Program-made: the position numbers and the translations under genes
Notes under the pieces: generated by a model
Databases searched by the model: none
Seen by the model: only the letters and a program-made list of their open reading frames with translations
Told to the model about the DNA's origin: nothing
Source: Epithemia pelagica
Taxonomy: Eukaryota > Protista > Bacillariophyta
Direction of reading: 5' to 3'
DNA: 64,000 nucleotides
Assembly (NCBI GenBank): GCA_946965045.2
Contig: OX337240.1
Span: 3,162,001 to 3,226,000 of the forward strand
Part shown: positions 1-64,000 of the stretch, piece after piece
Numbering within the stretch: the first letter of the stretch is position 1
How the letters are laid out: every line of letters starts with the position of its first letter

Positions 1-2520
1 CAACCAGAACGTATCCACACCTACTGCCGTCGGTTCCACGGATCATCCAGACTTGACCACTGCGGCAAATCGCCGAGAGCGCAATTGCTAGCTACCTAGC
101 TTTTCAACAGGGAAAAGCTACATGCTCGCTTGGTCCGTGTGAGCGCAAGCGAAAAGGTCATTCCACAGATTTCTACTGCCAATGTGCAGCGGCTTTGCTC
201 TCTGGCTAGACCTTTCATGGGGGACGGATGGAGGAGAATGACAAACGTTTGGATGGGCTAATACGCTGGGATCGAATCGACTCTACCGTAACAATGTGCA
301 GTACGTGCGCGCAAGGCTCTGCTGGGACTAACGATCCTTGTATAATAGTATGGAGCAACCGCCGCAACGACACAAGTAGTAATTCTACATCCGCTCCGCG
401 GAGTGGGGAGGCACGAGGAGGGGCTATTGACTCCGAGAAGGGCAATAGCTCCGAGAAGTGGACCGCCTTCTAAATCCGCGTCAGCGGATTTGGCGGTCCA
501 CGACGAGGAGCTATTGCCCGCCGAGGAGTCAATAGCCCCGACAAGTGCCCCCACGACCAGGAGGGGATGTCGCTTGCTTCTATCACCTCCGAGTCCCCCC
601 CTAATTAACTGTCACACTTTTTTCCCAGGACTGGTTTTTTTGCTCCGCACTATCTTTTTTAGCTCCGCACTTGCTCGCGTATGAGAGCGCGGCCGTCGCG
701 GGCAATATAAGGCTATATAAGACGAAAATCCTACTTCCATTCCGAGGAGCTATAGTAGTATTAAGAACTCCCTATGTCTAGTCCCTTTTGAGGAGGGTCG
801 CCCGGCGCGGAGGGTAGAATGACGAGGAGGGCAATGGTCGAGGAGGGCGCACGCCCGACAAGACAATTGCCCGTCGAGTCATTCTCCCGACAAGCCGGGC
901 GCGCCCGACGCGAGAGGACGGCCAGACACAGGGAAGTAGTAAACTTACTCCCTATCAAGCTGTGTAGGTAGTGAGAAATTCCTGGAAGCCATGTCACAAA
1001 GTGTCACACAAATGTCACACAATTGTCACACAAGTGTCACACATGAGAGGGAAACCGCGCGACTCGCACGAAACTACTTCCCGGTCGTACAAAAAATTCC
1101 TACTGTAGTATAAAAATGTGAGACGAACTACCTACACAGTCTGGTATGGAGTTAGTGTCTCACTTTCCGACCCTCCCAACAAGTGCCAACCCGAACAAGT
1201 CGTAGAAAAGTGATCTGCTTCACTTTGCTCAACAGGATGATGAGAGGCTGCCTTGGTTGCAGTGGACCAAGGCTTGGCGGATGGGAATGATTGGACATGT
1301 TGCCACCAGACAACTATTACATCGAGAAGGCAGTCGTTACACTGGTTTCCCGTCATTTGGTGATTTGGGCATGATAGTCGGTGTCATGGCCCACTTGTTT
1401 GTATACACATCACAAGAGACCTTGCTGCAGTGTAGCCCATGTATGCTGGCCAATCCACCATTGGATGGCCACACCTACAAGGATCGATTCGAGGGTGGGA
1501 CCATGATGAGTGGCTGTTGTTCCCTCGGGCAGCACCGAGCTGCAAGATGAGGGCCTTCTGGACTGACCGGAGGAACCAGCAACCACTCTACACATGTGTG
1601 TGCTGGCTCCAAAACAGGACGACAAGCATGGCAGAAATTAGGAAACAACAGCAGCCATGAAACGCAAGAAGACGACGGAACATCTGCGTGTCGAGGTCAC
1701 ATGGAGCTCGAATAAAGTCTGACGACGAGGTTTCCTGATCAGCGAATGCAGAAGTTGAAACAGATACTGTAGATCCGAGATCCAGGTCCTGAAACTTGAG
1801 ATTGACAATCAAGGTAGTATATCCGTACGGTATGTCCGATTGTGCATCGAGTCTAACGTGGTAAGGGCAAACACTTCTGGAACAAGTGTCGTCCGTGTTA
1901 GGATCTTTGTACAAGGTGATTGCATCGCCTTGGCTACTGCTTTGTTCCCTGGCTTACACCTCCGCACCTCGGGAGGTCAGAAGTGTCAAGAAACGCACAA
2001 GTGTCCACGTCGTTAAAGCAGCTACGGTCAAGTTGCTTGGCCTGGTAGGTGTCTGCTTGTAGCCAGTGCTAATTGCGCTTGTGAAGTTCTGCATCTGTGA
2101 TCCAAGCTGTTCCATCAGTCACTTGTTTGAGCTCCACGCTTTTAATCGACAATTGACAGGGCACAGATTCATGAATGGAATCGTACGTTTGTTCCGTTTC
2201 CGTTTTCATCACGGTGTTACTGCTGAAGCTTTGACCGAGCTCAGTCGTCACAGTGACGAGAAAATTCACAGGACCGTCATCTTCAGACGTCGTTTCAAAC
2301 GAAATCTATAGGGGCACAGCAGACACACGAGTGATGCGTTACAGCACCATTGTGTATATGAAATAATTACTCTTCACATTACATTGTATTTCTGTTGGTT
2401 GGTTGGAGTCTTCCATTCTCGTGGTCTACTTCATGCTTCGTTCGTAATTTCCGTTGTGTATTCATAGCTTTGACAATGCAAGACACATGTGTAATCCTGA
2501 CATAGTAGACGAGACTACTA

Positions 2521-4857
2521 CTACCTCCTCCTTCTCATCATTCCACCCGTGGCTCTCCAAGCTGCAAGACTGGTCGCACTGCTGCCCTTTCCACCACTCT
2601 CGCTCTTGGTTCGACCCGAGGATCCACCCGGAGATGGCGCACCGCGACTAGGACTGGCAAACATCATCATCATGCCAGCACCACCACCTCCACCACCACG
2701 GCCCATCATCATCATCATCATTCCACCACCATTGTCCTCCTCTTCCTCATTGTTGTCACCCCTCCCGCCATCCCTCTTTCCCATCATGCCACCCGTAGGC
2801 ATGGTGGGCTTGGGGGTTGGTCGGGGTGTGCTCTTGACCGTGGGTCGAGGAGTGGGGGTGGGTGGGTCGGTCAATCGCGCGGCATTGACTGCGGTGCGAG
2901 CATTGACAAAGCCAAAGCCCGTGTCAAAGTCAAAGCCAAAATCATACCATGCCGTGGAGGGACTGTCCATATCTTCGGCCGTGACTTGCAAAATACTCTT
3001 GACTTGGTCCGGCGTTAAAAAGGGTGCCGCCTCCAACATGAGCGCAGCGACGGCCGCCACATTGGGAGTCGCTGCTGACGTTCCCGAAAATTGAAAGCAT
3101 CCCGGAATCAAAACATCTTGTCCGAATGGTGGGAAAAAGTTGGTACAAGTTCCATCGGGACCAACAACCGAGGGTGTCATTCGAGTTTGTTCCTTGGGCA
3201 AACGAAGTCCGTCCAGACCAAAGAATATCGGTGTTCCGCCTGCTGCCGAAAACGAATTGATAGTGGCCGGTGATACGCCAAAGCCAGGAGTTTGACGGTA
3301 ATCTGCGGCGCCCACTGCAATAGCACCTTCCGCGTTGGCATGACCATAGCTCGTACTGGCGGATATAATTTCTTGAGGAAGATCGCCTAGTACTAGATTG
3401 ATACTTTGTGAAAAGATGATCTTGACAAATCCTGGTGGAGGACCTTCCGTGAGAGTCACCTCCATCTGGTAGAATCCGGGGTTTGGGAGGCTCACAAGTT
3501 CAACAGGCTCTCCGGTTAGGGCATTGTCACTCGAACTACTCTCCACTAAGAGAGACGTGGTTCCGTCAAACACAAACAGGTCGAGGTTGGTTCGAGGACC
3601 TGGCAAGCCCGTTGCAAAGGACGTGGGGTCATCCCATTGAAGAATGATAATCAAATCCGGGTCAGACGTCAAAAAACTCAATACCGTAGTCTCCTCCAAA
3701 GAGAAAATGGATTGCCCAAACGATAGACTGGGTTGATCAAAAAAAGTCCCGGCAGCTTGTACCCATGGACCAGTCCAAGATTGACGATTGAAGTTCCCTG
3801 CGGCAGAAAAGTAGGGAACACCCTTGCTTACGGCATAATCCACGGCCTGAGCGACCAGGTCATCCTGGAACATGGCTTCGTTAACGTAAAGGATATCATC
3901 ATTGATAATCTCACAGCCCAGATCTACCAGGGTTCGAATGGCATCGGCATAGGCGGCCTTACCAAATTTGGCAGTGTGAAACGCCTGATTCACTCCCGGC
4001 GCAACGTCGTGAATCAATTGCATCATGGCACGTCCCTCGTCCGTACATTCCAAAAACTCAATGCCGTCGGTTTCCTCCACATCGCGCACAATGGTCAAAC
4101 GATCCCAGGGAGGCAAATCTCCATCGCGAATGTCATCGGAGGCCGTCGAGTTGATTTGTTGGACACAATCAAACGAGTCGGAAAGAGTACACACCAAGAG
4201 ACCTTGTCCCGTCACACCAAAGAGATCACGAGCTTGATCGGCAAACATGGAAGAAGAGGCGAAACTGGACACCAAACCCGAAGCTTGCAGATTCACAACG
4301 TTGGAGGTTACCGACTTTATGTTGGGATGTGCGGCGATTTGATCCAACAGACGAATGTCGATATTGACCGAACAAGTACATTGAGAAGAGCCAGTAATCT
4401 GAATGACCCCAGGATGAGCTAGCAAAGTGGTTTTCCAGTCTTCTTCATTGGGGCATTCTTTTGGAACAATTTCGACCGTTACATGAATGCCATCTTGACT
4501 CAGCAATGTCCCCGTCGGAATGTGGAGCGATTCGACAAGATTTTGACGCGTGTAGAGCTTTCGTCCTCCACCACCCTGTTGTGCCTTGAAAATTTGAATC
4601 AGGTTATCGTCTACCGAGCCAAGGTCGTGCTGGGCGACAAAGGATTTCTTTTCGTTGATGGAAGCCTTCATGGATTCGTAGGCGGCCGCACGATCAAACG
4701 TGTCCACAACAGGACGACCATCGTCGGCGCCCTGGACAATGGAATCCGTGTCGTTGGAAGCTGGTATCGAATCAATGGCTGCATACACTGGATTCCACAT
4801 GAGCAGCAGAAGCAACAGACAAACTAAAATCATGTGGCTTGTTGTCCGGACAGCCAT
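2521..4857 (-). CDS. Secreted subtilisin-like S8 peptidase with Asp/Glu/Ser-type active-site motifs and a Pro/Thr- then Met/Gly-rich C-terminal tail
   Basis: Signal-peptide-like MAVRTTSHMILVCLLLLLLMWNPVYA (ATG 4857; ORF track starts at 4899). Motifs TLSDSF (Asp), TDEGRAM (Glu at the His position), SAAGN (oxyanion Asn), FSGTSAATPNVAAVAALMLE (Ser). Tail PTPTPRPT...GGMMMMMMGRGGGG...RRRR. Confidence 0.85.
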   Translation of the reverse strand: MAVRTTSHMILVCLLLLLLMWNPVYAAIDSIPASNDTDSIVQGADDGRPVVDTFDRAAAYESMKASINEKKSFVAQHDLGSVDDNLIQIFKAQQGGGGRKLYTRQNLVESLHIPTGTLLSQDGIHVTVEIVPKECPNEEDWKTTLLAHPGVIQITGSSQCTCSVNIDIRLLDQIAAHPNIKSVTSNVVNLQASGLVSSFASSSMFADQARDLFGVTGQGLLVCTLSDSFDCVQQINSTASDDIRDGDLPPWDRLTIVRDVEETDGIEFLECTDEGRAMMQLIHDVAPGVNQAFHTAKFGKAAYADAIRTLVDLGCEIINDDILYVNEAMFQDDLVAQAVDYAVSKGVPYFSAAGNFNRQSWTGPWVQAAGTFFDQPSLSFGQSIFSLEETTVLSFLTSDPDLIIILQWDDPTSFATGLPGPRTNLDLFVFDGTTSLLVESSSSDNALTGEPVELVSLPNPGFYQMEVTLTEGPPPGFVKIIFSQSINLVLGDLPQEIISASTSYGHANAEGAIAVGAADYRQTPGFGVSPATINSFSAAGGTPIFFGLDGLRLPKEQTRMTPSVVGPDGTCTNFFPPFGQDVLIPGCFQFSGTSAATPNVAAVAALMLEAAPFLTPDQVKSILQVTAEDMDSPSTAWYDFGFDFDTGFGFVNARTAVNAARLTDPPTPTPRPTVKSTPRPTPKPTMPTGGMMGKRDGGRGDNNEEEEDNGGGMMMMMMGRGGGGGGAGMMMMFASPSRGAPSPGGSSGRTKSESGGKGSSATSLAAWRATGGMMRRRR

Positions 4858-5558
4858 TGTCCAGGACCACGGTTGTTTGAATCCTCGATTCCGAACCATT
4901 GAGATTGCTTTTCGTCGTGAATGTTTCGTGCAGCAAGCCGAGGAGGATGAATCCGTTGCCTTTTTTGGGGGGTGTCGAAATTATAATCGGTGAAACTGTC
5001 ACCGGCAAAATGTCGTTGTTGTGGCAATCAATGCTCCGCAAACCAGCACAAATAACAACAACGTGGTTCTGAATCCCATAGTGGCAGTGGATGGAAACCC
5101 TTTCTTCATTGAATTTTCCAAATACACTCGTCCCACCAGCCATCGCCCTCTCTGCCAAATGGTTCGGTTGGAAGCTTGGCTGGTAAATTGTGTGGTGCTT
5201 GAGTCGTTTCACACGAGATGAGCACGCCGCGCGTGCTTTCCAAGATGACACATGTTGCGGAGTTAGGTGCACGTGGAATTTTCCTATTGAACTGTTGCCA
5301 AAACGGAACCGTGGCTTAATTATTCCTGCAGTGCTACCAACAACGAAAGTTTGTTAGATTCGACGTCTCAACGGTCGCCATCACATTTTAGTTATGCCTC
5401 ATCGGAAACGAGAGTCAAGCCCAATGGCTTGCTGGAGAAGGCCCTACCAGAGTATCACCGACCAAAGAGACTTCTCGTAGCTAGTAGGTTGTAGGACATA
5501 GCAATAGCAAGGCTACCTATCTATTTACTCCTACACAGTCGTCATTTTGGAGTAGTTA

Positions 5559-5598
5559 CTCCTACAAGCTGAGTTCAGACAGAATGTTCCTGACGTAG
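5559..5598 (+). repeat. Left TIR of the ITm element
   Basis: ctcctacaagctgagttcagacagaatgttcctgacgtag. Confidence 0.8.
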
Positions 5599-6192
5599 CG
5601 CTCCAGTAGGAAATCTACGTAATCCGCGCGAGCCATCCCCTTAATATAGCCCTTCTATTTATGCCTCTACCGTTCTACCAAAAATTGACCATGGTGAACG
5701 GTCCTTTTGACCGATCTCTTGCCAAATAGGAGACGGCTCCATGATCCCATGCTCTGAACCTCTTCTCCATTCATGGGTTGAGCATGGAGAACGATGTCGG
5801 CGCTGCATTCGTTTTGTAGGTGTCGTTTTATCTAGTTGAAGGTGGTCGCCGCGCGATTTACTACGGCGACTCACGGCAAAACTTGGTGCAACCAATGCAC
5901 CTCTATTGTAGAATCGAATGATAGAAGATAGAACAAAGACTATGAACACTTGTAGCGTTGTTCACGTCAAAAATTGATATTCTTCTCGTTAGATATATGG
6001 AACTTAGACTAGAAGTTGCGTCGTTCACAACAAAGATTGATGTTCTTTTCTTTGTTGTGACTCACACAGCCGTACCTGAACGCAATGTATTGTACGGTAA
6101 ACGTAACACAACTATAGAATTAGATCGTATTCATAGAGAATGAAGATCCTACTCAAATGATAATCATAAAACGCTGCTACATTGTTCACTAT

Positions 6193-6765
6193 CTAGGCTT
6201 GTTGATGATTAAAGAAGAGATTTTGAAGCGGGTGCTTGAGCATCATCGCACCAAGCGAAATGTTGAAGCGATCCATATCCTTGCTGCCCATGTAGATTGT
6301 AACGACCTGGGGTTCCATGCAGGCTTTAGGGTTGATGGAGCAGCGTGTGTAGAGGCGGATGCGTCCCATGGGAGGTCCGTTCTTGCTCGTCTTTCCAGAG
6401 ACCTGGTCCAGGTGCGACAGAGCAATGAACCCAACTGGAACAACCAACGCTGGTTCCTCATGCTCGCTTGTTGCATCCCGGTCAAAGACTGCAATCCGTA
6501 GGTAGTCGGTCGCAAGCTCCCGCTGCACAAGCAGATGGCCACGGTCGACGATGTTGTGGCCAGTGTCCTTGTTTCTCGACATGGGCCCGATGAGCGCGCA
6601 AACATCGCTGGCATAAAAGCACGACTTGAACGGGAGACCAGCACCACCCTCACGGCCATCCTCTTCGTTGAACTCGAACTTCGTCCTCATGTTGGTCATC
6701 TTGTTTCTTCTTCCTTGCCTCTTCCTGTCGTCTCTGTTTGATTGTTCCATTGCACGGCGGGTCAT
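6193..6765 (-). CDS. Hypothetical protein (ITm cargo)
   Basis: 190-aa ORF with protein-like composition, divergent from the gene at 6937; no recognisable domain. Confidence 0.35.
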   Translation of the reverse strand: MTRRAMEQSNRDDRKRQGRRNKMTNMRTKFEFNEEDGREGGAGLPFKSCFYASDVCALIGPMSRNKDTGHNIVDRGHLLVQRELATDYLRIAVFDRDATSEHEEPALVVPVGFIALSHLDQVSGKTSKNGPPMGRIRLYTRCSINPKACMEPQVVTIYMGSKDMDRFNISLGAMMLKHPLQNLFFNHQQA

Positions 6766-6936
6766 TCGGAAGTTGCTTCATGCTGCAAGTTGATTTTGTG
6801 GCGCGCGCCGATATTGTTCACGAATGAGCGCGGGGGGATTCCCTAGATGACACAAGAATGGAGAGCGGGCAACAATCAAACAAACAAACACAACAATCAA
6901 ACGAACGAATCCCTATTGTGTTCTCACTTTCCAACG

Positions 6937-7834
6937 ATGCGCCAGACGCGTAGTGCTACCAAACGAGCTGAGTCTGCGAAGAAGGAGCAGGAGGACTCCG
7001 CCGCAGCTCCCTCCACAACCGCATTTCCCTCCGACAAGGGAAACAAGGCAAACAAGAAAATGAAGACAAAGACGGCCGTGGACAACAAAACGTCGAAGAA
7101 GAAGAAGACGACGACGACGAAGTCTCCCGCTTCGACAAAGAAGCATGTGACCTTCAACCTTGAGGGTCCTTCGTCGTGGCACGAGCGCGCAAAACAGTGG
7201 CAACTCACCATTGGGGATGAAGATGGTATCCCAGTGTTCTTCGTCAGCAACAAGGACGTTGAATGCGCTAACCTGTCGGATATCGCGGCAGAGCTCCTTG
7301 CGATCGAGGCTGTCGGCAAAGAAGGTAAGTTTGATTGTTCATTGTTGGTTTTGAGTCTCCCTTTCTCACGACGCGCCCTCTGCTGCCACAGACACCAAAC
7401 CCAACAGCAAGCCCGACAACAAGCCCGACAGCAAGCCCGAGAAGGAGATCAAGAAGGAGGACGACGTCGAGAACAAGACTCCAGAGTCTTATGTGACCCC
7501 GAAGAAAGTAACTTCTTCCCCGAAGGTGGCGTCTCGAGCTTTCGCACTGACCCCCTCCCAGAAGCATGCTTTCCAGCGTCGGATTGCTGAGGAACAGGTG
7601 AAGGAAAGTGGAGCGACAGACCCTCGCCAGACTTTGAATGAGTCGCTGGCATTGGGAGAAAACATCCCGTCGTCTCCTCCTTTGTTCTTTAGCAATCCTT
7701 CCCGTGCATACCGGACATCCATTGATTCGTATGCCGATGATGGATTTCTCGAGACCCAAGAAGACTTCATCGGTACGCAGCAAAACGGGCTTTTTGGTCC
7801 CGATTACTTGGATCATGAGGACGAGGCGTACTAG
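6937..7834 (+). CDS. Two-exon hypothetical Lys/Thr-rich protein (intron 7325-7391)
   Basis: ATG 6937 (MRQTRSATKR...). Donor AG|gtaagt at 7325 and acceptor ccacag at 7391; splicing joins in frame to the 7493-7834 ORF. Confidence 0.55.
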
Positions 7835-8360
7835 ATATCTACTGATGGACGTTTTAGGTATCCTTAATCACTAAATATGAATCGATTTGTCATCATGGTA
7901 CTTGTAGTGCTTCTACAGTCGTTCTTGTTGTGATTATCATTATTGTCGTCGTCCAAGTCCTCGTCATTGTCGTGGCTATCATTGTCGTCGTTGTATTGTA
8001 GTCGTCCTTGTTGTAGCTATCATCGCTTATCCCGTTTGTCCTCTTCATCATCGTTATGGTCGTGATTGTCATGGTCATCATCATCGTCGTCGTCGTCATC
8101 CAGCTTCCCAGTGTCGGTAGTTGGGTCCCGGTTTGCGGGCGCGTCTCGTATGGATGTACGAGGGAGTTCGTGATTGGTCCCAGACGAGCTATGATTCTTA
8201 TCTCATATTTTGCGTTTTCGACACTTCATGGAAACAAACACGACAATGTACTAAAGTATAATATGAAGGAATAAACTAATAAATCTTAATGTCATACTGC
8301 AACTCAACGTACCATGGTATTCTTTTTCAACAATAACACACTTTCACCACGAGGAAAGAT

Positions 8361-11195
8361 CTAAGTTTGATCGGCTTCTTTGCTCGCGATCTTCTTACCA
8401 GGTTTATAATTCGCGGCCACAAGCACCTTACGAGGATTGTCACTTAGGACGCAAACACGCTTGTCCCCGACCCAAAGCTTAACCCCAACGAGCCCACTTC
8501 GGCGAACACCAGGGATGTCTTTGTCATGGAAGTAGTAGTCGGAAAGCCTGCTTTCTCCAGAAGGAAGGTTGTAGGTGTTCTTTGGCATGGGATCGTGAAC
8601 GGTCCCATCTTTTCCTTGGTACACGTAGAAATGTGCACGTGGATTCCCCATCTCCCCAGTCTTAAAGCCACCAGCATGGACAGTATCTCCTCGAACGAGG
8701 AGAAACGTGCCATATGGGATATGTACCACTTTACCCAGCTCGTTCATATAATCCTTGTGCTTCTCACCGCGGAAACTCCACAATTCAACGGACATACCCT
8801 CCTCCGCCAGGGGCATGAAAACAATAAAAGGCATGCGTTCCCGGAGTGGCAGATCTGCATTCGCTCTCCGAGTCTTTTTGATTGGTTGCTTCCCGGAGGG
8901 CGTTTTGGGACCTTCGGACATGTTCCCTGTTACGCTCTGGAACAAGAAGTCGATGTGAGGTTCTTGAACTTTTGCCTCTGTGGTCTTCATGAACGAAAGG
9001 TGAATGTTGATTTGGTCCGCAAATGAATCATCTTTTGCGTAGTTCATCCCATAGAGAGCTGAGGCAAGCAGCTGCTTGAAATTGGCCGTGACCTTTGCAG
9101 CATGTTCGGGGTTAACGTGGCCGAAGTACCGAATGTTGGACACCATTCCCTCATGTTCCATCATTGCCATCAACAAATTTGGTGTGTAGTCTTGAACAGA
9201 TTTGAAAAATTTGCCCTTTCCTTTCTGGTCCAAGCCTGTGCTGTGCCACGCATTCTCCAACATTTCGAGGAGATCTGGCGGAGTTGTCAAAAAATATCCT
9301 CGATACATTTTGTTTTCAATATCGTACAGCCATTTGAAATACTTCGAGCGCAATTCTCTATGTAACAACTTCATTTCCTCGAAACGCTCATTCTCCTTCG
9401 CTTTCGCATCGATCGCTTCCATCTCCTCAAAAATACTATCCGTGTCATCTTCTGCCATTACCACTGGTACGAACATTCCAGTACTAGGGCTGGGATTGGC
9501 TTGAGTGGCGGGTTGAGCTTGTGCTGCAGGTAGGACGGGACTGCTGGGAAGGAGCACGGGTTGAGCTTGTGCTGCAGGTGGGATGGGATTGCTCGGAAGG
9601 AGGTGGGGTGAGCCTTCGACCGGCTGGGTCGTGCGTTGTTGTTGCTGCTGATGATGGAGCGATGAAGGTAGAGTCCCCCCGTAACCTCCATAGTTGGGTT
9701 GATTGTAGGACGGAGGATGTCCATGGTACTGCGGCGGAGGATGACTCGTCGGAGGATGAGGATAATGCGGCGGAGGATAAGGATAATGCGGCGGAGGATG
9801 ATGATTGTACTGCGGCGGAGGGTAATTGTACTGCGGCGGAGGATAATTGTACTGCGGCGGAGGATGGTGATAATATTGCGGAGGATAATGCGGCGGCAGC
9901 TGAGGGGGCGAATTGTAGTGCTCAGAAACGTCTTGCGGAGGAGGCGGAGAAGGAAGAGCAGGAGGACGAGCAACAGCAGCAACTGGGCGGAAAACAGTAG
10001 TAGAAGAGGTAGCGAAAGCCTTCTTTGTTTTTTTCCCGTCGTCTTCATTTTCATCACTGGGTCGACCGCGTTTCTTTCCCTCGTCTTCGTCGTCGTCACC
10101 TTTCGTCGACGGTCGGATAACCTGTTCGGAGGACGTCGGCGATTCGTCCGAAAGGTTATAAAACAAAGACAGCTCGTCGCCCTTTTCGATCCGCTTGATT
10201 GCCTTGACTAGAAGATTCGGCATGATTCTCACGTTGTAATGATCATCCGATTCATCCGGTGGATTGTCTGTACCGTACCGATGGTGTAGGTGGTCGTTGA
10301 TTAAGTGCAGCCCCATGCCGAAGTGATCGTCGTTGTCTGCTTGAAGCCTTCGATTGTCACGTCCGAACTGAATCGCGTACTCGTTGGGTACAACTGTCCG
10401 AGACGTGACGTCGTTTCCCGTGTACGCACCAATCACTTCACCATCTTTGATTGTCCGAGCTGCAAAAACGCCAAACCCGGCGCCTGGGAGTTTTGACTCC
10501 TTCACCTCAAACAGAAGCACTTTTCCAAGGTAGATCTTGACTACCGGATTGTTCGCAAATGTGTAACCGACATGCTTGCCGATCGGGAAGGTATGTTTTC
10601 TGTTCTTCTTGACAGGGAGACCCATTCCACTCGAAAGTGGCACAATCTTCCCCTTTTGCATGCCAGAACCGGGCTTCCGAATTGGAGCTTCTTGGACCGA
10701 AAAAGTGGCCGAAATCTTCCGTGAGACATACTCTCCCATAGCACAGGCAAGTACAGCACTGTCTTTGATCTTGGAGAGCGTCTTGAGGCCTTCGGTGAAT
10801 TTCCTGATTGGATCCCGTCCAGAACGAGAAGGGAGTTTCTCCACTTCCTCGATGCCTTTCTTGTAGTCCTCTGTGCGCGTATCGATGAGGAGCTGCCGCA
10901 TTTGAGTTTCCGAATACTGTTTGCTGTGGTCCTTCTCTGGATGGCCACGCCGAACATCTGCAAGCTTTTTATCCTTCACTTCGGCAAAGTCTTGATCCGA
11001 AAGAAACCGATGGTGCTTTGTTGTTGTCGCTTCGTCTGTTGCTGCTGCTTCGGGCGCCGCTGCTGCTTTGGCTGACTGCTCTTCCGCTGCATCTATTGCA
11101 AGTATAAGAGCGTCAAGATTTCCTTTGTCACTCATGCTGTCTCGTTTTTGAGCGCCTGCTTTTGAATACTGTTTCTTAGGGCTTGGTTTCCCCAT
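8361..11195 (-). CDS. SET-domain protein fused to a C-terminal 2OG-Fe(II) oxygenase-like domain through a Pro/Tyr/His-rich linker
   Basis: SET motifs ESKLPGAGFGVFAARTIKDGEVIGAYTG, HLINDH and IKRIEKGDELSLFY. C-terminal QEPHIDF (HxD) ... FIVFMPL ... LLVRGDTVHAGG (distal His). Likely start MGKPSPKK at 11195 (ORF track 11249). Confidence 0.75.
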   Translation of the reverse strand: MGKPSPKKQYSKAGAQKRDSMSDKGNLDALILAIDAAEEQSAKAAAAPEAAATDEATTTKHHRFLSDQDFAEVKDKKLADVRRGHPEKDHSKQYSETQMRQLLIDTRTEDYKKGIEEVEKLPSRSGRDPIRKFTEGLKTLSKIKDSAVLACAMGEYVSRKISATFSVQEAPIRKPGSGMQKGKIVPLSSGMGLPVKKNRKHTFPIGKHVGYTFANNPVVKIYLGKVLLFEVKESKLPGAGFGVFAARTIKDGEVIGAYTGNDVTSRTVVPNEYAIQFGRDNRRLQADNDDHFGMGLHLINDHLHHRYGTDNPPDESDDHYNVRIMPNLLVKAIKRIEKGDELSLFYNLSDESPTSSEQVIRPSTKGDDDEDEGKKRGRPSDENEDDGKKTKKAFATSSTTVFRPVAAVARPPALPSPPPPQDVSEHYNSPPQLPPHYPPQYYHHPPPQYNYPPPQYNYPPPQYNHHPPPHYPYPPPHYPHPPTSHPPPQYHGHPPSYNQPNYGGYGGTLPSSLHHQQQQQRTTQPVEGSPHLLPSNPIPPAAQAQPVLLPSSPVLPAAQAQPATQANPSPSTGMFVPVVMAEDDTDSIFEEMEAIDAKAKENERFEEMKLLHRELRSKYFKWLYDIENKMYRGYFLTTPPDLLEMLENAWHSTGLDQKGKGKFFKSVQDYTPNLLMAMMEHEGMVSNIRYFGHVNPEHAAKVTANFKQLLASALYGMNYAKDDSFADQINIHLSFMKTTEAKVQEPHIDFLFQSVTGNMSEGPKTPSGKQPIKKTRRANADLPLRERMPFIVFMPLAEEGMSVELWSFRGEKHKDYMNELGKVVHIPYGTFLLVRGDTVHAGGFKTGEMGNPRAHFYVYQGKDGTVHDPMPKNTYNLPSGESRLSDYYFHDKDIPGVRRSGLVGVKLWVGDKRVCVLSDNPRKVLVAANYKPGKKIASKEADQT

Positions 11196-11605
11196 GGTCG
11201 AAACGCAAAAACTCGAAACACGAAACACAAGAAACACGAAACGCAGCATTCTCCTCAGCCCTCAGCTCACATTCCAAAAAAAATCTTGAGCTCACATACT
11301 AAAAAACGGTGAAGTTTTGGTATGTGGGCTGAGTTACTTAAGGATTTGCGTGCCAGTTTTGCGATGCGTGCGCGTTTTCGGAGAGGGAGGCGTGTTTCGC
11401 GCGAGGTCTGCTCCGAAAATCGTCCATTTTCTCGCTCTCTCACATTTTCGAGGTACTTACAAACTGATAATCCAACACGCAACACGAGCACGCAACACGG
11501 AAGTGGTCATTGATACCAATAACTGACAAGAAATACATTCAATAAAATGGATTGCTGTTATAAATAGTCAAGTTACATGCATTTTGATGATAAATGGAGA
11601 TTAGA

Positions 11606-14197
11606 TCAGGTTTCTACTGCACCAGATCCTTGCGTTTCTCTCCAGAGACGTGAGATGAAGCCATGATCTTGGTCGAAGGCGGATCGGTGACACTTGATTG
11701 CTTTTGACATCTTTTCAATTTCGGCATACGAGAGGCCCGCAGCTGCATAGTCTCTGTTGTTGGAATTTTGATCGTATAACAAGTACGCGAGCATATAGCG
11801 ACGTGCCTTTGCTGACATTTTCCGCATGATTTCGGGTGTTGTTTTCTTCAGGCTCGCTGTCAAACATCGTAAAAAGGCAGCTTTGTCTTTCTTCTCATTC
11901 AGTGAGAAAGCACGAAAGACTTTTTTTGAGTAACCCCAGCCATACTCGATCCCCTCACCGGCCATTTCACAGTGATACTTGGTCGATACGAGAATCTCGA
12001 TCCTGCAACGATGTCGTTCAGACAAGTCTTCCGCCAGCTTCTCCATTGCAGATTTTTTGTTCTTGAAATCGGAGCATTCGCTCATCAGATGAACCATAGA
12101 GTACTTTTTGTAGTCCGCCTGATAGGCTTCTTTCACAGTCTTCTTATCCGCTTCCAACCATGCATCTCTGGTTGTCTTGACGTACTTGATCATGTTGTTA
12201 GGGTCTATCCACCCCCGCTCCCATAACACTTGAAAGAGCCCTTTTGCAGCATTCATCCAGCCTTCCTCGATCACGTCATCTTCAATCACCGTTGCAATGT
12301 TGGAGCGTTTACAAAGGTCCTGTAGTTCACCAGCATTTTTCGATTGAAATGAACGTTGCATTCCAGGTCCCATGACCCGGACAAGTTTTGCCATGAGCTC
12401 CTTCTTTGTGAGGTTGCGCTTTTTCTTTCTACCAGTTCGGTGTGTATTCTTCGATGCGACACGCTGCGCGTCATTGAGACGATGGCCTTTTTTAGCAACT
12501 GGACCACGATCGTTCTCCTGATAGACGAGGTGTTGTACGTCACCAACTCGTAGTTTGTCGTCATGGTTGTACGGGCCAAGGCAAGCTTGATCAATAATTT
12601 GTGTGTCCCGCATGCTGGGAACAGCTCCTCCCCAGTCGTTATTCATGTTCAGAGCATTTAACCCATCGGATTGTTGTTTTCCATGACCACTGCTTTGGTC
12701 GAACAAAAAGACAAAGTCATGGGCGGGGAACATGACCACGAGGCAATCGACAATATCCTCCAACTGCAAGGCCATGTATTCATAATTCCAATATCCCTCT
12801 TTATCTGCTCCGTATTCAAAAAAGCGAGTGAACGGTTGGGCATTGGTAATTGGAGTCTTGGCAGTGTGACCATTGAGGTTCACTGCAGCCTCGGTAGAGA
12901 CGTATTTGTTGTGTGTCGCATGTAGACGGAGTTCATTAATCCGAAATAGACTCGCAGCAAGCAACGGGTTTCCGTTCATAAGGAAGCCCCATGATCGGCT
13001 TACAAAAGCGCTGATCATCATCCCATGTCCATCATCCTTTGGCAGCATTTTAGTTGCGCCATCTTTAGTGTAGCATGCCTTAGACGAGAAGGAAAACTGC
13101 TTGTAGATCGATTCGTCCTGGCCGATGAGGATGACAGGTTTGCGGTCGGAGGGAAACCTGTGTGACAAGTTTCCATTGTGAATTGTGTTTTCTGGTTTGA
13201 TGTACCGTTCAAATTCGCTTGGGAAGGCATCAACATGGTACTCCCGCATCTGCTTGCCTGTTGTTACATCAGTGTACTCAAATACAAAGCTGTTTGGCAA
13301 GAGCTTCTCCTTGCCCGCATTCCCTTCGTTTTCAAGTTTGATTGCATCCTCGGTAGGGAGCTGCACCCACCGATACGACAGCTCTTCCCACTTAAAGTAC
13401 TTCTTGACAAAAGCAGCTCTGTGGGCAACATTCTCAGCATTTTCGTGTCGATCAGTGAAGTATGTTTTCGTGTGTTCCTTGAACACGAGCCCTGCAGCAG
13501 CAATACATCGCCACGCTGTGCTTTGCGAAATGGTGGAAAGCTTCATCGATGCCAAGAAGGCCTCGTACGATACTGGCGTTGCATTCGTATCCATGCACTC
13601 TTGTACGATCATGGTATGCATATCCGGAAGCAATGTTGTCCTCAGGTACATTAGAGCAGACTCTGTTGTAAGAGTGCTCAGGTTTTCCTTTGCCCAGCAT
13701 TCAAACTTTACCTTTGCTTCAGGTATGTGAACGAATAAGACGGGCGATGGCTCTTTCCCAATATGAACGTGGTAGTTGGGATGAGGGAAACTGTCGTTTT
13801 CCCGAAAGTACCTGTGAAAACAAGCAATGGTCTTGGGATGTTTTTTTACTTTTTCACCATAAATCTGTTCCATTTTGCTAATGGCTTTGCTTATGCAGTT
13901 CAGCCATGTACGACCGTGTGGCATATCAAGCAACGCTATCTTATAAGAAAGTTGTAAATACGTTGCCTTGAGCAGTACCCTCTGTTGCTGTTCCTGGTTG
14001 AGGGGGAAGATGTCTCCCTTGTTAACCACATTCGGAAGTGCCTCCACGTTGGAAATGGCCCTTTCAAGGGTTTCTATCCATCGCTCAAGATTTCGTTTTG
14101 ACGATCCTGGAGAATCGCATTTGCCGGCAAAGAGCCTACGGTTCCTTGGCTCATCAAAATAGGCGCTTTCCATTTGTTGCGATAGACCTTGGATCAT
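11606..14197 (-). CDS. IS630/Tc1-like DDE transposase
   Basis: Motifs VILIGQDESIY, FVFLFDQSSGH, WERGWID and STKYHCEMAGEGIEYGWGYSKK; 863-aa uninterrupted ORF between the TIRs. Confidence 0.8.
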   Translation of the reverse strand: MIQGLSQQMESAYFDEPRNRRLFAGKCDSPGSSKRNLERWIETLERAISNVEALPNVVNKGDIFPLNQEQQQRVLLKATYLQLSYKIALLDMPHGRTWLNCISKAISKMEQIYGEKVKKHPKTIACFHRYFRENDSFPHPNYHVHIGKEPSPVLFVHIPEAKVKFECWAKENLSTLTTESALMYLRTTLLPDMHTMIVQECMDTNATPVSYEAFLASMKLSTISQSTAWRCIAAAGLVFKEHTKTYFTDRHENAENVAHRAAFVKKYFKWEELSYRWVQLPTEDAIKLENEGNAGKEKLLPNSFVFEYTDVTTGKQMREYHVDAFPSEFERYIKPENTIHNGNLSHRFPSDRKPVILIGQDESIYKQFSFSSKACYTKDGATKMLPKDDGHGMMISAFVSRSWGFLMNGNPLLAASLFRINELRLHATHNKYVSTEAAVNLNGHTAKTPITNAQPFTRFFEYGADKEGYWNYEYMALQLEDIVDCLVVMFPAHDFVFLFDQSSGHGKQQSDGLNALNMNNDWGGAVPSMRDTQIIDQACLGPYNHDDKLRVGDVQHLVYQENDRGPVAKKGHRLNDAQRVASKNTHRTGRKKKRNLTKKELMAKLVRVMGPGMQRSFQSKNAGELQDLCKRSNIATVIEDDVIEEGWMNAAKGLFQVLWERGWIDPNNMIKYVKTTRDAWLEADKKTVKEAYQADYKKYSMVHLMSECSDFKNKKSAMEKLAEDLSERHRCRIEILVSTKYHCEMAGEGIEYGWGYSKKVFRAFSLNEKKDKAAFLRCLTASLKKTTPEIMRKMSAKARRYMLAYLLYDQNSNNRDYAAAGLSYAEIEKMSKAIKCHRSAFDQDHGFISRLWRETQGSGAVET

Positions 14198-14949
14198 CTC
14201 ACTCTCGAAAACTGAAAACCAATCGGCAAACTCTGTGGATGGTCATGGCCGATTTCGTCTGTGGCCAATTCAGGATGTTGGATTGCTCCAACAAGCACCT
14301 GATTTGTGTTGTCGTGAGGTGGTGACGTTTGCATTTCGGTAGGGCTGTCTCCAATTTGTGGCGGTTGACCATGTTGCTGCGTTGCAGTGCTCTTGATTGC
14401 TGGTGGAGTTGAAGTGTTTCTTGCTTGCTTGGATGTATTTAGCGTGCCTTCACGCAACCCTGGTGACTCTTCGTTCCTTCGCTTCGTTGGCTTCGCTCGT
14501 CCCGACCGCCGAATCACATTCTCGGCTGCAGCCTCCAGCCATTCTTGATGATCGTCCAACATCACTGGCCCTGTTGTTGTGTCGGAGCTTACATAAAAGA
14601 ATGTGTATCTTTTCTTTTGGATTGTGACTTTGTGGCGGTACCAGCCAAACTTGTTTGATTCCGACACCTTAGTTTCGAAACAGAGTTTAAGAACAACATC
14701 TTTAGTCAAAACAAGATTCAGTCTGAATGGCGACAGTCCTGGCAGCCAAGTGTGCATGAAGTTCACAATCTGGGTGTCTTGGATCCACTTGTTGCAGAAC
14801 CCAAACGAGGATGGGGAGCATTGCGTCTTAAAGACGTCAAGAATCTCTTGTGCCGATAAACTTCGTTCCATCCGAGACTGTGTTGCGTGGGATGAGTCGG
14901 ATGATCGCGTCATTGAGTATGATGCCAACCCCGTACCTTGTTGCCCCAT
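14194..14949 (-). CDS. ORF directly upstream of the transposase, probably its N-terminal exon or a companion ORF
   Basis: 251 aa; its stop overlaps the transposase ATG (ATGA, 14194-14197); a ttttcag acceptor-like sequence lies nearby. Confidence 0.45.
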   Translation of the reverse strand: MGQQGTGLASYSMTRSSDSSHATQSRMERSLSAQEILDVFKTQCSPSSFGFCNKWIQDTQIVNFMHTWLPGLSPFRLNLVLTKDVVLKLCFETKVSESNKFGWYRHKVTIQKKRYTFFYVSSDTTTGPVMLDDHQEWLEAAAENVIRRSGRAKPTKRRNEESPGLREGTLNTSKQARNTSTPPAIKSTATQQHGQPPQIGDSPTEMQTSPPHDNTNQVLVGAIQHPELATDEIGHDHPQSLPIGFQFSRVR

Positions 14950-15221
14950 TGAGGGTGGTTCAAGTAAACCCTAAAGCGTCCGGATGCAGCTCAGCAACAA
15001 GGTACGCGGTTGGGATGGCCCTCCACCATGGTCGTTAGACAACAACCGTTTTTTCATCATTTTCGACGGAATTCTAGCGTTCGGAAGCTGTCACACATCA
15101 CGGTACGAATAAAAAATTTATTATTCAGACACTGGGTTGTCACGAGTCGGGCACTTTCATTCACTAGTCAGGCCAAACGCTATTGAGGATTATATTTTAT
15201 GGTACTAAATCTACGAGGGGT

Positions 15222-15261
15222 CTACGTCAGGAACATACTCCCTGAACTCAGCTTGTAGGAG
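15222..15261 (-). repeat. Right TIR of the ITm element
   Basis: Reverse complement is ctcctacaagctgagttcagggagtatgttcctgacgtag, 3 mismatches to the left TIR. Confidence 0.8.
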
Positions 15262-15641
15262 ATTCATGGCACCATCCATGACGAGACCACAAGTCATGGG
15301 TCCATCTCTTTTGTGCTCCGAATCTGGATGGTAGCACAGGCATCAGTGGTGGCAGCTCCCATGAAATGAGGACCTTTGATGGTCTCTCCGTCAACATGTC
15401 CAATGACCAGCAGGTCTCGTAGTAGTACTTGCAGCCACTGCAAACTCATTGAGAGTTTGACAACAAACAAACGTACAACCATCACCCGCACAACTCCCTT
15501 GTCTCTTTGCGGTACTTCTGCGCATCAAGCGTAATTTCGGATGGATCCTCACCATTCGAGAATGAAGTCACTATATCCATCCTTCTTGTTACAGTCGTAT
15601 GCATCTTACCGTAGATTGCCATCAGCTGGCACAGAGCGGCG

Positions 15642-16946
15642 TCAGGATGATTTGAATTCTTGTGTATGCAACTCCGATTCACCTTCTGAATCCGTGGTTG
15701 ATTCGTCATCAAACATACTGCCAGAAGCATGAAGATTAAGAACCAGCTGGAGTATATGTGGCATGTCTTTGCAACTCGTGGCCCATACCGAGAGGACCAC
15801 GCCATCTTCGTCTCGTTCTACTTTACCCTCTTCGTTACGTTCAAGTCGCGTCGTTGACAGGAGAGAAACTCCAAGGAAGTGTCGGAGGGATTCCCATGCT
15901 TGAAAAGCTTCTGGGAGTTCCTTTTCTACATGTCCAGGGTTTGAGGTGTGCCAAACGCAGAGGCAGTCAACAACAAAATCGCCAACCATTGTCGACAAAG
16001 CAGAATCAGGATATCGATCCACCTGAGGCATTCGCTCAAGAGTGAAATACCAGCGATCGGCATTGTCAAACAATTTGCACCGAAAGGCATCTGCATTTAT
16101 GGACACCATACCTTCTTCAAGATGACTCTGTAGGGATGCCAGGCGTGATACTGGAGCCCTGGGGCTGGTCAAGAAATTGGTATGGATAGCGCTGAATTGC
16201 TGTTTGAAATAATGATCCAAGGAATAACTTTTGTCCTTATTCCACTTCCAGACAGCAACAAGGACGCTTAGGGCCACAGCATCGCCAAATGGTTTGGACA
16301 TTCCGCCAAAAGTCAAGGGTGTGGGCATCTTCGCGACAACAGTCTCTGCAACGCGGAAAGCATACGTGAAATCGTCATTGTCACAGCAAAATAAAGCCGA
16401 GCAATTGTTAACTTTCGCAGTTCGTCCCCTTAGTTTTCGATTCCACCTTTTCTGCGGTTCACTTTCTGTCGTCGTTTCGTCATTGTTTACATAGAAACCG
16501 TCGAGAGCAGCCACAGCAAACTGGGCGTGGCAGATATCAAACACCGTAAGGGCGGACGCCTGAGAATACCCCAATTCCTGGAACAAAATCTCTCGTCCGT
16601 CACAATGTAGCTTTCCGCAATTTCCATGTGGATAACTTGCTCCTGTGATGATGCGTAATGCACATGGTGGAACATTCCAAATTTCTTGTACGCCCGTAGC
16701 TCGAGAACAGACTGCTTTAAAGTATTCATGATATCCCATCGGAAAGTACGGTCTATCATCACTCCTCTCATTGGCAAGTTCATTGGGGCTAACCTTGACG
16801 GCGTCGGGATCACGAATGATTGCAAGGTTCACCGTAAAGTCGACCTTCTCGGCGGGGATATTCAACGCAAACGGCGTCATCGCAATGCCATAGACGAAAT
16901 ATGTCAAGTGCACTCTCCAATCACGATCATCGCTGCAAGCACTCAT
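15642..16946 (-). CDS. Hypothetical protein, possibly continuing in further exons toward 15290
   Basis: 434-aa ORF with globular composition; no recognised motif. Confidence 0.5.
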   Translation of the reverse strand: MSACSDDRDWRVHLTYFVYGIAMTPFALNIPAEKVDFTVNLAIIRDPDAVKVSPNELANERSDDRPYFPMGYHEYFKAVCSRATGVQEIWNVPPCALRIITGASYPHGNCGKLHCDGREILFQELGYSQASALTVFDICHAQFAVAALDGFYVNNDETTTESEPQKRWNRKLRGRTAKVNNCSALFCCDNDDFTYAFRVAETVVAKMPTPLTFGGMSKPFGDAVALSVLVAVWKWNKDKSYSLDHYFKQQFSAIHTNFLTSPRAPVSRLASLQSHLEEGMVSINADAFRCKLFDNADRWYFTLERMPQVDRYPDSALSTMVGDFVVDCLCVWHTSNPGHVEKELPEAFQAWESLRHFLGVSLLSTTRLERNEEGKVERDEDGVVLSVWATSCKDMPHILQLVLNLHASGSMFDDESTTDSEGESELHTQEFKSS

Positions 16947-17289
16947 GTAGGAGGAAGAATGTGAAGGAGCTCCACCTGTTCGCTTGAGATATCACCTCTG
17001 TATGATGGCTGTGGCTTCACTTCGCTTGACGGTCCACTCTTGAGAAAAAAGGGAATAGTCTATTCTTCCAGCTCCGTTATAGGGTATACTCAATGTATAC
17101 TAAATTCACGATAACTTCGGATAAGGAGGCAACTTGAGGCAACCGAGGTGATCAAGCTCTTTGCAACAAGTTGGCTGTGTGTTGTACTAGTACGCAGAAG
17201 ACAATACGAGTTGCTTTGGACAACTTTCTTCTAATGTGAGCTTTTACCTAGAATGGCTGTGGTTGATTCCCTAAGTATTTTCCCCTTTT

Positions 17290-18810
17290 TTGGCATGTTT
17301 TAGTACAAGAACTCCCAACGAAGGTTGTACTTACACCTTCACTAAGCACCCGAGACGACTTCTCCCAGAGTTCAAGAAATTTCTCTCCTTCTTGCTCCAC
17401 AACAACAACAAGCTTCTACATTTCAAAACAGATCTTCCCTCTGTATTGGCTAAGTTGTGTTTGGAGACTGTGGAGTCGGTTCAACACCACACAACAGTGA
17501 TGACCTACTGCACTGGTCGGGTCCTTCGGCAACAAGAGAGTTCACAGCAATTCTCTCTATGCAGTCCATCATATATTGCAAGTATGATGGCATCAGTGCT
17601 TACCATACTGCGGGCCAGTATTTGTTCTCTAATATACTCCATGGGGACTGGTTACCACGAGAGGGCTATGACCTTGGTCGAGAAGGCCCAACAGTCCATC
17701 ACAACCAATTTTTTGGGTAGCATGATCCGCCGGATGCGGGAAAAAGAGATTTTGACTCCATCTAGCCGAAAAGTCTCTATTCAGGGAAATAAAGACATTT
17801 TGGTTGACAACTTCAGGTTTCCTTTCCCGAAGTGGTGCAAGGTTATCCCGACAATCTACGATGCATGCATGCAAGCCTTGTGCAAAGTCATTGTTGGGAA
17901 TCAATGGGTCTTTCTCCTGGACAGGAGATATGGTATGGAAGTGTCGTGGGACTCTGTTGGGAAGGTACAGATGACACTACATTCCGCATCCAGGAGTTAC
18001 ACCCATGGAGATATTGCACTCTGTCAAGACTACGATTCATACCATTTGGACATTGTTGCATCATACCTAGAACTGGCCTTCCACGGAACAGGCCTTGGCT
18101 CCATGAGGTACACTGAAGTTGAGAGGTGTTTATTTTCAGATACACGGTGGCATGGTTTGAGTTTCTATTACTACTCGCACTCGGACAAAAGCTTCACTGC
18201 GATGGACAATAAACACCGCAAATTGGTCGAGCATAAACTTTGTGAGTCATTGAGCCGGATTTATCTTGTCTTTCGGGTGGTTGGTCAATTGCGTGGTACT
18301 TCCCTTCGTCCTCTTGTCCCTGTTCGGAGTGGACGTGTCTTCATGATGTCGGATGCAGTGGCTGCTATCTATGGGTTGGAAGGTCGACCGGATTGTATCC
18401 AGATACGACATGTTTGGACATCGGTTTCCAATATCCTGTTCCCCGATGTTGATGAAACCAACATTCACAATCAACATACAATTCAGGCAGTGGCGGAGCA
18501 GTCAGGGCATAGCTACAAAACACATCGGGACCACTACAGCTCATCCAATATCAGTTCAAAAGAGGAGTTATTCAGCATATACCACCGAGCACTTGGGGAA
18601 AATTATGTTGGAAAGGAAAGTGGCATGCCTCGATGCCTGACTGAAGATCATATACTACAGACACTACAAAAGTTGTTTGGGCCAAGTGCCAGCTACCTCA
18701 GCAGAGAGCAAGAATCGATGATACTCTTTTCGTCAACTGAACGCAACAAACATGGTCATTTTGGTTTGCCGTGTGGGGGAGGAAAATCACTCTCCTGGAT
18801 TCTGCCCTAA
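17290..18810 (+). pseudogene. Internal fragment of the recombinase-helicase gene: complete YR-like domain to helicase Walker A, truncated at CCCTAA
   Basis: LELAFHGTGLGSMRYTEV (Arg), HSDKSF (Lys), IQIRHVWTS (Arg), AEQSGHSYKTHRDHY (His, Tyr), then GLPCGGGKSLSWILP with the stop supplied by the junction TAA. Colinear with the 60228 ORF. Confidence 0.75.
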
Positions 18811-19296
18811 GGATATTTGCCTTTTTTGGGTGTCTTTAGTACTAGACACCGTAGGATTTGAACGTGTGCATATGAGCACAAGGGGCTATAGTATCTGTGC
18901 ATATGAGCACTGATATATATGCCTTTTGTTGCAAAAGAGCACTGCCCCTTGTGCAGATGAGCACAGAATGTCTATGCCCCGCTCAAGTCTAATTTCTAAG
19001 CACTCATATTCAATATGAGTCCTTAATTTCATTCATTACTAACCATTACCGCACTCTTAGTTGTTCCCCCATTCTTTGGCGCAAAAAGCTCGCCTGCGTG
19101 CCCCTTCGCGCCAAACATCTTCACCTGAAAACCTCAATAGGCCCAACATCTTCACTTGAAAACCTCAATTGGCCCAACAAAAGGTCATTGTTGTTTCATG
19201 AATTATGACTCTTGCAAAGAGTCCCATCCTTGCTTTTGCTTGAGAGTCGGCTGGTTATGTCTCTTCCTCTGTTCCATGCACACGAGGAAACCAGCA
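18805..19296 (+). repeat. About 490-bp upstream (left) end of the helicase element, repeated near-identically at 20975, 22674 and 26098
   Basis: Near-identical taaggatatttgccttttttggg...gtgcatatgagcac...cacctgaaaacctcaat(a/t)ggccc...ccagcaATG in four copies; diverged homologues at 17269, 21505, 21936 and 25027. Confidence 0.9.
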
Positions 19297-19680
19297 ATGG
19301 CTACCAACAATGGGCCTGGAACGCCATCTCCATCCCGGAGACGGCCTGTGAAGAAGATCCGTTCCGATCTGGGCATTGGCTTGTCATGTTTAGATGCTAC
19401 AATTGTGACACCCTTTGGTATGGGATGCGGCATATGCAAGAAATCATTCGGAGAAAGTCTTTGGTCCATGCAGCGGCATCTAAATCAACATGGAGTCTAT
19501 GTCTCAGCAACTGACAACCGACTCCTTGTCGCAAGAAAACAGTCCCTTGAGCAAATTTTGCAAGAAGACCCTCATACCGCAAAAAACTTCTTCACGGGGA
19601 GGTCTGTTCTTGGATATTCCTGCAGGTGTCTTGTTGGTTGGACAAGACTCAGCAATGTTATGCGTCATCTCTCCTCAAAA
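19297..19680 (+). pseudogene. 5' fragment of the recombinase-helicase gene (N-terminal C2H2-like fingers)
   Basis: MATNNGPGTPSPSRRRP...TPFGMGCGICKKSFGESLWSMQRHLNQH...YSCRC; matches TPCGLVCKLC...RH of the 60228 ORF. Confidence 0.7.
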
Positions 19681-19792
19681 TTTCCTGTGAATGACCTGCA
19701 TTGGGCCTTTTTGTCTTGAAGATTTCCTGTGAATGACCCTGCATTGGGCCTTTTTGTCGTGCCCATTTCGACCATCCAGCTGCAAACCGACA

Positions 19793-20977
19793 ATGGCAGC
19801 AAATCCTACTGCTGATCCTAAGTTGGAGCTGTTTGATCCCTTAAGTGGGAAGGCCTTTCGGGGTCATCATGGTCTCCATGTTTCCCACTATGGTGTTTTC
19901 TGTGTGGAGTGTCGAATGTCTGTGGCGAGCTCACCTTCATCCCTCCAACGCCACCTCAAGAAACATCCAAGCTGGGAGCTCATCATCTCCCTTCAAGATT
20001 TGAAGAATCTGTGTTCTAAGCACATTGAAGAATTAAAACACAATCAAGATATTACAATCAGCCACCTACGAATTCAAGATGGCTACAAGTGTTCTTGCGG
20101 CAATTTGTTCAAGGAACAAAGGTACCTGAAGAACCACTGTCGATACAACGGGGCATGCCAGTCATCAAGTGCTACAAAAATTAAGGCTGTTGTAACTGTT
20201 TGTTTCAGATTTGTTCATGTGGATTCGAGTCATCCTTCAGACGATTGGAATATCCATAATACAGAGACCATCCTTGAAGGGTTTGCTTCCCCACGTGGTG
20301 GTCTCAAGACATACTGCCAATTATTCCACGGACTGTGTTTGTCCCATCGAGAAGACTTTTTGAAAAAAATGACTGAGATGATAGGTTGGGCGAATCAAAA
20401 GAGCCAAACCAAGACCATGAACCTATGTTGTGTGCACTAGTGTCTGACTCTAGTGTTTGGTTGGAGTCTCATGTCAGACTCCATTTCAGTCGAACACCTG
20501 GGAATTTCCGAGCAGGGTTGATGGTCTTTGATGGTTCGGATGTTGACGAGGTTAGCCAAAACACAACATTTGTGTTCAGAGAGAACAATGATGTGGTTGG
20601 GAGGGAACTCAAGAAATTGTTGTGTTTTCTCTTTCGGCAAGACATCAACAACAAGTGGCATGACCGGATTCATGGCGAAAAGGAAAAGAAGAAAGAGTCT
20701 GTTCATGAAATTTTGTAGGGCCTGTTGTTGGATACTATGTCGAATGTCATGGATGATGCGATGGTTGTTGTTTACTGTCTGAGTCGGATGCTCAGAATAC
20801 ATCAAGATAAGGGACTGAAGTTTGTTTCACCTGGGTATTCAGCCAGTATTTGCTCAGATGTTCTTTGCTTGTTGCGAGGGGCAGTGTGTTCGGCTATTGC
20901 GGACTTTGTCGACAATGTCATTCCGCAGGCCACAGCATTGGTGAAACAAGTCCGACAAAGTTCTGTACTACATACCC
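19793..20977 (+). pseudogene. Divergent 5' half of the recombinase-helicase gene with a frameshift (about 20420) and a stop (20716-20718), cut at CCCTAA
   Basis: YGVFCVECR...LQRHLKKH, YKCSCGNLF..H; RELKKLLCFL and SPGYSASICSDVLCLLRGAVCS align by eye with the 17290 and 60228 ORFs. Confidence 0.7.
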
Positions 20978-23166
20978 TAAGGATATTTGCCTTTTTTGGG
21001 TGTCTTTAGTACTAGGCACCATAAGATTTGAACGTGTGCATATGAGCACAAGGGGCTATAGTATCTGTGCATATGAGCACTGATATATATGCCTTTTGTT
21101 GCAAAAGAGCACTGCCCCTTGTGCAGATGAGCACAGAATGTCTATGCCCCGCTCAAGTCTAATTTCTAAGCACTCATATTCAATATGAGTCCTTAATTTC
21201 ATTCATTACTAACCATTACCGCACTCTTAGTTGTTCCCCCATTCTTTTGGCGCGAAAAGCTCGCCTGCGTGCCCCTTCGCGCCAAACATCTTCACCTGAA
21301 AACCTCAATAGGCCCAATATCTTCACCTGAAAACCTCAATTGGCCCAACAAAAGGTCATTGTTGTTTCATGAATTATGACTCTTGCAAAGAGTCCCATCC
21401 TTGCTTTTGCTTGAGAGTCGGCTGGTTATGTCTCTTCCTCTGTTCCATGCACACGAGGAAACCAGCAATGGCTACCAATAATGGGCCTGGAACGCCATCT
21501 CCATCCCTAAGGATAATGCACTTTTTTTTGCTGACTTGTACAAGGACCCGTAGAAATCTACTGTTGCATATGAGCAACAATTTCCACAGTAGATTGTTGC
21601 ATATGAGCATTTTGTTGCGGATGAGCAGCCATTTTGTTAAGTATTGTTGCGGATGAGCAGATAGCTTGCCTGTGCCCCCCCCCTAGATTTAGTTCCTAGC
21701 ACTCATATTGAATATGGCTACTTGTTTTCTTTGACTACTAGCCATTACCGCACTCTTAGTTGTTTCCCATTCGTCTGGCAGGAAAAGCTCACCGGTGTGA
21801 CCCTTCGCGCCAAAAATCATTCGGAAGTAAAGGTCATTCACCTGAAAATCTCAATAGGCCCAACAAAAAATGACCATTCGTTGGTGTGTAAATCAGACCC
21901 AATGCAATTCTGCAAAGAGTCATTAGTAACAACGACCCTAAGGAAATTTAGGTCTAGATTCTAGTTTTTGTACCAGAGCCCGTAGCTTTCTACAGGTTGC
22001 ACTTGAGCTGCATATTTTGCACATGAGCTCCCATAGGTACAGCTAGGTATCATTACGAGCTGTTGGACTCCCAACCCACGCGCGAGCCTAGCCTTTGGCC
22101 AATCTCCACCGTCTCAGAAACCAAATTTTACTAAAGGGCTAAACTGTGGAAGTGTTTTTTATTAAATATAAGAACCCGAGCATCCAATTTTTCACCAAAA
22201 CCATCCGATCCAACTTAGGATGCCTTATCAACAGCAATGCTCAACCTGTCACTCTGATGTAACTATCCAATCTGTTAGAGTAATAACAATTCTACTGCAC
22301 TGTATAGTTACATCAGCACCAGCGCACCTCCAACGATGCTCATTTTCGCTCCCAAAACTGGCCTTCACGCTCGCAGCAAAATATGAGGACGAACCTCCAC
22401 AGTCAGTCGGCCTACTCGATCGCCCACCCCACCCAACATTTATTTCTATACATACTTGAATACAGCATTTCCCACGAGTCGCAGGTCAATCGTTGTTCAT
22501 TCACTAATTTCAATTGGGAAACCTCGTTTGGGCCTCTCTTCCGAAAGGAGCATCCGATGACCCCAACTTGTCGAAATTGACGATGTATCATGGATTGCTC
22601 CTCCATCTCACCACATAACACGTAATCCCCTTGCTGAAGCAATCTTTGTATACAGACCGACCCGTTGGCAAGTCCTTAAGGATATTTGCCTTTTTTGGGT
22701 GTCTTTAGTACTAGGCACCGTAAGATTTGAACGTGTGCATATGAGCACAAGGGGCTATAGTATCTGTGCATATGAGCACTGATATGTATGCCTTTTGTTG
22801 CAAAAGAGCACTGCCCCTTGTGCAGATGAGCACAGAATGTCTATGCCCCGCTCAAGTCTAATTCCTAAGCACTCATATTCAATATGAGTCCTTAATTTCA
22901 TTCATTACTAACCATTACCGCACTCTTAGTTGTTCCCCCATTCTTTTGGTGCGAAAAGCTCGCCTGCGTGCCCCTTCGCGCCAAACATCTTCACCTGAAA
23001 ACCTCAATAGGCCTAACATCTTCACCTGAAAACCTCAATTGGCCCAACAAAAGGTCATTGTTGTTTCATGAATTATGACTCTTGCAAAGAGTCCCATCCT
23101 TGCTTTTGCTTGAGAGTCGGCTGGTTATGTCTCTTCCTCTGTTCCATGCACACGAGGAAACCAGCA

Positions 23167-23442
23167 ATGGCTACCAACAATGGGCCTGGAACGCCATCTC
23201 CATCCTGGAGACGGCCTGTGAAGAAGATCCGTTCCGATCAGGGCATTGGCTTGTCATGTTTAGATGCTACAATTGTGACACCCTTTGGTATGGGATGCGG
23301 CATATGCAAGAAATCATTCGGAGAAAGTCTCTGGTCCATGCAGCGGCATCTAAATCAACATGGAGTCTATGTCTCAGCAACTGACAACCGACTCCTTGTT
23401 GCAAGAAAACAGTCCCTTGAGCAAATTTTGCAAGAAGACCCT
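23167..23442 (+). pseudogene. 5' fragment of the recombinase-helicase gene; related fragments at 21468-21507 and 26557-26827
   Basis: Near-identical to 19297 onward; ends at GAAGACCCT|AAGG. Confidence 0.75.
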
Positions 23443-23486
23443 AAGGAGAAAGTGCTCGTCTGTAGGCCCTCGTAGACTCTGTACTG

Positions 23487-23640
23487 CATATTTTCCCACC
23501 TGGGAGCAGCCCCTGTCTCATATTTTCCCACCTGGGAACAGCCCAGCCTCATATTTTCCCACCTGGGAACAGCCCTCGTCCTCATATTTTCCCACCTGGG
23601 AACAGCCCCTTTCTCACTGTAGAGCAGCCCACCTTCCCCA
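23487..23640 (+). repeat. Subterminal tandem repeat (catattttcccacctgggaacagccc, about 5 copies) in a downstream-type element end
   Basis: Read directly. An analogous gtcccactgcagaacagcc array lies at about 26868-26990, with a short version at 24970-25029. Confidence 0.8.
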
Positions 23641-24158
23641 TATTTTCCTATTTGGGGTCGTATTCCCCCTCTGTTGTACAGCCCTCATCCCCAATATACT
23701 CCCAAGCCCATACATATTAAAGCTAGGATTTCCTAGATATAAGCTAGATCTATACACATGACTATCGATAGTATTAATTTTCTTCACTTGAAGATCTCAT
23801 TTTTTGGTCATTGGGCCCAACACCAGTCATTCTGTTCAAGATTTCTGGTGAATGACCCTCCTTTGGGCCTGTTGTCTTTGGGTATGTTTTCGCACAAGAA
23901 TCATACATGGATGACTCGTCACATTCTGCTGGGTGACTTCATAGTTCCTCCTGCCGTGGTACATGCATGTTTGATTGTTGCCAACACACACCTCTATCAG
24001 CAATCAACCAGTATTGTGAATCTATGGTGAGTGCTTGATACCGAAAGCATCTATGATTCATCATTCTCGATTCCTATTTCTAACATCAGCTACTTTCTAC
24101 TATTCACATTGGCACACAGGAAGGAGTTGAACGAGGGAATGTCACATGTCAGCTCCAG

Positions 24159-24926
24159 TCAAGTCTCTTCCAGGCTTGCTGCAGGTCTCGTTCTCTTGTG
24201 GACATGAAAAATAAGTCGCTTCAAGCGCCTTTGAAGTGGGCAGTCTCTGGGCCCATGAGGAACATAGCCTGGTCTGTTGAAGGGCTCGAAACAGGCAAAA
24301 CAGGCTTTGTTCTTGAGCACCCGAGAAACACTCACCGGACATTTACTTCTTCGGTGGTTTGTTGATCCACAGTTGAAACAGGATCCATAGTCAAGGCACT
24401 TCTCCCCATTGCATGTTGCATCCATGCAAACAACACATTGAACAATCAAACGTTGGATGCACTCTTCTGCCATGGACGATTCAATGTCTTGCCGTCTGAC
24501 TCTTTCAACTACTTGTGTCTGTCCACTCTCTTGGGCCTTTTTCCTGCAGAAATCGCAAACCCCACAATGTGTTACACGAATGCCAAACTTCTGTGAAATA
24601 TTTGCAACACGACAACCATGCTCTTGCAACCAATTTTTTATGGAAGCTGATCCAAATATGGCTTCGAAGCTTTTCCTTGGCCGCTCTCCAACAATCAACC
24701 GTTTTGCCTGAGGCGTCTTCAGGGTCATGTCCTCGTCCATGTCCCCTCTCTGAAAACCTGTTGGGTACAATAAGGTGAAACTTCCATTATTCTTTCGCTG
24801 GCTTGGTCGTAGTCGGCCAATCGCTTGTACATCGTTCATCAGTCTATAAATCAATCCACATACGATAACATGCCGACACAGGTCATTTTCAATTCCGCAG
24901 AGACCACATGTTGTTGATATCAACAC
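24159..24926 (-). pseudogene. 3' fragment of the helicase gene (motifs V-VI, RecQ-type Zn module, Zn knuckle), inverted relative to neighbouring fragments
   Basis: LISTTCGLCGIEND, VQAIGRLRPSQR (compare VQSMGRLRPSQR at about 63490), CRVANISQKFG..CGVCDFC, CFNCGSTNH, CPLQRRLKRL. Confidence 0.75.
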
Positions 24927-25677
24927 CCTAAGGAGAAAGTGCCTGTCCGTAGGCCTATGTAGACTCTAGCGTCCCACTGCAGAACAGCCCCCATCCCACT
25001 TGTCCCACTGCAGAATCGCCCTCTATCCCTAAGGATATTTCACTTTTTTGGGAGCTTTTAGTACTAGAGACCGTAGAATTTGAACGTGTGCATATGAGCA
25101 CAAAATCCTATAGTGCCTGTTGCATATGAGCAAGGATTTGTTGCGGATGAGCTGCAATTTGTTATGCTTTTGTTGCGATTGAGCAGTGGCCTTGTCTATG
25201 CTCCTTTGACCACTCCCCAAAAGCAGTCATATTCAATATGCTCTATACTGGCCAGATACTTTTCAGAGCTCTGCCAGCTAGGTTTTTGTCTTGCCCTACT
25301 CTACATAGAAGAATCAACGTAAGATTGAATTTCCTTTGGTTTGCTGTACACAATTTCCTTGTTACAACAAACCAGCTAATATGTGTGTACAAGTGACATA
25401 TATTTGTACACAAATGACCAACTAACTTTTTTGTACAATCTTTTTTCCTGCCAAATGACGCTGGCATTTCATAGAAAAATCTCATTTCACCCATCACTAG
25501 TTCTCATCAAAATCCCATTTTGACCATTCCTAGTTTATGCCTCTAGGTCTTTGTACCTACCCATCATTCGTCCAGTAAATTGGGCCCAATGCAATTCTGC
25601 AAAGGGTCATCACTCCCTTTCTTTGATGAACGATGAAAGATGTCTCTTGAACACTCTCAGCAAAACCTCTATCAACC

Positions 25678-26100
25678 ATGGCTTCCCCCTCTAATAATGG
25701 GCCAGGGACTCCTTCTCCATCAAGGAGGAGACCAACGAAGAAAAAAAAGGAAGAGGACAAACTACAGGCTGTCGATGTCACGCTAGTGACCCCCTTTGGT
25801 ATGGGATGTCGCCTATGTGGGAAACCGTTTGGAACCAGTCTATGGTCCATGCAAAGGCACCTTAATGGCCATGGTGTGTCTGTCTCACATTCTGAAAGCC
25901 AGACACTGATAAAACATCAAATGACCCTCCTTCAAGGTGTTATGCAAGACATTTCAAGTGTTTCTCAATCTATGACGGGGGAAAAGGTCAAGTGCTATTC
26001 ATGTCATTGTCTTGTTGGGAGCTTGAAACTTCAAAATGTGTACAGACATTTGTCCTCGGGTCGTACCTGCAGTGCTCCCTCCCCTACAGAAGAGGAACTA
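25678..26100 (+). pseudogene. 5' fragment of a second subfamily of the recombinase-helicase gene
   Basis: MASPSNNGPGTPSPSRRRP...TPFGMGCRLCGKPFGTSLWSMQRHLNGH; truncated at the CTAAGG junction. Confidence 0.7.
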
Positions 26101-27227
26101 AGGATATTTGCCTTTTTTGGGTGTCTTTAGTACTAGACACCGTAGGATTTGAACGTGTGCATATGAGCACAAGGGGCTATAGTATCTGTGCATATGAGCA
26201 CTGATATGTATGCCTTTTGTTGCAAAAGAGCACTGCCCCTTGTGCAGATGAGCACAGAATGTCTATGCCCCGCTCAAGTCTAATTTCTAAGCACTCATAT
26301 TCAATATGAGTCCTTAATTTCATTCATTACTAACCATTACCGCACTCTTAGTTGTTCCCCCATTCTTTGGCGCGAAAAGCTCGCCTGCGTGCCCCTTCAC
26401 GCCCAACATCTTCACCTGAAAACCTCAATTGGCCCAACAAAAGGTCATTGATGTTTCATGAATTATGACTCTTGCAAAGAGGCCCATCCTTGCTTTTGCT
26501 TGAGAGTCGGCTGGTTATGTCTCTTCCTCTGTTCCATGCACACGAGGAAACCAGCAATGGCTACCAACAATGGGCCTGGAACGCCATCTCCATCCCGGAG
26601 ACGGCCTGTGAAGAAGATCCGTTCTGATCAGGGCATTGGCTTGTCATGTTTAGATGCTACAATTGTGACACCCTTTGGTATGGGATGCGGCATATGCAAG
26701 AAATCATTTCTGTCTTTGGTCCATGCAGCGGTATCTAAATCAACATGGAGTCTGTGTCTCAGCAACTGACAATCGACTCCTTGTAGCAAGAAAACAGTCC
26801 CTTAAGTAAATTTTGCAAGAAGACCCTAAGGAGAAAGTGCCTGTCCGTAGGCCTACGTAGAATCTAGCGTCCCACTGCAGAACAGCCCCAATCCCACTTG
26901 TCCCACTGCAGAATCGCCCTCTGTCCCACTGCAGAAGTGCCCTGTCCCACTGCAGAACAGCCTGCTGTCCCACTGCACAACAGCCCACTAGAACAGCCCT
27001 ATTCTAGTCATACCTATGCCCATGCTTATTAGTTATTCCTAGCTCGACTAGTTTCATTTCCCGTCACTACAAGTGTGACTGGGTCAGATTCTTGTGTGAA
27101 ATGACCCTTCTTTGGGCCTAATATTTTTTTGTGAGACGTGATTAGATTTTTTGTGAGATGACTCTTCTATGGGTCTTTTGATGATGGTCTTTAACCCGAC
27201 ACACAGTACCTACTAACTTAATACTAT

Positions 27228-27491
27228 CTACTTGAATGCTTTCTTTGCATATGGATTCCTTGGTAGAGCTGGTCGTGCCACAGACGGTCTGGCTGCTGTG
27301 GTTGCATGAGGTGTCTGTGTCACTGTCATGCCCATCCGTTGTTCAACACTCTGACACAGAAAAGCATGAAACGAATGGCTGTCGCATGTTACTTCGGACA
27401 TGAAATCAGTCATTGCTCTGGATTGTCCATTGGTCTTCCTTGACTCATATACATCGATCATCAGCCGCTTCAATCTTCGTTGTAAAGGACA
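27228..27491 (-). pseudogene. Extreme C-terminus of another helicase copy
   Basis: CPLQRRLKRLMIDVYE...RNPYAKKAFK matches CPLQRRLKRLIFHVH of the 24159 ORF. Confidence 0.65.
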
Positions 27492-30400
27492 TCAGCAGAA
27501 CTCTCATTGAGAATTCAGAAGGGTAATAGGTAGTTGGGTAAAAGGCTCGCTGAGCCGACAATCAAATCACCAACCGATACAACAATCCTCCACGGGTCAG
27601 AGAAGAGTTGCAAGTCGAAGTCCGCCGTGGGTGGGGGCAGTCGGTCCACTGATAAGAGGTTAGTCTTAAGATGAGTTTTAAATGGTGATATTAATGATTG
27701 TGAGACGATTACTAACTAAGGTGGTTGATGGTGCCGAAGTCCTGGCTCTTGTATACGGCCATGGATCTGGTGTGATAGGTCCTCACTGGTTGGAGTAGAC
27801 CGGCATTGGTGTATATTGAATGTATAGGGTGATGGATAACATGTATGGGATGCAACAGCTCTTGCTTTGTCGTGTTTTAAGTCTTGTGCTGGGCGCGTTG
27901 CTGTTTGCATTCTTGGATTTGTGGGAACAGAGATATGGTCTCGCGTGATCGTGATTCGTGCTTTGATAACATAGACCGTTAGGTCGAATCGTGGATGTGC
28001 GTACTCGGATAGTCAAGGCGCGCATTCGATGGTTTTGGGCGCGCACGTGTTGGGCCATAGTTAATATCCAGGCGGTCGCCGATAACACGTGCAATGCGAG
28101 CATGCCATGGCCAAATTTATAGTTTCGCGAGCATGCCGACATTCCTTCCTCACTTTTAGGAAAATGTCATCGGATGCCATAAAATACTAGCATCATTCGA
28201 TGAGTTGTAGGTTTCGCCACCTAGTTTTCGGTGAGAATCCTAACACTCCCCACAATTTGTCGAATGAGGATTGTTATTTTCCTTGTCATGCTTCTGAACG
28301 TTTCCTCCCCAGAAGAATATGATCTTGAACATGGTCCATACTTTCGAGAATTTCCAATGCTTGTTGAGAATGTCTCCTGGATGTTCTCATAGTCATCATT
28401 CTTGAGTTGGTAGGTCTTGTCGATGCCCTTTGAGCTATGCTCCCCAGGTGCCTTCTTCATCCAAACATTGGGATCTGCTTTAGTTGGTGACAAATCCATA
28501 TCAATTGGGGTGTCAAAGAAACAGTCACGCCGACATGCTCCTGAAGATTTTAATCCCTTGGAGGCCTTGTGCGTAATCAAGATGTGACCTGATTCTCTCC
28601 AGATAAAGCTTCCAGGTCGTGCGCATTTCCAACTTTTGCTCCCCATATATCCACATCATTGAGAATCCCAAGACAGGTGGTTGTATGGAAGTTGTGAATG
28701 GAAGTAGTACACAAAAAGATTACCTCACCCAGTTCTTTGGTAAAAGCCTCGTCTGTGATGAGAAGTGCTGGGCGACTATCATCATGGTTTACAAGATGGA
28801 TTCGAATCTTGTTCTTCTGATACTCTTCTGGTGATGCATTTATCATTTCCCTTCTTTTGAACTGAGCTTGAACGCAATCCTTGATTTTTGTGAGGGATTG
28901 GATCTGTGAAACCTGAAAGAGCTCAACTTTGGTAGTGTCGTGCCACTTTCTTTTACCATGTTGCTTGTCTAACAAAACAACTAATTCTTCATTTGTCTTT
29001 GAAACTTGATAACCAAACTTGTACTTGATGGAACGACAGACTTGCTTGATTCTTGACTGCTGTTTGGCAGCTTGAACAAGGCATTTACTGGTCTTGACAA
29101 AATGCTTGAGATGTTTCCATCCAAGTTCATTCAATAGATCATGTTTCTTGGCATAGGCATCATTTACCACGAGTGACGGAGGCTCATAGATCATCGCCCC
29201 AGTCTCCCAATCAACAAGTATATTACAGTGACTTCTTTTGTAGTCAGGATTGTTGCTAATACTTGACGGTTCTTGATCTGCAACAACGTCTCTGAACTGG
29301 AAAACGTCATCTTCAGTTGCCTGTGCTTGGTTGTCCTGTTTGATGTATTCCATATGTTGACGGTATGAAATTATCTTGTCAATGTCGGAAATGGATTTGC
29401 AGAAAGTGTACTTGATATAGTCTTTTTGCTTGAGAGCATCTTGTTCTAAATCAACGATGCATCTGATAAGACATGGTTGTGGTTGCTCCCCATTATATGG
29501 TTGTCGTTGCTCCCCATTTTCCTCTGGATCATAAACAAGGAAAGGTTGTCCAATAGTGTTATCACATTTGATCATAGGCATTTGCGTGGATGAATCTTCA
29601 CCTTTGCTACAAATGAAAATGGGTTTATTTGAAAGCTACTCCTCTCCTGAAGAGGTATCCACACAAAGGTTGCTGGGTGGCGTGGGTGCATCATGAAGAA
29701 TGGCAGAGTAACAAAGGGTTTGAGTGTCCAGAGACAAAGTATCACCAATAGAAGGGGCAAAAACAAGCCAGTAGCCAAGTGTCGTGACAAAAGAGGGAGG
29801 GTAGGGACGGTAGGGACGGTGGGAGAGGGCATATGATTCGGTAAAGTAGGGGGCCTTGTCCCAGATAAGGAAGAAAAGTGGGTGGGTAATGCCGGGTGGG
29901 CGACCATTGAGGATCTCAAGAGGGATATGGCCCGAAACGGTCACGGCGTATGTTGTCCTCTTAACGGTCTGGTAACGGTTCTCAGCCATGTTCTGATCTT
30001 GGAGGTATGGTTTGGAACAGTATTCTCCAAGCAGGGGTGTGAAGAAGGAAGGCGTATCAGGTCCATGATCGTAAGGTAAATCCAAGAGAAGGTTGAGGTT
30101 ACAGACAACACGATTGGTATACTTCCCAAAAGCATCATGCGGATTGTTGCCATCATTTTCAACAGTCCTTGAAGAAGGTGCCGTATCTTGCATGGGATCA
30201 AGATACCAATGATTATAGCCAGTCAATTGATTGTCACCGGAGAAAGTAGACATGCGAGAGAGCAGATGTCGAGATATCTCAACTTTCTGTTTACAGTTGT
30301 TGTTCTCGAGACAATCATTAGGGATGGATGTTGCCTTGATATTGGACACCAAATTAGCAAGATCAGATGTTGGATGATTGACATCAATATTGGTCACAAC

Positions 30401-31773
30401 TTGTGGAACCAACCGGGTAATCAGATCAAAGAAATTATCTTGATGGTCTTGGGAATCATCTTGAATCATGTCGTCAATCCATGCACGACCAGGGTCGGGA
30501 TCAGGTTCCGGCTCAATGTCAAGAGTATGCGTCTGTTCCATGCATGCAGTTGTTGATGACAGATTCTGGGTAGACTTGTTGTACGCAATGATTACTTGAC
30601 GACTATTGTCGTTGAGTTTACTCCACAGATCTCTTGGAAGACTGATCTTTGGACGAAGCGAAGATGATTTCTTGGTCTTCACGTTAGTTCTCTTAATCAT
30701 GCGGTGTTTTTCTTTGGGTGATAGATCTTTGATATCAAAATCTTGATCATATTGAAAGTCGCATTGCTTGGTATGCTTAAGTCGGTTAGACTTTGGTGCT
30801 CGAGTTGCTTGGTCATGATCATATGCGGCATCAAGGAGAAGACGGAAATATGATTGATAACAAAGTGTCTTTGCACCAGACAAGATGTTGACTTGTCGTA
30901 AATCAGGTACCTTTTCAACGGCTTTCATCAGGAAGGTCATCCTAGTGGAGTGGCCAGGAATGTGATCAAACATTGATCCCAGATTGTCGAGAAGATGGAA
31001 TTGGTGTTGAAAGTGGAGAAGAAACTGATAGGTTGTGCCGTGCCATGAATCATCGAGACAAAGATTGGAGATGTAGTTGTTAAGACGTAGCACCTCTCTT
31101 TTTGCTAAACAAAATGACGAAATGCAACCTTGGTTCAGACGGAGCTTGGTGAAGTCTGCATTGATTCTCCAATGATCATAATTGGCCTTGGTGAGGTTCA
31201 ACCAGGTAGAGCGAGGTAAATCAGACTGCTGCAGGGTTGAGTTTGTTCTCGTGACCAATGTGCTAGGATCTTCAGTTGATGCCTTGTAAATGTCTTCAGA
31301 TCCATCGTCTTGTTCCCATACTTGTATTGTCCAAGGTCCTTGATATTCTTTTCTGGATTGACTGCAAGATAGTCGATGACATTCAGAATGTGTTCGAAAC
31401 CACTATGTTTTATCCATTGATGAAGGGCTTGAGCTCGTTCTTCATCACATTCAAATAGATGCTGGGTGATATGATTGAACACTTGTGTATCTGATATGTC
31501 AGGCGGTACTGAGTCGTCAGAAGGAAGAGAAGGTGTCTTGGGGTATGTTGGATCCATGGTAGTATATGGTTGGTTCGTTGTTTATTTAATGTGTGGTGTG
31601 ATCTGAACCCAGATGTACCACGTGTGTGCCACGTATATCAGTACCCGGATGTGTGTTGTGCTGGGAACCCGGATGTGTGGAACTCGGTTTTGTCTCTGGT
31701 TTGTTGTGGAAACTACTTAAAGATACTTATCCTTGGTCACTTTCGGACTTGTTGCGGTGATCGAGTTGAACCG
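27492..31773 (-). mobile_element. Degenerate CoDi-like (Ty1/Copia) LTR retroelement, copy 1; its LTR continues at 54965-55278 beyond the Plavaka insertion
   Basis: gag-like ORFs 31198-31557 and 29636-31258; integrase remnant PYLQDQNMAENRYQTVKR; ILVDWETG..YEP and IKYKFGYQV motifs in 28221-29581. Near-identical to copy 2, but lacks 34 bp at about 28590 and one 9-bp unit. Confidence 0.7.
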
Positions 31774-32413
31774 CGTCTAAGGGCAGCGTCACGCGCCCCC
31801 AAAACGCACACCCCATACGCGCCGTCGGCATGCGCCATTTTTCGTACCCGGTTTTTTTATACGGATTTACACCATTTTGACTAATCCCCCCCACCATCAC
31901 GCACATACAACATCATACACATTCACGGCGACCCTATCTTCCACGCACGCACACTCCCATCTTCCACGCACAGAGAACTTACCTTCTAAGCACACTGACC
32001 TTGCCCTCCACGTCCAAAACACTCTGAACACAAAGTACCAACCTCATCAGAACAAGGCATCTATACACCCTCTCCACAGGTGCAATAACACAAGGGCAAA
32101 CCCCCAATCTCTCCTATCCCATTCTCCAATGACACCAGCGGAAGCCACTCACCTTTTGCATCCCATGCTCCGAAAGCACCAGCGGAAGCCACACACCATT
32201 AGCATCCCATGCTCCGAAAGCACTGGTAGAAGCCACCCACCTTTTGCATCTCAGGCACCGAAAGCACCGGCAGAAGCCACCCACCTTTTGCATCTCAGAC
32301 TCCAAAAGCACCAGCAGAAGCCACACACTTATGGTAACTCATTTCACAACACAATCGATACCATCCACAGAAGAATGTGAAAACATGCACAGAAGCTAAT
32401 GAAGAGATACTAT

Positions 32414-34741
32414 TTAAAAAAACCAGAGTCTGTGCTTCCTCCGCTTTTTCTGCTGCGGTTGATCTTGATCAGCACTGTCCACATATCCCATCCTCTCCCG
32501 ATGTTTCTTAAGAAGATTCTCCATGAACACATTTTGTCCCTGAAACAGTCCATCAACTGATACATATTCTCGATCATCCCTCACCTTCTGCTGCAATTCA
32601 TCAAGACGATCAAGGCCAATATCACTCATACCACGTCCCTTTTTGTTTGCACAACCTGAATACTTGTATTGTTCTACTCCATCTGTATCAATGTCCTCAT
32701 TAATTTGGTGCGCTTGACACCAAGCAGGATCTTCTTTGTACAACTTTTGTTTGAACTCTTGTCTGCTCCTCAGAGCCCATGCATCCCATGAATCTTCAAG
32801 AGCCAAGAGAATGAAAGCTTCATCACTCGTAGTAAACTTACTCATCGCTTCCTTCCATATTGCTTGCTTTTGTGCTTCTGGTGTATTAGCTGTAATATCT
32901 TGATTAATGATATCTCTCACCATTCCATCTCCATAAACCGACCCCCCAAATACTTCAAACATGAAAACATAAGCATCATTGTCTCCATTCACTCCTCTCA
33001 TTTGCATCATCTCTTCAAGACTTGGCATAGGACCTAGATTTTCATCGTCAACCAATAACTTAGGGAATTGTCGCCGAACAATTCCACCACCATGTGTTCT
33101 CCATAGATTTAACGAGAAATGTTCTGCCAGGCAGGAAGGCTCATGTTAGAGCAAAACTTTCCACAAGAATGAGAACAAGATAGCACCAAGACAGTACCAA
33201 CTTACTCATGAACCTGAACCTTAGCGATTGTAGAACATTTGATCTCTTGCGTCTGAATTCTTTCCTCAAATGGGGGGAATACCTTTCCCACCACTTTGCC
33301 TTAGCCACATCACCAATAATCTTTTCTCGTTCGAAATACGCCTTGAAGTGATCCTTCCCCAAATGCCATAATCCATTATCATCTGCATCACAATCATCGG
33401 CAAGTGAGAAATACTTCACGTACCTCCAAGCAACATCAGGCACAAAAGTCTGGAACTCATCTGTACGACAAGCTAGGGGTAGATCCTTGTATTTGCTCCT
33501 GCTCTTTCTTTGCTGTTCTCTCTTTCTTTCCCTCTTGTATTCTCTCCTTCTTTCCCTCTCACCAGACGTTGCATTAGCCCCAGAACTCTGACCATCACTA
33601 GTACCATAGATAGATGATGCAACCATTGAGCTATCGCCTCCGACTTCCATGGCTACAAGAGATGATGACGACCAAGAGAGATCAGAAAGTGAGGAAACAT
33701 CATCCATCCAGAAGTCCACATCTTTTTCGATTGTACATTTCCAAACCCACATCAACCCAGATTAGAGTTCCACTCTAACCAGTCAATACCGATAGGGCAC
33801 AAACAAAACAAAGGAAGTACACATTACTTACAAACGCGACTGACTCCTCCGCCACCACCACCACCACCACCCATAACCTCTTCCATAATATTTTCAACAT
33901 CTTGGTGCGACATTACAGTCACACCACCATTGTCATTAGCTGCGCACTCAATATTATTTGTATCCATATGGTGATGAGTTTGCTGTGGTTGGTGAACACC
34001 AGCGCCTCCTTGCATCAGAACGCCCCCATTGGGTGGGTATGGGACAGACATCATCTGCTGTTGTGGGTATCCTTGATGCACCATAATACCAGTTCCTTGT
34101 TGTGGATAAATCGTAGATGATGACGCCGCCGGGAAATGATGATGTTGTTGCCCCCCAAGAGGAGCTTGGGAATAATTGAACTGTGTATGGACCTGATGTT
34201 GTTGTTGCCCTTGAGGAAGAAATGACAACACCGATGGATTTGGTTGCTGGTGAGGATAAGGATGGGTATGATTCGGATATGGAGCAACTCCATTCGCATT
34301 ATAAGGAACTCGCTGACCATGGTCGACTCTATTCATAACAGCAGTATTGTGTTCGGATTCCATAGGTGCTCCTGTATTAGTAACACCACGGGTTCCTGTA
34401 CAGCTCATGGTACTACCTTGGTCCTGGGATTCGTTGGATGAAGCTCCCCGTCCTCCTCTTTCCTGATATATTACCTGACTCTTTTCAGATACGGATCCTG
34501 AATCCTCTTGGTTACGGTCATCATTGCTATTCTTCTTGTTGACATCTATGATCGTTATTTCTTCGTCGTCTGTTTCATCATCGGTACTGCTTTCTCCAAC
34601 ATCTTTGCCACCAGATAAACCATGGAACGCTGAATTCTTACTGTTTTGGTTGTCCTTTTTATCTTGCTTTGGATCACCACAGCGTTGGCTTCCTTGTTTT
34701 CTATTCTTGGTCCCCTGGTTTATTTCAGAAGGGGGCGACAT
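32414..34741 (-). CDS. Three-exon accessory protein of the Plavaka-like element (exons 34741-33832, 33721-33206, 33123-32414; about 711 aa)
   Basis: GT-AG introns 33722-33831 and 33124-33205 join the three listed ORFs in frame. Q/H-rich N-terminus; C-terminal FTTSDEAFILLALEDSWDAW motif; head-to-head with the transposase. Confidence 0.6.
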
Positions 34742-35175
34742 GACAAGAAGAGTATACCTGATATAAGAAGTGTTGACAATGCAATGAGTTTTGGGTGCAA
34801 CAAGAGGAGAATGTTATGCCAATCCGTTTTCATTGAGGTCTTACCTTTCGACTATCAACTTTCAAAAGTCGAGCCGTTTGTTCCGAGTACACCCGGTTTT
34901 TTTTGAATTGAACCAAATCGACAGGCGACAATTATACATTCAAACGACCAATGCCACATGGGCATTTGTGTTCGTTCCGATCCCATGTACCGATAGACTC
35001 ATAGTTTATGTAGAATAGTATGGGTGGATGGGCGGGGGGGTGGGGGTAAACCATATCCATCCACAACCAATGAAAAAGCGAGCCGGGCGACCATAAAATC
35101 GAAACCATTCGTGTCAATCGTCACATTAGCAATGATTCTCATTCCACAAAGACTAAGGACCACAAAACCAATACC

Positions 35176-38100
35176 ATGGGCCGTCCTTGTAAACCAAGGT
35201 ATTTAAGAAATAAACCTTCCGTCATCAAAGATCAATGGGTAGGCGAAGATCCAAATGCGAGTACAGGTGGTTCCATTCTTCCATGTCGTAAATGTAGAAA
35301 TTGTCATGTATTATTCCACGTCTCCGGGATCTTCCAACATGAAAAGGTTTGTAGCACCAAAAGAGAAAACGGCACTTTGGTCTCACATGCATTGGAGCAC
35401 GAATCGTCCATGATATGCCACGAAACTGCTGGTGTCGAGAACAACACCTCTCATGATAAAGATCAGGGAAATCATTTAGAAAATGGAGGAACCGATGATA
35501 GTGCTGTAGGGATTTCAGAAAATGGAGTAACCGACGATGGTGCTGTAGGGATACCCTGGGCGGACAATCGAGAAGATGAGGAAAGAGAGGATCTGCAACC
35601 CACTACACAAAAACAACCCATCGTGAGACAGCCATGTCGGAATAGTACAAATATTGCTCATTCCTTGCTGTCATCTGAGAATGAGGAAGAATCAGATGAG
35701 GACCAAGAAGAGGGACCATCAGCAGATCATGATGATGGGCTCCAACAAAATGTCGATGACAATGAGGATGTCCAAGGCAAAGGTTCATCCAGTGATGACC
35801 ATGTTATCGATGAAAACTCAAAAGACAATCCTTTGGAATTTCCAGTGTATCTTGAACAAAATGGACTCCGATTTTCCGAAGATGACAAGGCTTTATTGAG
35901 GTTGGCCATACTCCTCCAGAATGCTGGGTGTCCGAAGTTCATGTTCGATGCCATTTTGGCATGGATTGATTATACTAACGAGTGTTGTGGCTCACGTTTT
36001 TTCAATAAAAAACATCCACGGCGAAAGGGATTCATGGCGAAATTCGAAAAAAGAGGTTTCGATTTCCCCAAACCAAAGATTGTCACCGTCCCAATGGAAG
36101 TTACAACCAAAAAGGATATAATCGTTCCAGACAGTGAGAAGTCCGTTGATACCGTTATATTTGATTTTGTGCATCAACTTCGACGTGTCTTGCAAGATCC
36201 TGAAGCCACTTCCAAGGATAAAACAATATTATGTGATGACGACCCGTATCGCCCTTATACACCGAATAAATGTCTCAAAAACATACAAGATGGCCATGTT
36301 TTCCAACGTACCGTACGGAAATACAGACATGACAACGATACTTTCGTTGTTGGTTTATTGTCTTATATGGATAAGACACACGCGACAGGGGATGGTCGCT
36401 TTAATGCGGAACCAGTTGTTATGGTACCTTCATTTTTGACGATGTCTGAAATGCGAAAACCGAATAGACAAATCATCTTAGGGTTGATCACAGATATGGA
36501 ACGGAAGTCATCTGCGGCCAAATACATCTTGGATAGGGGGTCCCCCTGTCGGAATTATCATGCACAGCTCTCGCGAATACACCAAGCTCTTTTGAAGATA
36601 CAGAATCGAGGTGGATTGTGGATGCGATTACGGATCCATGGGATCGAGAAGGTGGTGAGATTAGTGTTACCCGTGATCATGATAAAGGGAGATGCGAAGT
36701 CACAAGATAACATCGCAGGACGATATGCATCTCATCATCAAAGTGTTGGCCGGCTTGTTTGGCAGTGTGATTGCACACCTCGGGAGTCTAGATACCCATG
36801 GTCCACATGCAACTACCTCTTCAAAAACCCTATTCATTTCAGAAGCCTCCGTGTGCTTGGTTTAGATAAACCATCAGGAAACCCAATAGTTATCGATTCT
36901 GGACAACCCGGCATAGATGATCCGAGAGAGGATCCTTGGAGAGAACCTGTGAACAATTCCAAGAAAATTTTACATCAGATTGGACAATACCCAGTGAACA
37001 ACATCTACAACCATTTGTATTTGGGTGAGGGTGTTAATAAAACACATGGGATTTTTACCGCGGCATGTTGTGATGTATTACATACTTTGAAATCGGGGAT
37101 CATGAAATATATCATGACTGATTTCTTTGCTCTGATGACAATGAGAGAAAAAGCCATGTTTGATTTCTTGTACAGCTCTTTCTTCCAAGCCAACCGGCAG
37201 TCGGTATTCTCTTATTCTTCTAGTTGGGGGTACCCCAGAACATCCTTCTCTGCAGGTATCAGTAATGTTACAAAGGTAACAGCCAATGAATGGGTTGGTA
37301 TTATGTTTGTCTCAGCCGCTTTGTGTGTTTCTGTTCGTGGTCATCTTATTTTCGCTTCGACTATGGCGGAGAAATGGAAAAAAGTAGTTGCAGAGTGGAA
37401 ACAATGGTGTAAAGAAGAAGAAGAGAGACGAAAGAAAAAGGAAGAAGAGAAAGAACGGAAGAGAAAGAAAAATGAATTAGAAAAAAAAAGAAAAAACGAC
37501 AACGAATGGGCGCTGGACAAAACAACGTATCCACTACCAACAATAAACGTCAACGACAATCGAAAAAAAACCCGGTTGTACACCACAGTATCGCTGATGC
37601 TTCATCCGATTCGGATGAGAATGACTCACCTGTGGATGATAGTAACGAAGAAATAACCACAAATATCAACGACAATCTGCCCGTTCATGTACAGGAAAAT
37701 GAAGATTACCAATATTGTGAACCTGACATTGAGGTACAGGTTACGAGCGAAACAGTATTCGACGATGACCCTGTGGCATATGCATCGATCTGGGATGAAG
37801 GTGAACGGGAACCATATCTGGATTTCCTCTTCCTGTTTGAGACAATACTCTGTTTCAACAGCTGGACAAGGATGGATAGATTTTGGGATAGCGACCCACG
37901 TTCTCCTGCCGCGAAGGAAACAGCGCGACGATCAGTTGAATCTGTCAAGATAATGATGGATGGTATACGGCGGTATGCACCACGATTGGATAAAAAAGGG
38001 AAACTGATGTGCAATGGTTGGATGATCCCAAAATACCACAACTTGGTACATATAGTTCGACAGGTGTCCAATTTCGGCCCAGTTAAAATATCCGACACTG

Positions 38101-39305
38101 AATCAGAGGAGAGTAACCACAAAGAAATTGTCAAACTGAATGCCAAAACAGTACAAAAGCGGGGTAAGGGTGTCTTCGACAGTCAACTTGGTGATAACAT
38201 ATGGCAGATGCAGGCATGGGATCTGCTCTGTAAAGCATCAGGGATCAAACAAGATGACGTGGAGCTACTAAAAAATGGTCAATCTCCAACCATTGTGGCA
38301 AGGAAAAAAAGAAGTCAAGTGTATCATAGTCATGAGAATGATGACGAGGACGGTGAAGAAGATAGATGTAAATTCAAGGGGCGAGGGACAACAATACAAA
38401 TCCAATTGGTCAGATCTGGACGGACAGAGAGCCCCGTGGTCAAGTGTACTTACAAGTATATTTCGAAAACAAATACCGGTATGATCCTCCCAAAAGTAAT
38501 CCTTGACTTCCTGGTGAAACATGCAAGTGCACTCTTCACACAAATGAATATTATACAACAGAATGACACAAGTGATTACATCATGATCCATGGGTGTACA
38601 GAGGTCAAATTCAGGGACGAAAACATAGGTGGTATCCGATGTCATCCTAATTACCAAAGTGAGGGTCCTTGGAGAGACTGGGTGAAAGCATGGATCCCAC
38701 GACACCAGCGAACACCATTCACTGACACTGCAACAGGTAATCAGGGAACAGACAATATCTTGGTACTCTGTCAGGTTTTATGCTTCATACGCAGACCATG
38801 GGAACAACGGGAAAGTGCTGGTCACATGCAAGAACAGGGAAATGATGCTCGTACATCAAGAATCCACCAAGAAAAACCGAGAGATGTCACACATGCTTTA
38901 CTACGAACCACTTATCGTCGTAGTGACAAGGATAAAGAGAAGTCCTCCGTCCTTTTCATTCGATGGAGCAAGGCCTTTACCCGGAATTCCCGTGTTCCCG
39001 ATCTTGTATTGGTTCCTATCACCAATATAGTTGAATTGGTAGGAGTGATCGATGAAAACCCGGAAATGATCCAACACCGAGATAAGGTACCGGAATACCT
39101 GCATTCTGATGCGGAAAGAGAAATATTGCTTGAATATACTCGGAATCACAGGAACTATTCCGATATTGTATGGGAGGTACTTCCTGCCAGTAAATGGGCC
39201 AATGAGTTCAATGACTCAGCAAGTGATTCGTTGAGAGCAAGATATACATCATCATCAGATCCTTCACAAACAACAACAACAGATCGTAACACTGCTGGAT
39301 CATGA
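35176..39305 (+). CDS. Plavaka-type (CACTA-like) transposase, split by a -1 frame change at the A9 run 37481-37489
   Basis: LLSYMDKTH, RNYHAQL, LPVIMIKGDAKSQDNIAGRY, WQCDC, CCDVLHTLKSGIMKY, PKYHNLVHIVRQVSNFGP..DTESEESNHKEIVK, CHPNYQSEGPWRDWV. Confidence 0.8.
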
Positions 39306-39701
39306 AGGTGTCAGTGAAAGTCGTTCTGTATAACCAATAAGGGGGTGGGTGGGGGTGGGGGTGGGGGTGTGTTTCCAACCACCAACAAAGGTCATGGGGG
39401 ATGTCCGAGTGGTATCCGTAATATTTATTTCAGAGAAGTGGTCCCAATAATATACTCCCCAACATGTCGGAGTGGTACTCCGTTTATTAAAAAGAGTAAC
39501 ACGTGATGAGGGATAGTATGAGATAGATGTCCATGTGGTATCCACAAACGGCAGCCGACCCATTATTCTTCATAAAAAAACAAACACATCTTAGTAGAAG
39601 TCTCGTCTCTTCTTTTTCTTGAATGTGATAGGTTCATTCTGTTTGATCATCAAGTAATCATTTTTACACAAGCGGTGAGATAAAACTCTCTGGCTTACGC
39701 A

Positions 39702-40742
39702 ATGTTGAGCAATCCATACAAAAAACCACGCACCATGACGAACCCATACAACAAACGCCGAAAACCACAAAGTACCAAACCACAAAACAAGGGGGTACTT
39801 AGTGAAAGCCGTGGAAACAATCTTCATCCAGAAGAAACCCAGTTCCAAAATGACGGCGACATCACATTTCTCGAGGATTTATTTCAATTGAGAGAAGAGA
39901 AATTCCAGAAAGAGAATAAAGGACATCACAAAAATAACAACAGCAACCACGTCGGCGAATTGGTACCACGAGTAGTAGATGACAGCTCTCCTGAACCAGG
40001 TATATCCGTCGAAGGGCATCACGAGAAAACAGAGCAGCCAAAGAAAACAGAGACTCCTGGTAACGTTGTTGTACCACCATCCATTCCCGATACAACTATC
40101 GTTCCTCATACTAATCCCAAGAAAACGGTCATTCGCAATCCATATGCGGTCAAAAGCCGTATCATTGACCCCTCTGTGGTCACTGCGAAATTTAAGACAA
40201 TACCATTGGCTCCAGAATCACCGAGTTATTCTGATCGAGTTGGTGACCGAGATGCAGACTTTCACCCTGAAGTGGTTAAGTTCACCAGACTTACCAACGA
40301 GGTATTGGGTTCTACAGAGAATATAGCAGATGCCATTTGTCCAGTTTGTTTGTTTCAAGATAACCCAACAACCGATCGGTATTTAACAGGAAAATTCTGG
40401 CATCCTTTTGGTACTACTCACCGGTGCCGTGACCATTGTTACGGTTGTGGGGTACATTGTGATGTATGCAAAACAGGTGGCAATGAATACAAATGCCGGC
40501 AATGCATTTTCGACCACGATGGGAAACTCCATGATAAACTTGTGGATCGCACATGTACTTATATTCCAATCGTATGTAAGGGTTGCCTCCGACCATGCAA
40601 TTCAATGGCTATGAACTCGTGTATCACGGACCAAAAGTCTTGTTGCAGACCATACCAGTGTCGCGTTGTCGATGTCTCAAACTTCCATGGACATGGAGCA
40701 AAGACACCCTTCTATAACTTGAATCGCTCCAAATTTCGGTAG
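39702..40742 (+). CDS. Cys-rich hypothetical protein whose 3' end is the first unit of the 170-bp satellite
   Basis: 346 aa; three NPY motifs; CPVC...CYGCGVHCDVC...CRQC...CKGC. Confidence 0.55.
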   Translation: MLSNPYKKPRTMTNPYNKRRKPQSTKPQNKGVLSESRGNNLHPEETQFQNDGDITFLEDLFQLREEKFQKENKGHHKNNNSNHVGELVPRVVDDSSPEPGISVEGHHEKTEQPKKTETPGNVVVPPSIPDTTIVPHTNPKKTVIRNPYAVKSRIIDPSVVTAKFKTIPLAPESPSYSDRVGDRDADFHPEVVKFTRLTNEVLGSTENIADAICPVCLFQDNPTTDRYLTGKFWHPFGTTHRCRDHCYGCGVHCDVCKTGGNEYKCRQCIFDHDGKLHDKLVDRTCTYIPIVCKGCLRPCNSMAMNSCITDQKSCCRPYQCRVVDVSNFHGHGAKTPFYNLNRSKFR

Positions 40743-43700
40743 AGACACTTGGGATATCATAGGCATGAATGTCATAGGCTCTGAACTCGTCTATCGCGGA
40801 CCAAAAGTCTTGTTGTAGACCATACCAGTGTCGCGTTTTCGATGTACCAAATTACCATGGACATGGAGCAAAGACACCCTTCTATAACTCGAAGCGCTCC
40901 AAATATTGGTAAAGACACTTGGGGTATCATAGGCATGGATGTCATAGGCTCTGAACTCGTCTATCGCGGACCAAAAGTCTTGTTGTAGACCAAACCAGTG
41001 TCGCGTTGTCGATGTCCCAAATTACCATGGACATGGAGCAAAGACACCCTTCTATAACTCGAAGCGCTCCAAATATTGGTAAAGACACTTGGGGTATCAT
41101 AGGCATGGATGTCATAGGCTCTGAACTCGTCTATCGCGGACCAAAAGTCTTGTTGTAGACCATACCAGTGTCGCGTTGTCGATGTCCCAAATTACCATGG
41201 ACATGGAGCAAAGACACCCTTCTATAACTTGAATCCCTCGAAATAATGGTAGAGACACTTGGGGTATCATAGGCATGGACGTCAATGGCTCTGAATTCGT
41301 GTATCGCGGACCAAAAGTCTTGTTGTAGACCATACCACTGTCGCGTTGACGATGTCCCAAATTACCATGGACATGGAGCAAAGACACCCTTCTATAACTT
41401 GAATCGCTCCAAATATTGGTAGAGACACTTGGGGTATCATAGGCATGTATGTCATAGGCTCTGAACTCGTGTATCGCAGACCAAAAGTCTTGTTGTAGAC
41501 CATACCAGTGTCGCGTTGTAGATGTACCGAACTTCCATGGACATGGAGCAAAGACACCCTTCTATAACTTGAATCGCTCCAAATATTGGTAGAGACACTT
41601 GGGATATCATAGGCATGGATGTCATAGGCTCTGAACTCGTCTATCGCGGACCAAAAGTCTTGTTGTAGACCATACCAGTGTCGCGTTGTCGATGTCCCAA
41701 ACTTCCATGGACATGGAGCAAAGACACCCTTCTATAACTTGAATCCCTCGAAATAATGGTAGAGACACTTGGGGTATCATAGGTATGGACGTCAATGGCT
41801 CTGAACTCGTGTATCGCGGACCAAAAGTCTTGTTGTAGACCATACCAGTGTCGTGTTGTCGATGTTCCAAATTACCATGGACATGAAGCAAAGACACCCT
41901 TCTATAACTTGAAGCGCTCCAAATATTGGTAGACACACTTGGGGTATCATATGCATGTATGTCATAGGCTCTGAACTCGTGTATCGCAGACCAAAAGTCT
42001 TGTTGTAGACCATACCAGTGTCGCGTTGTAGATGTACCGAACTTCCATGGACATGGAGCAAAGACACCCTTCTATCACTTTAATCGCTCCAAATATTGGT
42101 AGAGACACTCGGGATATCATAGGCATGAATGTCATAGGCTCTGAACTCGTCTATCGCGGACCAAAGGTCTTGTTGTAGACCATACCAGTGCCGCGCTGTA
42201 GATGTACCGAACTTCCATGGACATGGAGCAAAGACACCCTTCTATAACTTGAATCGCTCCAAATTTCGGTAGAGACACTTGGGATATCATAGGCATGAAT
42301 GTCATAGGCTCTGAACTCGTCTATCGCGGACCAAAAGTCTTGTTGTAGACCATACCAGTGTCGCGTTTTCGATGTCCCAAACTTCCATGGACATGGAGCA
42401 AAGACACCCTTCTATAACTTGAATCCCTCGAAATAATGGTAGAGACACTTGGGGTATCATAGGTATGGACGTCAATGGCTCTGAACTCGTGTATCGCGGA
42501 CCAAAAGTCTTGTTGTAGACCATACCAGTGTCGTGTTGTCGATGTTCCAAATTACCATGGACATGAAGCAAAGACACCCTTCTATAACTTGAAGCGCTCC
42601 AAATATTGGTAGACACACTTGGGGTATCATATGCATGTATGTCATAGGCTCTGAACTCGTGTATCGCAGACCAAAAGTCTTGTTGTAGACCATACCAGTG
42701 TCGCGTTGTAGATGTACCGAACTTCCATGGACATGGAGCAAAGACACCCTTCTATCACTTTAATCGCTCCAAATATTGGTAGAGACACTCGGGATATCAT
42801 AGGCATGAATGTCATAGGCTCTGAACTCGTCTATCGCGGACCAAAGGTCTTGTTGTAGACCATACCAGTGCCGCGCTGTAGATGTACCGAACTTCCATGG
42901 ACATGGAGCAAAGACACCCTTCTATAACTTGAATCGCTCCAAATATTGGTAGAGACACTTAGGATATCATAGGCATGAATGTCATAGGCTCTGAACTCGT
43001 GTATCGCGGACCAAAAGTCTTGTTGTAGACCATACCAGTGTCGCGTTGTCGATGTCCCAAACTTCCATGGACATGGAGCAAAGACACCCTTCTATAACTT
43101 GAATCGCTCCAAATTTCGGTAGAGACACTTGGGATATCATAGGCATGAATGTCATAGGCTCTGAACTCGTGTATCGCGGACCAAAAGTCTTGTTGTAGAC
43201 CAAACCAGTGTCGCGTTTTCGATGTCCCAAATTACCATGGACATGGAGCAAAGACACCCTTCTATAACTTGAATCGCTCCAAATATTGGTAGAGACACTT
43301 GGGGTATCATAGGCATGGACGTCATAGGCTCTAAACTCGTCTATCGCGGACCAAAAGTCTTGTTGTAGACCATACCAGTGTCGTGTTGTCGTTGTTCCAA
43401 ACTTCCATGGACATGGAGCAAAGACACCCTTCTATAACTTGAAGCGCTCCAAATATTGGTAGAGACACTTGGGGTATTATAGGAATGGACGTCATAGGCT
43501 CTGAACGCGTGTACCATGGACCAAAAGTTTTGTAGTAGACCATACTGGTGTGGTGTTGCCGTTGTACCAAACTTCCATGTACATGGAGCAAAGTCACCCT
43601 TCTATAACTTGAATCGCTCCAAATTTCAATAGAGACACTTGGGGTATCATAGGAATGGATGTCATAGTCTTTGATCTCGTCTATCGCGGACCAAAAGTCT

Positions 43701-44290
43701 CGTTGTAGGCCATACCAGTATCGCGTTTTCGTTGTCTCAACCTTCCATGAGGGGTATGGAGCAACAACACCCTTCTATGACTTGAAGCGCTCCAAAATTC
43801 GGTACAGACACTTGCGGTATCATAGGCACGGACGTCATAGGCGCTGAACTCGTCTATCATTGACGTAAATTATTGTTGTAGACCACACCGGTGCGGTGTT
43901 GTCGTCGTCCCAATCTTCCATAGATTTTTTGGAACAAAGACATTTTTCTTTTCATCTAATCGACCCAGGTCTTGGTACATATCCTCGGGACATCATAGCC
44001 ATGTGTACCATAGGCTCTGATCTCATGTGCCGTCAAGACAAAGGCTTGCAATAGATTAGATCGGTTTGGCGTTGTCGTCGTGCCAAAATTGTATGGACAT
44101 GGAGCAAAGAGATCCTTCTCTTCATGGAATCGGTCCAGATTTTGGAAGAGACCCATAGTGTCTCATTTTTATGGATACCATAGGATCTGATCTCGTGATC
44201 AGATACGAGAAAGGCTTGCAATAGACCATACCGATATAGCGTTGGCCTTGACATCGTCCAAAAATTTCGTACGCTCATTTCATCCTCCAT
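40627..44290. repeat. 170-bp tandem satellite: 19 in-register unit starts (40627-43687) followed by about 3 degenerate units
   Basis: cg(g/c)accaaa(a/g)gtcttgttgtagaccataccagtgtcgcgttg... recurs every 170 bp; 4-unit (680-bp) higher-order duplication 41622-42301 / 42302-42981. Confidence 0.95.
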
Positions 44291-44479
44291 TGATTCGTAT
44301 GACAAAGCAAACAAGACTCAGAAATTCTTAGCGTTATTTGAATTTTTCCCCATAAAAACGATAAGAATTGAGAGATAGTCAGGATCAGTTGTTTTCTCTG
44401 AAGTACATCTTCTTCCAACCGCAAACAGAAATCCTCGTACCATTACTCTTCAAGAAGACCGTTCGATATCGTATAAAAG

Positions 44480-45355
44480 ATGGAAGACTCGTCTTGGTTG
44501 AATACTGTTGCAATATGGAATCTCATCTCGAATACAAGATTTGATGTTGAAACTTCGTTTTGTCTTCGTAGCAGCGATAGGAATGTTGTTCTCACTGAAG
44601 ATGTTGCAGCGGCAGCCGAAGGAATCAAAAACGAATTCAAGGATCTTGTAGACAAGATTATTAATCACGAGGGACGACTTGATGTGATTTCCATTATGAA
44701 TGGTAATCAAGAGGGATATACAGAAGAGCACCAGTGTCAGATGGGCACATGGGCAGACAGACCGGAATTCCTTGACGGACCCTTCATCTGGAAACAAAAC
44801 TTCCTCGAGACATGTCTTGTTTGCGGTAAATTCACCTGTAATCAACGGGCAACAATATACACATGCAAACATTGTTTCCGTCCTTTACAAGTACCTGGGT
44901 CGTCTTCATCTTGTGATACCACTTGTGCAAAGACTCCCTGTACTTCATCCATGAACATGTCCTTCGTATGGGAGTTCTGTATGACTTTAAGAGAGGCATT
45001 CCAAGCGTGGTTAGACTTCCACAAGTTTGGAAAAAACAGAAAGATTCCCTTTTTTGAATATATCCCAGCCGAAACTTGTGGCATCTTGACAAAAACGGTC
45101 GGTAAAGTATGGAGAGAAAAATTGGAGCCTTATTACGACGAGGATACCAAGTGGCGTAGTCCATCTCATTTCATTCACACCGAGAAACAATGGGCATTGT
45201 GGCTGATTTCTTCACCACCTGGTTGCTCTTTTCGCAACTATATGCCTATTTTTACTGCATGTTATCACATAGCACAGGAAAATCCAAAGAAACACGCTGC
45301 TGGTGTACCACACCAGAGTGCTCGTAAGAAGCAAAAGACGTGGAATGCTCCTTGA
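44480..45355 (+). CDS. Hypothetical protein with CxxC clusters (Plavaka cargo)
   Basis: 291 aa; CLVCGKFTC...CKHC...CDTTC; convergent with the TET-like gene. Confidence 0.5.
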   Translation: MEDSSWLNTVAIWNLISNTRFDVETSFCLRSSDRNVVLTEDVAAAAEGIKNEFKDLVDKIINHEGRLDVISIMNGNQEGYTEEHQCQMGTWADRPEFLDGPFIWKQNFLETCLVCGKFTCNQRATIYTCKHCFRPLQVPGSSSSCDTTCAKTPCTSSMNMSFVWEFCMTLREAFQAWLDFHKFGKNRKIPFFEYIPAETCGILTKTVGKVWREKLEPYYDEDTKWRSPSHFIHTEKQWALWLISSPPGCSFRNYMPIFTACYHIAQENPKKHAAGVPHQSARKKQKTWNAP

Positions 45356-45394
45356 ATTTGTTTTTCCTTGGTGATGAATGCATCCAGAAAGAAT

Positions 45395-47383
45395 TTATAA
45401 TATTCCGCTACGAATGCCTTGAACCGTTTTGGTTATACCATGGTCCTCTCTTGTTTCGTTGACAGTTGCATTCATAGACCTGGAACTTACTGCCCAAAAC
45501 CAACTAATAGTGTCGTTCTTCATGTTCCCATCTGTATGTTGTCTTTGTGTGTGTATTGACGTTCCATGCCGGATCACACGTCCATCCCATAGAACCGAAA
45601 CCCCATGAAATAGTTGTATACAAAGACCATGGTATGTAGTACCATCATACTCCACAAGAATATTCGGCAAAACAAAGAACCAATTTTGGGAGTCACCTGG
45701 GATTGTCTCTGTCCAGATTGCGAATGAAACAGAACCATCGTGAACATCATAGTGTGTCGTGTTCATGAGGTTCAAACTCAGGGTAATGGCTGAGGTCATA
45801 CCTCCGACTCTTCCTCCGAATTCACTAGGCATTTCTTCGCCAGCTGAATCTTCTAGATACCGGAATGTTGGAATCACCCCAGGATATTCGCGTTCACAGA
45901 ACCTTTTTGCCGCTGTACTTATTTTCGGCAGTATCATCGATAATGTCTTGTCCTTTGTAAATAATTTCTCGGAAACGAAAGTAGAACCGTTTCCTCTTGC
46001 CGCAGTATTACCAACAGTAGTCATAGATCCTAAGTCTCCCTTATTACATCTGGCATTGGCCGCCTTTCTCAGAGACCCAGTACGTGTAAATTCCCTTGCT
46101 CTGTGGTGTAATAGGTCCAACAACGTCTGGTCTTTCCGTAACAGGGATGTCACTCGAATGTAACTAAGTGACTCTGGTCTCCCATCATTTCGGCGTGTCC
46201 GAACAATGAAAGTAATGTTTCCCCGAATACGATGGTCGTATACCAGTGGCCTTGGGTGTGTACCGGACGACATTTGCAACCATAGGTTTCGATGCAAAGC
46301 ACCACTAACATATCTCCGACTCCCTTTCTTATCTGAGTCATTCCTGTTTATAATCAGCCTTGTTCGATATTGTTCCCGTGACATGTGATGTGTCATCGAC
46401 TGTTTATTCCCTGGCTTTTCGATCTTTCCCTTGTCATCGAGGTACACGTCAGGAGGTAAAAGTGGGCTCCCATCCTCCACATCTGACCATTGGTAACATT
46501 CCTTCACAGTTTTGTCATTATTAGTAAGATGTTCACCCCAATCTAGACTCCAACAACGATGAATTTTTTTCAAGAATGCATTACTTGCAGGTTGGCCATC
46601 TTTGTGTCGCAGACGTAACCAAGACAACGGTAGTGGGACTGATGACGATGTGATGTTGGACGACCTTGATAGTTCTTGAAATTGACGCACACATGTATAA
46701 AAAACCCCAGCCAAAGGGAAGAGGATAATGATATCTCTGAAGAGGTGATCATTTTTGTCAAGACATAAATTTTTGTTAGTCCGAATCATCATGACAGGAT
46801 CTTCGAATATAGAGGACGACACATGTGTTGTCTTTTTCCTGATTTCTCTATATCTTGTCCTCGACAAGGTACATTCCAATATGAATGCATTGTGGATCGT
46901 TTTAGTTACAAGACCCACCGGGATTTGAGTTACAATCATAGGACAACATTCTGGTATAATGTTCGAATGACTGACAACGTCATCTCTTGTCTCCACAACA
47001 TCATCCATAGCCTTGTTGTATATTTCTGGGATACGTGCAAAGACACTCGGGATATCTTTCATATCGACCTTCCGTTGTATCATCTCTTTTTCGAACGACA
47101 AACCAAAACAATCTTGATCGTCGTAACTTCCAAAGCAACGCTGCAGTAGATGCGATAGCATCCTTATTCGATCGATGTCCTTGTCCAAGACAAAGTAGCA
47201 CATTCTTTCGTGTGCACTTTCGTTCCGATGCGACATGGCGACCACTGTTTCACTTATACGTTGCGTTTTCTTCTTTTCGTACTTGGCATATGTCTCCTGT
47301 GTACATGTGAGTCTCGAAATCGTCTGATCCGATGCCATATCTTCGAAAGTGGGACGAATATGTTTCTTCTTTATGGATGTCAC
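45395..47383 (-). CDS. TET/JBP-like 2OG-Fe(II) dioxygenase
   Basis: KGDLGSMTTVG; LNLMNTTHYDVHDGSVSFAIW (HxDxxD); NWFFVLPN; LFHGVSVLWDGRVIRHGTS (distal His). Confidence 0.7.
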   Translation of the reverse strand: MTSIKKKHIRPTFEDMASDQTISRLTCTQETYAKYEKKKTQRISETVVAMSHRNESAHERMCYFVLDKDIDRIRMLSHLLQRCFGSYDDQDCFGLSFEKEMIQRKVDMKDIPSVFARIPEIYNKAMDDVVETRDDVVSHSNIIPECCPMIVTQIPVGLVTKTIHNAFILECTLSRTRYREIRKKTTHVSSSIFEDPVMMIRTNKNLCLDKNDHLFRDIIILFPLAGVFYTCVRQFQELSRSSNITSSSVPLPLSWLRLRHKDGQPASNAFLKKIHRCWSLDWGEHLTNNDKTVKECYQWSDVEDGSPLLPPDVYLDDKGKIEKPGNKQSMTHHMSREQYRTRLIINRNDSDKKGSRRYVSGALHRNLWLQMSSGTHPRPLVYDHRIRGNITFIVRTRRNDGRPESLSYIRVTSLLRKDQTLLDLLHHRAREFTRTGSLRKAANARCNKGDLGSMTTVGNTAARGNGSTFVSEKLFTKDKTLSMILPKISTAAKRFCEREYPGVIPTFRYLEDSAGEEMPSEFGGRVGGMTSAITLSLNLMNTTHYDVHDGSVSFAIWTETIPGDSQNWFFVLPNILVEYDGTTYHGLCIQLFHGVSVLWDGRVIRHGTSIHTQRQHTDGNMKNDTISWFWAVSSRSMNATVNETREDHGITKTVQGIRSGIL

Positions 47384-47504
47384 CTCCGCTCTAGGATGTG
47401 TGCTTGTCGTTTCCGAACTTCTTGTAGTACAAAGACATAGTTAGTACGCGGATAGAAATGCCAAATACCTGAAACTAGAATGTCTCTTCTTTTGATCGAG
47501 AGTA

Positions 47505-50500
47505 CTAATAATATAGATCAGACTTGCCTTTTCGCTTCTGTGTTACTGATCGTGACAGTAGAAGATGCAGTTTGGTCTCTCCTATTCTTCTCCTTTGTTG
47601 TTTTTTACTCATGAAACGGAGAGTTTCCAACGGTACACGACCCCATGCTGTCTCTGGAAATACAGGGACCGGTCTGTAGAGACCACGATGTTCCTCTTTT
47701 GACACGCCAACTTCTTCAACTGAACCATCATGTACATTGGTGTACGTAATTGAAGCAATATCTCCGTTGCACAAAGGGCAACTCTCGTTCATTTCAGGAG
47801 GTGTCGATTTCTGTTTCCCCATAGGAACTTGTTTTTCGGTGGTAAGGACTTGACCAAGACACACCCGACAAAACTTGTGCCCGCATCTCTCGATCCGACA
47901 GTCGTTAGGACGCTGTCCATGGCATATGGCACAATATTGTTCGGAGTCTTCATCATATTCATCTAGGACGATTGTCTTGTCTTTCTTCGCGATTAATTCT
48001 GTCTCATGTAGATCGTGTGGTATTAGCTCAGCATGCATATGACCGCATATGGAACAAAATCGATTCTTCATCGAATTCCGGATGAAAGTACATGTTGGAC
48101 AATGATAATGAGGACAGTTGGAGGTTTCTTGCCTTGTCCAACTCACGATAGAAAAGGTCTGACTTCTATCCAGATCCTTTTTAAGCAATGAAGTCCCACA
48201 AGTGGAACAGAGTGCCTCTTTCTGATCTTCATCGTTCAATGTTCGTACCAGATCCAAAAATCGCCGATCTTCGTGAAGTCGTTCGAGCGCCTTGTCCGCT
48301 TCTGTAATCTCTTGTATCACTTTAATGTCCTCGAATCGTTCATCGTCGGAATCCAGCATATCTTCCATTACCTCCCCTCGATCTTTCCCTTCCATTATAA
48401 ACCGGCGACTGCGTTTGATCCTTGGACGTGTATCGTCATTAACGTCCTTGAAACATACACGCAGAGTCGAATCACGTTTCGCTTTATTGATAGCCGTACT
48501 CACGATATGATTGCAGGCCTTGTGACATTCTCGCCTACACGATGGCAATTCTTGAGCCCATTTCCCCATCATCTGATCACAGGACATATTAGGGGACGCC
48601 TTTGACAGGATCTCGTCGATCACACATATGATTGATACTTGGGGAAGCGTACACGCACTTGGTGCCACCGGATTCGGATACTTCTTATAAATGAATCTCC
48701 AGTCACATCCAACGAGCTCTTCCTTTATATCAACGCTCAAGAATGATTGGATTTTCTTTTCGTCGTCCAATAGCCTTAGTTTCCGTAGACATCGAATCAC
48801 TGTAGGCCTCCACGAGCGAATATCCCTTGTCGATAATGGATCGAATATCAACACTTCTCTTTGATGTGCTTGTAAGAGGATTAAGACGGGATCAAAAGCT
48901 TCATACTTGGTAGTGACGACGACCAATGTAGTATCGGAAGATGACGAACTCAAATCCATTGCAGTCGTTGTGTCCATTCTCAGACTATCTTCGTCAATTT
49001 GCTCAAAGCAAACGGACTTGTTGTGCCATTTATGAACCACCAGCACAAGCATCGACCTGAATATGAGGGGAGGGATCCCCTTAAACTCAGTCGTCTCTTG
49101 AGTATTCGTCCGTAGCAAAAGGTTTCGTCTGTACTGGCGATGTGGGACAAAAAGGACGTCCATTTTCCCATTGTCATGTTGTAGAGAACCATTCTTGTTG
49201 GTACAGCAAGCACAGGTAAAGACAAATCGCAAAACAACTTCATGGATGCTTCCCTTACGTCGAACGGCACTTTCTTTACAGAGATCCCAAGCTTCATTGA
49301 TCGCTGACATCGACTGTTTGAGGGACCAGTTAGCCATATGAATCAAACGGTCGTTAGTGAAAGATGCAAGGTCGTCTGATGGACCAGGTTTATTCTTGAG
49401 AGGAGGTGGTTTCTTTGGTATTCCTTTAGGTTTGTCGCTACCGTGGTCGACATGTGATTTACTTTCCAACAGACCCACCTTTGATTGAGAGGAAGTTTTT
49501 TTTGTCGTCGCTTGTTTTCCTTTTTGTGGTTTCTTTTTCAATGCAAGAGTATCAAAAATGGAACTCCGATCCTCCTCAGTCGCTGACAGAGACTGAGATG
49601 GTGATTTGCTCTCGTTATTTGAAACAGTGAAAATGGTAGAACTTGTTGCACCATCACATCTACTGTCTGACGCTCGTTTACGGCGTTTCCTGTCTTGAGA
49701 TCGTTGTTCATGTCGCCCCTTCTGATACTCCTTCGTCTTTGTAGCGTATTCCCGTTCCATCGTCTGGTAATATGAAATTAGAACCGCCAAATTGGAATAG
49801 TCGTTCGCGGGATACTTAGCAGCTCTTGGTATGTCAAAATAAGGACGAAACCAGCAATCAGGAAGTGTAAGGGCTAATGCTTTTTCAACATCGACTCCTT
49901 CCATTTCATAGGAGTCAGATTCCAATACCCGATAGACAGCTGCCATATGTTGAACGCTCCAAACCATTTCTCGGACTGCTATTGTTCTGTCTTTCCGAAA
50001 CTTCGATCTATCAGACGTCATGTAGTCCAATATTTTTGCAGCCACGACATTAAGCCGTCTCTCCATCGAATACGAGTTGAGGACAATATCAGCGAGCATA
50101 GGATGGGCTCCAAGAAACACCTTGAGGGATCGAGTAAAGCTTGCGCTCGACTTTGATCTTGTCGTTGACGGGAATTCCTTGTCCCACAGACGAAGTGCGT
50201 CTCCATATAGAGTTTGTTCGAATAGGTCGATTCCTGGTGAAATAAAACTACCAGCTCCGTCACTCTTGTTTCCCTCTTGTTGTTCTTCGATCGTCTCTAC
50301 AAGTCTCAGTATCTTCGGGAAACAAACAGCAGCATGCGAGGCGATATCACTGAAAATACTTGATCCACAGCGCAAGAGGGATACGAATATGGTTTCACCT
50401 CCATATGTAGTGGAGAAATCTGTCCAATTATCAGTGTTGGAATAAACAGAACGATACCACTCGATTGTATATTCATAACATATCAAGTCTGGGAAATATC

Positions 50501-50528
50501 GATCGGAATCTTCTACCGAATCAGCCAT
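47505..50528 (-). CDS. 1007-aa protein with two C-terminal RING-like fingers
   Basis: CSTCG...CPHYHCPTC...CSIC and CAICH...CGHKFCRVCL...CPLC; central VLILLQAHQREVLIFDPL only weakly resembles Ulp1-type peptidases. Confidence 0.7.
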   Translation of the reverse strand: MADSVEDSDRYFPDLICYEYTIEWYRSVYSNTDNWTDFSTTYGGETIFVSLLRCGSSIFSDIASHAAVCFPKILRLVETIEEQQEGNKSDGAGSFISPGIDLFEQTLYGDALRLWDKEFPSTTRSKSSASFTRSLKVFLGAHPMLADIVLNSYSMERRLNVVAAKILDYMTSDRSKFRKDRTIAVREMVWSVQHMAAVYRVLESDSYEMEGVDVEKALALTLPDCWFRPYFDIPRAAKYPANDYSNLAVLISYYQTMEREYATKTKEYQKGRHEQRSQDRKRRKRASDSRCDGATSSTIFTVSNNESKSPSQSLSATEEDRSSIFDTLALKKKPQKGKQATTKKTSSQSKVGLLESKSHVDHGSDKPKGIPKKPPPLKNKPGPSDDLASFTNDRLIHMANWSLKQSMSAINEAWDLCKESAVRRKGSIHEVVLRFVFTCACCTNKNGSLQHDNGKMDVLFVPHRQYRRNLLLRTNTQETTEFKGIPPLIFRSMLVLVVHKWHNKSVCFEQIDEDSLRMDTTTAMDLSSSSSDTTLVVVTTKYEAFDPVLILLQAHQREVLIFDPLSTRDIRSWRPTVIRCLRKLRLLDDEKKIQSFLSVDIKEELVGCDWRFIYKKYPNPVAPSACTLPQVSIICVIDEILSKASPNMSCDQMMGKWAQELPSCRRECHKACNHIVSTAINKAKRDSTLRVCFKDVNDDTRPRIKRSRRFIMEGKDRGEVMEDMLDSDDERFEDIKVIQEITEADKALERLHEDRRFLDLVRTLNDEDQKEALCSTCGTSLLKKDLDRSQTFSIVSWTRQETSNCPHYHCPTCTFIRNSMKNRFCSICGHMHAELIPHDLHETELIAKKDKTIVLDEYDEDSEQYCAICHGQRPNDCRIERCGHKFCRVCLGQVLTTEKQVPMGKQKSTPPEMNESCPLCNGDIASITYTNVHDGSVEEVGVSKEEHRGLYRPVPVFPETAWGRVPLETLRFMSKKQQRRRIGETKLHLLLSRSVTQKRKGKSDLYY

Positions 50529-50639
50529 ATTAACGTGCGATTCAATCAGCTTGGGGAAGAAACGAGGAGAAATTTTCTTTCGATGCAGGGTTCCGATGCA
50601 ACTTGATACTACCGTTTCTCAAGCTTGCGTGATGGAAAC

Positions 50640-53600
50640 CCTGGAGGGTCTTGGTCGATAGGGATGGAGGAGTGAGGGATATGGGTGTACCAACTTGATG
50701 TCTCGGTCCTTCCAGTCAAGAATCAGTAGCAAATACAACAATCCAATAGGGTCTTGGTCGATAGAGATAGAAGATAGAAGTATGGGGGCGCAACAACTTG
50801 GTGTCTCGGCCCTTCAACAGAACCACCAATCAAGATATAGCAATCCAATGGAGTCTTCTTGGTCGATGTAGATGAAGGAGGGATGGAGAGGGGTGCACCA
50901 ACTTGGTGTCTCGGCCCTTGTTCCAATAGGGAAGGAGTAGCAACACAGCAATCCAACAAGGTCTTGGTCGATGGTGATGGAGGAGTGAAAATCGGGTGCA
51001 CCAACTTGGTGTCTTGATCCTTGTTCCAATCGAGAAGGAGTGGCAACACAGCAATCCAACAGGGTCAAGGTCGATGGAGATGGAGGGGTGAAGGAAATGG
51101 GTGCACCAACTTGGTGTCTCGGCCCTTATTCCAATCAGGAAGGAGTAGCAACACAGCAATCCAACAGGGTCAAGGTCGATGGAGATGGAGGGGTGAAGGA
51201 AATGGGTGCACCAACTTGGTGTCTCGGCCCTTGCTCCAATCGGGAAGGAGTAGCAACACGGCAATCCAACACGGTCTTGGTCGATGGAGATGGAGGGGTG
51301 AAGGAAATGGGTGCACCAACTTGGTGTCTCAGCCCTTGTTCCAATTGAGAAGGAGTAGCAACACAGCAATCCAACGGGGTCTTGGTCGATGGAAATGGAG
51401 GGGTGAAGGAAATGGGTGCACCAACTTGGTGTCTCAGCCCTTGTTCTAATCAAGAAGGAGTAGCAACACAGCAATCCAACGGGGTCTTGGTCGATGGAAA
51501 TGGAGGGGTGAAGGAAATGGGTGCACCAACTTGGTGTCTCGGCCCTTATTCCAATCAGGAAGGAGTAGCAACACAGCAATCCAACAGGGTCAAGGTCGAT
51601 GGAGATGGAGGGGTGAAGGAAATGGGTGCACCAACTTGGTGTCTCAGCCCTTGTTCCAATCGGGAAGGAGTAGCAACACAGCAATCCAACAGGGTCTTGG
51701 TTCATGGAAATGGAGGGGTGAGGGAAATGGGTGCACCAACTTGGTGTCTCGGCCCTTGTTCCAATTGAGAAGGAGTAGCAACACAGCAATCCAACAGGGT
51801 CTTGGTCGATGGAGATGGAGGGGTGAAGGAAGAGGGTGCACCAACTTGGTGTCTCAGCCCTTGTTCCAATCGGGAATGAGTAGCAACACAGCAATCCAAC
51901 AGGGTCTTGGTTGATGGAAATGGAGGGGTGAAGGAAATGGGTGCACCAACTTGGTGTCTCGGCCCTTGTTCCAATCGAAAAGGAGTAGCAACACAGCAAT
52001 CCAACAGGGTTTTAATCGATGGAAATGGAGGGGTGAAGGAAATGGGTGCACCAACTTGGTGTCTCGGCCCTTGCTCCAATTGAGAAGGGGTAGCAACACA
52101 GCAATCCAACAGGGTCTTGGTCGATGGAGATGGAGGGGTGAAGGAAGAGGGTGCACCAACTTGGTGTCTCAGCCCTTGTTCCAATCGGGAAGGAGTAGCA
52201 ACACAGCAATCCAACAGGGTCTTGGTTCATGGAAATGGAGGGGTGAGGGAAATGGGTGCACCAACTTGGTGTCTCGGCCCTTGTTCCAATTGAGAAGGAG
52301 TAGCAACACAGCAATCCAACAGGGTCAAGGTCGATGGAGATGGAGGGGTGAAGGAAATGGGTGCACCAACTTGGTGTCTCGGCCCTTATTCCAATCAGGA
52401 AGGAGTAGCAACACAGCAATCCAACAGGGTCAAGGTCGATGGAGATGGAGGGGTGAAGGAAATGGGTGCACCAACTTGGTGTCTCGGCCCTTGCTCCAAT
52501 CGGGAAGGAGTAGCAACACAGCAATCCAACAGGGTCAAGGTCGATGGAGATGGAGGGGTGAAGGAAATGGGTGCACCAACTTGGTGTCTCGGCCCTTGCT
52601 CCAATCGGGAAGGAGTAGCAACACGGCAATCCAACACGGTCTTGGTCGATGGAGATGGAGGGGTGAAGGAAATGGGTGCACCAACTTGGTGTCTCAGCCC
52701 TTGTTCCAATTGAGAAGGAGTAGCAACACAGCAATCCAACGGGGTCTTGGTCGATGGAAATGGAGGGGTGAAGGAAATGGGTGCACCAACTTGGTGTCTC
52801 AGCCCTTGTTCTAATCAAGAAGGAGTAGCAACACAGCAATCCAACGGGGTCTTGGTCGATGGAAATGGAGGGGTGAAGGAAATGGGTGCACCAACTTGGT
52901 GTCTCGGCCCTTATTCCAATCAGGAAGGAGTAGCAACACAGCAATCCAACAGGGTCAAGGTCGATGGAGATGGAGGGGTGAAGGAAATGGGTGCACCAAC
53001 TTGGTGTCTCAGCCCTTGTTCCAATCGGGAAGGAGTAGCAACACAGCAATCCAACAGGGTCTTGGTTCATGGAAATGGAGGGGTGAGGGAAATGGGTGCA
53101 CCAACTTGGTGTCTCGGCCCTTGTTCCAATTGAGAAGGAGTAGCAACACAGCAATCCAACAGGGTTTTAATCGATGGAAATGGAGGGGTGAAGGAAATGG
53201 GTGCACCAACTTGGTGTCTCGGCCCTTGTTCCAATTGAGAAGGGGTAGCAACACAGCAATCCAACAGGGTTTTAATCGATGGAAATGGAGGGGTGAAGGA
53301 AATGGGTGCACCAACTTGGTGTCTCGGCCCTTATTCCAATCAGGAAGGAGTAGCAACACAGCAATCCAACAGGGTCAAGGTCGATGGAGATGGAGGGGTG
53401 AAGGAAATGGGTGCACCAACTTGGTGTCTCAGCCCTTGTTCCAATCGGGAAGGAGTAGCAACACAGCAATCCAACAGGGTCTTGGTTCATGGAAATGGAG
53501 GGGTGAGGGAAATGGGTGCACCAACTTGGTGTCTCGGCCCTTGTTCCAATTGAGAAGGAGTAGCAACACAGCAATCCAACAGGGTCTTGGTCGATGGAGA

Positions 53601-54130
53601 TGGAGGGGTGAAGGAAGAGGGTGCACCAACTTGGTGTCTCAGCCCTTGTTCCAATCGGGAATGAGTAGCAACACAGCAATCCAACAGGGTCTTGGTTGAT
53701 GGAAATGGAGGGGTGAAGGAAATGGGTGCACCAACTTGGTGTCTCGGCCCTTGTTCCAATCGAGAAGGAGTAGCAACACAGCAATCCAACAGGGTTTTAA
53801 TCGATGGAAATGGAGGGGTGAAGGAAATGGGTGCACCAACTTGGTGTCTCGGCTCTTGTTCCAATTGAGAAGGGGTAGCAACACAGCAATCCAACAGGGT
53901 CTTGGTCGATGGAGATGGAGGGGTGAAGGAAGAGGGTGCACCAACTTGGTGTCTTTTGCCCTTTGTTCAATAGAATCCTCACCAATCCGACCGTTCAGAT
54001 CGTTGAAAATGGTCTTCTGGGATAATAGGAGGGAAGAAGCAGCGGCAATCCAGCAATCCAACCAGTTTTGGTCGATGGAAATTGATGGGAGAATGAAATG
54101 GGTGCACCAACTTGGTGTCTTCGCCCTTTT
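50640..54130. repeat. 105-bp tandem repeat, about 33 units
   Basis: gggtgcaccaacttggtgtctc(g/a)gcccttgttccaat...gcaacacagcaatccaacagggt...gatggaggggtgaaggaaat; duplicated blocks at 1365-bp offset; degenerate at both edges. Confidence 0.95.
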
Positions 54131-54377
54131 TCAAACAGAACCACCAATCCAGTCGTTCAAAGCGTTGAAAATTGTCTTGTGGGATGATAGGAGGGAAGAA
54201 ATAGTTGCCAAACAGCAATCACATGGTTGGGTTTTCATGGAAACAGAAGAAAATGATTAGTGGGCATATAGGAAAACGACAAAACGAACTCTCACTGTTG
54301 TCTTGTCGACTTGGCTTACCTAGCACCTTTCCAATTTGAAAAAGGAAATGATTCTCTTTGTGTTCGCCTGTTTGTTG

Positions 54378-54436
54378 TAGCTGTTGTTGTTGTTGTTGCT
54401 GTTGTGTTGTTGTTGTTGTTGTTGTTGCTGCTGCTG
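54378..54436 (+). repeat. GTT/GCT microsatellite
   Basis: gctgttgttgttgttgttgctgttgtgttgttgttgttgttgttgttgctgctgctg. Confidence 0.85.
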
Positions 54437-54735
54437 TGTGTTTTTTGGGGCGTTGGGGGTTGGTGTGAGTTGGATGAGGCACTCTATGACACTATCGTCA
54501 AAAAGTGATCACAAAAGTGGGAGAGTATATCTTTTGTGTGGTTGTTGTGTGAGAAAAATCTAATTTTCAGCGTTCTTCTGTGATTTTGTGTCCATTGTTC
54601 TTCGTATGTCACTGTGACGTGATTTGGTGGTGGAGGAGAAATTTGTGGGTCGCTTTTGGAGTTTACGTGCGACTGGAATACTAGGTGATATATGTGTAGC
54701 TAGTAGTTAGGTATCTAGGCAAAGGTTAGGCTCTG

Positions 54736-54916
54736 TGCACGCGTTTCCACATACAATAAACATGCTCACGCGGGTGTCAACACGTTTCACGCGTTGTCTA
54801 CACGTTTCACGCGCATTCACGCGCAATCTGGAGCGCCACGCGCTTCGTACGCGCCAAATGCGCGTGATCCGTGTTCTGGGGGTGCTGCACGCGCCTATTG
54901 GGCGTGTGTCACGCGC
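54736..54916. repeat. Subterminal CACGCG repeat cluster of the Plavaka-like element
   Basis: About 8 CACGCG copies within 180 bp of right subterminal DNA; ACGCG also at 31790-31830 near the left TIR. Confidence 0.75.
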
Positions 54917-54964
54917 CTGTTGGTGGAATTCCAGTCACTTATCTTCAAAAAACCTCCTTAGACG

Positions 54965-55278
54965 CGGGGAGTCAGGAATAATGGTAGCTTCCTCGTCTTG
55001 CTCGTAGTCCTCAGCAAAGTACTGGTCAGGTGAGTATTGGGAGGTAGTTGCACGAAGTCCTGGTCCAGCTTGAGGTCCTGGAATAGGAGAGGGTTGATGA
55101 CCCTAGCCTTAGCCAGGCTGGCCCTGTTGTTGGGTTGGGTAGCTTTGTCCTCTAACTCTTGTTTGTTGGTGTAGCTCAATCTGTACTCAATGTAGATGGG
55201 TAAGTATGATCTCCAATGCGACTGCAGGGCAATGAGCGATGAGACTGTTAATCTGATAAACTTCTCTCGATTCAACAG
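54965..55278 (-). repeat. Putative LTR shared by the two CoDi-like copies (about 320 bp including 31764-31773)
   Basis: Minus strand begins TGTTGAA (55278) and ends ...TTCAAC(T); 54967-55105 recurs at 59582-59720. Confidence 0.55.
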
Positions 55279-58200
55279 GGGTTAGACAGATAGGTAGGAT
55301 AGGTAAAAGGCTCGCTGAGCCGACAATCGAATCACCAACCGATACAACAATCCTCCACGGGTCAGAGAAGAGTTGCAAGTCGAAGTCCGCCGTGGGTGGG
55401 GGCAGTCGGTCCACTGATAAGAGGTTAGTCTTAAGATGAGTTTTAAATGGTGATATTAATGATTGTGAGACGATTACTAACTAAGGTGGTTGATGGTGCC
55501 GAAGTCCTGGCTCTTGTATACGGCCATGGATCTGGTGTGATAGGTCCTCACTGGTTGGAGTAGACCGGCATTGGTGTATATTGAATGTATAGGGTGATGG
55601 ATAACATGTATGGGATGCAACAGCTCTTGCTTTGTCGTGGTTTAAGTCTTGTGCTGGGCGCGTTGCTGTTTGCATTCTTGGATTTGTGGGAACAGAGATA
55701 TGGTCTCGCGTGATCGTGATTCGTGCTTTGATAACATAGACCGTTAGGTCGAATCGTGGATGTGCGTACTCGGATAGTCAAGGCGCGCATTCGATGGTTT
55801 TGGGCGCGCACGTGTTGGGCCATAGTTAATATCCAGGCGGTCGCCGATAACACGTGCAATGCGAGCATGCCATGGCCAAATTTATAGTTTCGCGAGCATG
55901 CCGACATTCCTTCCTCACTTTTAGGAAAATGTCATCGGATGTCATAAAATACTAGCATCATTCGATGAGTTGTAGGTTTCGCCACCTAGTTTTCGGTGAG
56001 AATCCTAACACTCCCCACAATTTGTCGAATGAGGATTGTTATTTTCCTTGTCATGCTTCTGAACGTTTCCTCCCCAGAAGAATATGATCTTGAACATGGT
56101 CCATACTTTCGAGAATTTCCAATGCTTGTTGAGAATGTCTCCTGGATGTTCTCATAGTCATCATTCTTGAGTTGGTAGGTCTTGTCGATGCCCTTTGAGC
56201 TATGCTCCCCAGGTGCCTTCTTCATCCAAACATTGGGATCTGCTTTAGTTGGTGACAAATCCATATCAATTGGGGTGTCAAAGAAACAGTCACGCCGACA
56301 TGCTCCTGAAGATTTTAATCCCTTGGAGGCCTTGTGCGTAATCAAGATGTGACCTGATTCCTTGAGTTCTTGTCTTGCAACTATCAAGATCTTCTCTCCA
56401 GATAAAGCTTCCAGGTCGTGCGCATTTCCAACTTTTGCTCCCCATATATCCACATCATTGAGAATCCCAAGACAGGTGGTTGTATGGAAGTTGTGAATGG
56501 AAGTAGTACACAAAAAGATTACCTCAACCAGTTCTTTGGTAAAAGCCTCGTCTGTGATGAGAAGTGCTGGGCAACTATCATCATGGTTTACAAGATGGAT
56601 TCGAATCTTGTTCTTCTGATACTCTTCTGGTGATGCATTTATCATTTCCCTTCTTTTGAACTGAGCTTGAACGCAATCCTTGATTTTTGTGAGGGATTGG
56701 ATCTGTGAAACCTGAAAGAGCTCAACTTCGGTAGTGTCGTGCCACTTTCTTTTACCATGTTGCTTGTCTAACAAAACAACTAATTCTTCATTTGTCTTTG
56801 AAACTTGATAACCAAACTTGTACTTGATGGAACGACAGACTTGCTTGATTCTTGACTGCTGTTTGGCAGCTTGAACAAGGCATTTACTGGTCTTGACAAA
56901 ATGCTTGAGATGTTTCCATCCAAGTTCATTCAATAGATCATGTTTCTTGGCATAGGCATCATTTACCACGAGTGACGGAGGCTCATAGATCATCGCCCCA
57001 GTCTCCCAATCAACAAGTATATTACAGTGACTTCTTTTGTAGTCAGGATTGTTGCTAATACTTGACGGTTCTTGATCTGCAACAACGTCTCTGAACTGGA
57101 AAACGTCATCTTCAGTTGCCTGTGCTTGGTTGTCCTGTTTGATGTATTCCATATGTTGACGGTATGAAATTATCTTGTCAATGTCGGAAATGGATTTGCA
57201 GAAAGTGTACTTGATATAGTCTTTTTGCTTGAGAGCATCTTGTTCTAAATCAACGATGCATCTGATAAGACATGGTTGTGGTTGCTCCCCATTATATGGT
57301 TGTCGTTGCTCCCCATTTTCCTCTGGATCATAAACAAGGAAAGGTTGTCCAATAGTGTTATCACATTTGATCATAGGCATTTGCGTGGATGAATCTTCAC
57401 CTTTGCTACAAATGAAAATGGGTTTATTTGGAAGCTACTCCTCTCCTGAAGAGGTATCCACACAAAGGTTGCTGGGTGGCGTGGGTGCATCATGAAGAAT
57501 GGCAGAGTAACAAAGGGTTTGAGTGTCCAGAGACAAAGTATCACCAATAGAAGGGGCAAAAACAAGCCAGTAGCCAAGTGTCGTGACAAAAGAGGGAGGG
57601 TAGGGACGGTAGGGACGGTAGGGACGGTGGGAGAGGGCATATGATTCGGTAAAGTAGGGGGCCTTGTCCCAGATAAGGAAGAAAAGTGGGTGGGTAATGC
57701 CGGGTGGGCGACCATTGAGGATCTCAAGAGGGATATGGCCCGAAACGGTCACGGCATATGTTGTCCTCTTAACGGTCTGGTAACGGTTCTCAGCCATGTT
57801 CTGATCTTGGAGGTATGGTTTGGAACAGTATTCTCCAAGCAGGGGTGTGAAGAAGGAAGGCGTATCAGGTCCATGATCGTAAGGTAAATCCAAGAGAAGG
57901 TTGAGGTTACAGACAACACGATTGGTATACTTCCCAAAAGCATCATGCGGATTGTTGCCATCATTTTCAACAGTCCTTGAAGAAGGTGCCGTATCTTGCA
58001 TGGGATCAAGATACCAATGATTATAGCCAGTCAATTGATTGTCACCGGAGAAAGTAGACATGCGAGAGAGCAGATGTCGAGATATCTCAACTTTCTGTTT
58101 ACAGTTGTTGTTCTCGAGACAATCATTAGGGATGGATGTTGCCTTGATATTGGACACCAAATTAGCAAGATCAGATGTTGGATGATTGACATCAATATTG

Positions 58201-59720
58201 GTCACAACTTGTGGAACCAACCGGGTAATCAGATCAAAGAAATTATCTTGATGGTCTTGGGAATCATCTTGAATCATGTCGTCAATCCATGCACGACCAG
58301 GGTCGGGATCAGGTTCCGGCTCAATGTCAAGAGTATGCGTCTGTTCCATGCATGCAGTTGTTGATGACAGATTCTGGGTAGACTTGTTGTACGCAATGAT
58401 TACTTGACGACTATTGTCGTTGAGTTTACTCCACAGATCTCTTGGAAGACTGATCTTTGGACGAAGCGAAGATGATTTCTTGGTCTTCACGTTAGTTCTC
58501 TTAATCATGCGGTGTTTTTCTTTGGGTGATAGATCTTTGATATCAAAATCTTGATCATATTGAAAGTCGCATTGCTTGGTATGCTTAAGTCGGTTAGACT
58601 TTGGTGCTCGAGTTGCTTGGTCATGATCATATGCGGCATCAAGGAGAAGACGGAAATATGATTGATAACAAAGTGTCTTTGCACCAGACAAGATGTTGAC
58701 TTGTCGTAAATCAGGTACCTTTTCAACGGCTTTCATCAGGAAGGTCATCCTAGTGGAGTGGCCAGGAATGTGATCAAACATTGATCCCAGATTGTCGAGA
58801 AGATGGAATTGGTGTTGAAAGTGGAGAAGAAACTGATAGGTTGTGCCGTGCCATGAATCATCGAGACAAAGATTGGAGATGTAGTTGTTAAGACGTAGCA
58901 CCTCTCTTTTTGCTAAACAAAATGACGAAATGCAACCTTGGTTCAGACGGAGCTTGGTGAAGTCTGCATTGATTCTCCAATGATCATAATTGGCCTTGGT
59001 GAGGTTCAACCAGGTAGAGCGAGGTAAATCAGACTGCTGCAGGGTTGAGTTTGTTCTCGTGACCAATGTGCTAGGATCTTCAGTTGATGCCTTGTAAATG
59101 TCTTCAGATCCATCGTCTTGTTCCCATACTTGTATTGTCCAAGGTCCTTGATATTCTTTTCTGGATTGACTGCAAGATAGTCGATGACATTCAGAATGTG
59201 TTCGAAACCACTATGTTTTATCCATTGATGAAGGGCTTGAGCTCGTTCTTCATCACATTCAAATAGATGCTGGGTGATATGATTGAACACTTGTGTATCT
59301 GATATGTCAGGCGGTACTGAGTCGTCAGAAGGAAGAGAAGGTGTCTTGGGGTATGTTGGATCCATGGTAGTATATGGTTGGTTCGTTGTTTATTTAATGT
59401 GTGGTGTGATCTGAACCCAGATGTACCACGTGTGTGCCACGTATATCAGTACCCGGATGTGTGTTGTGCTGGGAACCCGGATGTGTGGAACTCGGTTTTG
59501 TCTCTGGTTTGTTGTGGAAACTACTTAAAGATACTTATCCTTGGTCACTTTCGGACTTGTTGCGGTGATCGAGTTGAACCGGGGAGTCAGGAATAATGGT
59601 AGCTTCCTCGTCTTGCTCGTAGTCCTCAGCAAAGTACTGGTCAGGTGAGTATTGGGAGGTAGTTGCACGAAGTCCTGGTCCAGCTTGAGGTCCTGGAATA
59701 GGAGAGGGTTGATGACCCTA
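55279..59720 (-). mobile_element. Degenerate CoDi-like retroelement, copy 2; LTR truncated by the helicase element at CCCTA
   Basis: ORFs 59006-59365, 57435-59066 (gag and integrase remnant) and 55986-57380; no intact RT or RNase H. Confidence 0.7.
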
Positions 59721-62700
59721 ATAGTTTTGCTAGGAATTGACCTTTTTCCGGTGCGCACTAAGTTCACTCTGTAGAATCACATGCGCGACCGGAAAAAGGT
59801 CGATTTCAAATCACTGTATTGCTGCGTGCTATATTTAGTGCGACCGGAAAAAGGTCGATTTCGACCGGAAAAAGGTCGATTTCAGAACCTACATTAACTC
59901 TCCATAGTAAACCATATTCCTTCTTGTCGCTCAAAGATTTTGAGGTGAATGATCTCTGGTGTTAGGGCCTTTTCAGTTTTTGAGGTGAATGACCCTCTTT
60001 AGGGCCTCTTTTTTGGCTGCAAAGGGTCATACGTTTCAGAACCTACATTAACTCTCCATAGTAAACCATATTCCTTCTTGTCGCTCAAAGATTTTGAGGT
60101 GAATGATCTCTGGTGTTAGGGCCTTTTCAGTTTTTGAGGTGAATGACCCTCTTTAGGGCCTCTTTTTTGGCTGCAAAGGGTCATACGTCCCAAACCTATT
60201 TTGACCATAGGAACGACAACAGCCACCATGGAGTTTGACGATTACTTGGGGCTTGTGGACTTTGCCACACCCTGTGGCTTGGTCTGTAAACTCTGTGGTG
60301 TTGGTTTCCGAGCAAACATGAAGTGCCTTGCTCGTCACGCCAAGACTTGCTCTGAGGTTCATGCAGTGTCATTTCGGTTCCCTGGAAGACATCTTGGAAA
60401 AAAGATACACGACTTGGTGGAGAATGCCAACAACCAACCGTTTGATTGTTTCATACACGAGTCCAAGGAAACAGATATCAAGTATTTCTGTGGTCACTGT
60501 GACAAGATGTTTCACAAGAAGCTTTTGTGCGAGAAGCACACTGCTGGTTGTTGCAACAATGCTGAAGTGATTCCGAAGACCTTCCACAAGCTGAAGTGTG
60601 GATGCTTCATGCCAAGGCCCCAAAGAGAAACCATGCAGCAAAAAACCAACTGGACCCCAATAATTCAAGTTGAGAATTCAACATTTACCATGCCGTTGCC
60701 CTGCAGCAGGTTACCCAACGAGTTTGCAAGTTCGATTGAACCATTATTGCATCCAAGCGACACTTTGGGAAGGTGGCCCGATGTACTGAGTAATATGATT
60801 CCTGGCACGTTGGAGAATGCCCTTGGAGACATTGAACAAGGAATTATGTTTGAAGCCGAGTATCATAAGAGAGGAAATAACACTGCAATCAACCGACTCT
60901 ATCAGGTTGGTTGTTACCTTCTGGACAGAGTGGCTTCGATCGTAATGGGGATTCCAGCAGACATTCGGAGTCGGATTGCTAAGTTTGATTTCCATGATGG
61001 TGATGTGGATCACTCATGGAATTTCAGCCATCGACATGATTATGACAAACGAGTGAAACCTCTACTCCTCTCTCTCTTGTGTTTCCTGCATCAGAGGCAG
61101 TGGAAGAGATGGAACTATTTTTGCCGCCAGGTTGAAGGTGATGGATTCTCTGTGGACACTGCATTCCAAAATTGTGTTCTTGGGTCACTCCTGACAGAGT
61201 TGGTACTCGACAGTGAGATTTCTTGTTGGTCCGACTCAGGGGTAGTGTTACTGTTCTCTCGGCAGAGGTTGTTCACTAAGACGAAGAATGGCTTGAGGTT
61301 GAAATCATGTGGAGTTGCCGCTCAAGAACTCGGTGAGTCCCCCTTTCCCCCTGTCAATGAATATACTTGGTTGTTCAAATCTCATGTCTTCTTTCATCTC
61401 TTTCTAGCTGACCTTTTACATCTGCTTCGCTGTGGGGTTGCGGCTGGCTTAAAATACTACGATGGGCAGGGCAAGTTGGTCGAGCAGGTCATGGAACGGT
61501 ACAGACATTGTCCTACAATACACTTTCTCTGTCCTAAGATTTATTCTTTGAGGAAGCAATATCAAGAGAAGCCTCCTAAAAGGGAGGTTGTGGTCGATGA
61601 GTTCTTCAATATCATTGTTGATGGACATGCATTCCAAAAAGCACATTGGTCTAAGGTCGTTCCTACGGTTGTGGAAAAGGCCCACGGTATTTTTGATGCA
61701 TGCTTTGTCGGAAAGGCATACGAGAAATTCCTCTGCTTAGATGGTGACTTGACTATTGTGGAGTGGTCCAAGGGTTTGGGATCGCTGCCAGATGGTACCA
61801 ACACACAAGATTTGGAATGCAAGGAACTGGTGAAAAGTCAGTTCGAACGACTAACTGCCTTGATGGAATTTGCCATCCATGGTTTTGGCTGTGGTGCAGA
61901 TCGGTTCTCAGAGGTCCATTGTCTCGATGTGACTCAGCTTCGGTGGAAAAATACAAACTACCAAGATTTATATGTTTCTGCACCGAGTCGTAAACAACCC
62001 AAACTGCAAGCTGATGATCGACCCCCTGTTGAACACAAGATGCCTCGGATCATAGCAAGGTGTCTATTTCTCTACAGAGTTGTGGTGCTGAAAGTTTGGA
62101 ATGGGCCCAATGCAAGGAGATTTTTTCCACAATATGGTAATGACCGGAGGTTTTTCTTTGAGGATGTTGCCCAAGAGATTTTCAGCTTGGATAGTCGTCC
62201 TGGTTCAGTGGTTGTTCGACAGTTCTGGACTTCTCTTGTGAACTTGCTCTTTCCAGACAGCAACAGTCAGGCATTGGTCTCTTCAACAGCATTGAGTGAG
62301 TTGAGTAAGCACTCCCAACAGACTGCAATGTCCAACTACCAGACACGCGTGAGCAACAGTCATGAGATCTACTATGCCCGATTTCATCGTTACATCGGTA
62401 CCAAATGTATGATCGTGGACTCGGTATGCCATCAGCTGACAATAACAAGCCGTCAGCATCGGTTAGAAGCATTACGATTGTTGTTGGGTGATGAAGAAGC
62501 AACATTCCGAGGCAATCAAGAAACAGCAATTGATATGTGCACCAATTCACCGGGAAGACATAAACTTATGCTTCAACCTTGTGGATCGGGCAAAACCATG
62601 AACATCTTGGTGCGTTGTGTGGTGGAATCCATTCGAGGACTGAAGACTTCGACCAACATGTTTCTTGTGCCCTACAACTTCTTGGCTAGCTATCAAATGG

Positions 62701-64000
62701 TCAAAGTCAAAGCCTTCTTGGAAAAGGCATCACAAACTTTGGGTTTGCATGATGGTTTATGTGTCGAGATGTTGGCAAAGAACGATCTATGTCATGAGAA
62801 TTGGCCCAACTGGTTTGCACGGGATGACTTGCCCGAAGTCATAGTGATGACAATCGATGGATTTGCGACCTTCTTCAAAGACCATCTAACAAAACTTTCT
62901 GGATGGTGCTCCAATGGAAAGTTGAATGGGATTTTTGTCGATGAGGCACAAACCATCGTTACAGAGGTCGACTTCCGTCCATGCTATTCTTGTCTACGGG
63001 AAATATCTGCACTTGGAGTCGCCGTAACACTGATGTCTGGAAGTATTTCGATGAGTTTTGGTCAGAAATTGATGGACTTCCTCGATTTGAGTGGTTCTGC
63101 ATATCACGGATTGTCGGATTATCTCTCGGGAGAGAACCCAGTTGGTGATGGATTCGACTTACATGTGAGATATGTACAAAAATCTGTTGGGGCAGATGTC
63201 GTTGACATTGTGACTGAGAAGACCATGCGACATGTCCACGTGATTTGTGCAAGCAAGGATATGGTTTTGGAGGTTTATGAAGCACTGTGCTTATCTCATC
63301 CTGGCTTGAATGTTGAGAAGTTAACTTCGGAGAGTGAACAACAGGTTAGAGATGGCGTGGCATCTTCCTGGGCAGACGGTACTACAAATATTCTTGTGGG
63401 AACGACCTGTACCTTGGTCGGTAATGAGAATCAAAGATGCAGAACAATCATGATCATTGGCATGTTGTATGATTGCTCAAATGTTGTACAGTCCATGGGA
63501 AGACTAAGGCCGTCACAACGTGGAAATAATTCTTCTGTCCATATTCTAATCCCGTTTCAAGACTTCAACAATGATGGGGCAATCCGGGTAAAGACTAAGA
63601 GACGTTTGGACTATCTGAGAGAAATTGGTTTGCTCACGAATGAGGAAAGCCTTGACTGTGTTACTGACTGCTTCACAATGCATGGATTGAAGATGTGGTT
63701 GACTAAAGAGGGATGTATGAAGACAAACCTCTGTCGTTGTTTCGAATATCATACAGAACACCAGTGTGGGCGGTGCACCAACTGCTGGAAAGGAATTCTG
63801 TGGATATATGATGGAAATTCAACCAGTGACAATGACGGCAAACGAAAAAGACATGCCAAAGATATTGAGCAAGGTGGCCAAAATGTGATACGAAGAACAC
63901 TCTTGGAACCAAGTACAATGTCTAAAAAAGCTATTCCATGTGCTACTGGTGCTATACAGCCACTTGCTAAAAAAGGTCGGGTTCCAAATCCATATGCAAC
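59716..64000 (+). mobile_element. Recombinase-helicase element (left end plus gene), continuing beyond the window
   Basis: Begins CCCTAATAGTTTTGC. CGACCGGAAAAAGGTCGATTTC repeats at about 59740-59883; 154-bp direct duplication (59881 / 60035) containing GTGAATGACCCT...TTAGGGCC. Confidence 0.75.
60228..64000 (+). CDS. Zn-finger + tyrosine-recombinase-like + RecQ-like SF2 helicase (telomere-linked-helicase-like), 3' incomplete
   Basis: I translated a stop-free frame from ATG 60228 to the window end, with a probable in-frame 75-bp intron at 61333-61407. Motifs CKLC..RH, CGHCDKMFH; GCGADRFSEV, SRK, VVRQFWTS, SKHS..AMSNY; FRGNQ, QPCGSGKT, VDEAQ..FRPCY, LMSGS, ILVGTT, QSMGRLRP, C..NL..F..CGRCTNC. 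Confidence 0.85.
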   Translation, partial: MEFDDYLGLVDFATPCGLVCKLCGVGFRANMKCLARHAKTCSEVHAVSFRFPGRHLGKKIHDLVENANNQPFDCFIHESKETDIKYFCGHCDKMFHKKLLCEKHTAGCCNNAEVIPKTFHKLKCGCFMPRPQRETMQQKTNWTPIIQVENSTFTMPLPCSRLPNEFASSIEPLLHPSDTLGRWPDVLSNMIPGTLENALGDIEQGIMFEAEYHKRGNNTAINRLYQVGCYLLDRVASIVMGIPADIRSRIAKFDFHDGDVDHSWNFSHRHDYDKRVKPLLLSLLCFLHQRQWKRWNYFCRQVEGDGFSVDTAFQNCVLGSLLTELVLDSEISCWSDSGVVLLFSRQRLFTKTKNGLRLKSCGVAAQELGESPFPPVNEYTWLFKSHVFFHLFLADLLHLLRCGVAAGLKYYDGQGKLVEQVMERYRHCPTIHFLCPKIYSLRKQYQEKPPKREVVVDEFFNIIVDGHAFQKAHWSKVVPTVVEKAHGIFDACFVGKAYEKFLCLDGDLTIVEWSKGLGSLPDGTNTQDLECKELVKSQFERLTALMEFAIHGFGCGADRFSEVHCLDVTQLRWKNTNYQDLYVSAPSRKQPKLQADDRPPVEHKMPRIIARCLFLYRVVVLKVWNGPNARRFFPQYGNDRRFFFEDVAQEIFSLDSRPGSVVVRQFWTSLVNLLFPDSNSQALVSSTALSELSKHSQQTAMSNYQTRVSNSHEIYYARFHRYIGTKCMIVDSVCHQLTITSRQHRLEALRLLLGDEEATFRGNQETAIDMCTNSPGRHKLMLQPCGSGKTMNILVRCVVESIRGLKTSTNMFLVPYNFLASYQMVKVKAFLEKASQTLGLHDGLCVEMLAKNDLCHENWPNWFARDDLPEVIVMTIDGFATFFKDHLTKLSGWCSNGKLNGIFVDEAQTIVTEVDFRPCYSCLREISALGVAVTLMSGSISMSFGQKLMDFLDLSGSAYHGLSDYLSGENPVGDGFDLHVRYVQKSVGADVVDIVTEKTMRHVHVICASKDMVLEVYEALCLSHPGLNVEKLTSESEQQVRDGVASSWADGTTNILVGTTCTLVGNENQRCRTIMIIGMLYDCSNVVQSMGRLRPSQRGNNSSVHILIPFQDFNNDGAIRVKTKRRLDYLREIGLLTNEESLDCVTDCFTMHGLKMWLTKEGCMKTNLCRCFEYHTEHQCGRCTNCWKGILWIYDGNSTSDNDGKRKRHAKDIEQGGQNVIRRTLLEPSTMSKKAIPCATGAIQPLAKKGRVPNPYA

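Follow-up and report, generated by a model that had tools for sequence, protein, structure and literature searches.

Stacked, truncated chromosome-end elements joined head-first through one inverted telomere unit in the diatom Epithemia pelagica

The Y' element of Saccharomyces encodes a helicase, lies next to the telomere in short tandem arrays and is amplified on telomerase failure; its copies spread by homologous recombination, and the telomeric tracts between them are oriented like the terminal telomere. The diatom elements described here also encode a helicase and form short telomere-adjacent tandem arrays, but they are joined non-homologously through a single inverted unit. Polar chromosome-end arrays are likewise formed by retroelements, namely HeT-A, TART and TAHRE of Drosophila, whose head-to-tail arrays arise from repeated terminal addition and erosion, and the endonuclease-deficient Penelope-like elements Athena and Coprina, of which the Athena type uses telomere-repeat complementarity at the attachment end. 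These retroelements attach by the 3' end and suffer 5' truncation, whereas here the gene's 5' side is usually the one attached and its 3' side the one truncated, and domain searches found no reverse transcriptase in the elements. Helitrons, in which an HUH Rep nicking enzyme is fused to a Pif1-type helicase, have a fixed initiation end, produce one-ended or read-through copies and use AT or TT insertion sites genome-wide, with no target-site duplication. A putative nicking enzyme-helicase fusion, a fixed initiation end, one-ended copies and the lack of target-site duplication are shared by the diatom elements, but domain searches found no HUH domain in their protein. In Oxytricha TBE1 the C-strand telomere repeat of the host reads inward from the termini, as it does from the element end here; TBE1 differs in its DDE transposase, terminal inverted repeats at both ends, 3-bp target duplication and internal germline loci.

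Cryptons have a tyrosine recombinase as their sole enzyme and no helicase, cross over in a short shared sequence, and occupy internal loci with 5-6-bp direct repeats at both ends (PMC3212892). A tyrosine-recombinase-like enzyme and a short shared crossover are also seen here, but the joins are one-ended and terminal, and the enzyme has no detectable similarity to any Pfam recombinase model. Judged by architecture, the element protein follows the published plan of the fungal telomere-linked helicases (TLH), which have two N-terminal C2H2 motifs and a ~250-aa 'TLH domain' upstream of the helicase motifs (bioRxiv 10.1101/2024.02.27.582403). TLH regions are known from fungi (M. oryzae TLH1, U. maydis, S. 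pombe tlh1/2, F. oxysporum, B. cinerea) and the choanoflagellate Monosiga, and in M. oryzae a reverse-complement telomere motif (HAR-C, CCTAACC) lies at the proximal boundary (PMC1635262). The likeness extends to the order of gene, tandem repeats and telomere, to frequent terminal truncation and to the proximal reverse-complement motif; the differences are the presence here of at least eight diverged families in polar stacks, a precise one-unit head and microhomology junctions. Our literature search found no TLH report in stramenopiles or algae, and none of the searched papers called the TLH domain recombinase-like. The suggestion in an initial annotation that such a system was not described in diatoms agrees with this search, although in architecture the system equals the fungal and choanoflagellate TLH regions.

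The window, a 64,000-nucleotide stretch of E. pelagica contig OX337240.1, holds a fossil stack of truncated chromosome-end elements joined head-first via one inverted telomere unit. Sequence reading and self-BLAST located 11 element ends (heads) at 17269-26824 and a separate one at 59716. All 12 are on the + strand, each reading inward from (C)CCTAAG, bearing out the initial observation of one-polarity junctions, eleven of them within 10 kb. The sequence CCCTAAGG occurs eight times in the window, only on the + strand and between 18805 and 26831, against 0.94 expected, and none of 100 shuffles attained eight; no (CCCTAA)2 array is present in the whole window. The features are as follows.

17269..18804, + strand: fragment 1, 'F' family, head CCCTAAGT on unique host DNA
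18805..19676, + strand: 'A' family copy 1, head CCCTAAGG, four TGTGCATATGAGCA-like iterons, ORF start
19677..20974, + strand: piece of another family, internal 5'-UTR motif and N-terminal zinc-finger ORFs
20975..21504, + strand: 'A' family copy 2, truncated at 530 nt
21505..21935, + strand: 'B' family head, four TGTTGCATATGAGCA-like iterons, target overlap CCC
21936..22673, + strand: 'C' family head (CCCTAAGGAAATTT...)
22674..23438, + strand: 'A' family copy 3, head CCTTAAGG
23439..24925, + strand: 'D1' head, then C-rich iterons, target overlap CCCT
24926..25026, + strand: 'D2' head, 101 nt only, cut by the next head at CCC
25027..26095, + strand: 'E' family head, iterons, N-terminal ORF (25678-26130)
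26096..26823, + strand: 'A' family copy 4, head AACTAAGG, target overlap CTA
26824..27491, + strand: 'D3' head and iterons, distal junction without telomere unit
54965..55105, + strand: uncut copy of the 141-nt sequence joined by the 59716 head, continuing CCCTAGCC
59716..64000, + strand: near-complete element, head CCCTAATAG, four CGACCGGAAAAAGGTCG iterons, 154-nt duplicated 5' UTR

The head at 17269 is the proximal boundary of the array. In the F fragment, a head of ~38 nt has become fused with internal coding sequence; its ORF (17290-18810, the fragment being cut at 18804) covers the protein from the recombinase-like domain as far as Walker A of the helicase and shows the catalytic-type motifs R..E, K, RHxW and GHSxxTHxxxY. 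Comparison with a divergent reference only makes CC the probable target overlap at 18805. The piece at 19677..20974, which has a degenerate reading frame and a weak OrsD/PF12013 match, meets A copy 1 with no telomere unit between them; the array junctions at about 17306 and at 27491/27492 also lack one. The C head lacks an ORF, and the fetched loci contain no relative of it; the E fragment matches the telomere-terminal element of another contig, L001, at 98% identity. The array is not terminal in the window, at least 32 kb of other DNA separating it from the next head.

Where the uncut target exists in the window, the overlap can be read directly. It is CCC for the heads at 21505 (uncut copy 19334) and 25027 (uncut copy near 26923), CCCT for those at 23439 and 26824 (both against the uncut copy 19569), and CCCTA for 59716 (uncut copy 55101), so that the overlaps first reported were exact on recheck. 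The heads at 23439 and 26824 share one target site; the latter is one event with the junction at position 4555 of contig L004, whereas the former, of a different D subfamily, may be a second hit at the same site. Fourteen independent junctions had an uncut reference of at least 96% identity, with overlaps of CCC (six), CTA (one), CCCT (five) and CCCTA (two). With subterminal nucleotides 21-110 of each head family as queries, 35 head copies were found. In all 35 the crossover lies inside the six-base unit, loss never reaches beyond its first 2-3 nt, and no head has more than one telomere unit. Heads are attached to unique DNA (L005, L007), to an LTR-like repeat (59716) and to coding sequence of other families. 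Neither window self-BLAST nor the 14 referenced junctions revealed target remainders downstream of a cut, target-site duplications were absent from the examined junctions, and seven contigs yielded no right end repeating the crossover sequence. The initial annotation was thus correct that reciprocal right-hand junctions are absent and that this is not ordinary nested insertion: the joins are one-sided, and their identity with the CCCTAA unit spans 3-5 nt.

Related contigs place these elements at chromosome ends. In five contigs of the same assembly (L001, L004, L005, L006 and L007), all 23 heads face the contig end, and elements were found pointing outward at each of the five ends examined, the heads always centromere-proximal and the truncated side distal. 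L001 and L007 terminate in long (TTAGGG)n arrays, showing the host telomere repeat to be TTAGGG; the telomere association proposed at the outset is supported by the five outward-pointing ends. A 178-bp satellite precedes the telomere in L001, terminates L004 and L005, and is common to different families; the outermost element reaches (TTAGGG)n through this satellite or through a broken ORF. Because heads are proximal and carry a single unit, the interstitial unit runs opposite to the terminal array when both are read on one strand. The elements are polar, with a head (inverted CCCTAA plus family iterons), a body (a single ORF) and a tail (the satellite at the telomere). Heads were joined to whatever then ended the chromosome, be it unique DNA, an LTR-like repeat or an older element. 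The target distal to the crossover was never kept, older elements lack their distal side, and the outermost carries the telomere. The same arrangement is conserved in distant relatives: in three loci from other metagenomes, at 25% identity (L002, L010, L011), three different upstream flanks converge on (C)CCTAAGGAAAACC and TTAGGG repeats lie at the far end, and three loci of another lineage (L015, L016, L018) likewise show head convergence and far-end telomere repeats.

Two models had been offered initially. The first, in which the TTAGGG-3' ends of element-capped chromosomes invade the target, has the wrong polarity and was not supported: it needs the head as the free chromosome end, but heads are centromere-proximal with the tail or truncated body at the telomere, and never have more than one unit. 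The second, one-ended strand transfer at CCC(TA) followed by copying endward, is compatible with the data; it fits the polarity, and its enzymology is one that we infer.

The single protein encoded by each element measures about 1,260-1,420 aa and comprises two C2H2-like fingers, a recombinase-like domain, an SF2 helicase (DEAD and Helicase_C domains detected with Pfam) and Cys-rich knuckles. Residues R559, K589, R664, H695, T699 and Y704 are invariant in 32-33 homologues at 20-30% identity, and the H-to-Y spacing of 9 is that of XerD and Cre; the usual HxxR motif lacks a conserved His. An AF2 model of the recombinase-like domain (pLDDT 91.5, pTM 0.88) gave 37 top PDB matches that were all XerH, Cre, Flp, XerA, XerD, TelA or topoisomerase IB (probability up to 0.98), and top BFVD matches to DNA_BRE_C proteins, integrases and topoisomerase I (best E 0.027, probability 0.99), all Foldseek E-values being about 0.03 or above. 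Pfam Phage_integrase matched none of 33 members, PDB sequence searches had no match, and hhalign against XerD, Cre and lambda Int was not significant, with box I alone aligned. Fold and motifs thus suggest a domain like tyrosine recombinases and type IB topoisomerases, an assignment that is not statistically secure. Of the original 'recombinase-helicase' label, the helicase part is secured by Pfam, while the recombinase part rests on fold and motifs with no sequence-level match.

On balance we think it probable, if not strongly so, that the stack grew, as in the second model, by attachment driven by the elements' own protein. Telomere loss and erosion would be followed by head-first attachment of a new copy, bringing tail and telomere, and then by renewed erosion. 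The fingers or N-domain may recognise the iterons, and the recombinase-like domain would cut within the CCCTAA/TTAGGG unit, acting as a 6-bp overlap region. A strand swap of ~3 nt onto the C-rich 3' tail of a telomere-less end is proposed to explain the CCC requirement, after which the helicase would unwind the donor, to be copied to its end. Targets would be limited to uncapped ends, since an intact G-overhang could not base-pair with the TTAGGG strand of the head. Against this reading stand the lack of any intermediate (free linear or circular form, nicked donor) among the sequences seen, the non-terminal position of the window's array, and its three junctions devoid of the unit. If true, this suggests a DNA-based re-capping of chromosome ends after telomere loss, a DNA-based analogue of the Drosophila telomeric retrotransposons, and a mobile-element reading of TLH and Y' regions.

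The foremost alternative, unlikely but deserving weight, is that host repair joins the eroded C-rich 3' tail to the head's lower-strand TTAGGG-3', by theta-type end joining or microhomology-mediated BIR from a free linear copy or a head break; the protein would then be a telomere helicase only, and the unsupported first model would return with the roles of recipient and donor exchanged. Overlaps of 3-5 nt, the off-register CTA among them, are typical of microhomology-mediated repair, the telomere added within an element ORF in L007 implies that ends erode and are mended by host machinery, and the recombinase assignment is insecure. Generic end joining should, however, often resect deeper than the six-base unit to which all 35 junctions are confined, and no telomere-capped free head, nor any head with more than one unit, was seen. 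A sequence-specific protein is also indicated by the set of 3-5 iterons that each family has next to the universal unit and by its use of one end only for attachment, and the R-K-R-H-Y catalytic-type set is kept across 366 clusters.

Less plausibly, these could be a non-mobile host subtelomeric TLH-like gene family, spread between ends by homologous recombination or BIR as in yeast Y'. Telomere-adjacent location, TLH-like architecture, a tail satellite common to families and blocks common to several ends, such as the A|D junction found in both the window and L004, would fit, but heads are joined to unrelated sequences with just 3-5 nt of identity, and at least eight head families whose proteins are 25-30% identical have the same terminal unit. 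We give slightly less credence still to ordinary Crypton-like two-ended integration of circular copies at CCC(TA) sites within resident elements, with all right junctions later lost by terminal deletion. The tyrosine-recombinase-like domain recalls Cryptons, which use short identical crossover sequences (PMC3212892), yet none of the 14 targets is restored downstream, no repeated-crossover right end occurs in the seven contigs, outermost elements lead into satellite and telomere rather than the rest of the target, and strict outward polarity at five contig ends is unexpected from insertion. Chimeric assembly, conceivable in so repetitive a region, is very improbable, as the junction type recurs in seven contigs of the assembly and in short-read metagenome assemblies made independently for different samples and species, and one junction was found in diverged copies at 90-97% identity.

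The D fragments at 23439, 24926 and 26824 carry a minus-strand gene, which puts the gene's 3' end beside the attached end: the D1 ORF (24159-24926) covers the end of Helicase_C and a CCHC knuckle, and D3 holds the protein C-terminus (ORF 27228-27473, ...NPYAKK). The head-first model offers no explanation for this inversion of gene relative to head. The element at 59716 has an intact ORF that starts at 60228 and continues past the window end; the part inside the window matches residues 1-1257 of P0007, a protein of 1421 aa. Intact ORFs of the elements measure 1264-1421 aa, copies are 99.3-99.6% identical, with dN/dS of 0.3-0.4, and the element at 59716 is apparently active.

The 64-kb window contains eight copies of the motif CCCTAAGG, all of them plus-strand and within 18805-26831; 0.94 copies are expected, and no shuffle reached eight. 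Reading of the sequence from 17000 to 28000, together with self-BLAST, located eleven heads, that is, points at which unrelated sequence ends and a conserved element end starts with one inverted telomere unit (CCCTAA); a twelfth lies at 59716. These copies and heads confirm the polarised array of joined fragments proposed in the initial annotation, whose target overlaps proved exact on re-check and whose endpoint, 27491, is indeed where the last fragment stops. Classified by head, four elements belong to family A, three to D and one each to B, C, E and F, in addition to the 59716 type. The unit is imperfect at 22674 (CCTTAAGG) and 26096 (AACTAAGG), and no tandem telomere array lies within the 64-kb window. 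Three junctions in the stretch lack a telomere unit: at ca. 17306, 38 nt of an F head run directly into internal coding sequence; at 19677, family A changes into an internal 5'-UTR motif of another family; the third is at 27491/27492. The array starts at 17269 on unique DNA, with the subtilase and SET-domain genes on its left; the ordinary-looking host genes alongside thus place its proximal side in gene-bearing DNA.

Host genes and heads in the window
2524-4899: subtilase gene
8364-11249: SET-domain protein gene
17269, 18805, 20975, 21505, 21936, 22674, 23439, 24926, 25027, 26096 and 26824: heads of the array
47508-50528: RING-finger protein gene
59716: twelfth head

To define the junction rule, we scored 14 independent junctions for which an uncut copy of the target was available at 96% identity or more. 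The target continued as CCC in six, CCCT in five, CCCTA in two and an off-register CTA in one; by inference, the chance of at least three matching bases is about 1/64 per junction. Nucleotides 21-110 of every head family then served as queries against all sequences, a stretch chosen so that truncated heads would also be found. All 35 head copies recovered preserve the head to within the six-base unit (variants of which are GCCTAA, TCCTAA, CCTTAA and AACTAA), so that no crossover falls outside CCCTAA. The joins require the target to match the unit over at least 3 nt. No right-hand junction was found for any of the 14 targets, and neither a target remainder nor a target duplication follows the elements. 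Three to five family-specific iterated motifs lie beside the universal unit, within about 180 nt. Each family uses a single end. In A, B, E, F and the 59716 type this is the end upstream of the gene; in D it is the downstream end, as seen in at least six independent junctions. The recurrence of this same defined D end rules out that D fragments are inverted random chromosome ends. Nor is D the right-hand inverted repeat of other families, as no full-length copy ends in the reverse complement of D and the D protein is a family of its own at ca. 30% identity. An older-proximal to younger-distal gradient among A copies was dropped as confounded by block duplication.

The 5' UTR of every family (in D, the 3' UTR) contains a short motif of the type GTGAATGACCC-N-(T)TGGGCC, in one to three copies, and one such copy, containing CCCT, itself served as a target at position 9643 of L005, a contig of the same assembly. 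Two different D subfamilies (at 23439 and 26824, the latter also at 4555 of contig L004) are joined at an identical family-A site, ...GCAAGAAGA/CCCT. Either the site is a hot spot that was used repeatedly, or the junction is old and its D part has since diverged or been converted; given about seven A-targeted events, coincident D hits at one A site are not improbable.

Regions of the window with the GTGAATGACCC-N-(T)TGGGCC motif
19100-19170
19680-19760
23830-23880
27090-27180
59930-60180

Over 15.4 kb, the window and contig ctg1087l of ENA analysis ERZ21939226 are identical, and the same element families occur on six other contigs of that analysis. One of them, ctg1133l (L001), carries nine plus-strand heads; its last element is a complete one of the E type, and the contig ends in more than 50 TTAGGG units.

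Terminal E-type element of ctg1133l
15074: head
15723-19646: gene
after the gene: ca. 2.7 kb of 178-bp satellite
from 22391: (TTAGGG)n

Contigs L004 and L005 end in this 178-bp satellite and L006 ends inside a further element, all three with a helicase gene at the contig end; the first head of L005 is preceded by ordinary genes (a choline transporter and an EVE-domain protein). With its end turned to the right, ctg803l (L007) reads host genes, D head, A head, ORF and (TTAGGG)n. Here the telomere starts at 14653, directly inside the terminal helicase ORF at about residue 955, after ...GGATATGCTAGGG, a clear case of chromosome healing after erosion. At the five contig ends, the CCCTAA unit lies centromere-proximal in 23 of 23 heads, and no head has two units. 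The interstitial unit is inverted because CCCTAA is read on the strand that ends in TTAGGG-3'. The joins at chromosome ends are thus polar, one-ended and head-first, elements are truncated distally, and eroded elements are healed by telomeres. At the sequence level, copies 99.3-99.6% identical, intact ORFs and dN/dS values of 0.3-0.4 show recent activity. We infer that chromosome ends have repeatedly lost their telomere, eroded and been re-capped by a new copy.

The satellite of ctg1133l (19650-22390), between gene and telomere, shows higher-order duplications, in which the last 60 nt of the ORF are included, and the telomere begins at a GGG within a satellite unit. The 178-bp satellite is common to two protein families that are only about 26% identical, which suggests homogenisation among chromosome ends.

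The ORF behind the 59716 head starts at 60228 and is still open at the end of the window. Its product aligns with residues 1-1257 of the 1421-aa protein P0007 (98.8% identity); the reading frame is continuous, and an intron was rejected. Pfam recognised only DEAD and Helicase_C in this ORF and in all full-length relatives; JGI labels relatives 'superfamily II DNA helicase RecQ'. No PDB sequence matched the helicase. An exhaustive HMMER search returned 366 protein clusters, 112 of them at <1e-30, most 1100-1600 aa long and aligned across the helicase plus 400 residues upstream; a word search of protein names matched unnamed metagenome proteins only. The N-terminus bears two Cx2C...H...H/C motifs, in which C20, C23 and H37 and C88, C91 and H104 are (nearly) invariant in alignment A2, and the C-terminus has Cys-rich knuckles. 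One relative, P0003, gave a weak zf-C2H2_2 match (E 7e-5).

Ahead of the helicase, G556, R559, K589, R664, H695, T699 and Y704 are invariant among 32-33 members at 20-30% identity, within the local motifs GxGxGxxRxxE, SxK, RHxWTS and GHSxxTHxxxY. The order R559-K589-R664-H695-Y704 and the H-to-Y distance of 9 match the tyrosine-recombinase catalytic set; the His of HxxR is not conserved. Pfam found a recombinase in 0 of 33 members, and no PDB sequence or profile matched the domain. Alignment with XerD, Cre and lambda Int in hhalign was not significant (probability 0.35%); its single aligned block is box I, which places the element R on R148 of XerD. The predicted structure of the domain (pLDDT 91.5, pTM 0.88) retrieved XerH, Cre, Flp, XerA, XerD, the protelomerase TelA and type IB topoisomerases as all of its first 37 PDB matches, with probabilities up to 0.98 and a best E of only 0.09. 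Matches in the viral library BFVD were mainly DNA_BRE_C proteins, integrases and topoisomerase I (best E 0.027, probability 0.99); TM for both sets was 0.3-0.37. As fold and motif agree in the absence of a sequence-level match, we regard 'recombinase-like' as a supported, not a proven, description.

Distant relatives retain the head. Three JGI samples yielded independent assemblies of a relative at 25% protein identity, and in these three different upstream flanks converge on (C)CCTAAGGAAAACC; the opposite contig end bears TTAGGG-containing repeats and arrays. A scan of metagenome contigs, with a profile built from a closer subset of the alignment, gave 27 more loci, and in three of these loci (L015, L016 and L018) three different short flanks converge on (C)CCTAAG. 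The head unit is therefore kept over large distances and the adjoining sequence is not. Telomere arrays are mostly absent from these contigs, as expected from the limits of short-read assembly. The tail repeats of the 25%-identity relative have a composite GCTAGGGTTAGGGTTGAC unit. A second conserved ORF of 291 aa, with no Pfam match, lies between its helicase gene and the telomere-like repeats.

Second ORF in metagenome contigs
L002, 5189-6064
L010, 5207-6082
L011, 5225-5518

Both the protein plan and the order gene, repeats, telomere resemble those published for fungal and choanoflagellate regions of telomere-linked helicases (TLHs); the TLH-type layout, a gene beside the terminal telomere repeats and pointing to them, mostly across intervening tandem repeats, is seen in L001, L007 and L010. 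TLH proteins begin with Cx2-3Cx8-14Hx3-5H, then Cx2-5Cx11-16Hx4-5H, and fungal TLHs have a 'TLH domain' of ca. 250 aa upstream of the helicase (bioRxiv 10.1101/2024.02.27.582403). The finger spacing of the element protein fits these C2H2 patterns, and compared with the published descriptions it has a conserved domain of matching size and position. In M. oryzae, a reverse-complement telomere motif marks the proximal boundary of the TLH region (PMC1635262). We found no link between TLHs and tyrosine recombinases, and no report of such elements in diatoms or other algae, in the searchable literature. We regard the system as TLH-like; there is a substantial chance that it forms a new class of DNA-based terminal elements.

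We favor attachment catalysed by the element's own protein, on four grounds: the crossover is precise, the iterons are specific to each family, each family uses only one end, and the catalytic-type residues are conserved. In a tyrosine-recombinase-type reaction, the six-base unit would serve as the overlap region, and the CCC requirement would reflect a strand swap of roughly 3 nt that is tested before ligation. Cre, Flp and lambda Int are all established cases of such a test. The ...TTAGGG strand, ending in a 3'-phosphotyrosyl, could pair with the C-rich 3' tail of a chromosome end that lacks its telomere and be joined to the recessed 5' end there. Substrates would be limited to uncapped ends, since intact G-overhangs cannot pair with the ...TTAGGG strand. 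Unwinding of the donor by the fused helicase would follow, and copying would proceed to the donor's end.

A serious rival is that host microhomology-mediated joining makes the joins, as the short identities at the targets might suggest; the main point against it is that none of the 35 heads shows deeper resection. The initial annotation's interpretation stands in part. Its proposal of one-ended strand transfer by the recombinase, with helicase-driven copying to the chromosome end, is compatible with the data. Its other proposal, that the eroded TTAGGG-3' ends of element-capped chromosomes invade CCC(TA) and copy by break-induced replication, needs heads to be free, TTAGGG-capped ends and is contradicted by the observed head polarity, which is the opposite. 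Cryptons, which encode a tyrosine recombinase, are two-ended and lack a helicase (PMC3212892), whereas these elements are one-ended and have one; two-ended integration, with one short sequence at both ends and a restored target, was not seen for any of the 14 targets. Helitrons combine an HUH Rep with a Pif1-like helicase, whereas no Rep/HUH or Pif1 Pfam match was found in six full-length proteins. In telomeric retrotransposons and EN-deficient Penelope-like elements the 3' end is attached and the 5' end truncated, whereas here, except in D, the gene's 3' side is truncated; Drosophila telomeric arrays work similarly, but by reverse transcription and with the opposite end fixed. A retroelement read on the minus strand, with a constant 3' end and 5' truncation, is out, as none of the element ORFs gave a reverse transcriptase match in Pfam and, in most families, the single ORF points away from the head.

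These arrays preserve footprints, at the sequence level, of the route by which such elements reach chromosome ends: the head is precise, crossovers stay within a six-base inverted telomere unit, at least 3 nt match the target, and the joins are strictly one-ended and strictly outward in polarity. The candidate catalytic domain has an invariant tyrosine available for mutagenesis. If the element-catalysed model is true, chromosome ends would be maintained in a third way besides telomerase and telomeric retrotransposons, one that is DNA-based and element-encoded. The TLH/Y' phenomenon would then reach algae and many uncultured protists (366 protein clusters), and the question of what TLH genes are for would become directly testable. 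More tentatively, and with the odds somewhat against it, the elements may be unrecognised, widespread eukaryotic DNA-based 'terminal transposons' with the fungal TLH domain as their catalytic enzyme domain. A tyrosine-recombinase/topoisomerase-like enzyme fused to a helicase, with one telomere unit as crossover sequence, would attach a copy plus a new telomere to ends that had lost theirs. TLH regions would then be mobile elements or their domesticated descendants, and the ancestry of Y' might perhaps go back to such an enzyme as well.

Beyond 27491, about 34 unassigned nt separate the array from a 4.3-kb unit that is present twice (27526-31773 and 55290-59581, 98.7% identity). An exact 141-nt repeat (54965-55105 and 59580-59720) flanks the second copy, and the 59716 head is joined inside it. 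Neither of the unit's two ORFs, of 540 and 334 aa, matches a Pfam family. As a piece of the unit adjoins an RVT_2 gene in L004, it probably belongs to a copia-like retroelement; the order in L004 also matches the window: an A/D junction, then the retroelement, then a 59716-type head. In the simplest reading, retroelements and other DNA would have come to sit distal to an old array, the chromosome end would later have eroded into them, and the eroded end would have been capped by the 59716 element. The sequence after 31773 resembles the reverse complement of that before 54965. Two tandem arrays with copies 90-97% identical lie at 40594-43783 (170 nt, about 19 copies) and 50681-54023 (105 nt, about 29 copies). 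The 105-nt array may be a coding 35-aa repeat, because it has a strong G-over-C skew and long ORFs overlapping on both strands.

Follow-up and report, generated by a model that had tools for sequence, protein, structure and literature searches.

Gene content and repeats of the element

A giant DNA transposon occupies positions 31774–54964 of the window (the whole 64,000-nt stretch of DNA that was analyzed). It measures 23,191 bp and lies between 9-bp terminal inverted repeats (TIRs): CGTCTAAGG on the plus strand at 31774–31782, and its counterpart on the minus strand at 54956–54964, which reads CCTTAGACG on the plus strand. CG flanks the element on each side, at 31772–31773 and 54965–54966. 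A gene for a Plavaka-type DDE transposase spans 35176–39305 on the plus strand and is split here into two ORFs, 35176–37656 and 37506–39305. Seven accessory ORFs (a to g) accompany it, all of them intact in the window copy.

ORFs a (32417–33028, 204 aa), b (33144–33752, 203 aa) and c (33824–34741, 305 aa) lie on the minus strand. The first, intact in all four copies of the family, contains no known domain; the second has a basic region and likewise no known domain; the third is of low complexity, rich in Q, H and G. Judging from the gaps of 70–115 bp that separate them, the three may be exons of one gene. On the plus strand, ORF d (39702–40742) encodes a Cys-rich protein of 346 aa (423 aa in the other copies), and ORF e (44480–45355, 291 aa), also Cys-rich, is paralogous to the C-terminal portion of d. 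ORFs f (45395–47383, 662 aa) and g (47505–50528, 1007 aa) are on the minus strand. The product of g carries a C-terminal RING finger, with matches at E 4e-5 to 7e-4 that fall below the gathering score; its homologue in a sister family, described below, scores above RING thresholds. Scanned directly against Pfam, all the large ORFs together yielded only these sub-threshold RING matches and no transposase or dioxygenase.

ORF f is a candidate 2OG-Fe(II) dioxygenase of the TET/JBP-like type, as suggested by a motif, HYDVHD ... HG..WDGRVIRHGTS. ORF f, the sister-family protein and one metagenome protein all retain HYD, the HG that follows downstream and RH-x-TS without change. At E 10, ORF f matched no Pfam family, PF12851 and PF20515 included. 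Only chance matches came from a search of PDB with a profile of its C-terminal domain, and the AF2 model, built from a 4-sequence alignment, had a pLDDT of 30 and was unusable. A word-index homologue search with the whole protein and the C-terminal part recovered only paralogues from the same genome and one metagenome protein, none of them Pfam-annotated. Scanning metagenomes for relatives yielded ten loci, with proteins of 324–386 aa. One metagenomic relative, L019, matches PF20515 weakly (E 0.036; 14.5 bits, with the cut-off at 27).

Tandem repeats occur in three places. A 44-bp minisatellite (4.8 copies) is found at 32116–32328. A 170-bp satellite (19.5 copies, 40607–43921) abuts and overlaps ORF d, whose 3' end runs into it, such that the repeat unit contains the 3' coding end of the ORF. 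A 105-bp satellite with a degenerate tail (50645–54220; 31.6 copies over 50645–53954) lies between ORF g and the right end. Another motif, CAYGCGC, marks the subterminal regions. The 23-kb element contains eight of these motifs, all of them no more than 300 bp from an end, where 0.21 would be expected. Two are in the left subterminal region (31774–32073, plus strand), at 31790 and 31829, and six form a cluster at the right (54808–54916, plus strand).

Ends, target site and related copies

The initial annotation claimed base-precise ends, based on comparison of filled and empty sites in the window. In the filled site, the left flank ends in GAGTTGAAC-CG, the element follows, and the right flank begins CG-GGGAGTCAG. 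The empty, uninserted target site at 59571–59590 is GAGTTGAAC-CG-GGGAGTCAG, with one CG, no insert and no footprint. The 9-mer CGTCTAAGG occurs three times in the window, versus 0.16 expected; the third occurrence, at 13078, has unrelated neighboring sequence and was dismissed as a chance match. A search for other CGTCTAAGG-bounded copies found three more full copies on other contigs of the same assembly, 21.5–22.7 kb in length, with identical ends and 2-bp target-site duplications (TSDs): copy 2 (ctg1362l; 22,097 bp; TSD TA), copy 3 (ctg1299l; 22,746 bp; TSD CA) and copy 4 (ctg1347l; 21,484 bp; TSD TA). Homology between these copies and the window copy begins exactly at 31774, and the termini are CGTCT..AGACG in 4/4 copies. 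Hence, the claimed ends hold: these copies share the termini at unrelated loci and so confirm them independently of the empty site in the window.

These copies also settle how the termini divide into TIR and TSD. Two possibilities had been offered, a 9-bp TIR with a 2-bp TSD or a 10-bp TIR without one. Because the other copies have TSDs of TA, CA and TA, the TSD is 2 bp and the TIR 9 bp; the first possibility stands, the second is excluded, and the suspected bias toward CG targets disappears. Inclusion of CG in an 11-bp palindromic TIR was rejected as well, since TA and CA flank other copies. The non-palindromic CA of copy 3 proves that the 2-bp duplication is direct. In all, 2-bp TSDs are seen in 6/6 resolved insertions: CG, TA, CA and TA in the window family, and TG and GA in the sister family. 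A strict pyrimidine–purine (YR) target would fit 4/4 insertions of the window family and fails in the sister family (GA, AT flanks), so YR is at most a weak preference.

The flanks of the window copy belong to a duplicated host unit. By self-BLAST, the part left of the insertion (27526–31773) is 99.4–99.6% identical to 55290–59581, and the part to the right (54965–55105) is 100% identical to 59580–59720. The neighboring duplicate lacks the insert and is 99.5% identical; the two host copies are arranged head-to-tail, 184 bp apart. Host-unit ORFs had no Pfam match in our scans. This subtelomeric region is rearranged. In ENA, the contig with the region (L012) is byte-identical to the window, and as such it provides no independent assembly check on the tandem duplication of the host unit. 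As a paralogous copy (possibly allelic or mis-assembled), the empty site does not represent the same locus in another individual. The window copy inserted into one of two 99.5%-identical neighboring copies of a subtelomeric host unit.

Alternatively, the present/absent pair could mean that the second host copy lost the element precisely, or that two haplotypes were mis-assembled, and would then say little about recent insertion. A head-to-tail spacing of 184 bp, an identity of 99.5% (near allelic divergence), the subtelomeric, rearranged setting and the fact that the sole other assembly record has identical sequence are compatible with this scenario. We nonetheless regard it as improbable. The empty site contains exactly one CG and no footprint, and hairpin-type excision, as established for hAT and Transib/RAG, usually leaves footprints. 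Whichever applies, one unit has the element and the other lacks it, with boundaries precise to the base. Moreover, recent activity is independently backed by the four copies, with pairwise identities of 98.7–99.2% and intact transposases in two. This near identity also bears out the recent mobility proposed in the initial annotation. When the proteins of the element's genes were clustered at 90% identity, the clusters contained 17–26 different sequences, among them three intact 1376-aa transposases. The insertion in the window is, then, one of a young, multi-copy family of giant (21.5–23.2 kb) cut-and-paste DNA transposons.

A sister family resides in the same genome. Its ends are CATCTAAGG, with TSDs of TG and GA, and its termini, CATCT..AGATG, fit the CA..TG pattern. 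The sister transposase is 57% identical to that of the window in the ORF1 segment and 44% identical in ORF2. ORFs a, b, d, e, g and f are common to both families. Identity to the sister-family ORF is 35% for a (in the same position), 47% for b, 37% for d and 30% for e, which is inverted there; c has a positional counterpart. The RING and f-like halves are fused in one 1702-aa protein in the sister family, and ORF f is 43% identical to the C-terminal half of this fusion. Their presence in the sister family indicates that the extra genes are conserved, lineage-specific accessory genes rather than captured host cargo. Of the content initially described, both satellites are real, and the four "cargo genes" are reassigned.

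One could also ask whether the 23 kb consists of a smaller Plavaka element beside genes and satellites unrelated to it, the matching ends being coincidental. Only the unusual size and the two 3.3-kb satellites would suggest so, and the colinear copies already refute it. All four copies align colinearly between their TIRs, their flanks differ, and each insertion has a matching TSD pair; the same gene set lies between the sister family's own TIRs.

The transposase and its superfamily

The split of the transposase gene in the window copy is due to a frameshift. An A-run at ∼37481–37489 is one base short (A9, versus A10 in copy 2), and copy 2 is in frame across it. A continuous ORF is present in copies 3 and 4, and intact 1376-aa transposases are represented by P0156 and P0162. 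The window copy is probably non-autonomous, owing to this 1-base frameshift. Conceivably, it is autonomous after all, with A9 being either a homopolymer sequencing error or somehow bypassed. Long-read assemblies often get the length of a homopolymer wrong, the sole defect is one base within the A-run, and the seven accessory ORFs are all intact. But the sequence as given splits the ORF, while copy 2 is in frame at the same A-run and copies 3 and 4 have the continuous 1376-aa ORF. On balance, autonomy of the window copy is the less likely reading.

Three catalytic residues can be placed in the protein, D399 (∼36370), D506 (∼36691) and E979 (∼38109), each invariant or nearly so among relatives. 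A long insertion separates D2 and E, and H955-x3-H959 lies shortly before E. Between D2 and E are two invariant cysteines, C531 and C545. They are 13 residues apart and hence not a C(2)C arrangement; a local C-x-C is seen at 529/531.

A direct Pfam test for Plavaka, suggested in the initial annotation, was negative for the window protein: neither 35176–37656 nor 37506–39305 matched, even at E 10. A 55%-identical paralogue, P0004, reached only 17.2 bits on the Plavaka model, PF18759. Relatives tell more. Phmmer identified 1165 transposase relatives, and P0006, which matches the window ORF at E 3.2e-24, scores 38.9 bits on PF18759 (cut-off 26.3). Of 42 aligned relatives, 23 match PF18759 (best E 4.6e-14), and none matches a different transposase family; matches to the Transposase_21 and Transposase_24 models in particular were not found. 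Thus, a match to another superfamily, named at the outset as grounds for rejecting the assignment, did not emerge.

A search of PDB sequences with a profile of the transposase family found nothing. The AF2 model of the transposase had a pLDDT of 84.7, and when it was compared with PDB by Foldseek, the top 47 hits were all RAG1, RAGL or HzTransib. VIA gave Z scores of 14–17 over ∼485 residues to RAG1 and 12.7 to HzTransib. Other folds scored lower: the P element, the next family, had a Z of 9; the Metnase (mariner) domain, 4.8; and generic RNase H, <5.

Because relatives pass the Pfam threshold and the predicted fold is RAG1/Transib-like, we assign the element, with a probability of roughly 90%, to the Plavaka lineage of the CACTA/EnSpm–Mirage–Chapaev–Transib (CMCT) clade, with 9-bp TIRs and 2-bp TSDs. 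The Plavaka/CACTA-like identity first proposed is thereby supported by an indirect route. The termini, CG..CG, are unlike the CA..TG typical of the clade, the TGT of PlavakaA and the CATCA of PlavakaB.

Does the element belong instead to another DDE superfamily with 2-bp TSDs (Tc1/mariner, PHISTA or ISL2EU (PHIS), ESTA), its resemblance to Plavaka being superficial? The negative Pfam test, the termini other than CA..TG and the occurrence of TA in 2/4 TSDs could be taken that way. We consider this very improbable. TSDs of CG, CA, TG and GA rule out the TA-specific groups (Tc1/mariner, PHISTA, ESTA), and the relatives match PF18759 alone. The predicted fold resembles RAG1/Transib over ∼485 residues at Z 14–17, versus 4.8 for Metnase. 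Also against it are the size of the protein (∼1376 aa), the long D2–E insertion and the H(3)H just before E. Assignment to Plavaka therefore remains our reading.

Proposed mechanism and comparison with known systems

How might such an element move? We propose that the CAYGCGC motifs, found only in the subterminal 300 bp, are binding sites of the transposase, that cleavage at the TIR tips would follow the nick-and-hairpin chemistry of RAG1/Transib, and that the cuts made at integration would be staggered by 2 bp. Intact copies elsewhere in the genome would mobilize the window copy in trans. The accessory module (the RING protein, the candidate 2OG dioxygenase and the Cys-rich proteins whose ORFs neighbor satellites) may modify the element's own chromatin or DNA and counter silencing. 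By analogy with TET-carrying fungal and PAG-carrying red-algal Plavaka elements, such an anti-silencing role is most likely for the module. The RING–dioxygenase fusion of the sister family, the dioxygenase being a candidate, turns this into a concrete anti-silencing hypothesis.

A broader scenario is possible, and we hold it only tentatively. Diatoms might have their own deep lineage of giant Plavaka elements, characterized by CRTCTAAGG termini, CAYGCGC binding sites and a conserved, self-encoded module of RING E3 ligase, 2OG dioxygenase and Cys-rich proteins that, aided by cognate satellites inside the element, would evade silencing by altering the DNA or chromatin marks on the element itself. 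This cassette would have arisen separately from the TET+ cassette of fungi and the PAG cassette of red algae. In CRTCTAAGG termini as so conceived, G is tolerated at the second position, normally a critical A.

The family provides a base-precise, multi-copy reference for Plavaka in a diatom, with intact transposases, TIRs, TSD length and candidate binding motifs. This is enough for genome-wide annotation of the family, and a mini-element paired with the transposase could become a genetic tool for diatoms. It also extends to a third major lineage the pattern of giant Plavaka elements that have chromatin- or DNA-modification-like accessory genes and internal arrays. The view that Plavaka elements are mainly fungal, taken over in the initial annotation, is outdated: they have been published for red algae (giant forms) and reported in green algae and Amoebidium.

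In fungi, TSDs are 2 bp for PlavakaA and 2–3 bp for PlavakaB, and Plavaka has been grouped with EnSpm, Transib and RAG1 (Kojima 2025, PMC12730594). Termini are TGT..ACA in PlavakaA and CATCA..TGATG in PlavakaB, and some PlavakaB elements carry a TET/JBP dioxygenase gene (PMC12730594). The window family resembles these fungal groups in that relatives of its transposase match PF18759 and in its 2-bp TSD and short TIRs. The CATCT terminus of the sister family shares 4/5 bases with the CATCA of PlavakaB. On the other hand, the window family has CGTCT termini and a protein below the Pfam threshold, and the element is far larger than fungal ones, with about seven accessory ORFs, two satellites and a diatom host. 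ORF f is a possible counterpart of the PlavakaB TET/JBP gene, though the dioxygenase is only a candidate here.

The giant Plavaka elements of the red alga Bostrychia moritziana (17.4–19.1 kb) have accessory genes PAG1–3 and tandem arrays (10.1101/2025.02.11.637652). Like them, the window element is giant and combines a transposase with a conserved accessory cassette and arrays adjoining an accessory gene. With PAG1–3 compared by description, one red-algal accessory protein is a putative 2OG-dependent oxygenase, as ORF f may be. Unlike them, the diatom families have RING and Cys-rich proteins in place of the PAG2-type DNA methylase and SET; neither domain (PF01555, PF00856) was matched in the large ORFs of either family. 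Copy numbers differ as well, with tens here versus a third of the genome for the red-algal Plavaka.

Likeness to Transib and RAG1 (PDB 6pqx, 4wwx and 6dbx, among others) lies in the predicted architecture of the whole catalytic core (Z 12.7–17.2 over 413–490 aligned residues), in the large insertion that precedes E of the DDE triad, and in a His pair adjoining E. Yet identity is only 10–13%, TSDs are shorter (2 bp, versus 5 bp), and CAC termini are absent. In contrast to RAG, the window element has neither a RAG2-like partner nor 12/23 asymmetry. Plant CACTA/EnSpm elements belong to the same clade and share short TIRs, subterminal repeated motifs and a second element-encoded protein, but they have 3-bp TSDs and CACTA termini where the window family has 2-bp TSDs and CGTCT. 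Because TSD length, clade membership and the giant, accessory-gene architecture all have published precedents, the element adds a well-documented member to a known group and does not represent a novel kind of mobile element.

Ends, target sites and copies of the element

Flanks, ends and empty site were read directly from the window, and the coordinates that the initial annotation had given for the transposon (31774–54964) proved exact to the base. The left flank, ...GAGTTGAAC-CG, gives way to the element start CGTCTAAGG at 31774. The element's last bases, CCTTAGACG, run to 54964 and are followed by CG-GGGAGTCAG. The empty site at 59571–59590 reads GAGTTGAAC-CG-GGGAGTCAG, with one CG and no insert. 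It lies in the same window because the host unit is duplicated and one copy is uninterrupted. Window self-BLAST showed this ~4.4-kb unit in two head-to-tail copies, 184 bp apart and 99.5% identical, with the element interrupting only the first. The part left of the insertion (27526–31773) matches 55290–59581 at 99.4–99.6% identity, and the part to its right (54965–55105) matches 59580–59720 at 100%. The ENA contig covering the locus has the same sequence as the window, so the tandem arrangement is without independent assembly support. No recognisable domains were found in the host unit. Its second copy is truncated at GACCCTA (59714–59720), where a helicase-type subtelomeric element starts, joined at CCCTA; the first copy has differing sequence beyond the same CCCTA (55099–55105). 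Three occurrences of the terminal 9-mer in the window compare with 0.16 expected. The third occurrence, at 13078, was rejected as an element end and attributed to chance, there being otherwise no similarity at that position.

Searched with the 826-aa ORF, the same assembly (ENA ERZ21939226) yielded a protein 99% identical to it, on a contig of 2.9 Mb. Three further full copies were recovered by exact-protein look-ups, walking outward from element genes: copy 2 (ctg1362l, 22,097 bp, flanks ...ATAC-TA/element/TA-TCGG), copy 3 (ctg1299l, 22,746 bp, ...CCTC-CA/element/CA-CGGG) and copy 4 (ctg1347l, 21,484 bp, ...TCAT-TA/element/TA-ACAT). In BLAST comparisons, homology to the window copy was bounded exactly by the 9-mers; all three copies have identical termini, not the different ones that the initial annotation had named as a refutation. 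The TSD of this family is 2 bp, and it is a direct duplication, because CA (copy 3) is non-palindromic. With TSDs of TA, CA and TA, copies 2–4 bear out the 9-bp TIR and 2-bp TSD first proposed. They exclude the alternative of a 10-bp TIR with no TSD, as well as an 11-bp TIR, and show no CG target bias.

Copy-to-copy identity is 98.7–99.2%, satellites left out. The 90%-identity protein clusters of element genes hold 17–26 distinct sequences on many contigs, three intact 1376-aa transposases among them. The near identity and the cluster sizes therefore indicate a young family of roughly twenty copies. One protein in the transposase cluster, P0165 (2696 aa, on a 772,197-bp contig), is double the normal length; in another copy, the transposase frame may read on into the ORFs downstream or into the satellite.

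The transposase

ORFs 35176–37656 (ORF1) and 37506–39305 (ORF2) are halves of a single transposase gene, split by a frameshift at ~37481–37489, where the window copy has A9 versus A10 in copy 2. Copy 2 carries a separate 19-bp deletion, and copies 3 and 4 encode an uninterrupted 1376-aa protein. A direct match to the Pfam Plavaka model, the check initially suggested, was not obtained: the window transposase matched no Pfam family, even at E 10. An exhaustive phmmer search found 1165 relatives, mostly of 1000–1400 aa. The relative P0006 (E 3.2e-24 against the window ORF) matched PF18759 (Plavaka) with 38.9 bits (cut-off 26.3). Of 42 aligned relatives, 23 matched Plavaka and none matched another transposase family. 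Alignments of relatives showed D399 and D506 to be invariant and E979 nearly so, with two invariant cysteines and an H-x3-H directly preceding E979.

An AlphaFold2 model of residues 225–1035, built from a 71-sequence alignment, had a mean pLDDT of 84.7. The best 47 Foldseek matches in the PDB were all RAG1, amphioxus RAG1-like or Helicoverpa Transib. Structural re-alignment gave Z scores of 14–17 for RAG1 (~485 residues) and 12.7 for Transib; P-element transposase scored 9 and generic RNase H folds <5. The PF18759-matching relatives and the predicted RAG1/Transib-like fold uphold the original Plavaka/CACTA-like reading. This evidence fits the placement of Plavaka with EnSpm, Mirage, Chapaev, Transib and RAG1 in the 'CMCT' clade (Kojima 2025, PMC12730594).

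A sister family and the accessory genes

A second Plavaka-type family in the same genome has the termini CATCTAAGG(A)...(T)CCTTAGATG. Its transposase is 57% (ORF1 segment) and 44% (ORF2) identical to the window's, and several copies encode it intact (1285 aa); 53 distinct sequences make up its 90%-identity cluster. One copy (contig L003, 6896–19657, 12.8 kb, TSD TG) is an internal-deletion derivative, and a full copy on ctg1341l (L009 from 6916 onward, plus L011) spans 18,462 bp with TSD GA. Two further left ends have flanks CA and AT (contigs L008 and L010 also carry sister copies). Across both families, 2-bp TSDs were found in 6/6 fully resolved insertions. A pyrimidine-purine target rule held for 4/4 insertions of the window's family, but sister-family flanks break it. 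Judged by the flanks in L004, L006/L007, L008, L009 and L010, most other copies of the two families have a reverse-transcriptase gene of Copia or Gypsy type as neighbour or sit at a contig end with helicase elements alongside, which suggests that both families accumulate in repeat-rich or subtelomeric DNA.

ORF-by-ORF BLASTP found sister homologues of most window-element genes in unchanged order: ORF a (35% identity), ORF b (47%), ORF d (39702–40742, + strand; 37%), ORF e (44480–45355, +; 30%, inverted there) and the N-terminal part of ORF g (47505–50528, −; 1007 aa). ORF c has a positional counterpart. A 1702-aa sister ORF fuses the ORF g RING region to a part homologous to the whole of ORF f (45395–47383, −; 662 aa), with 43% identity over 648 residues. 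Being common to both families, the further genes that the initial annotation called cargo therefore form a conserved element-specific accessory set. The RING finger scores below threshold in the ORF g protein and above it in the sister protein; domain searches of the accessory proteins gave no match other than RING.

ORF f contains HYDVHD and then HG..WDGRVIRHGTS, the pattern of a TET/JBP-type 2OG-Fe(II) dioxygenase, which is kept in the sister-family protein and metagenome relatives. Pfam and PDB profile searches gave no match for ORF f, and its AF2 model (pLDDT 30) was unusable. The only database support is that PF20515, 'Tet-like 2OG-Fe(II) oxygenase', weakly matches a single metagenomic relative (14.5 bits). 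In our estimate, the probability that ORF f is a 2OG dioxygenase of some kind is about two thirds; its motifs make it a candidate TET/JBP member. Metagenome contigs from JGI/ENA (L013–L022) encode 324–386-aa proteins that have the HxD...H domain in common with the C-terminal part of ORF f (31–47% identity). These are stand-alone proteins in which the long N-terminal region of ORF f is absent.

The 170-bp satellite unit (40607–43921) takes in the last ~45 codons of ORF d, which encodes 346 aa in the window copy versus 423 aa in copies 2–4. Apparently the array arose from this 3' coding end and is remodelling it still. Size differences among copies are mostly differences in satellite length.

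Probable mechanism and comparison with known systems

In both families the heptamer CAYGCGC is subterminal, lying within a few hundred bp of the ends. In the 23-kb element, 8/8 occurrences (31790, 31829 and 54808–54916) lie ≤300 bp from the ends, versus 0.21 expected; in the sister element 9/12 do (L003 6993–7130 and 19308–19442), and there it recurs in a tandem array with a 20-bp unit and 4.4 copies. Judged from sequence, it is a candidate transposase-binding site.

These data show that the element has discrete ends and makes 2-bp duplications, that its DDE transposase has a predicted RAG1/Transib architecture, that the genome holds intact copies at other places, and that one of a pair of near-identical host units received the insertion. 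By analogy with Transib/RAG1 chemistry, the transposase would recognise the TIR and subterminal CAYGCGC, nick at the TIR tip with hairpinning of flanking DNA, and integrate with a 2-bp stagger. The window copy, presumably unable to make full-length transposase, would depend on copies like those on ctg1299l and ctg1347l. More speculatively, if the TET-carrying Plavaka of fungi and the PAG cassette of red algae are a guide, the accessory proteins might act on DNA or chromatin of the element itself to resist silencing.

PlavakaA has a 2-bp TSD and TGT..ACA termini, and PlavakaB a 2–3-bp TSD and CATCA..TGATG termini (PMC12730594). The window family agrees with them in its TSD but not in its termini, because it ends in CG..CG. 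In red algae, giant Plavaka elements of 17–19 kb carry three accessory genes, one of them for a putative 2OG oxygenase, with tandem arrays adjoining (bioRxiv 10.1101/2025.02.11.637652). Polymorphic EnSpm-Plavaka insertions have been published for Auxenochlorella, and Plavaka-flanked giant repeats for Amoebidium. Our literature search found no description of such an element in a diatom, and no methylase or SET domain was found in the accessory set here. New here are the host lineage, termini reading CRTCTAAGG in which position 2 tolerates G, an accessory set that differs (RING, Cys-rich proteins and a candidate dioxygenase) and the base-precise evidence from six insertions. Unsurprising to a transposon specialist, the element is useful in annotation and may serve as a tool.
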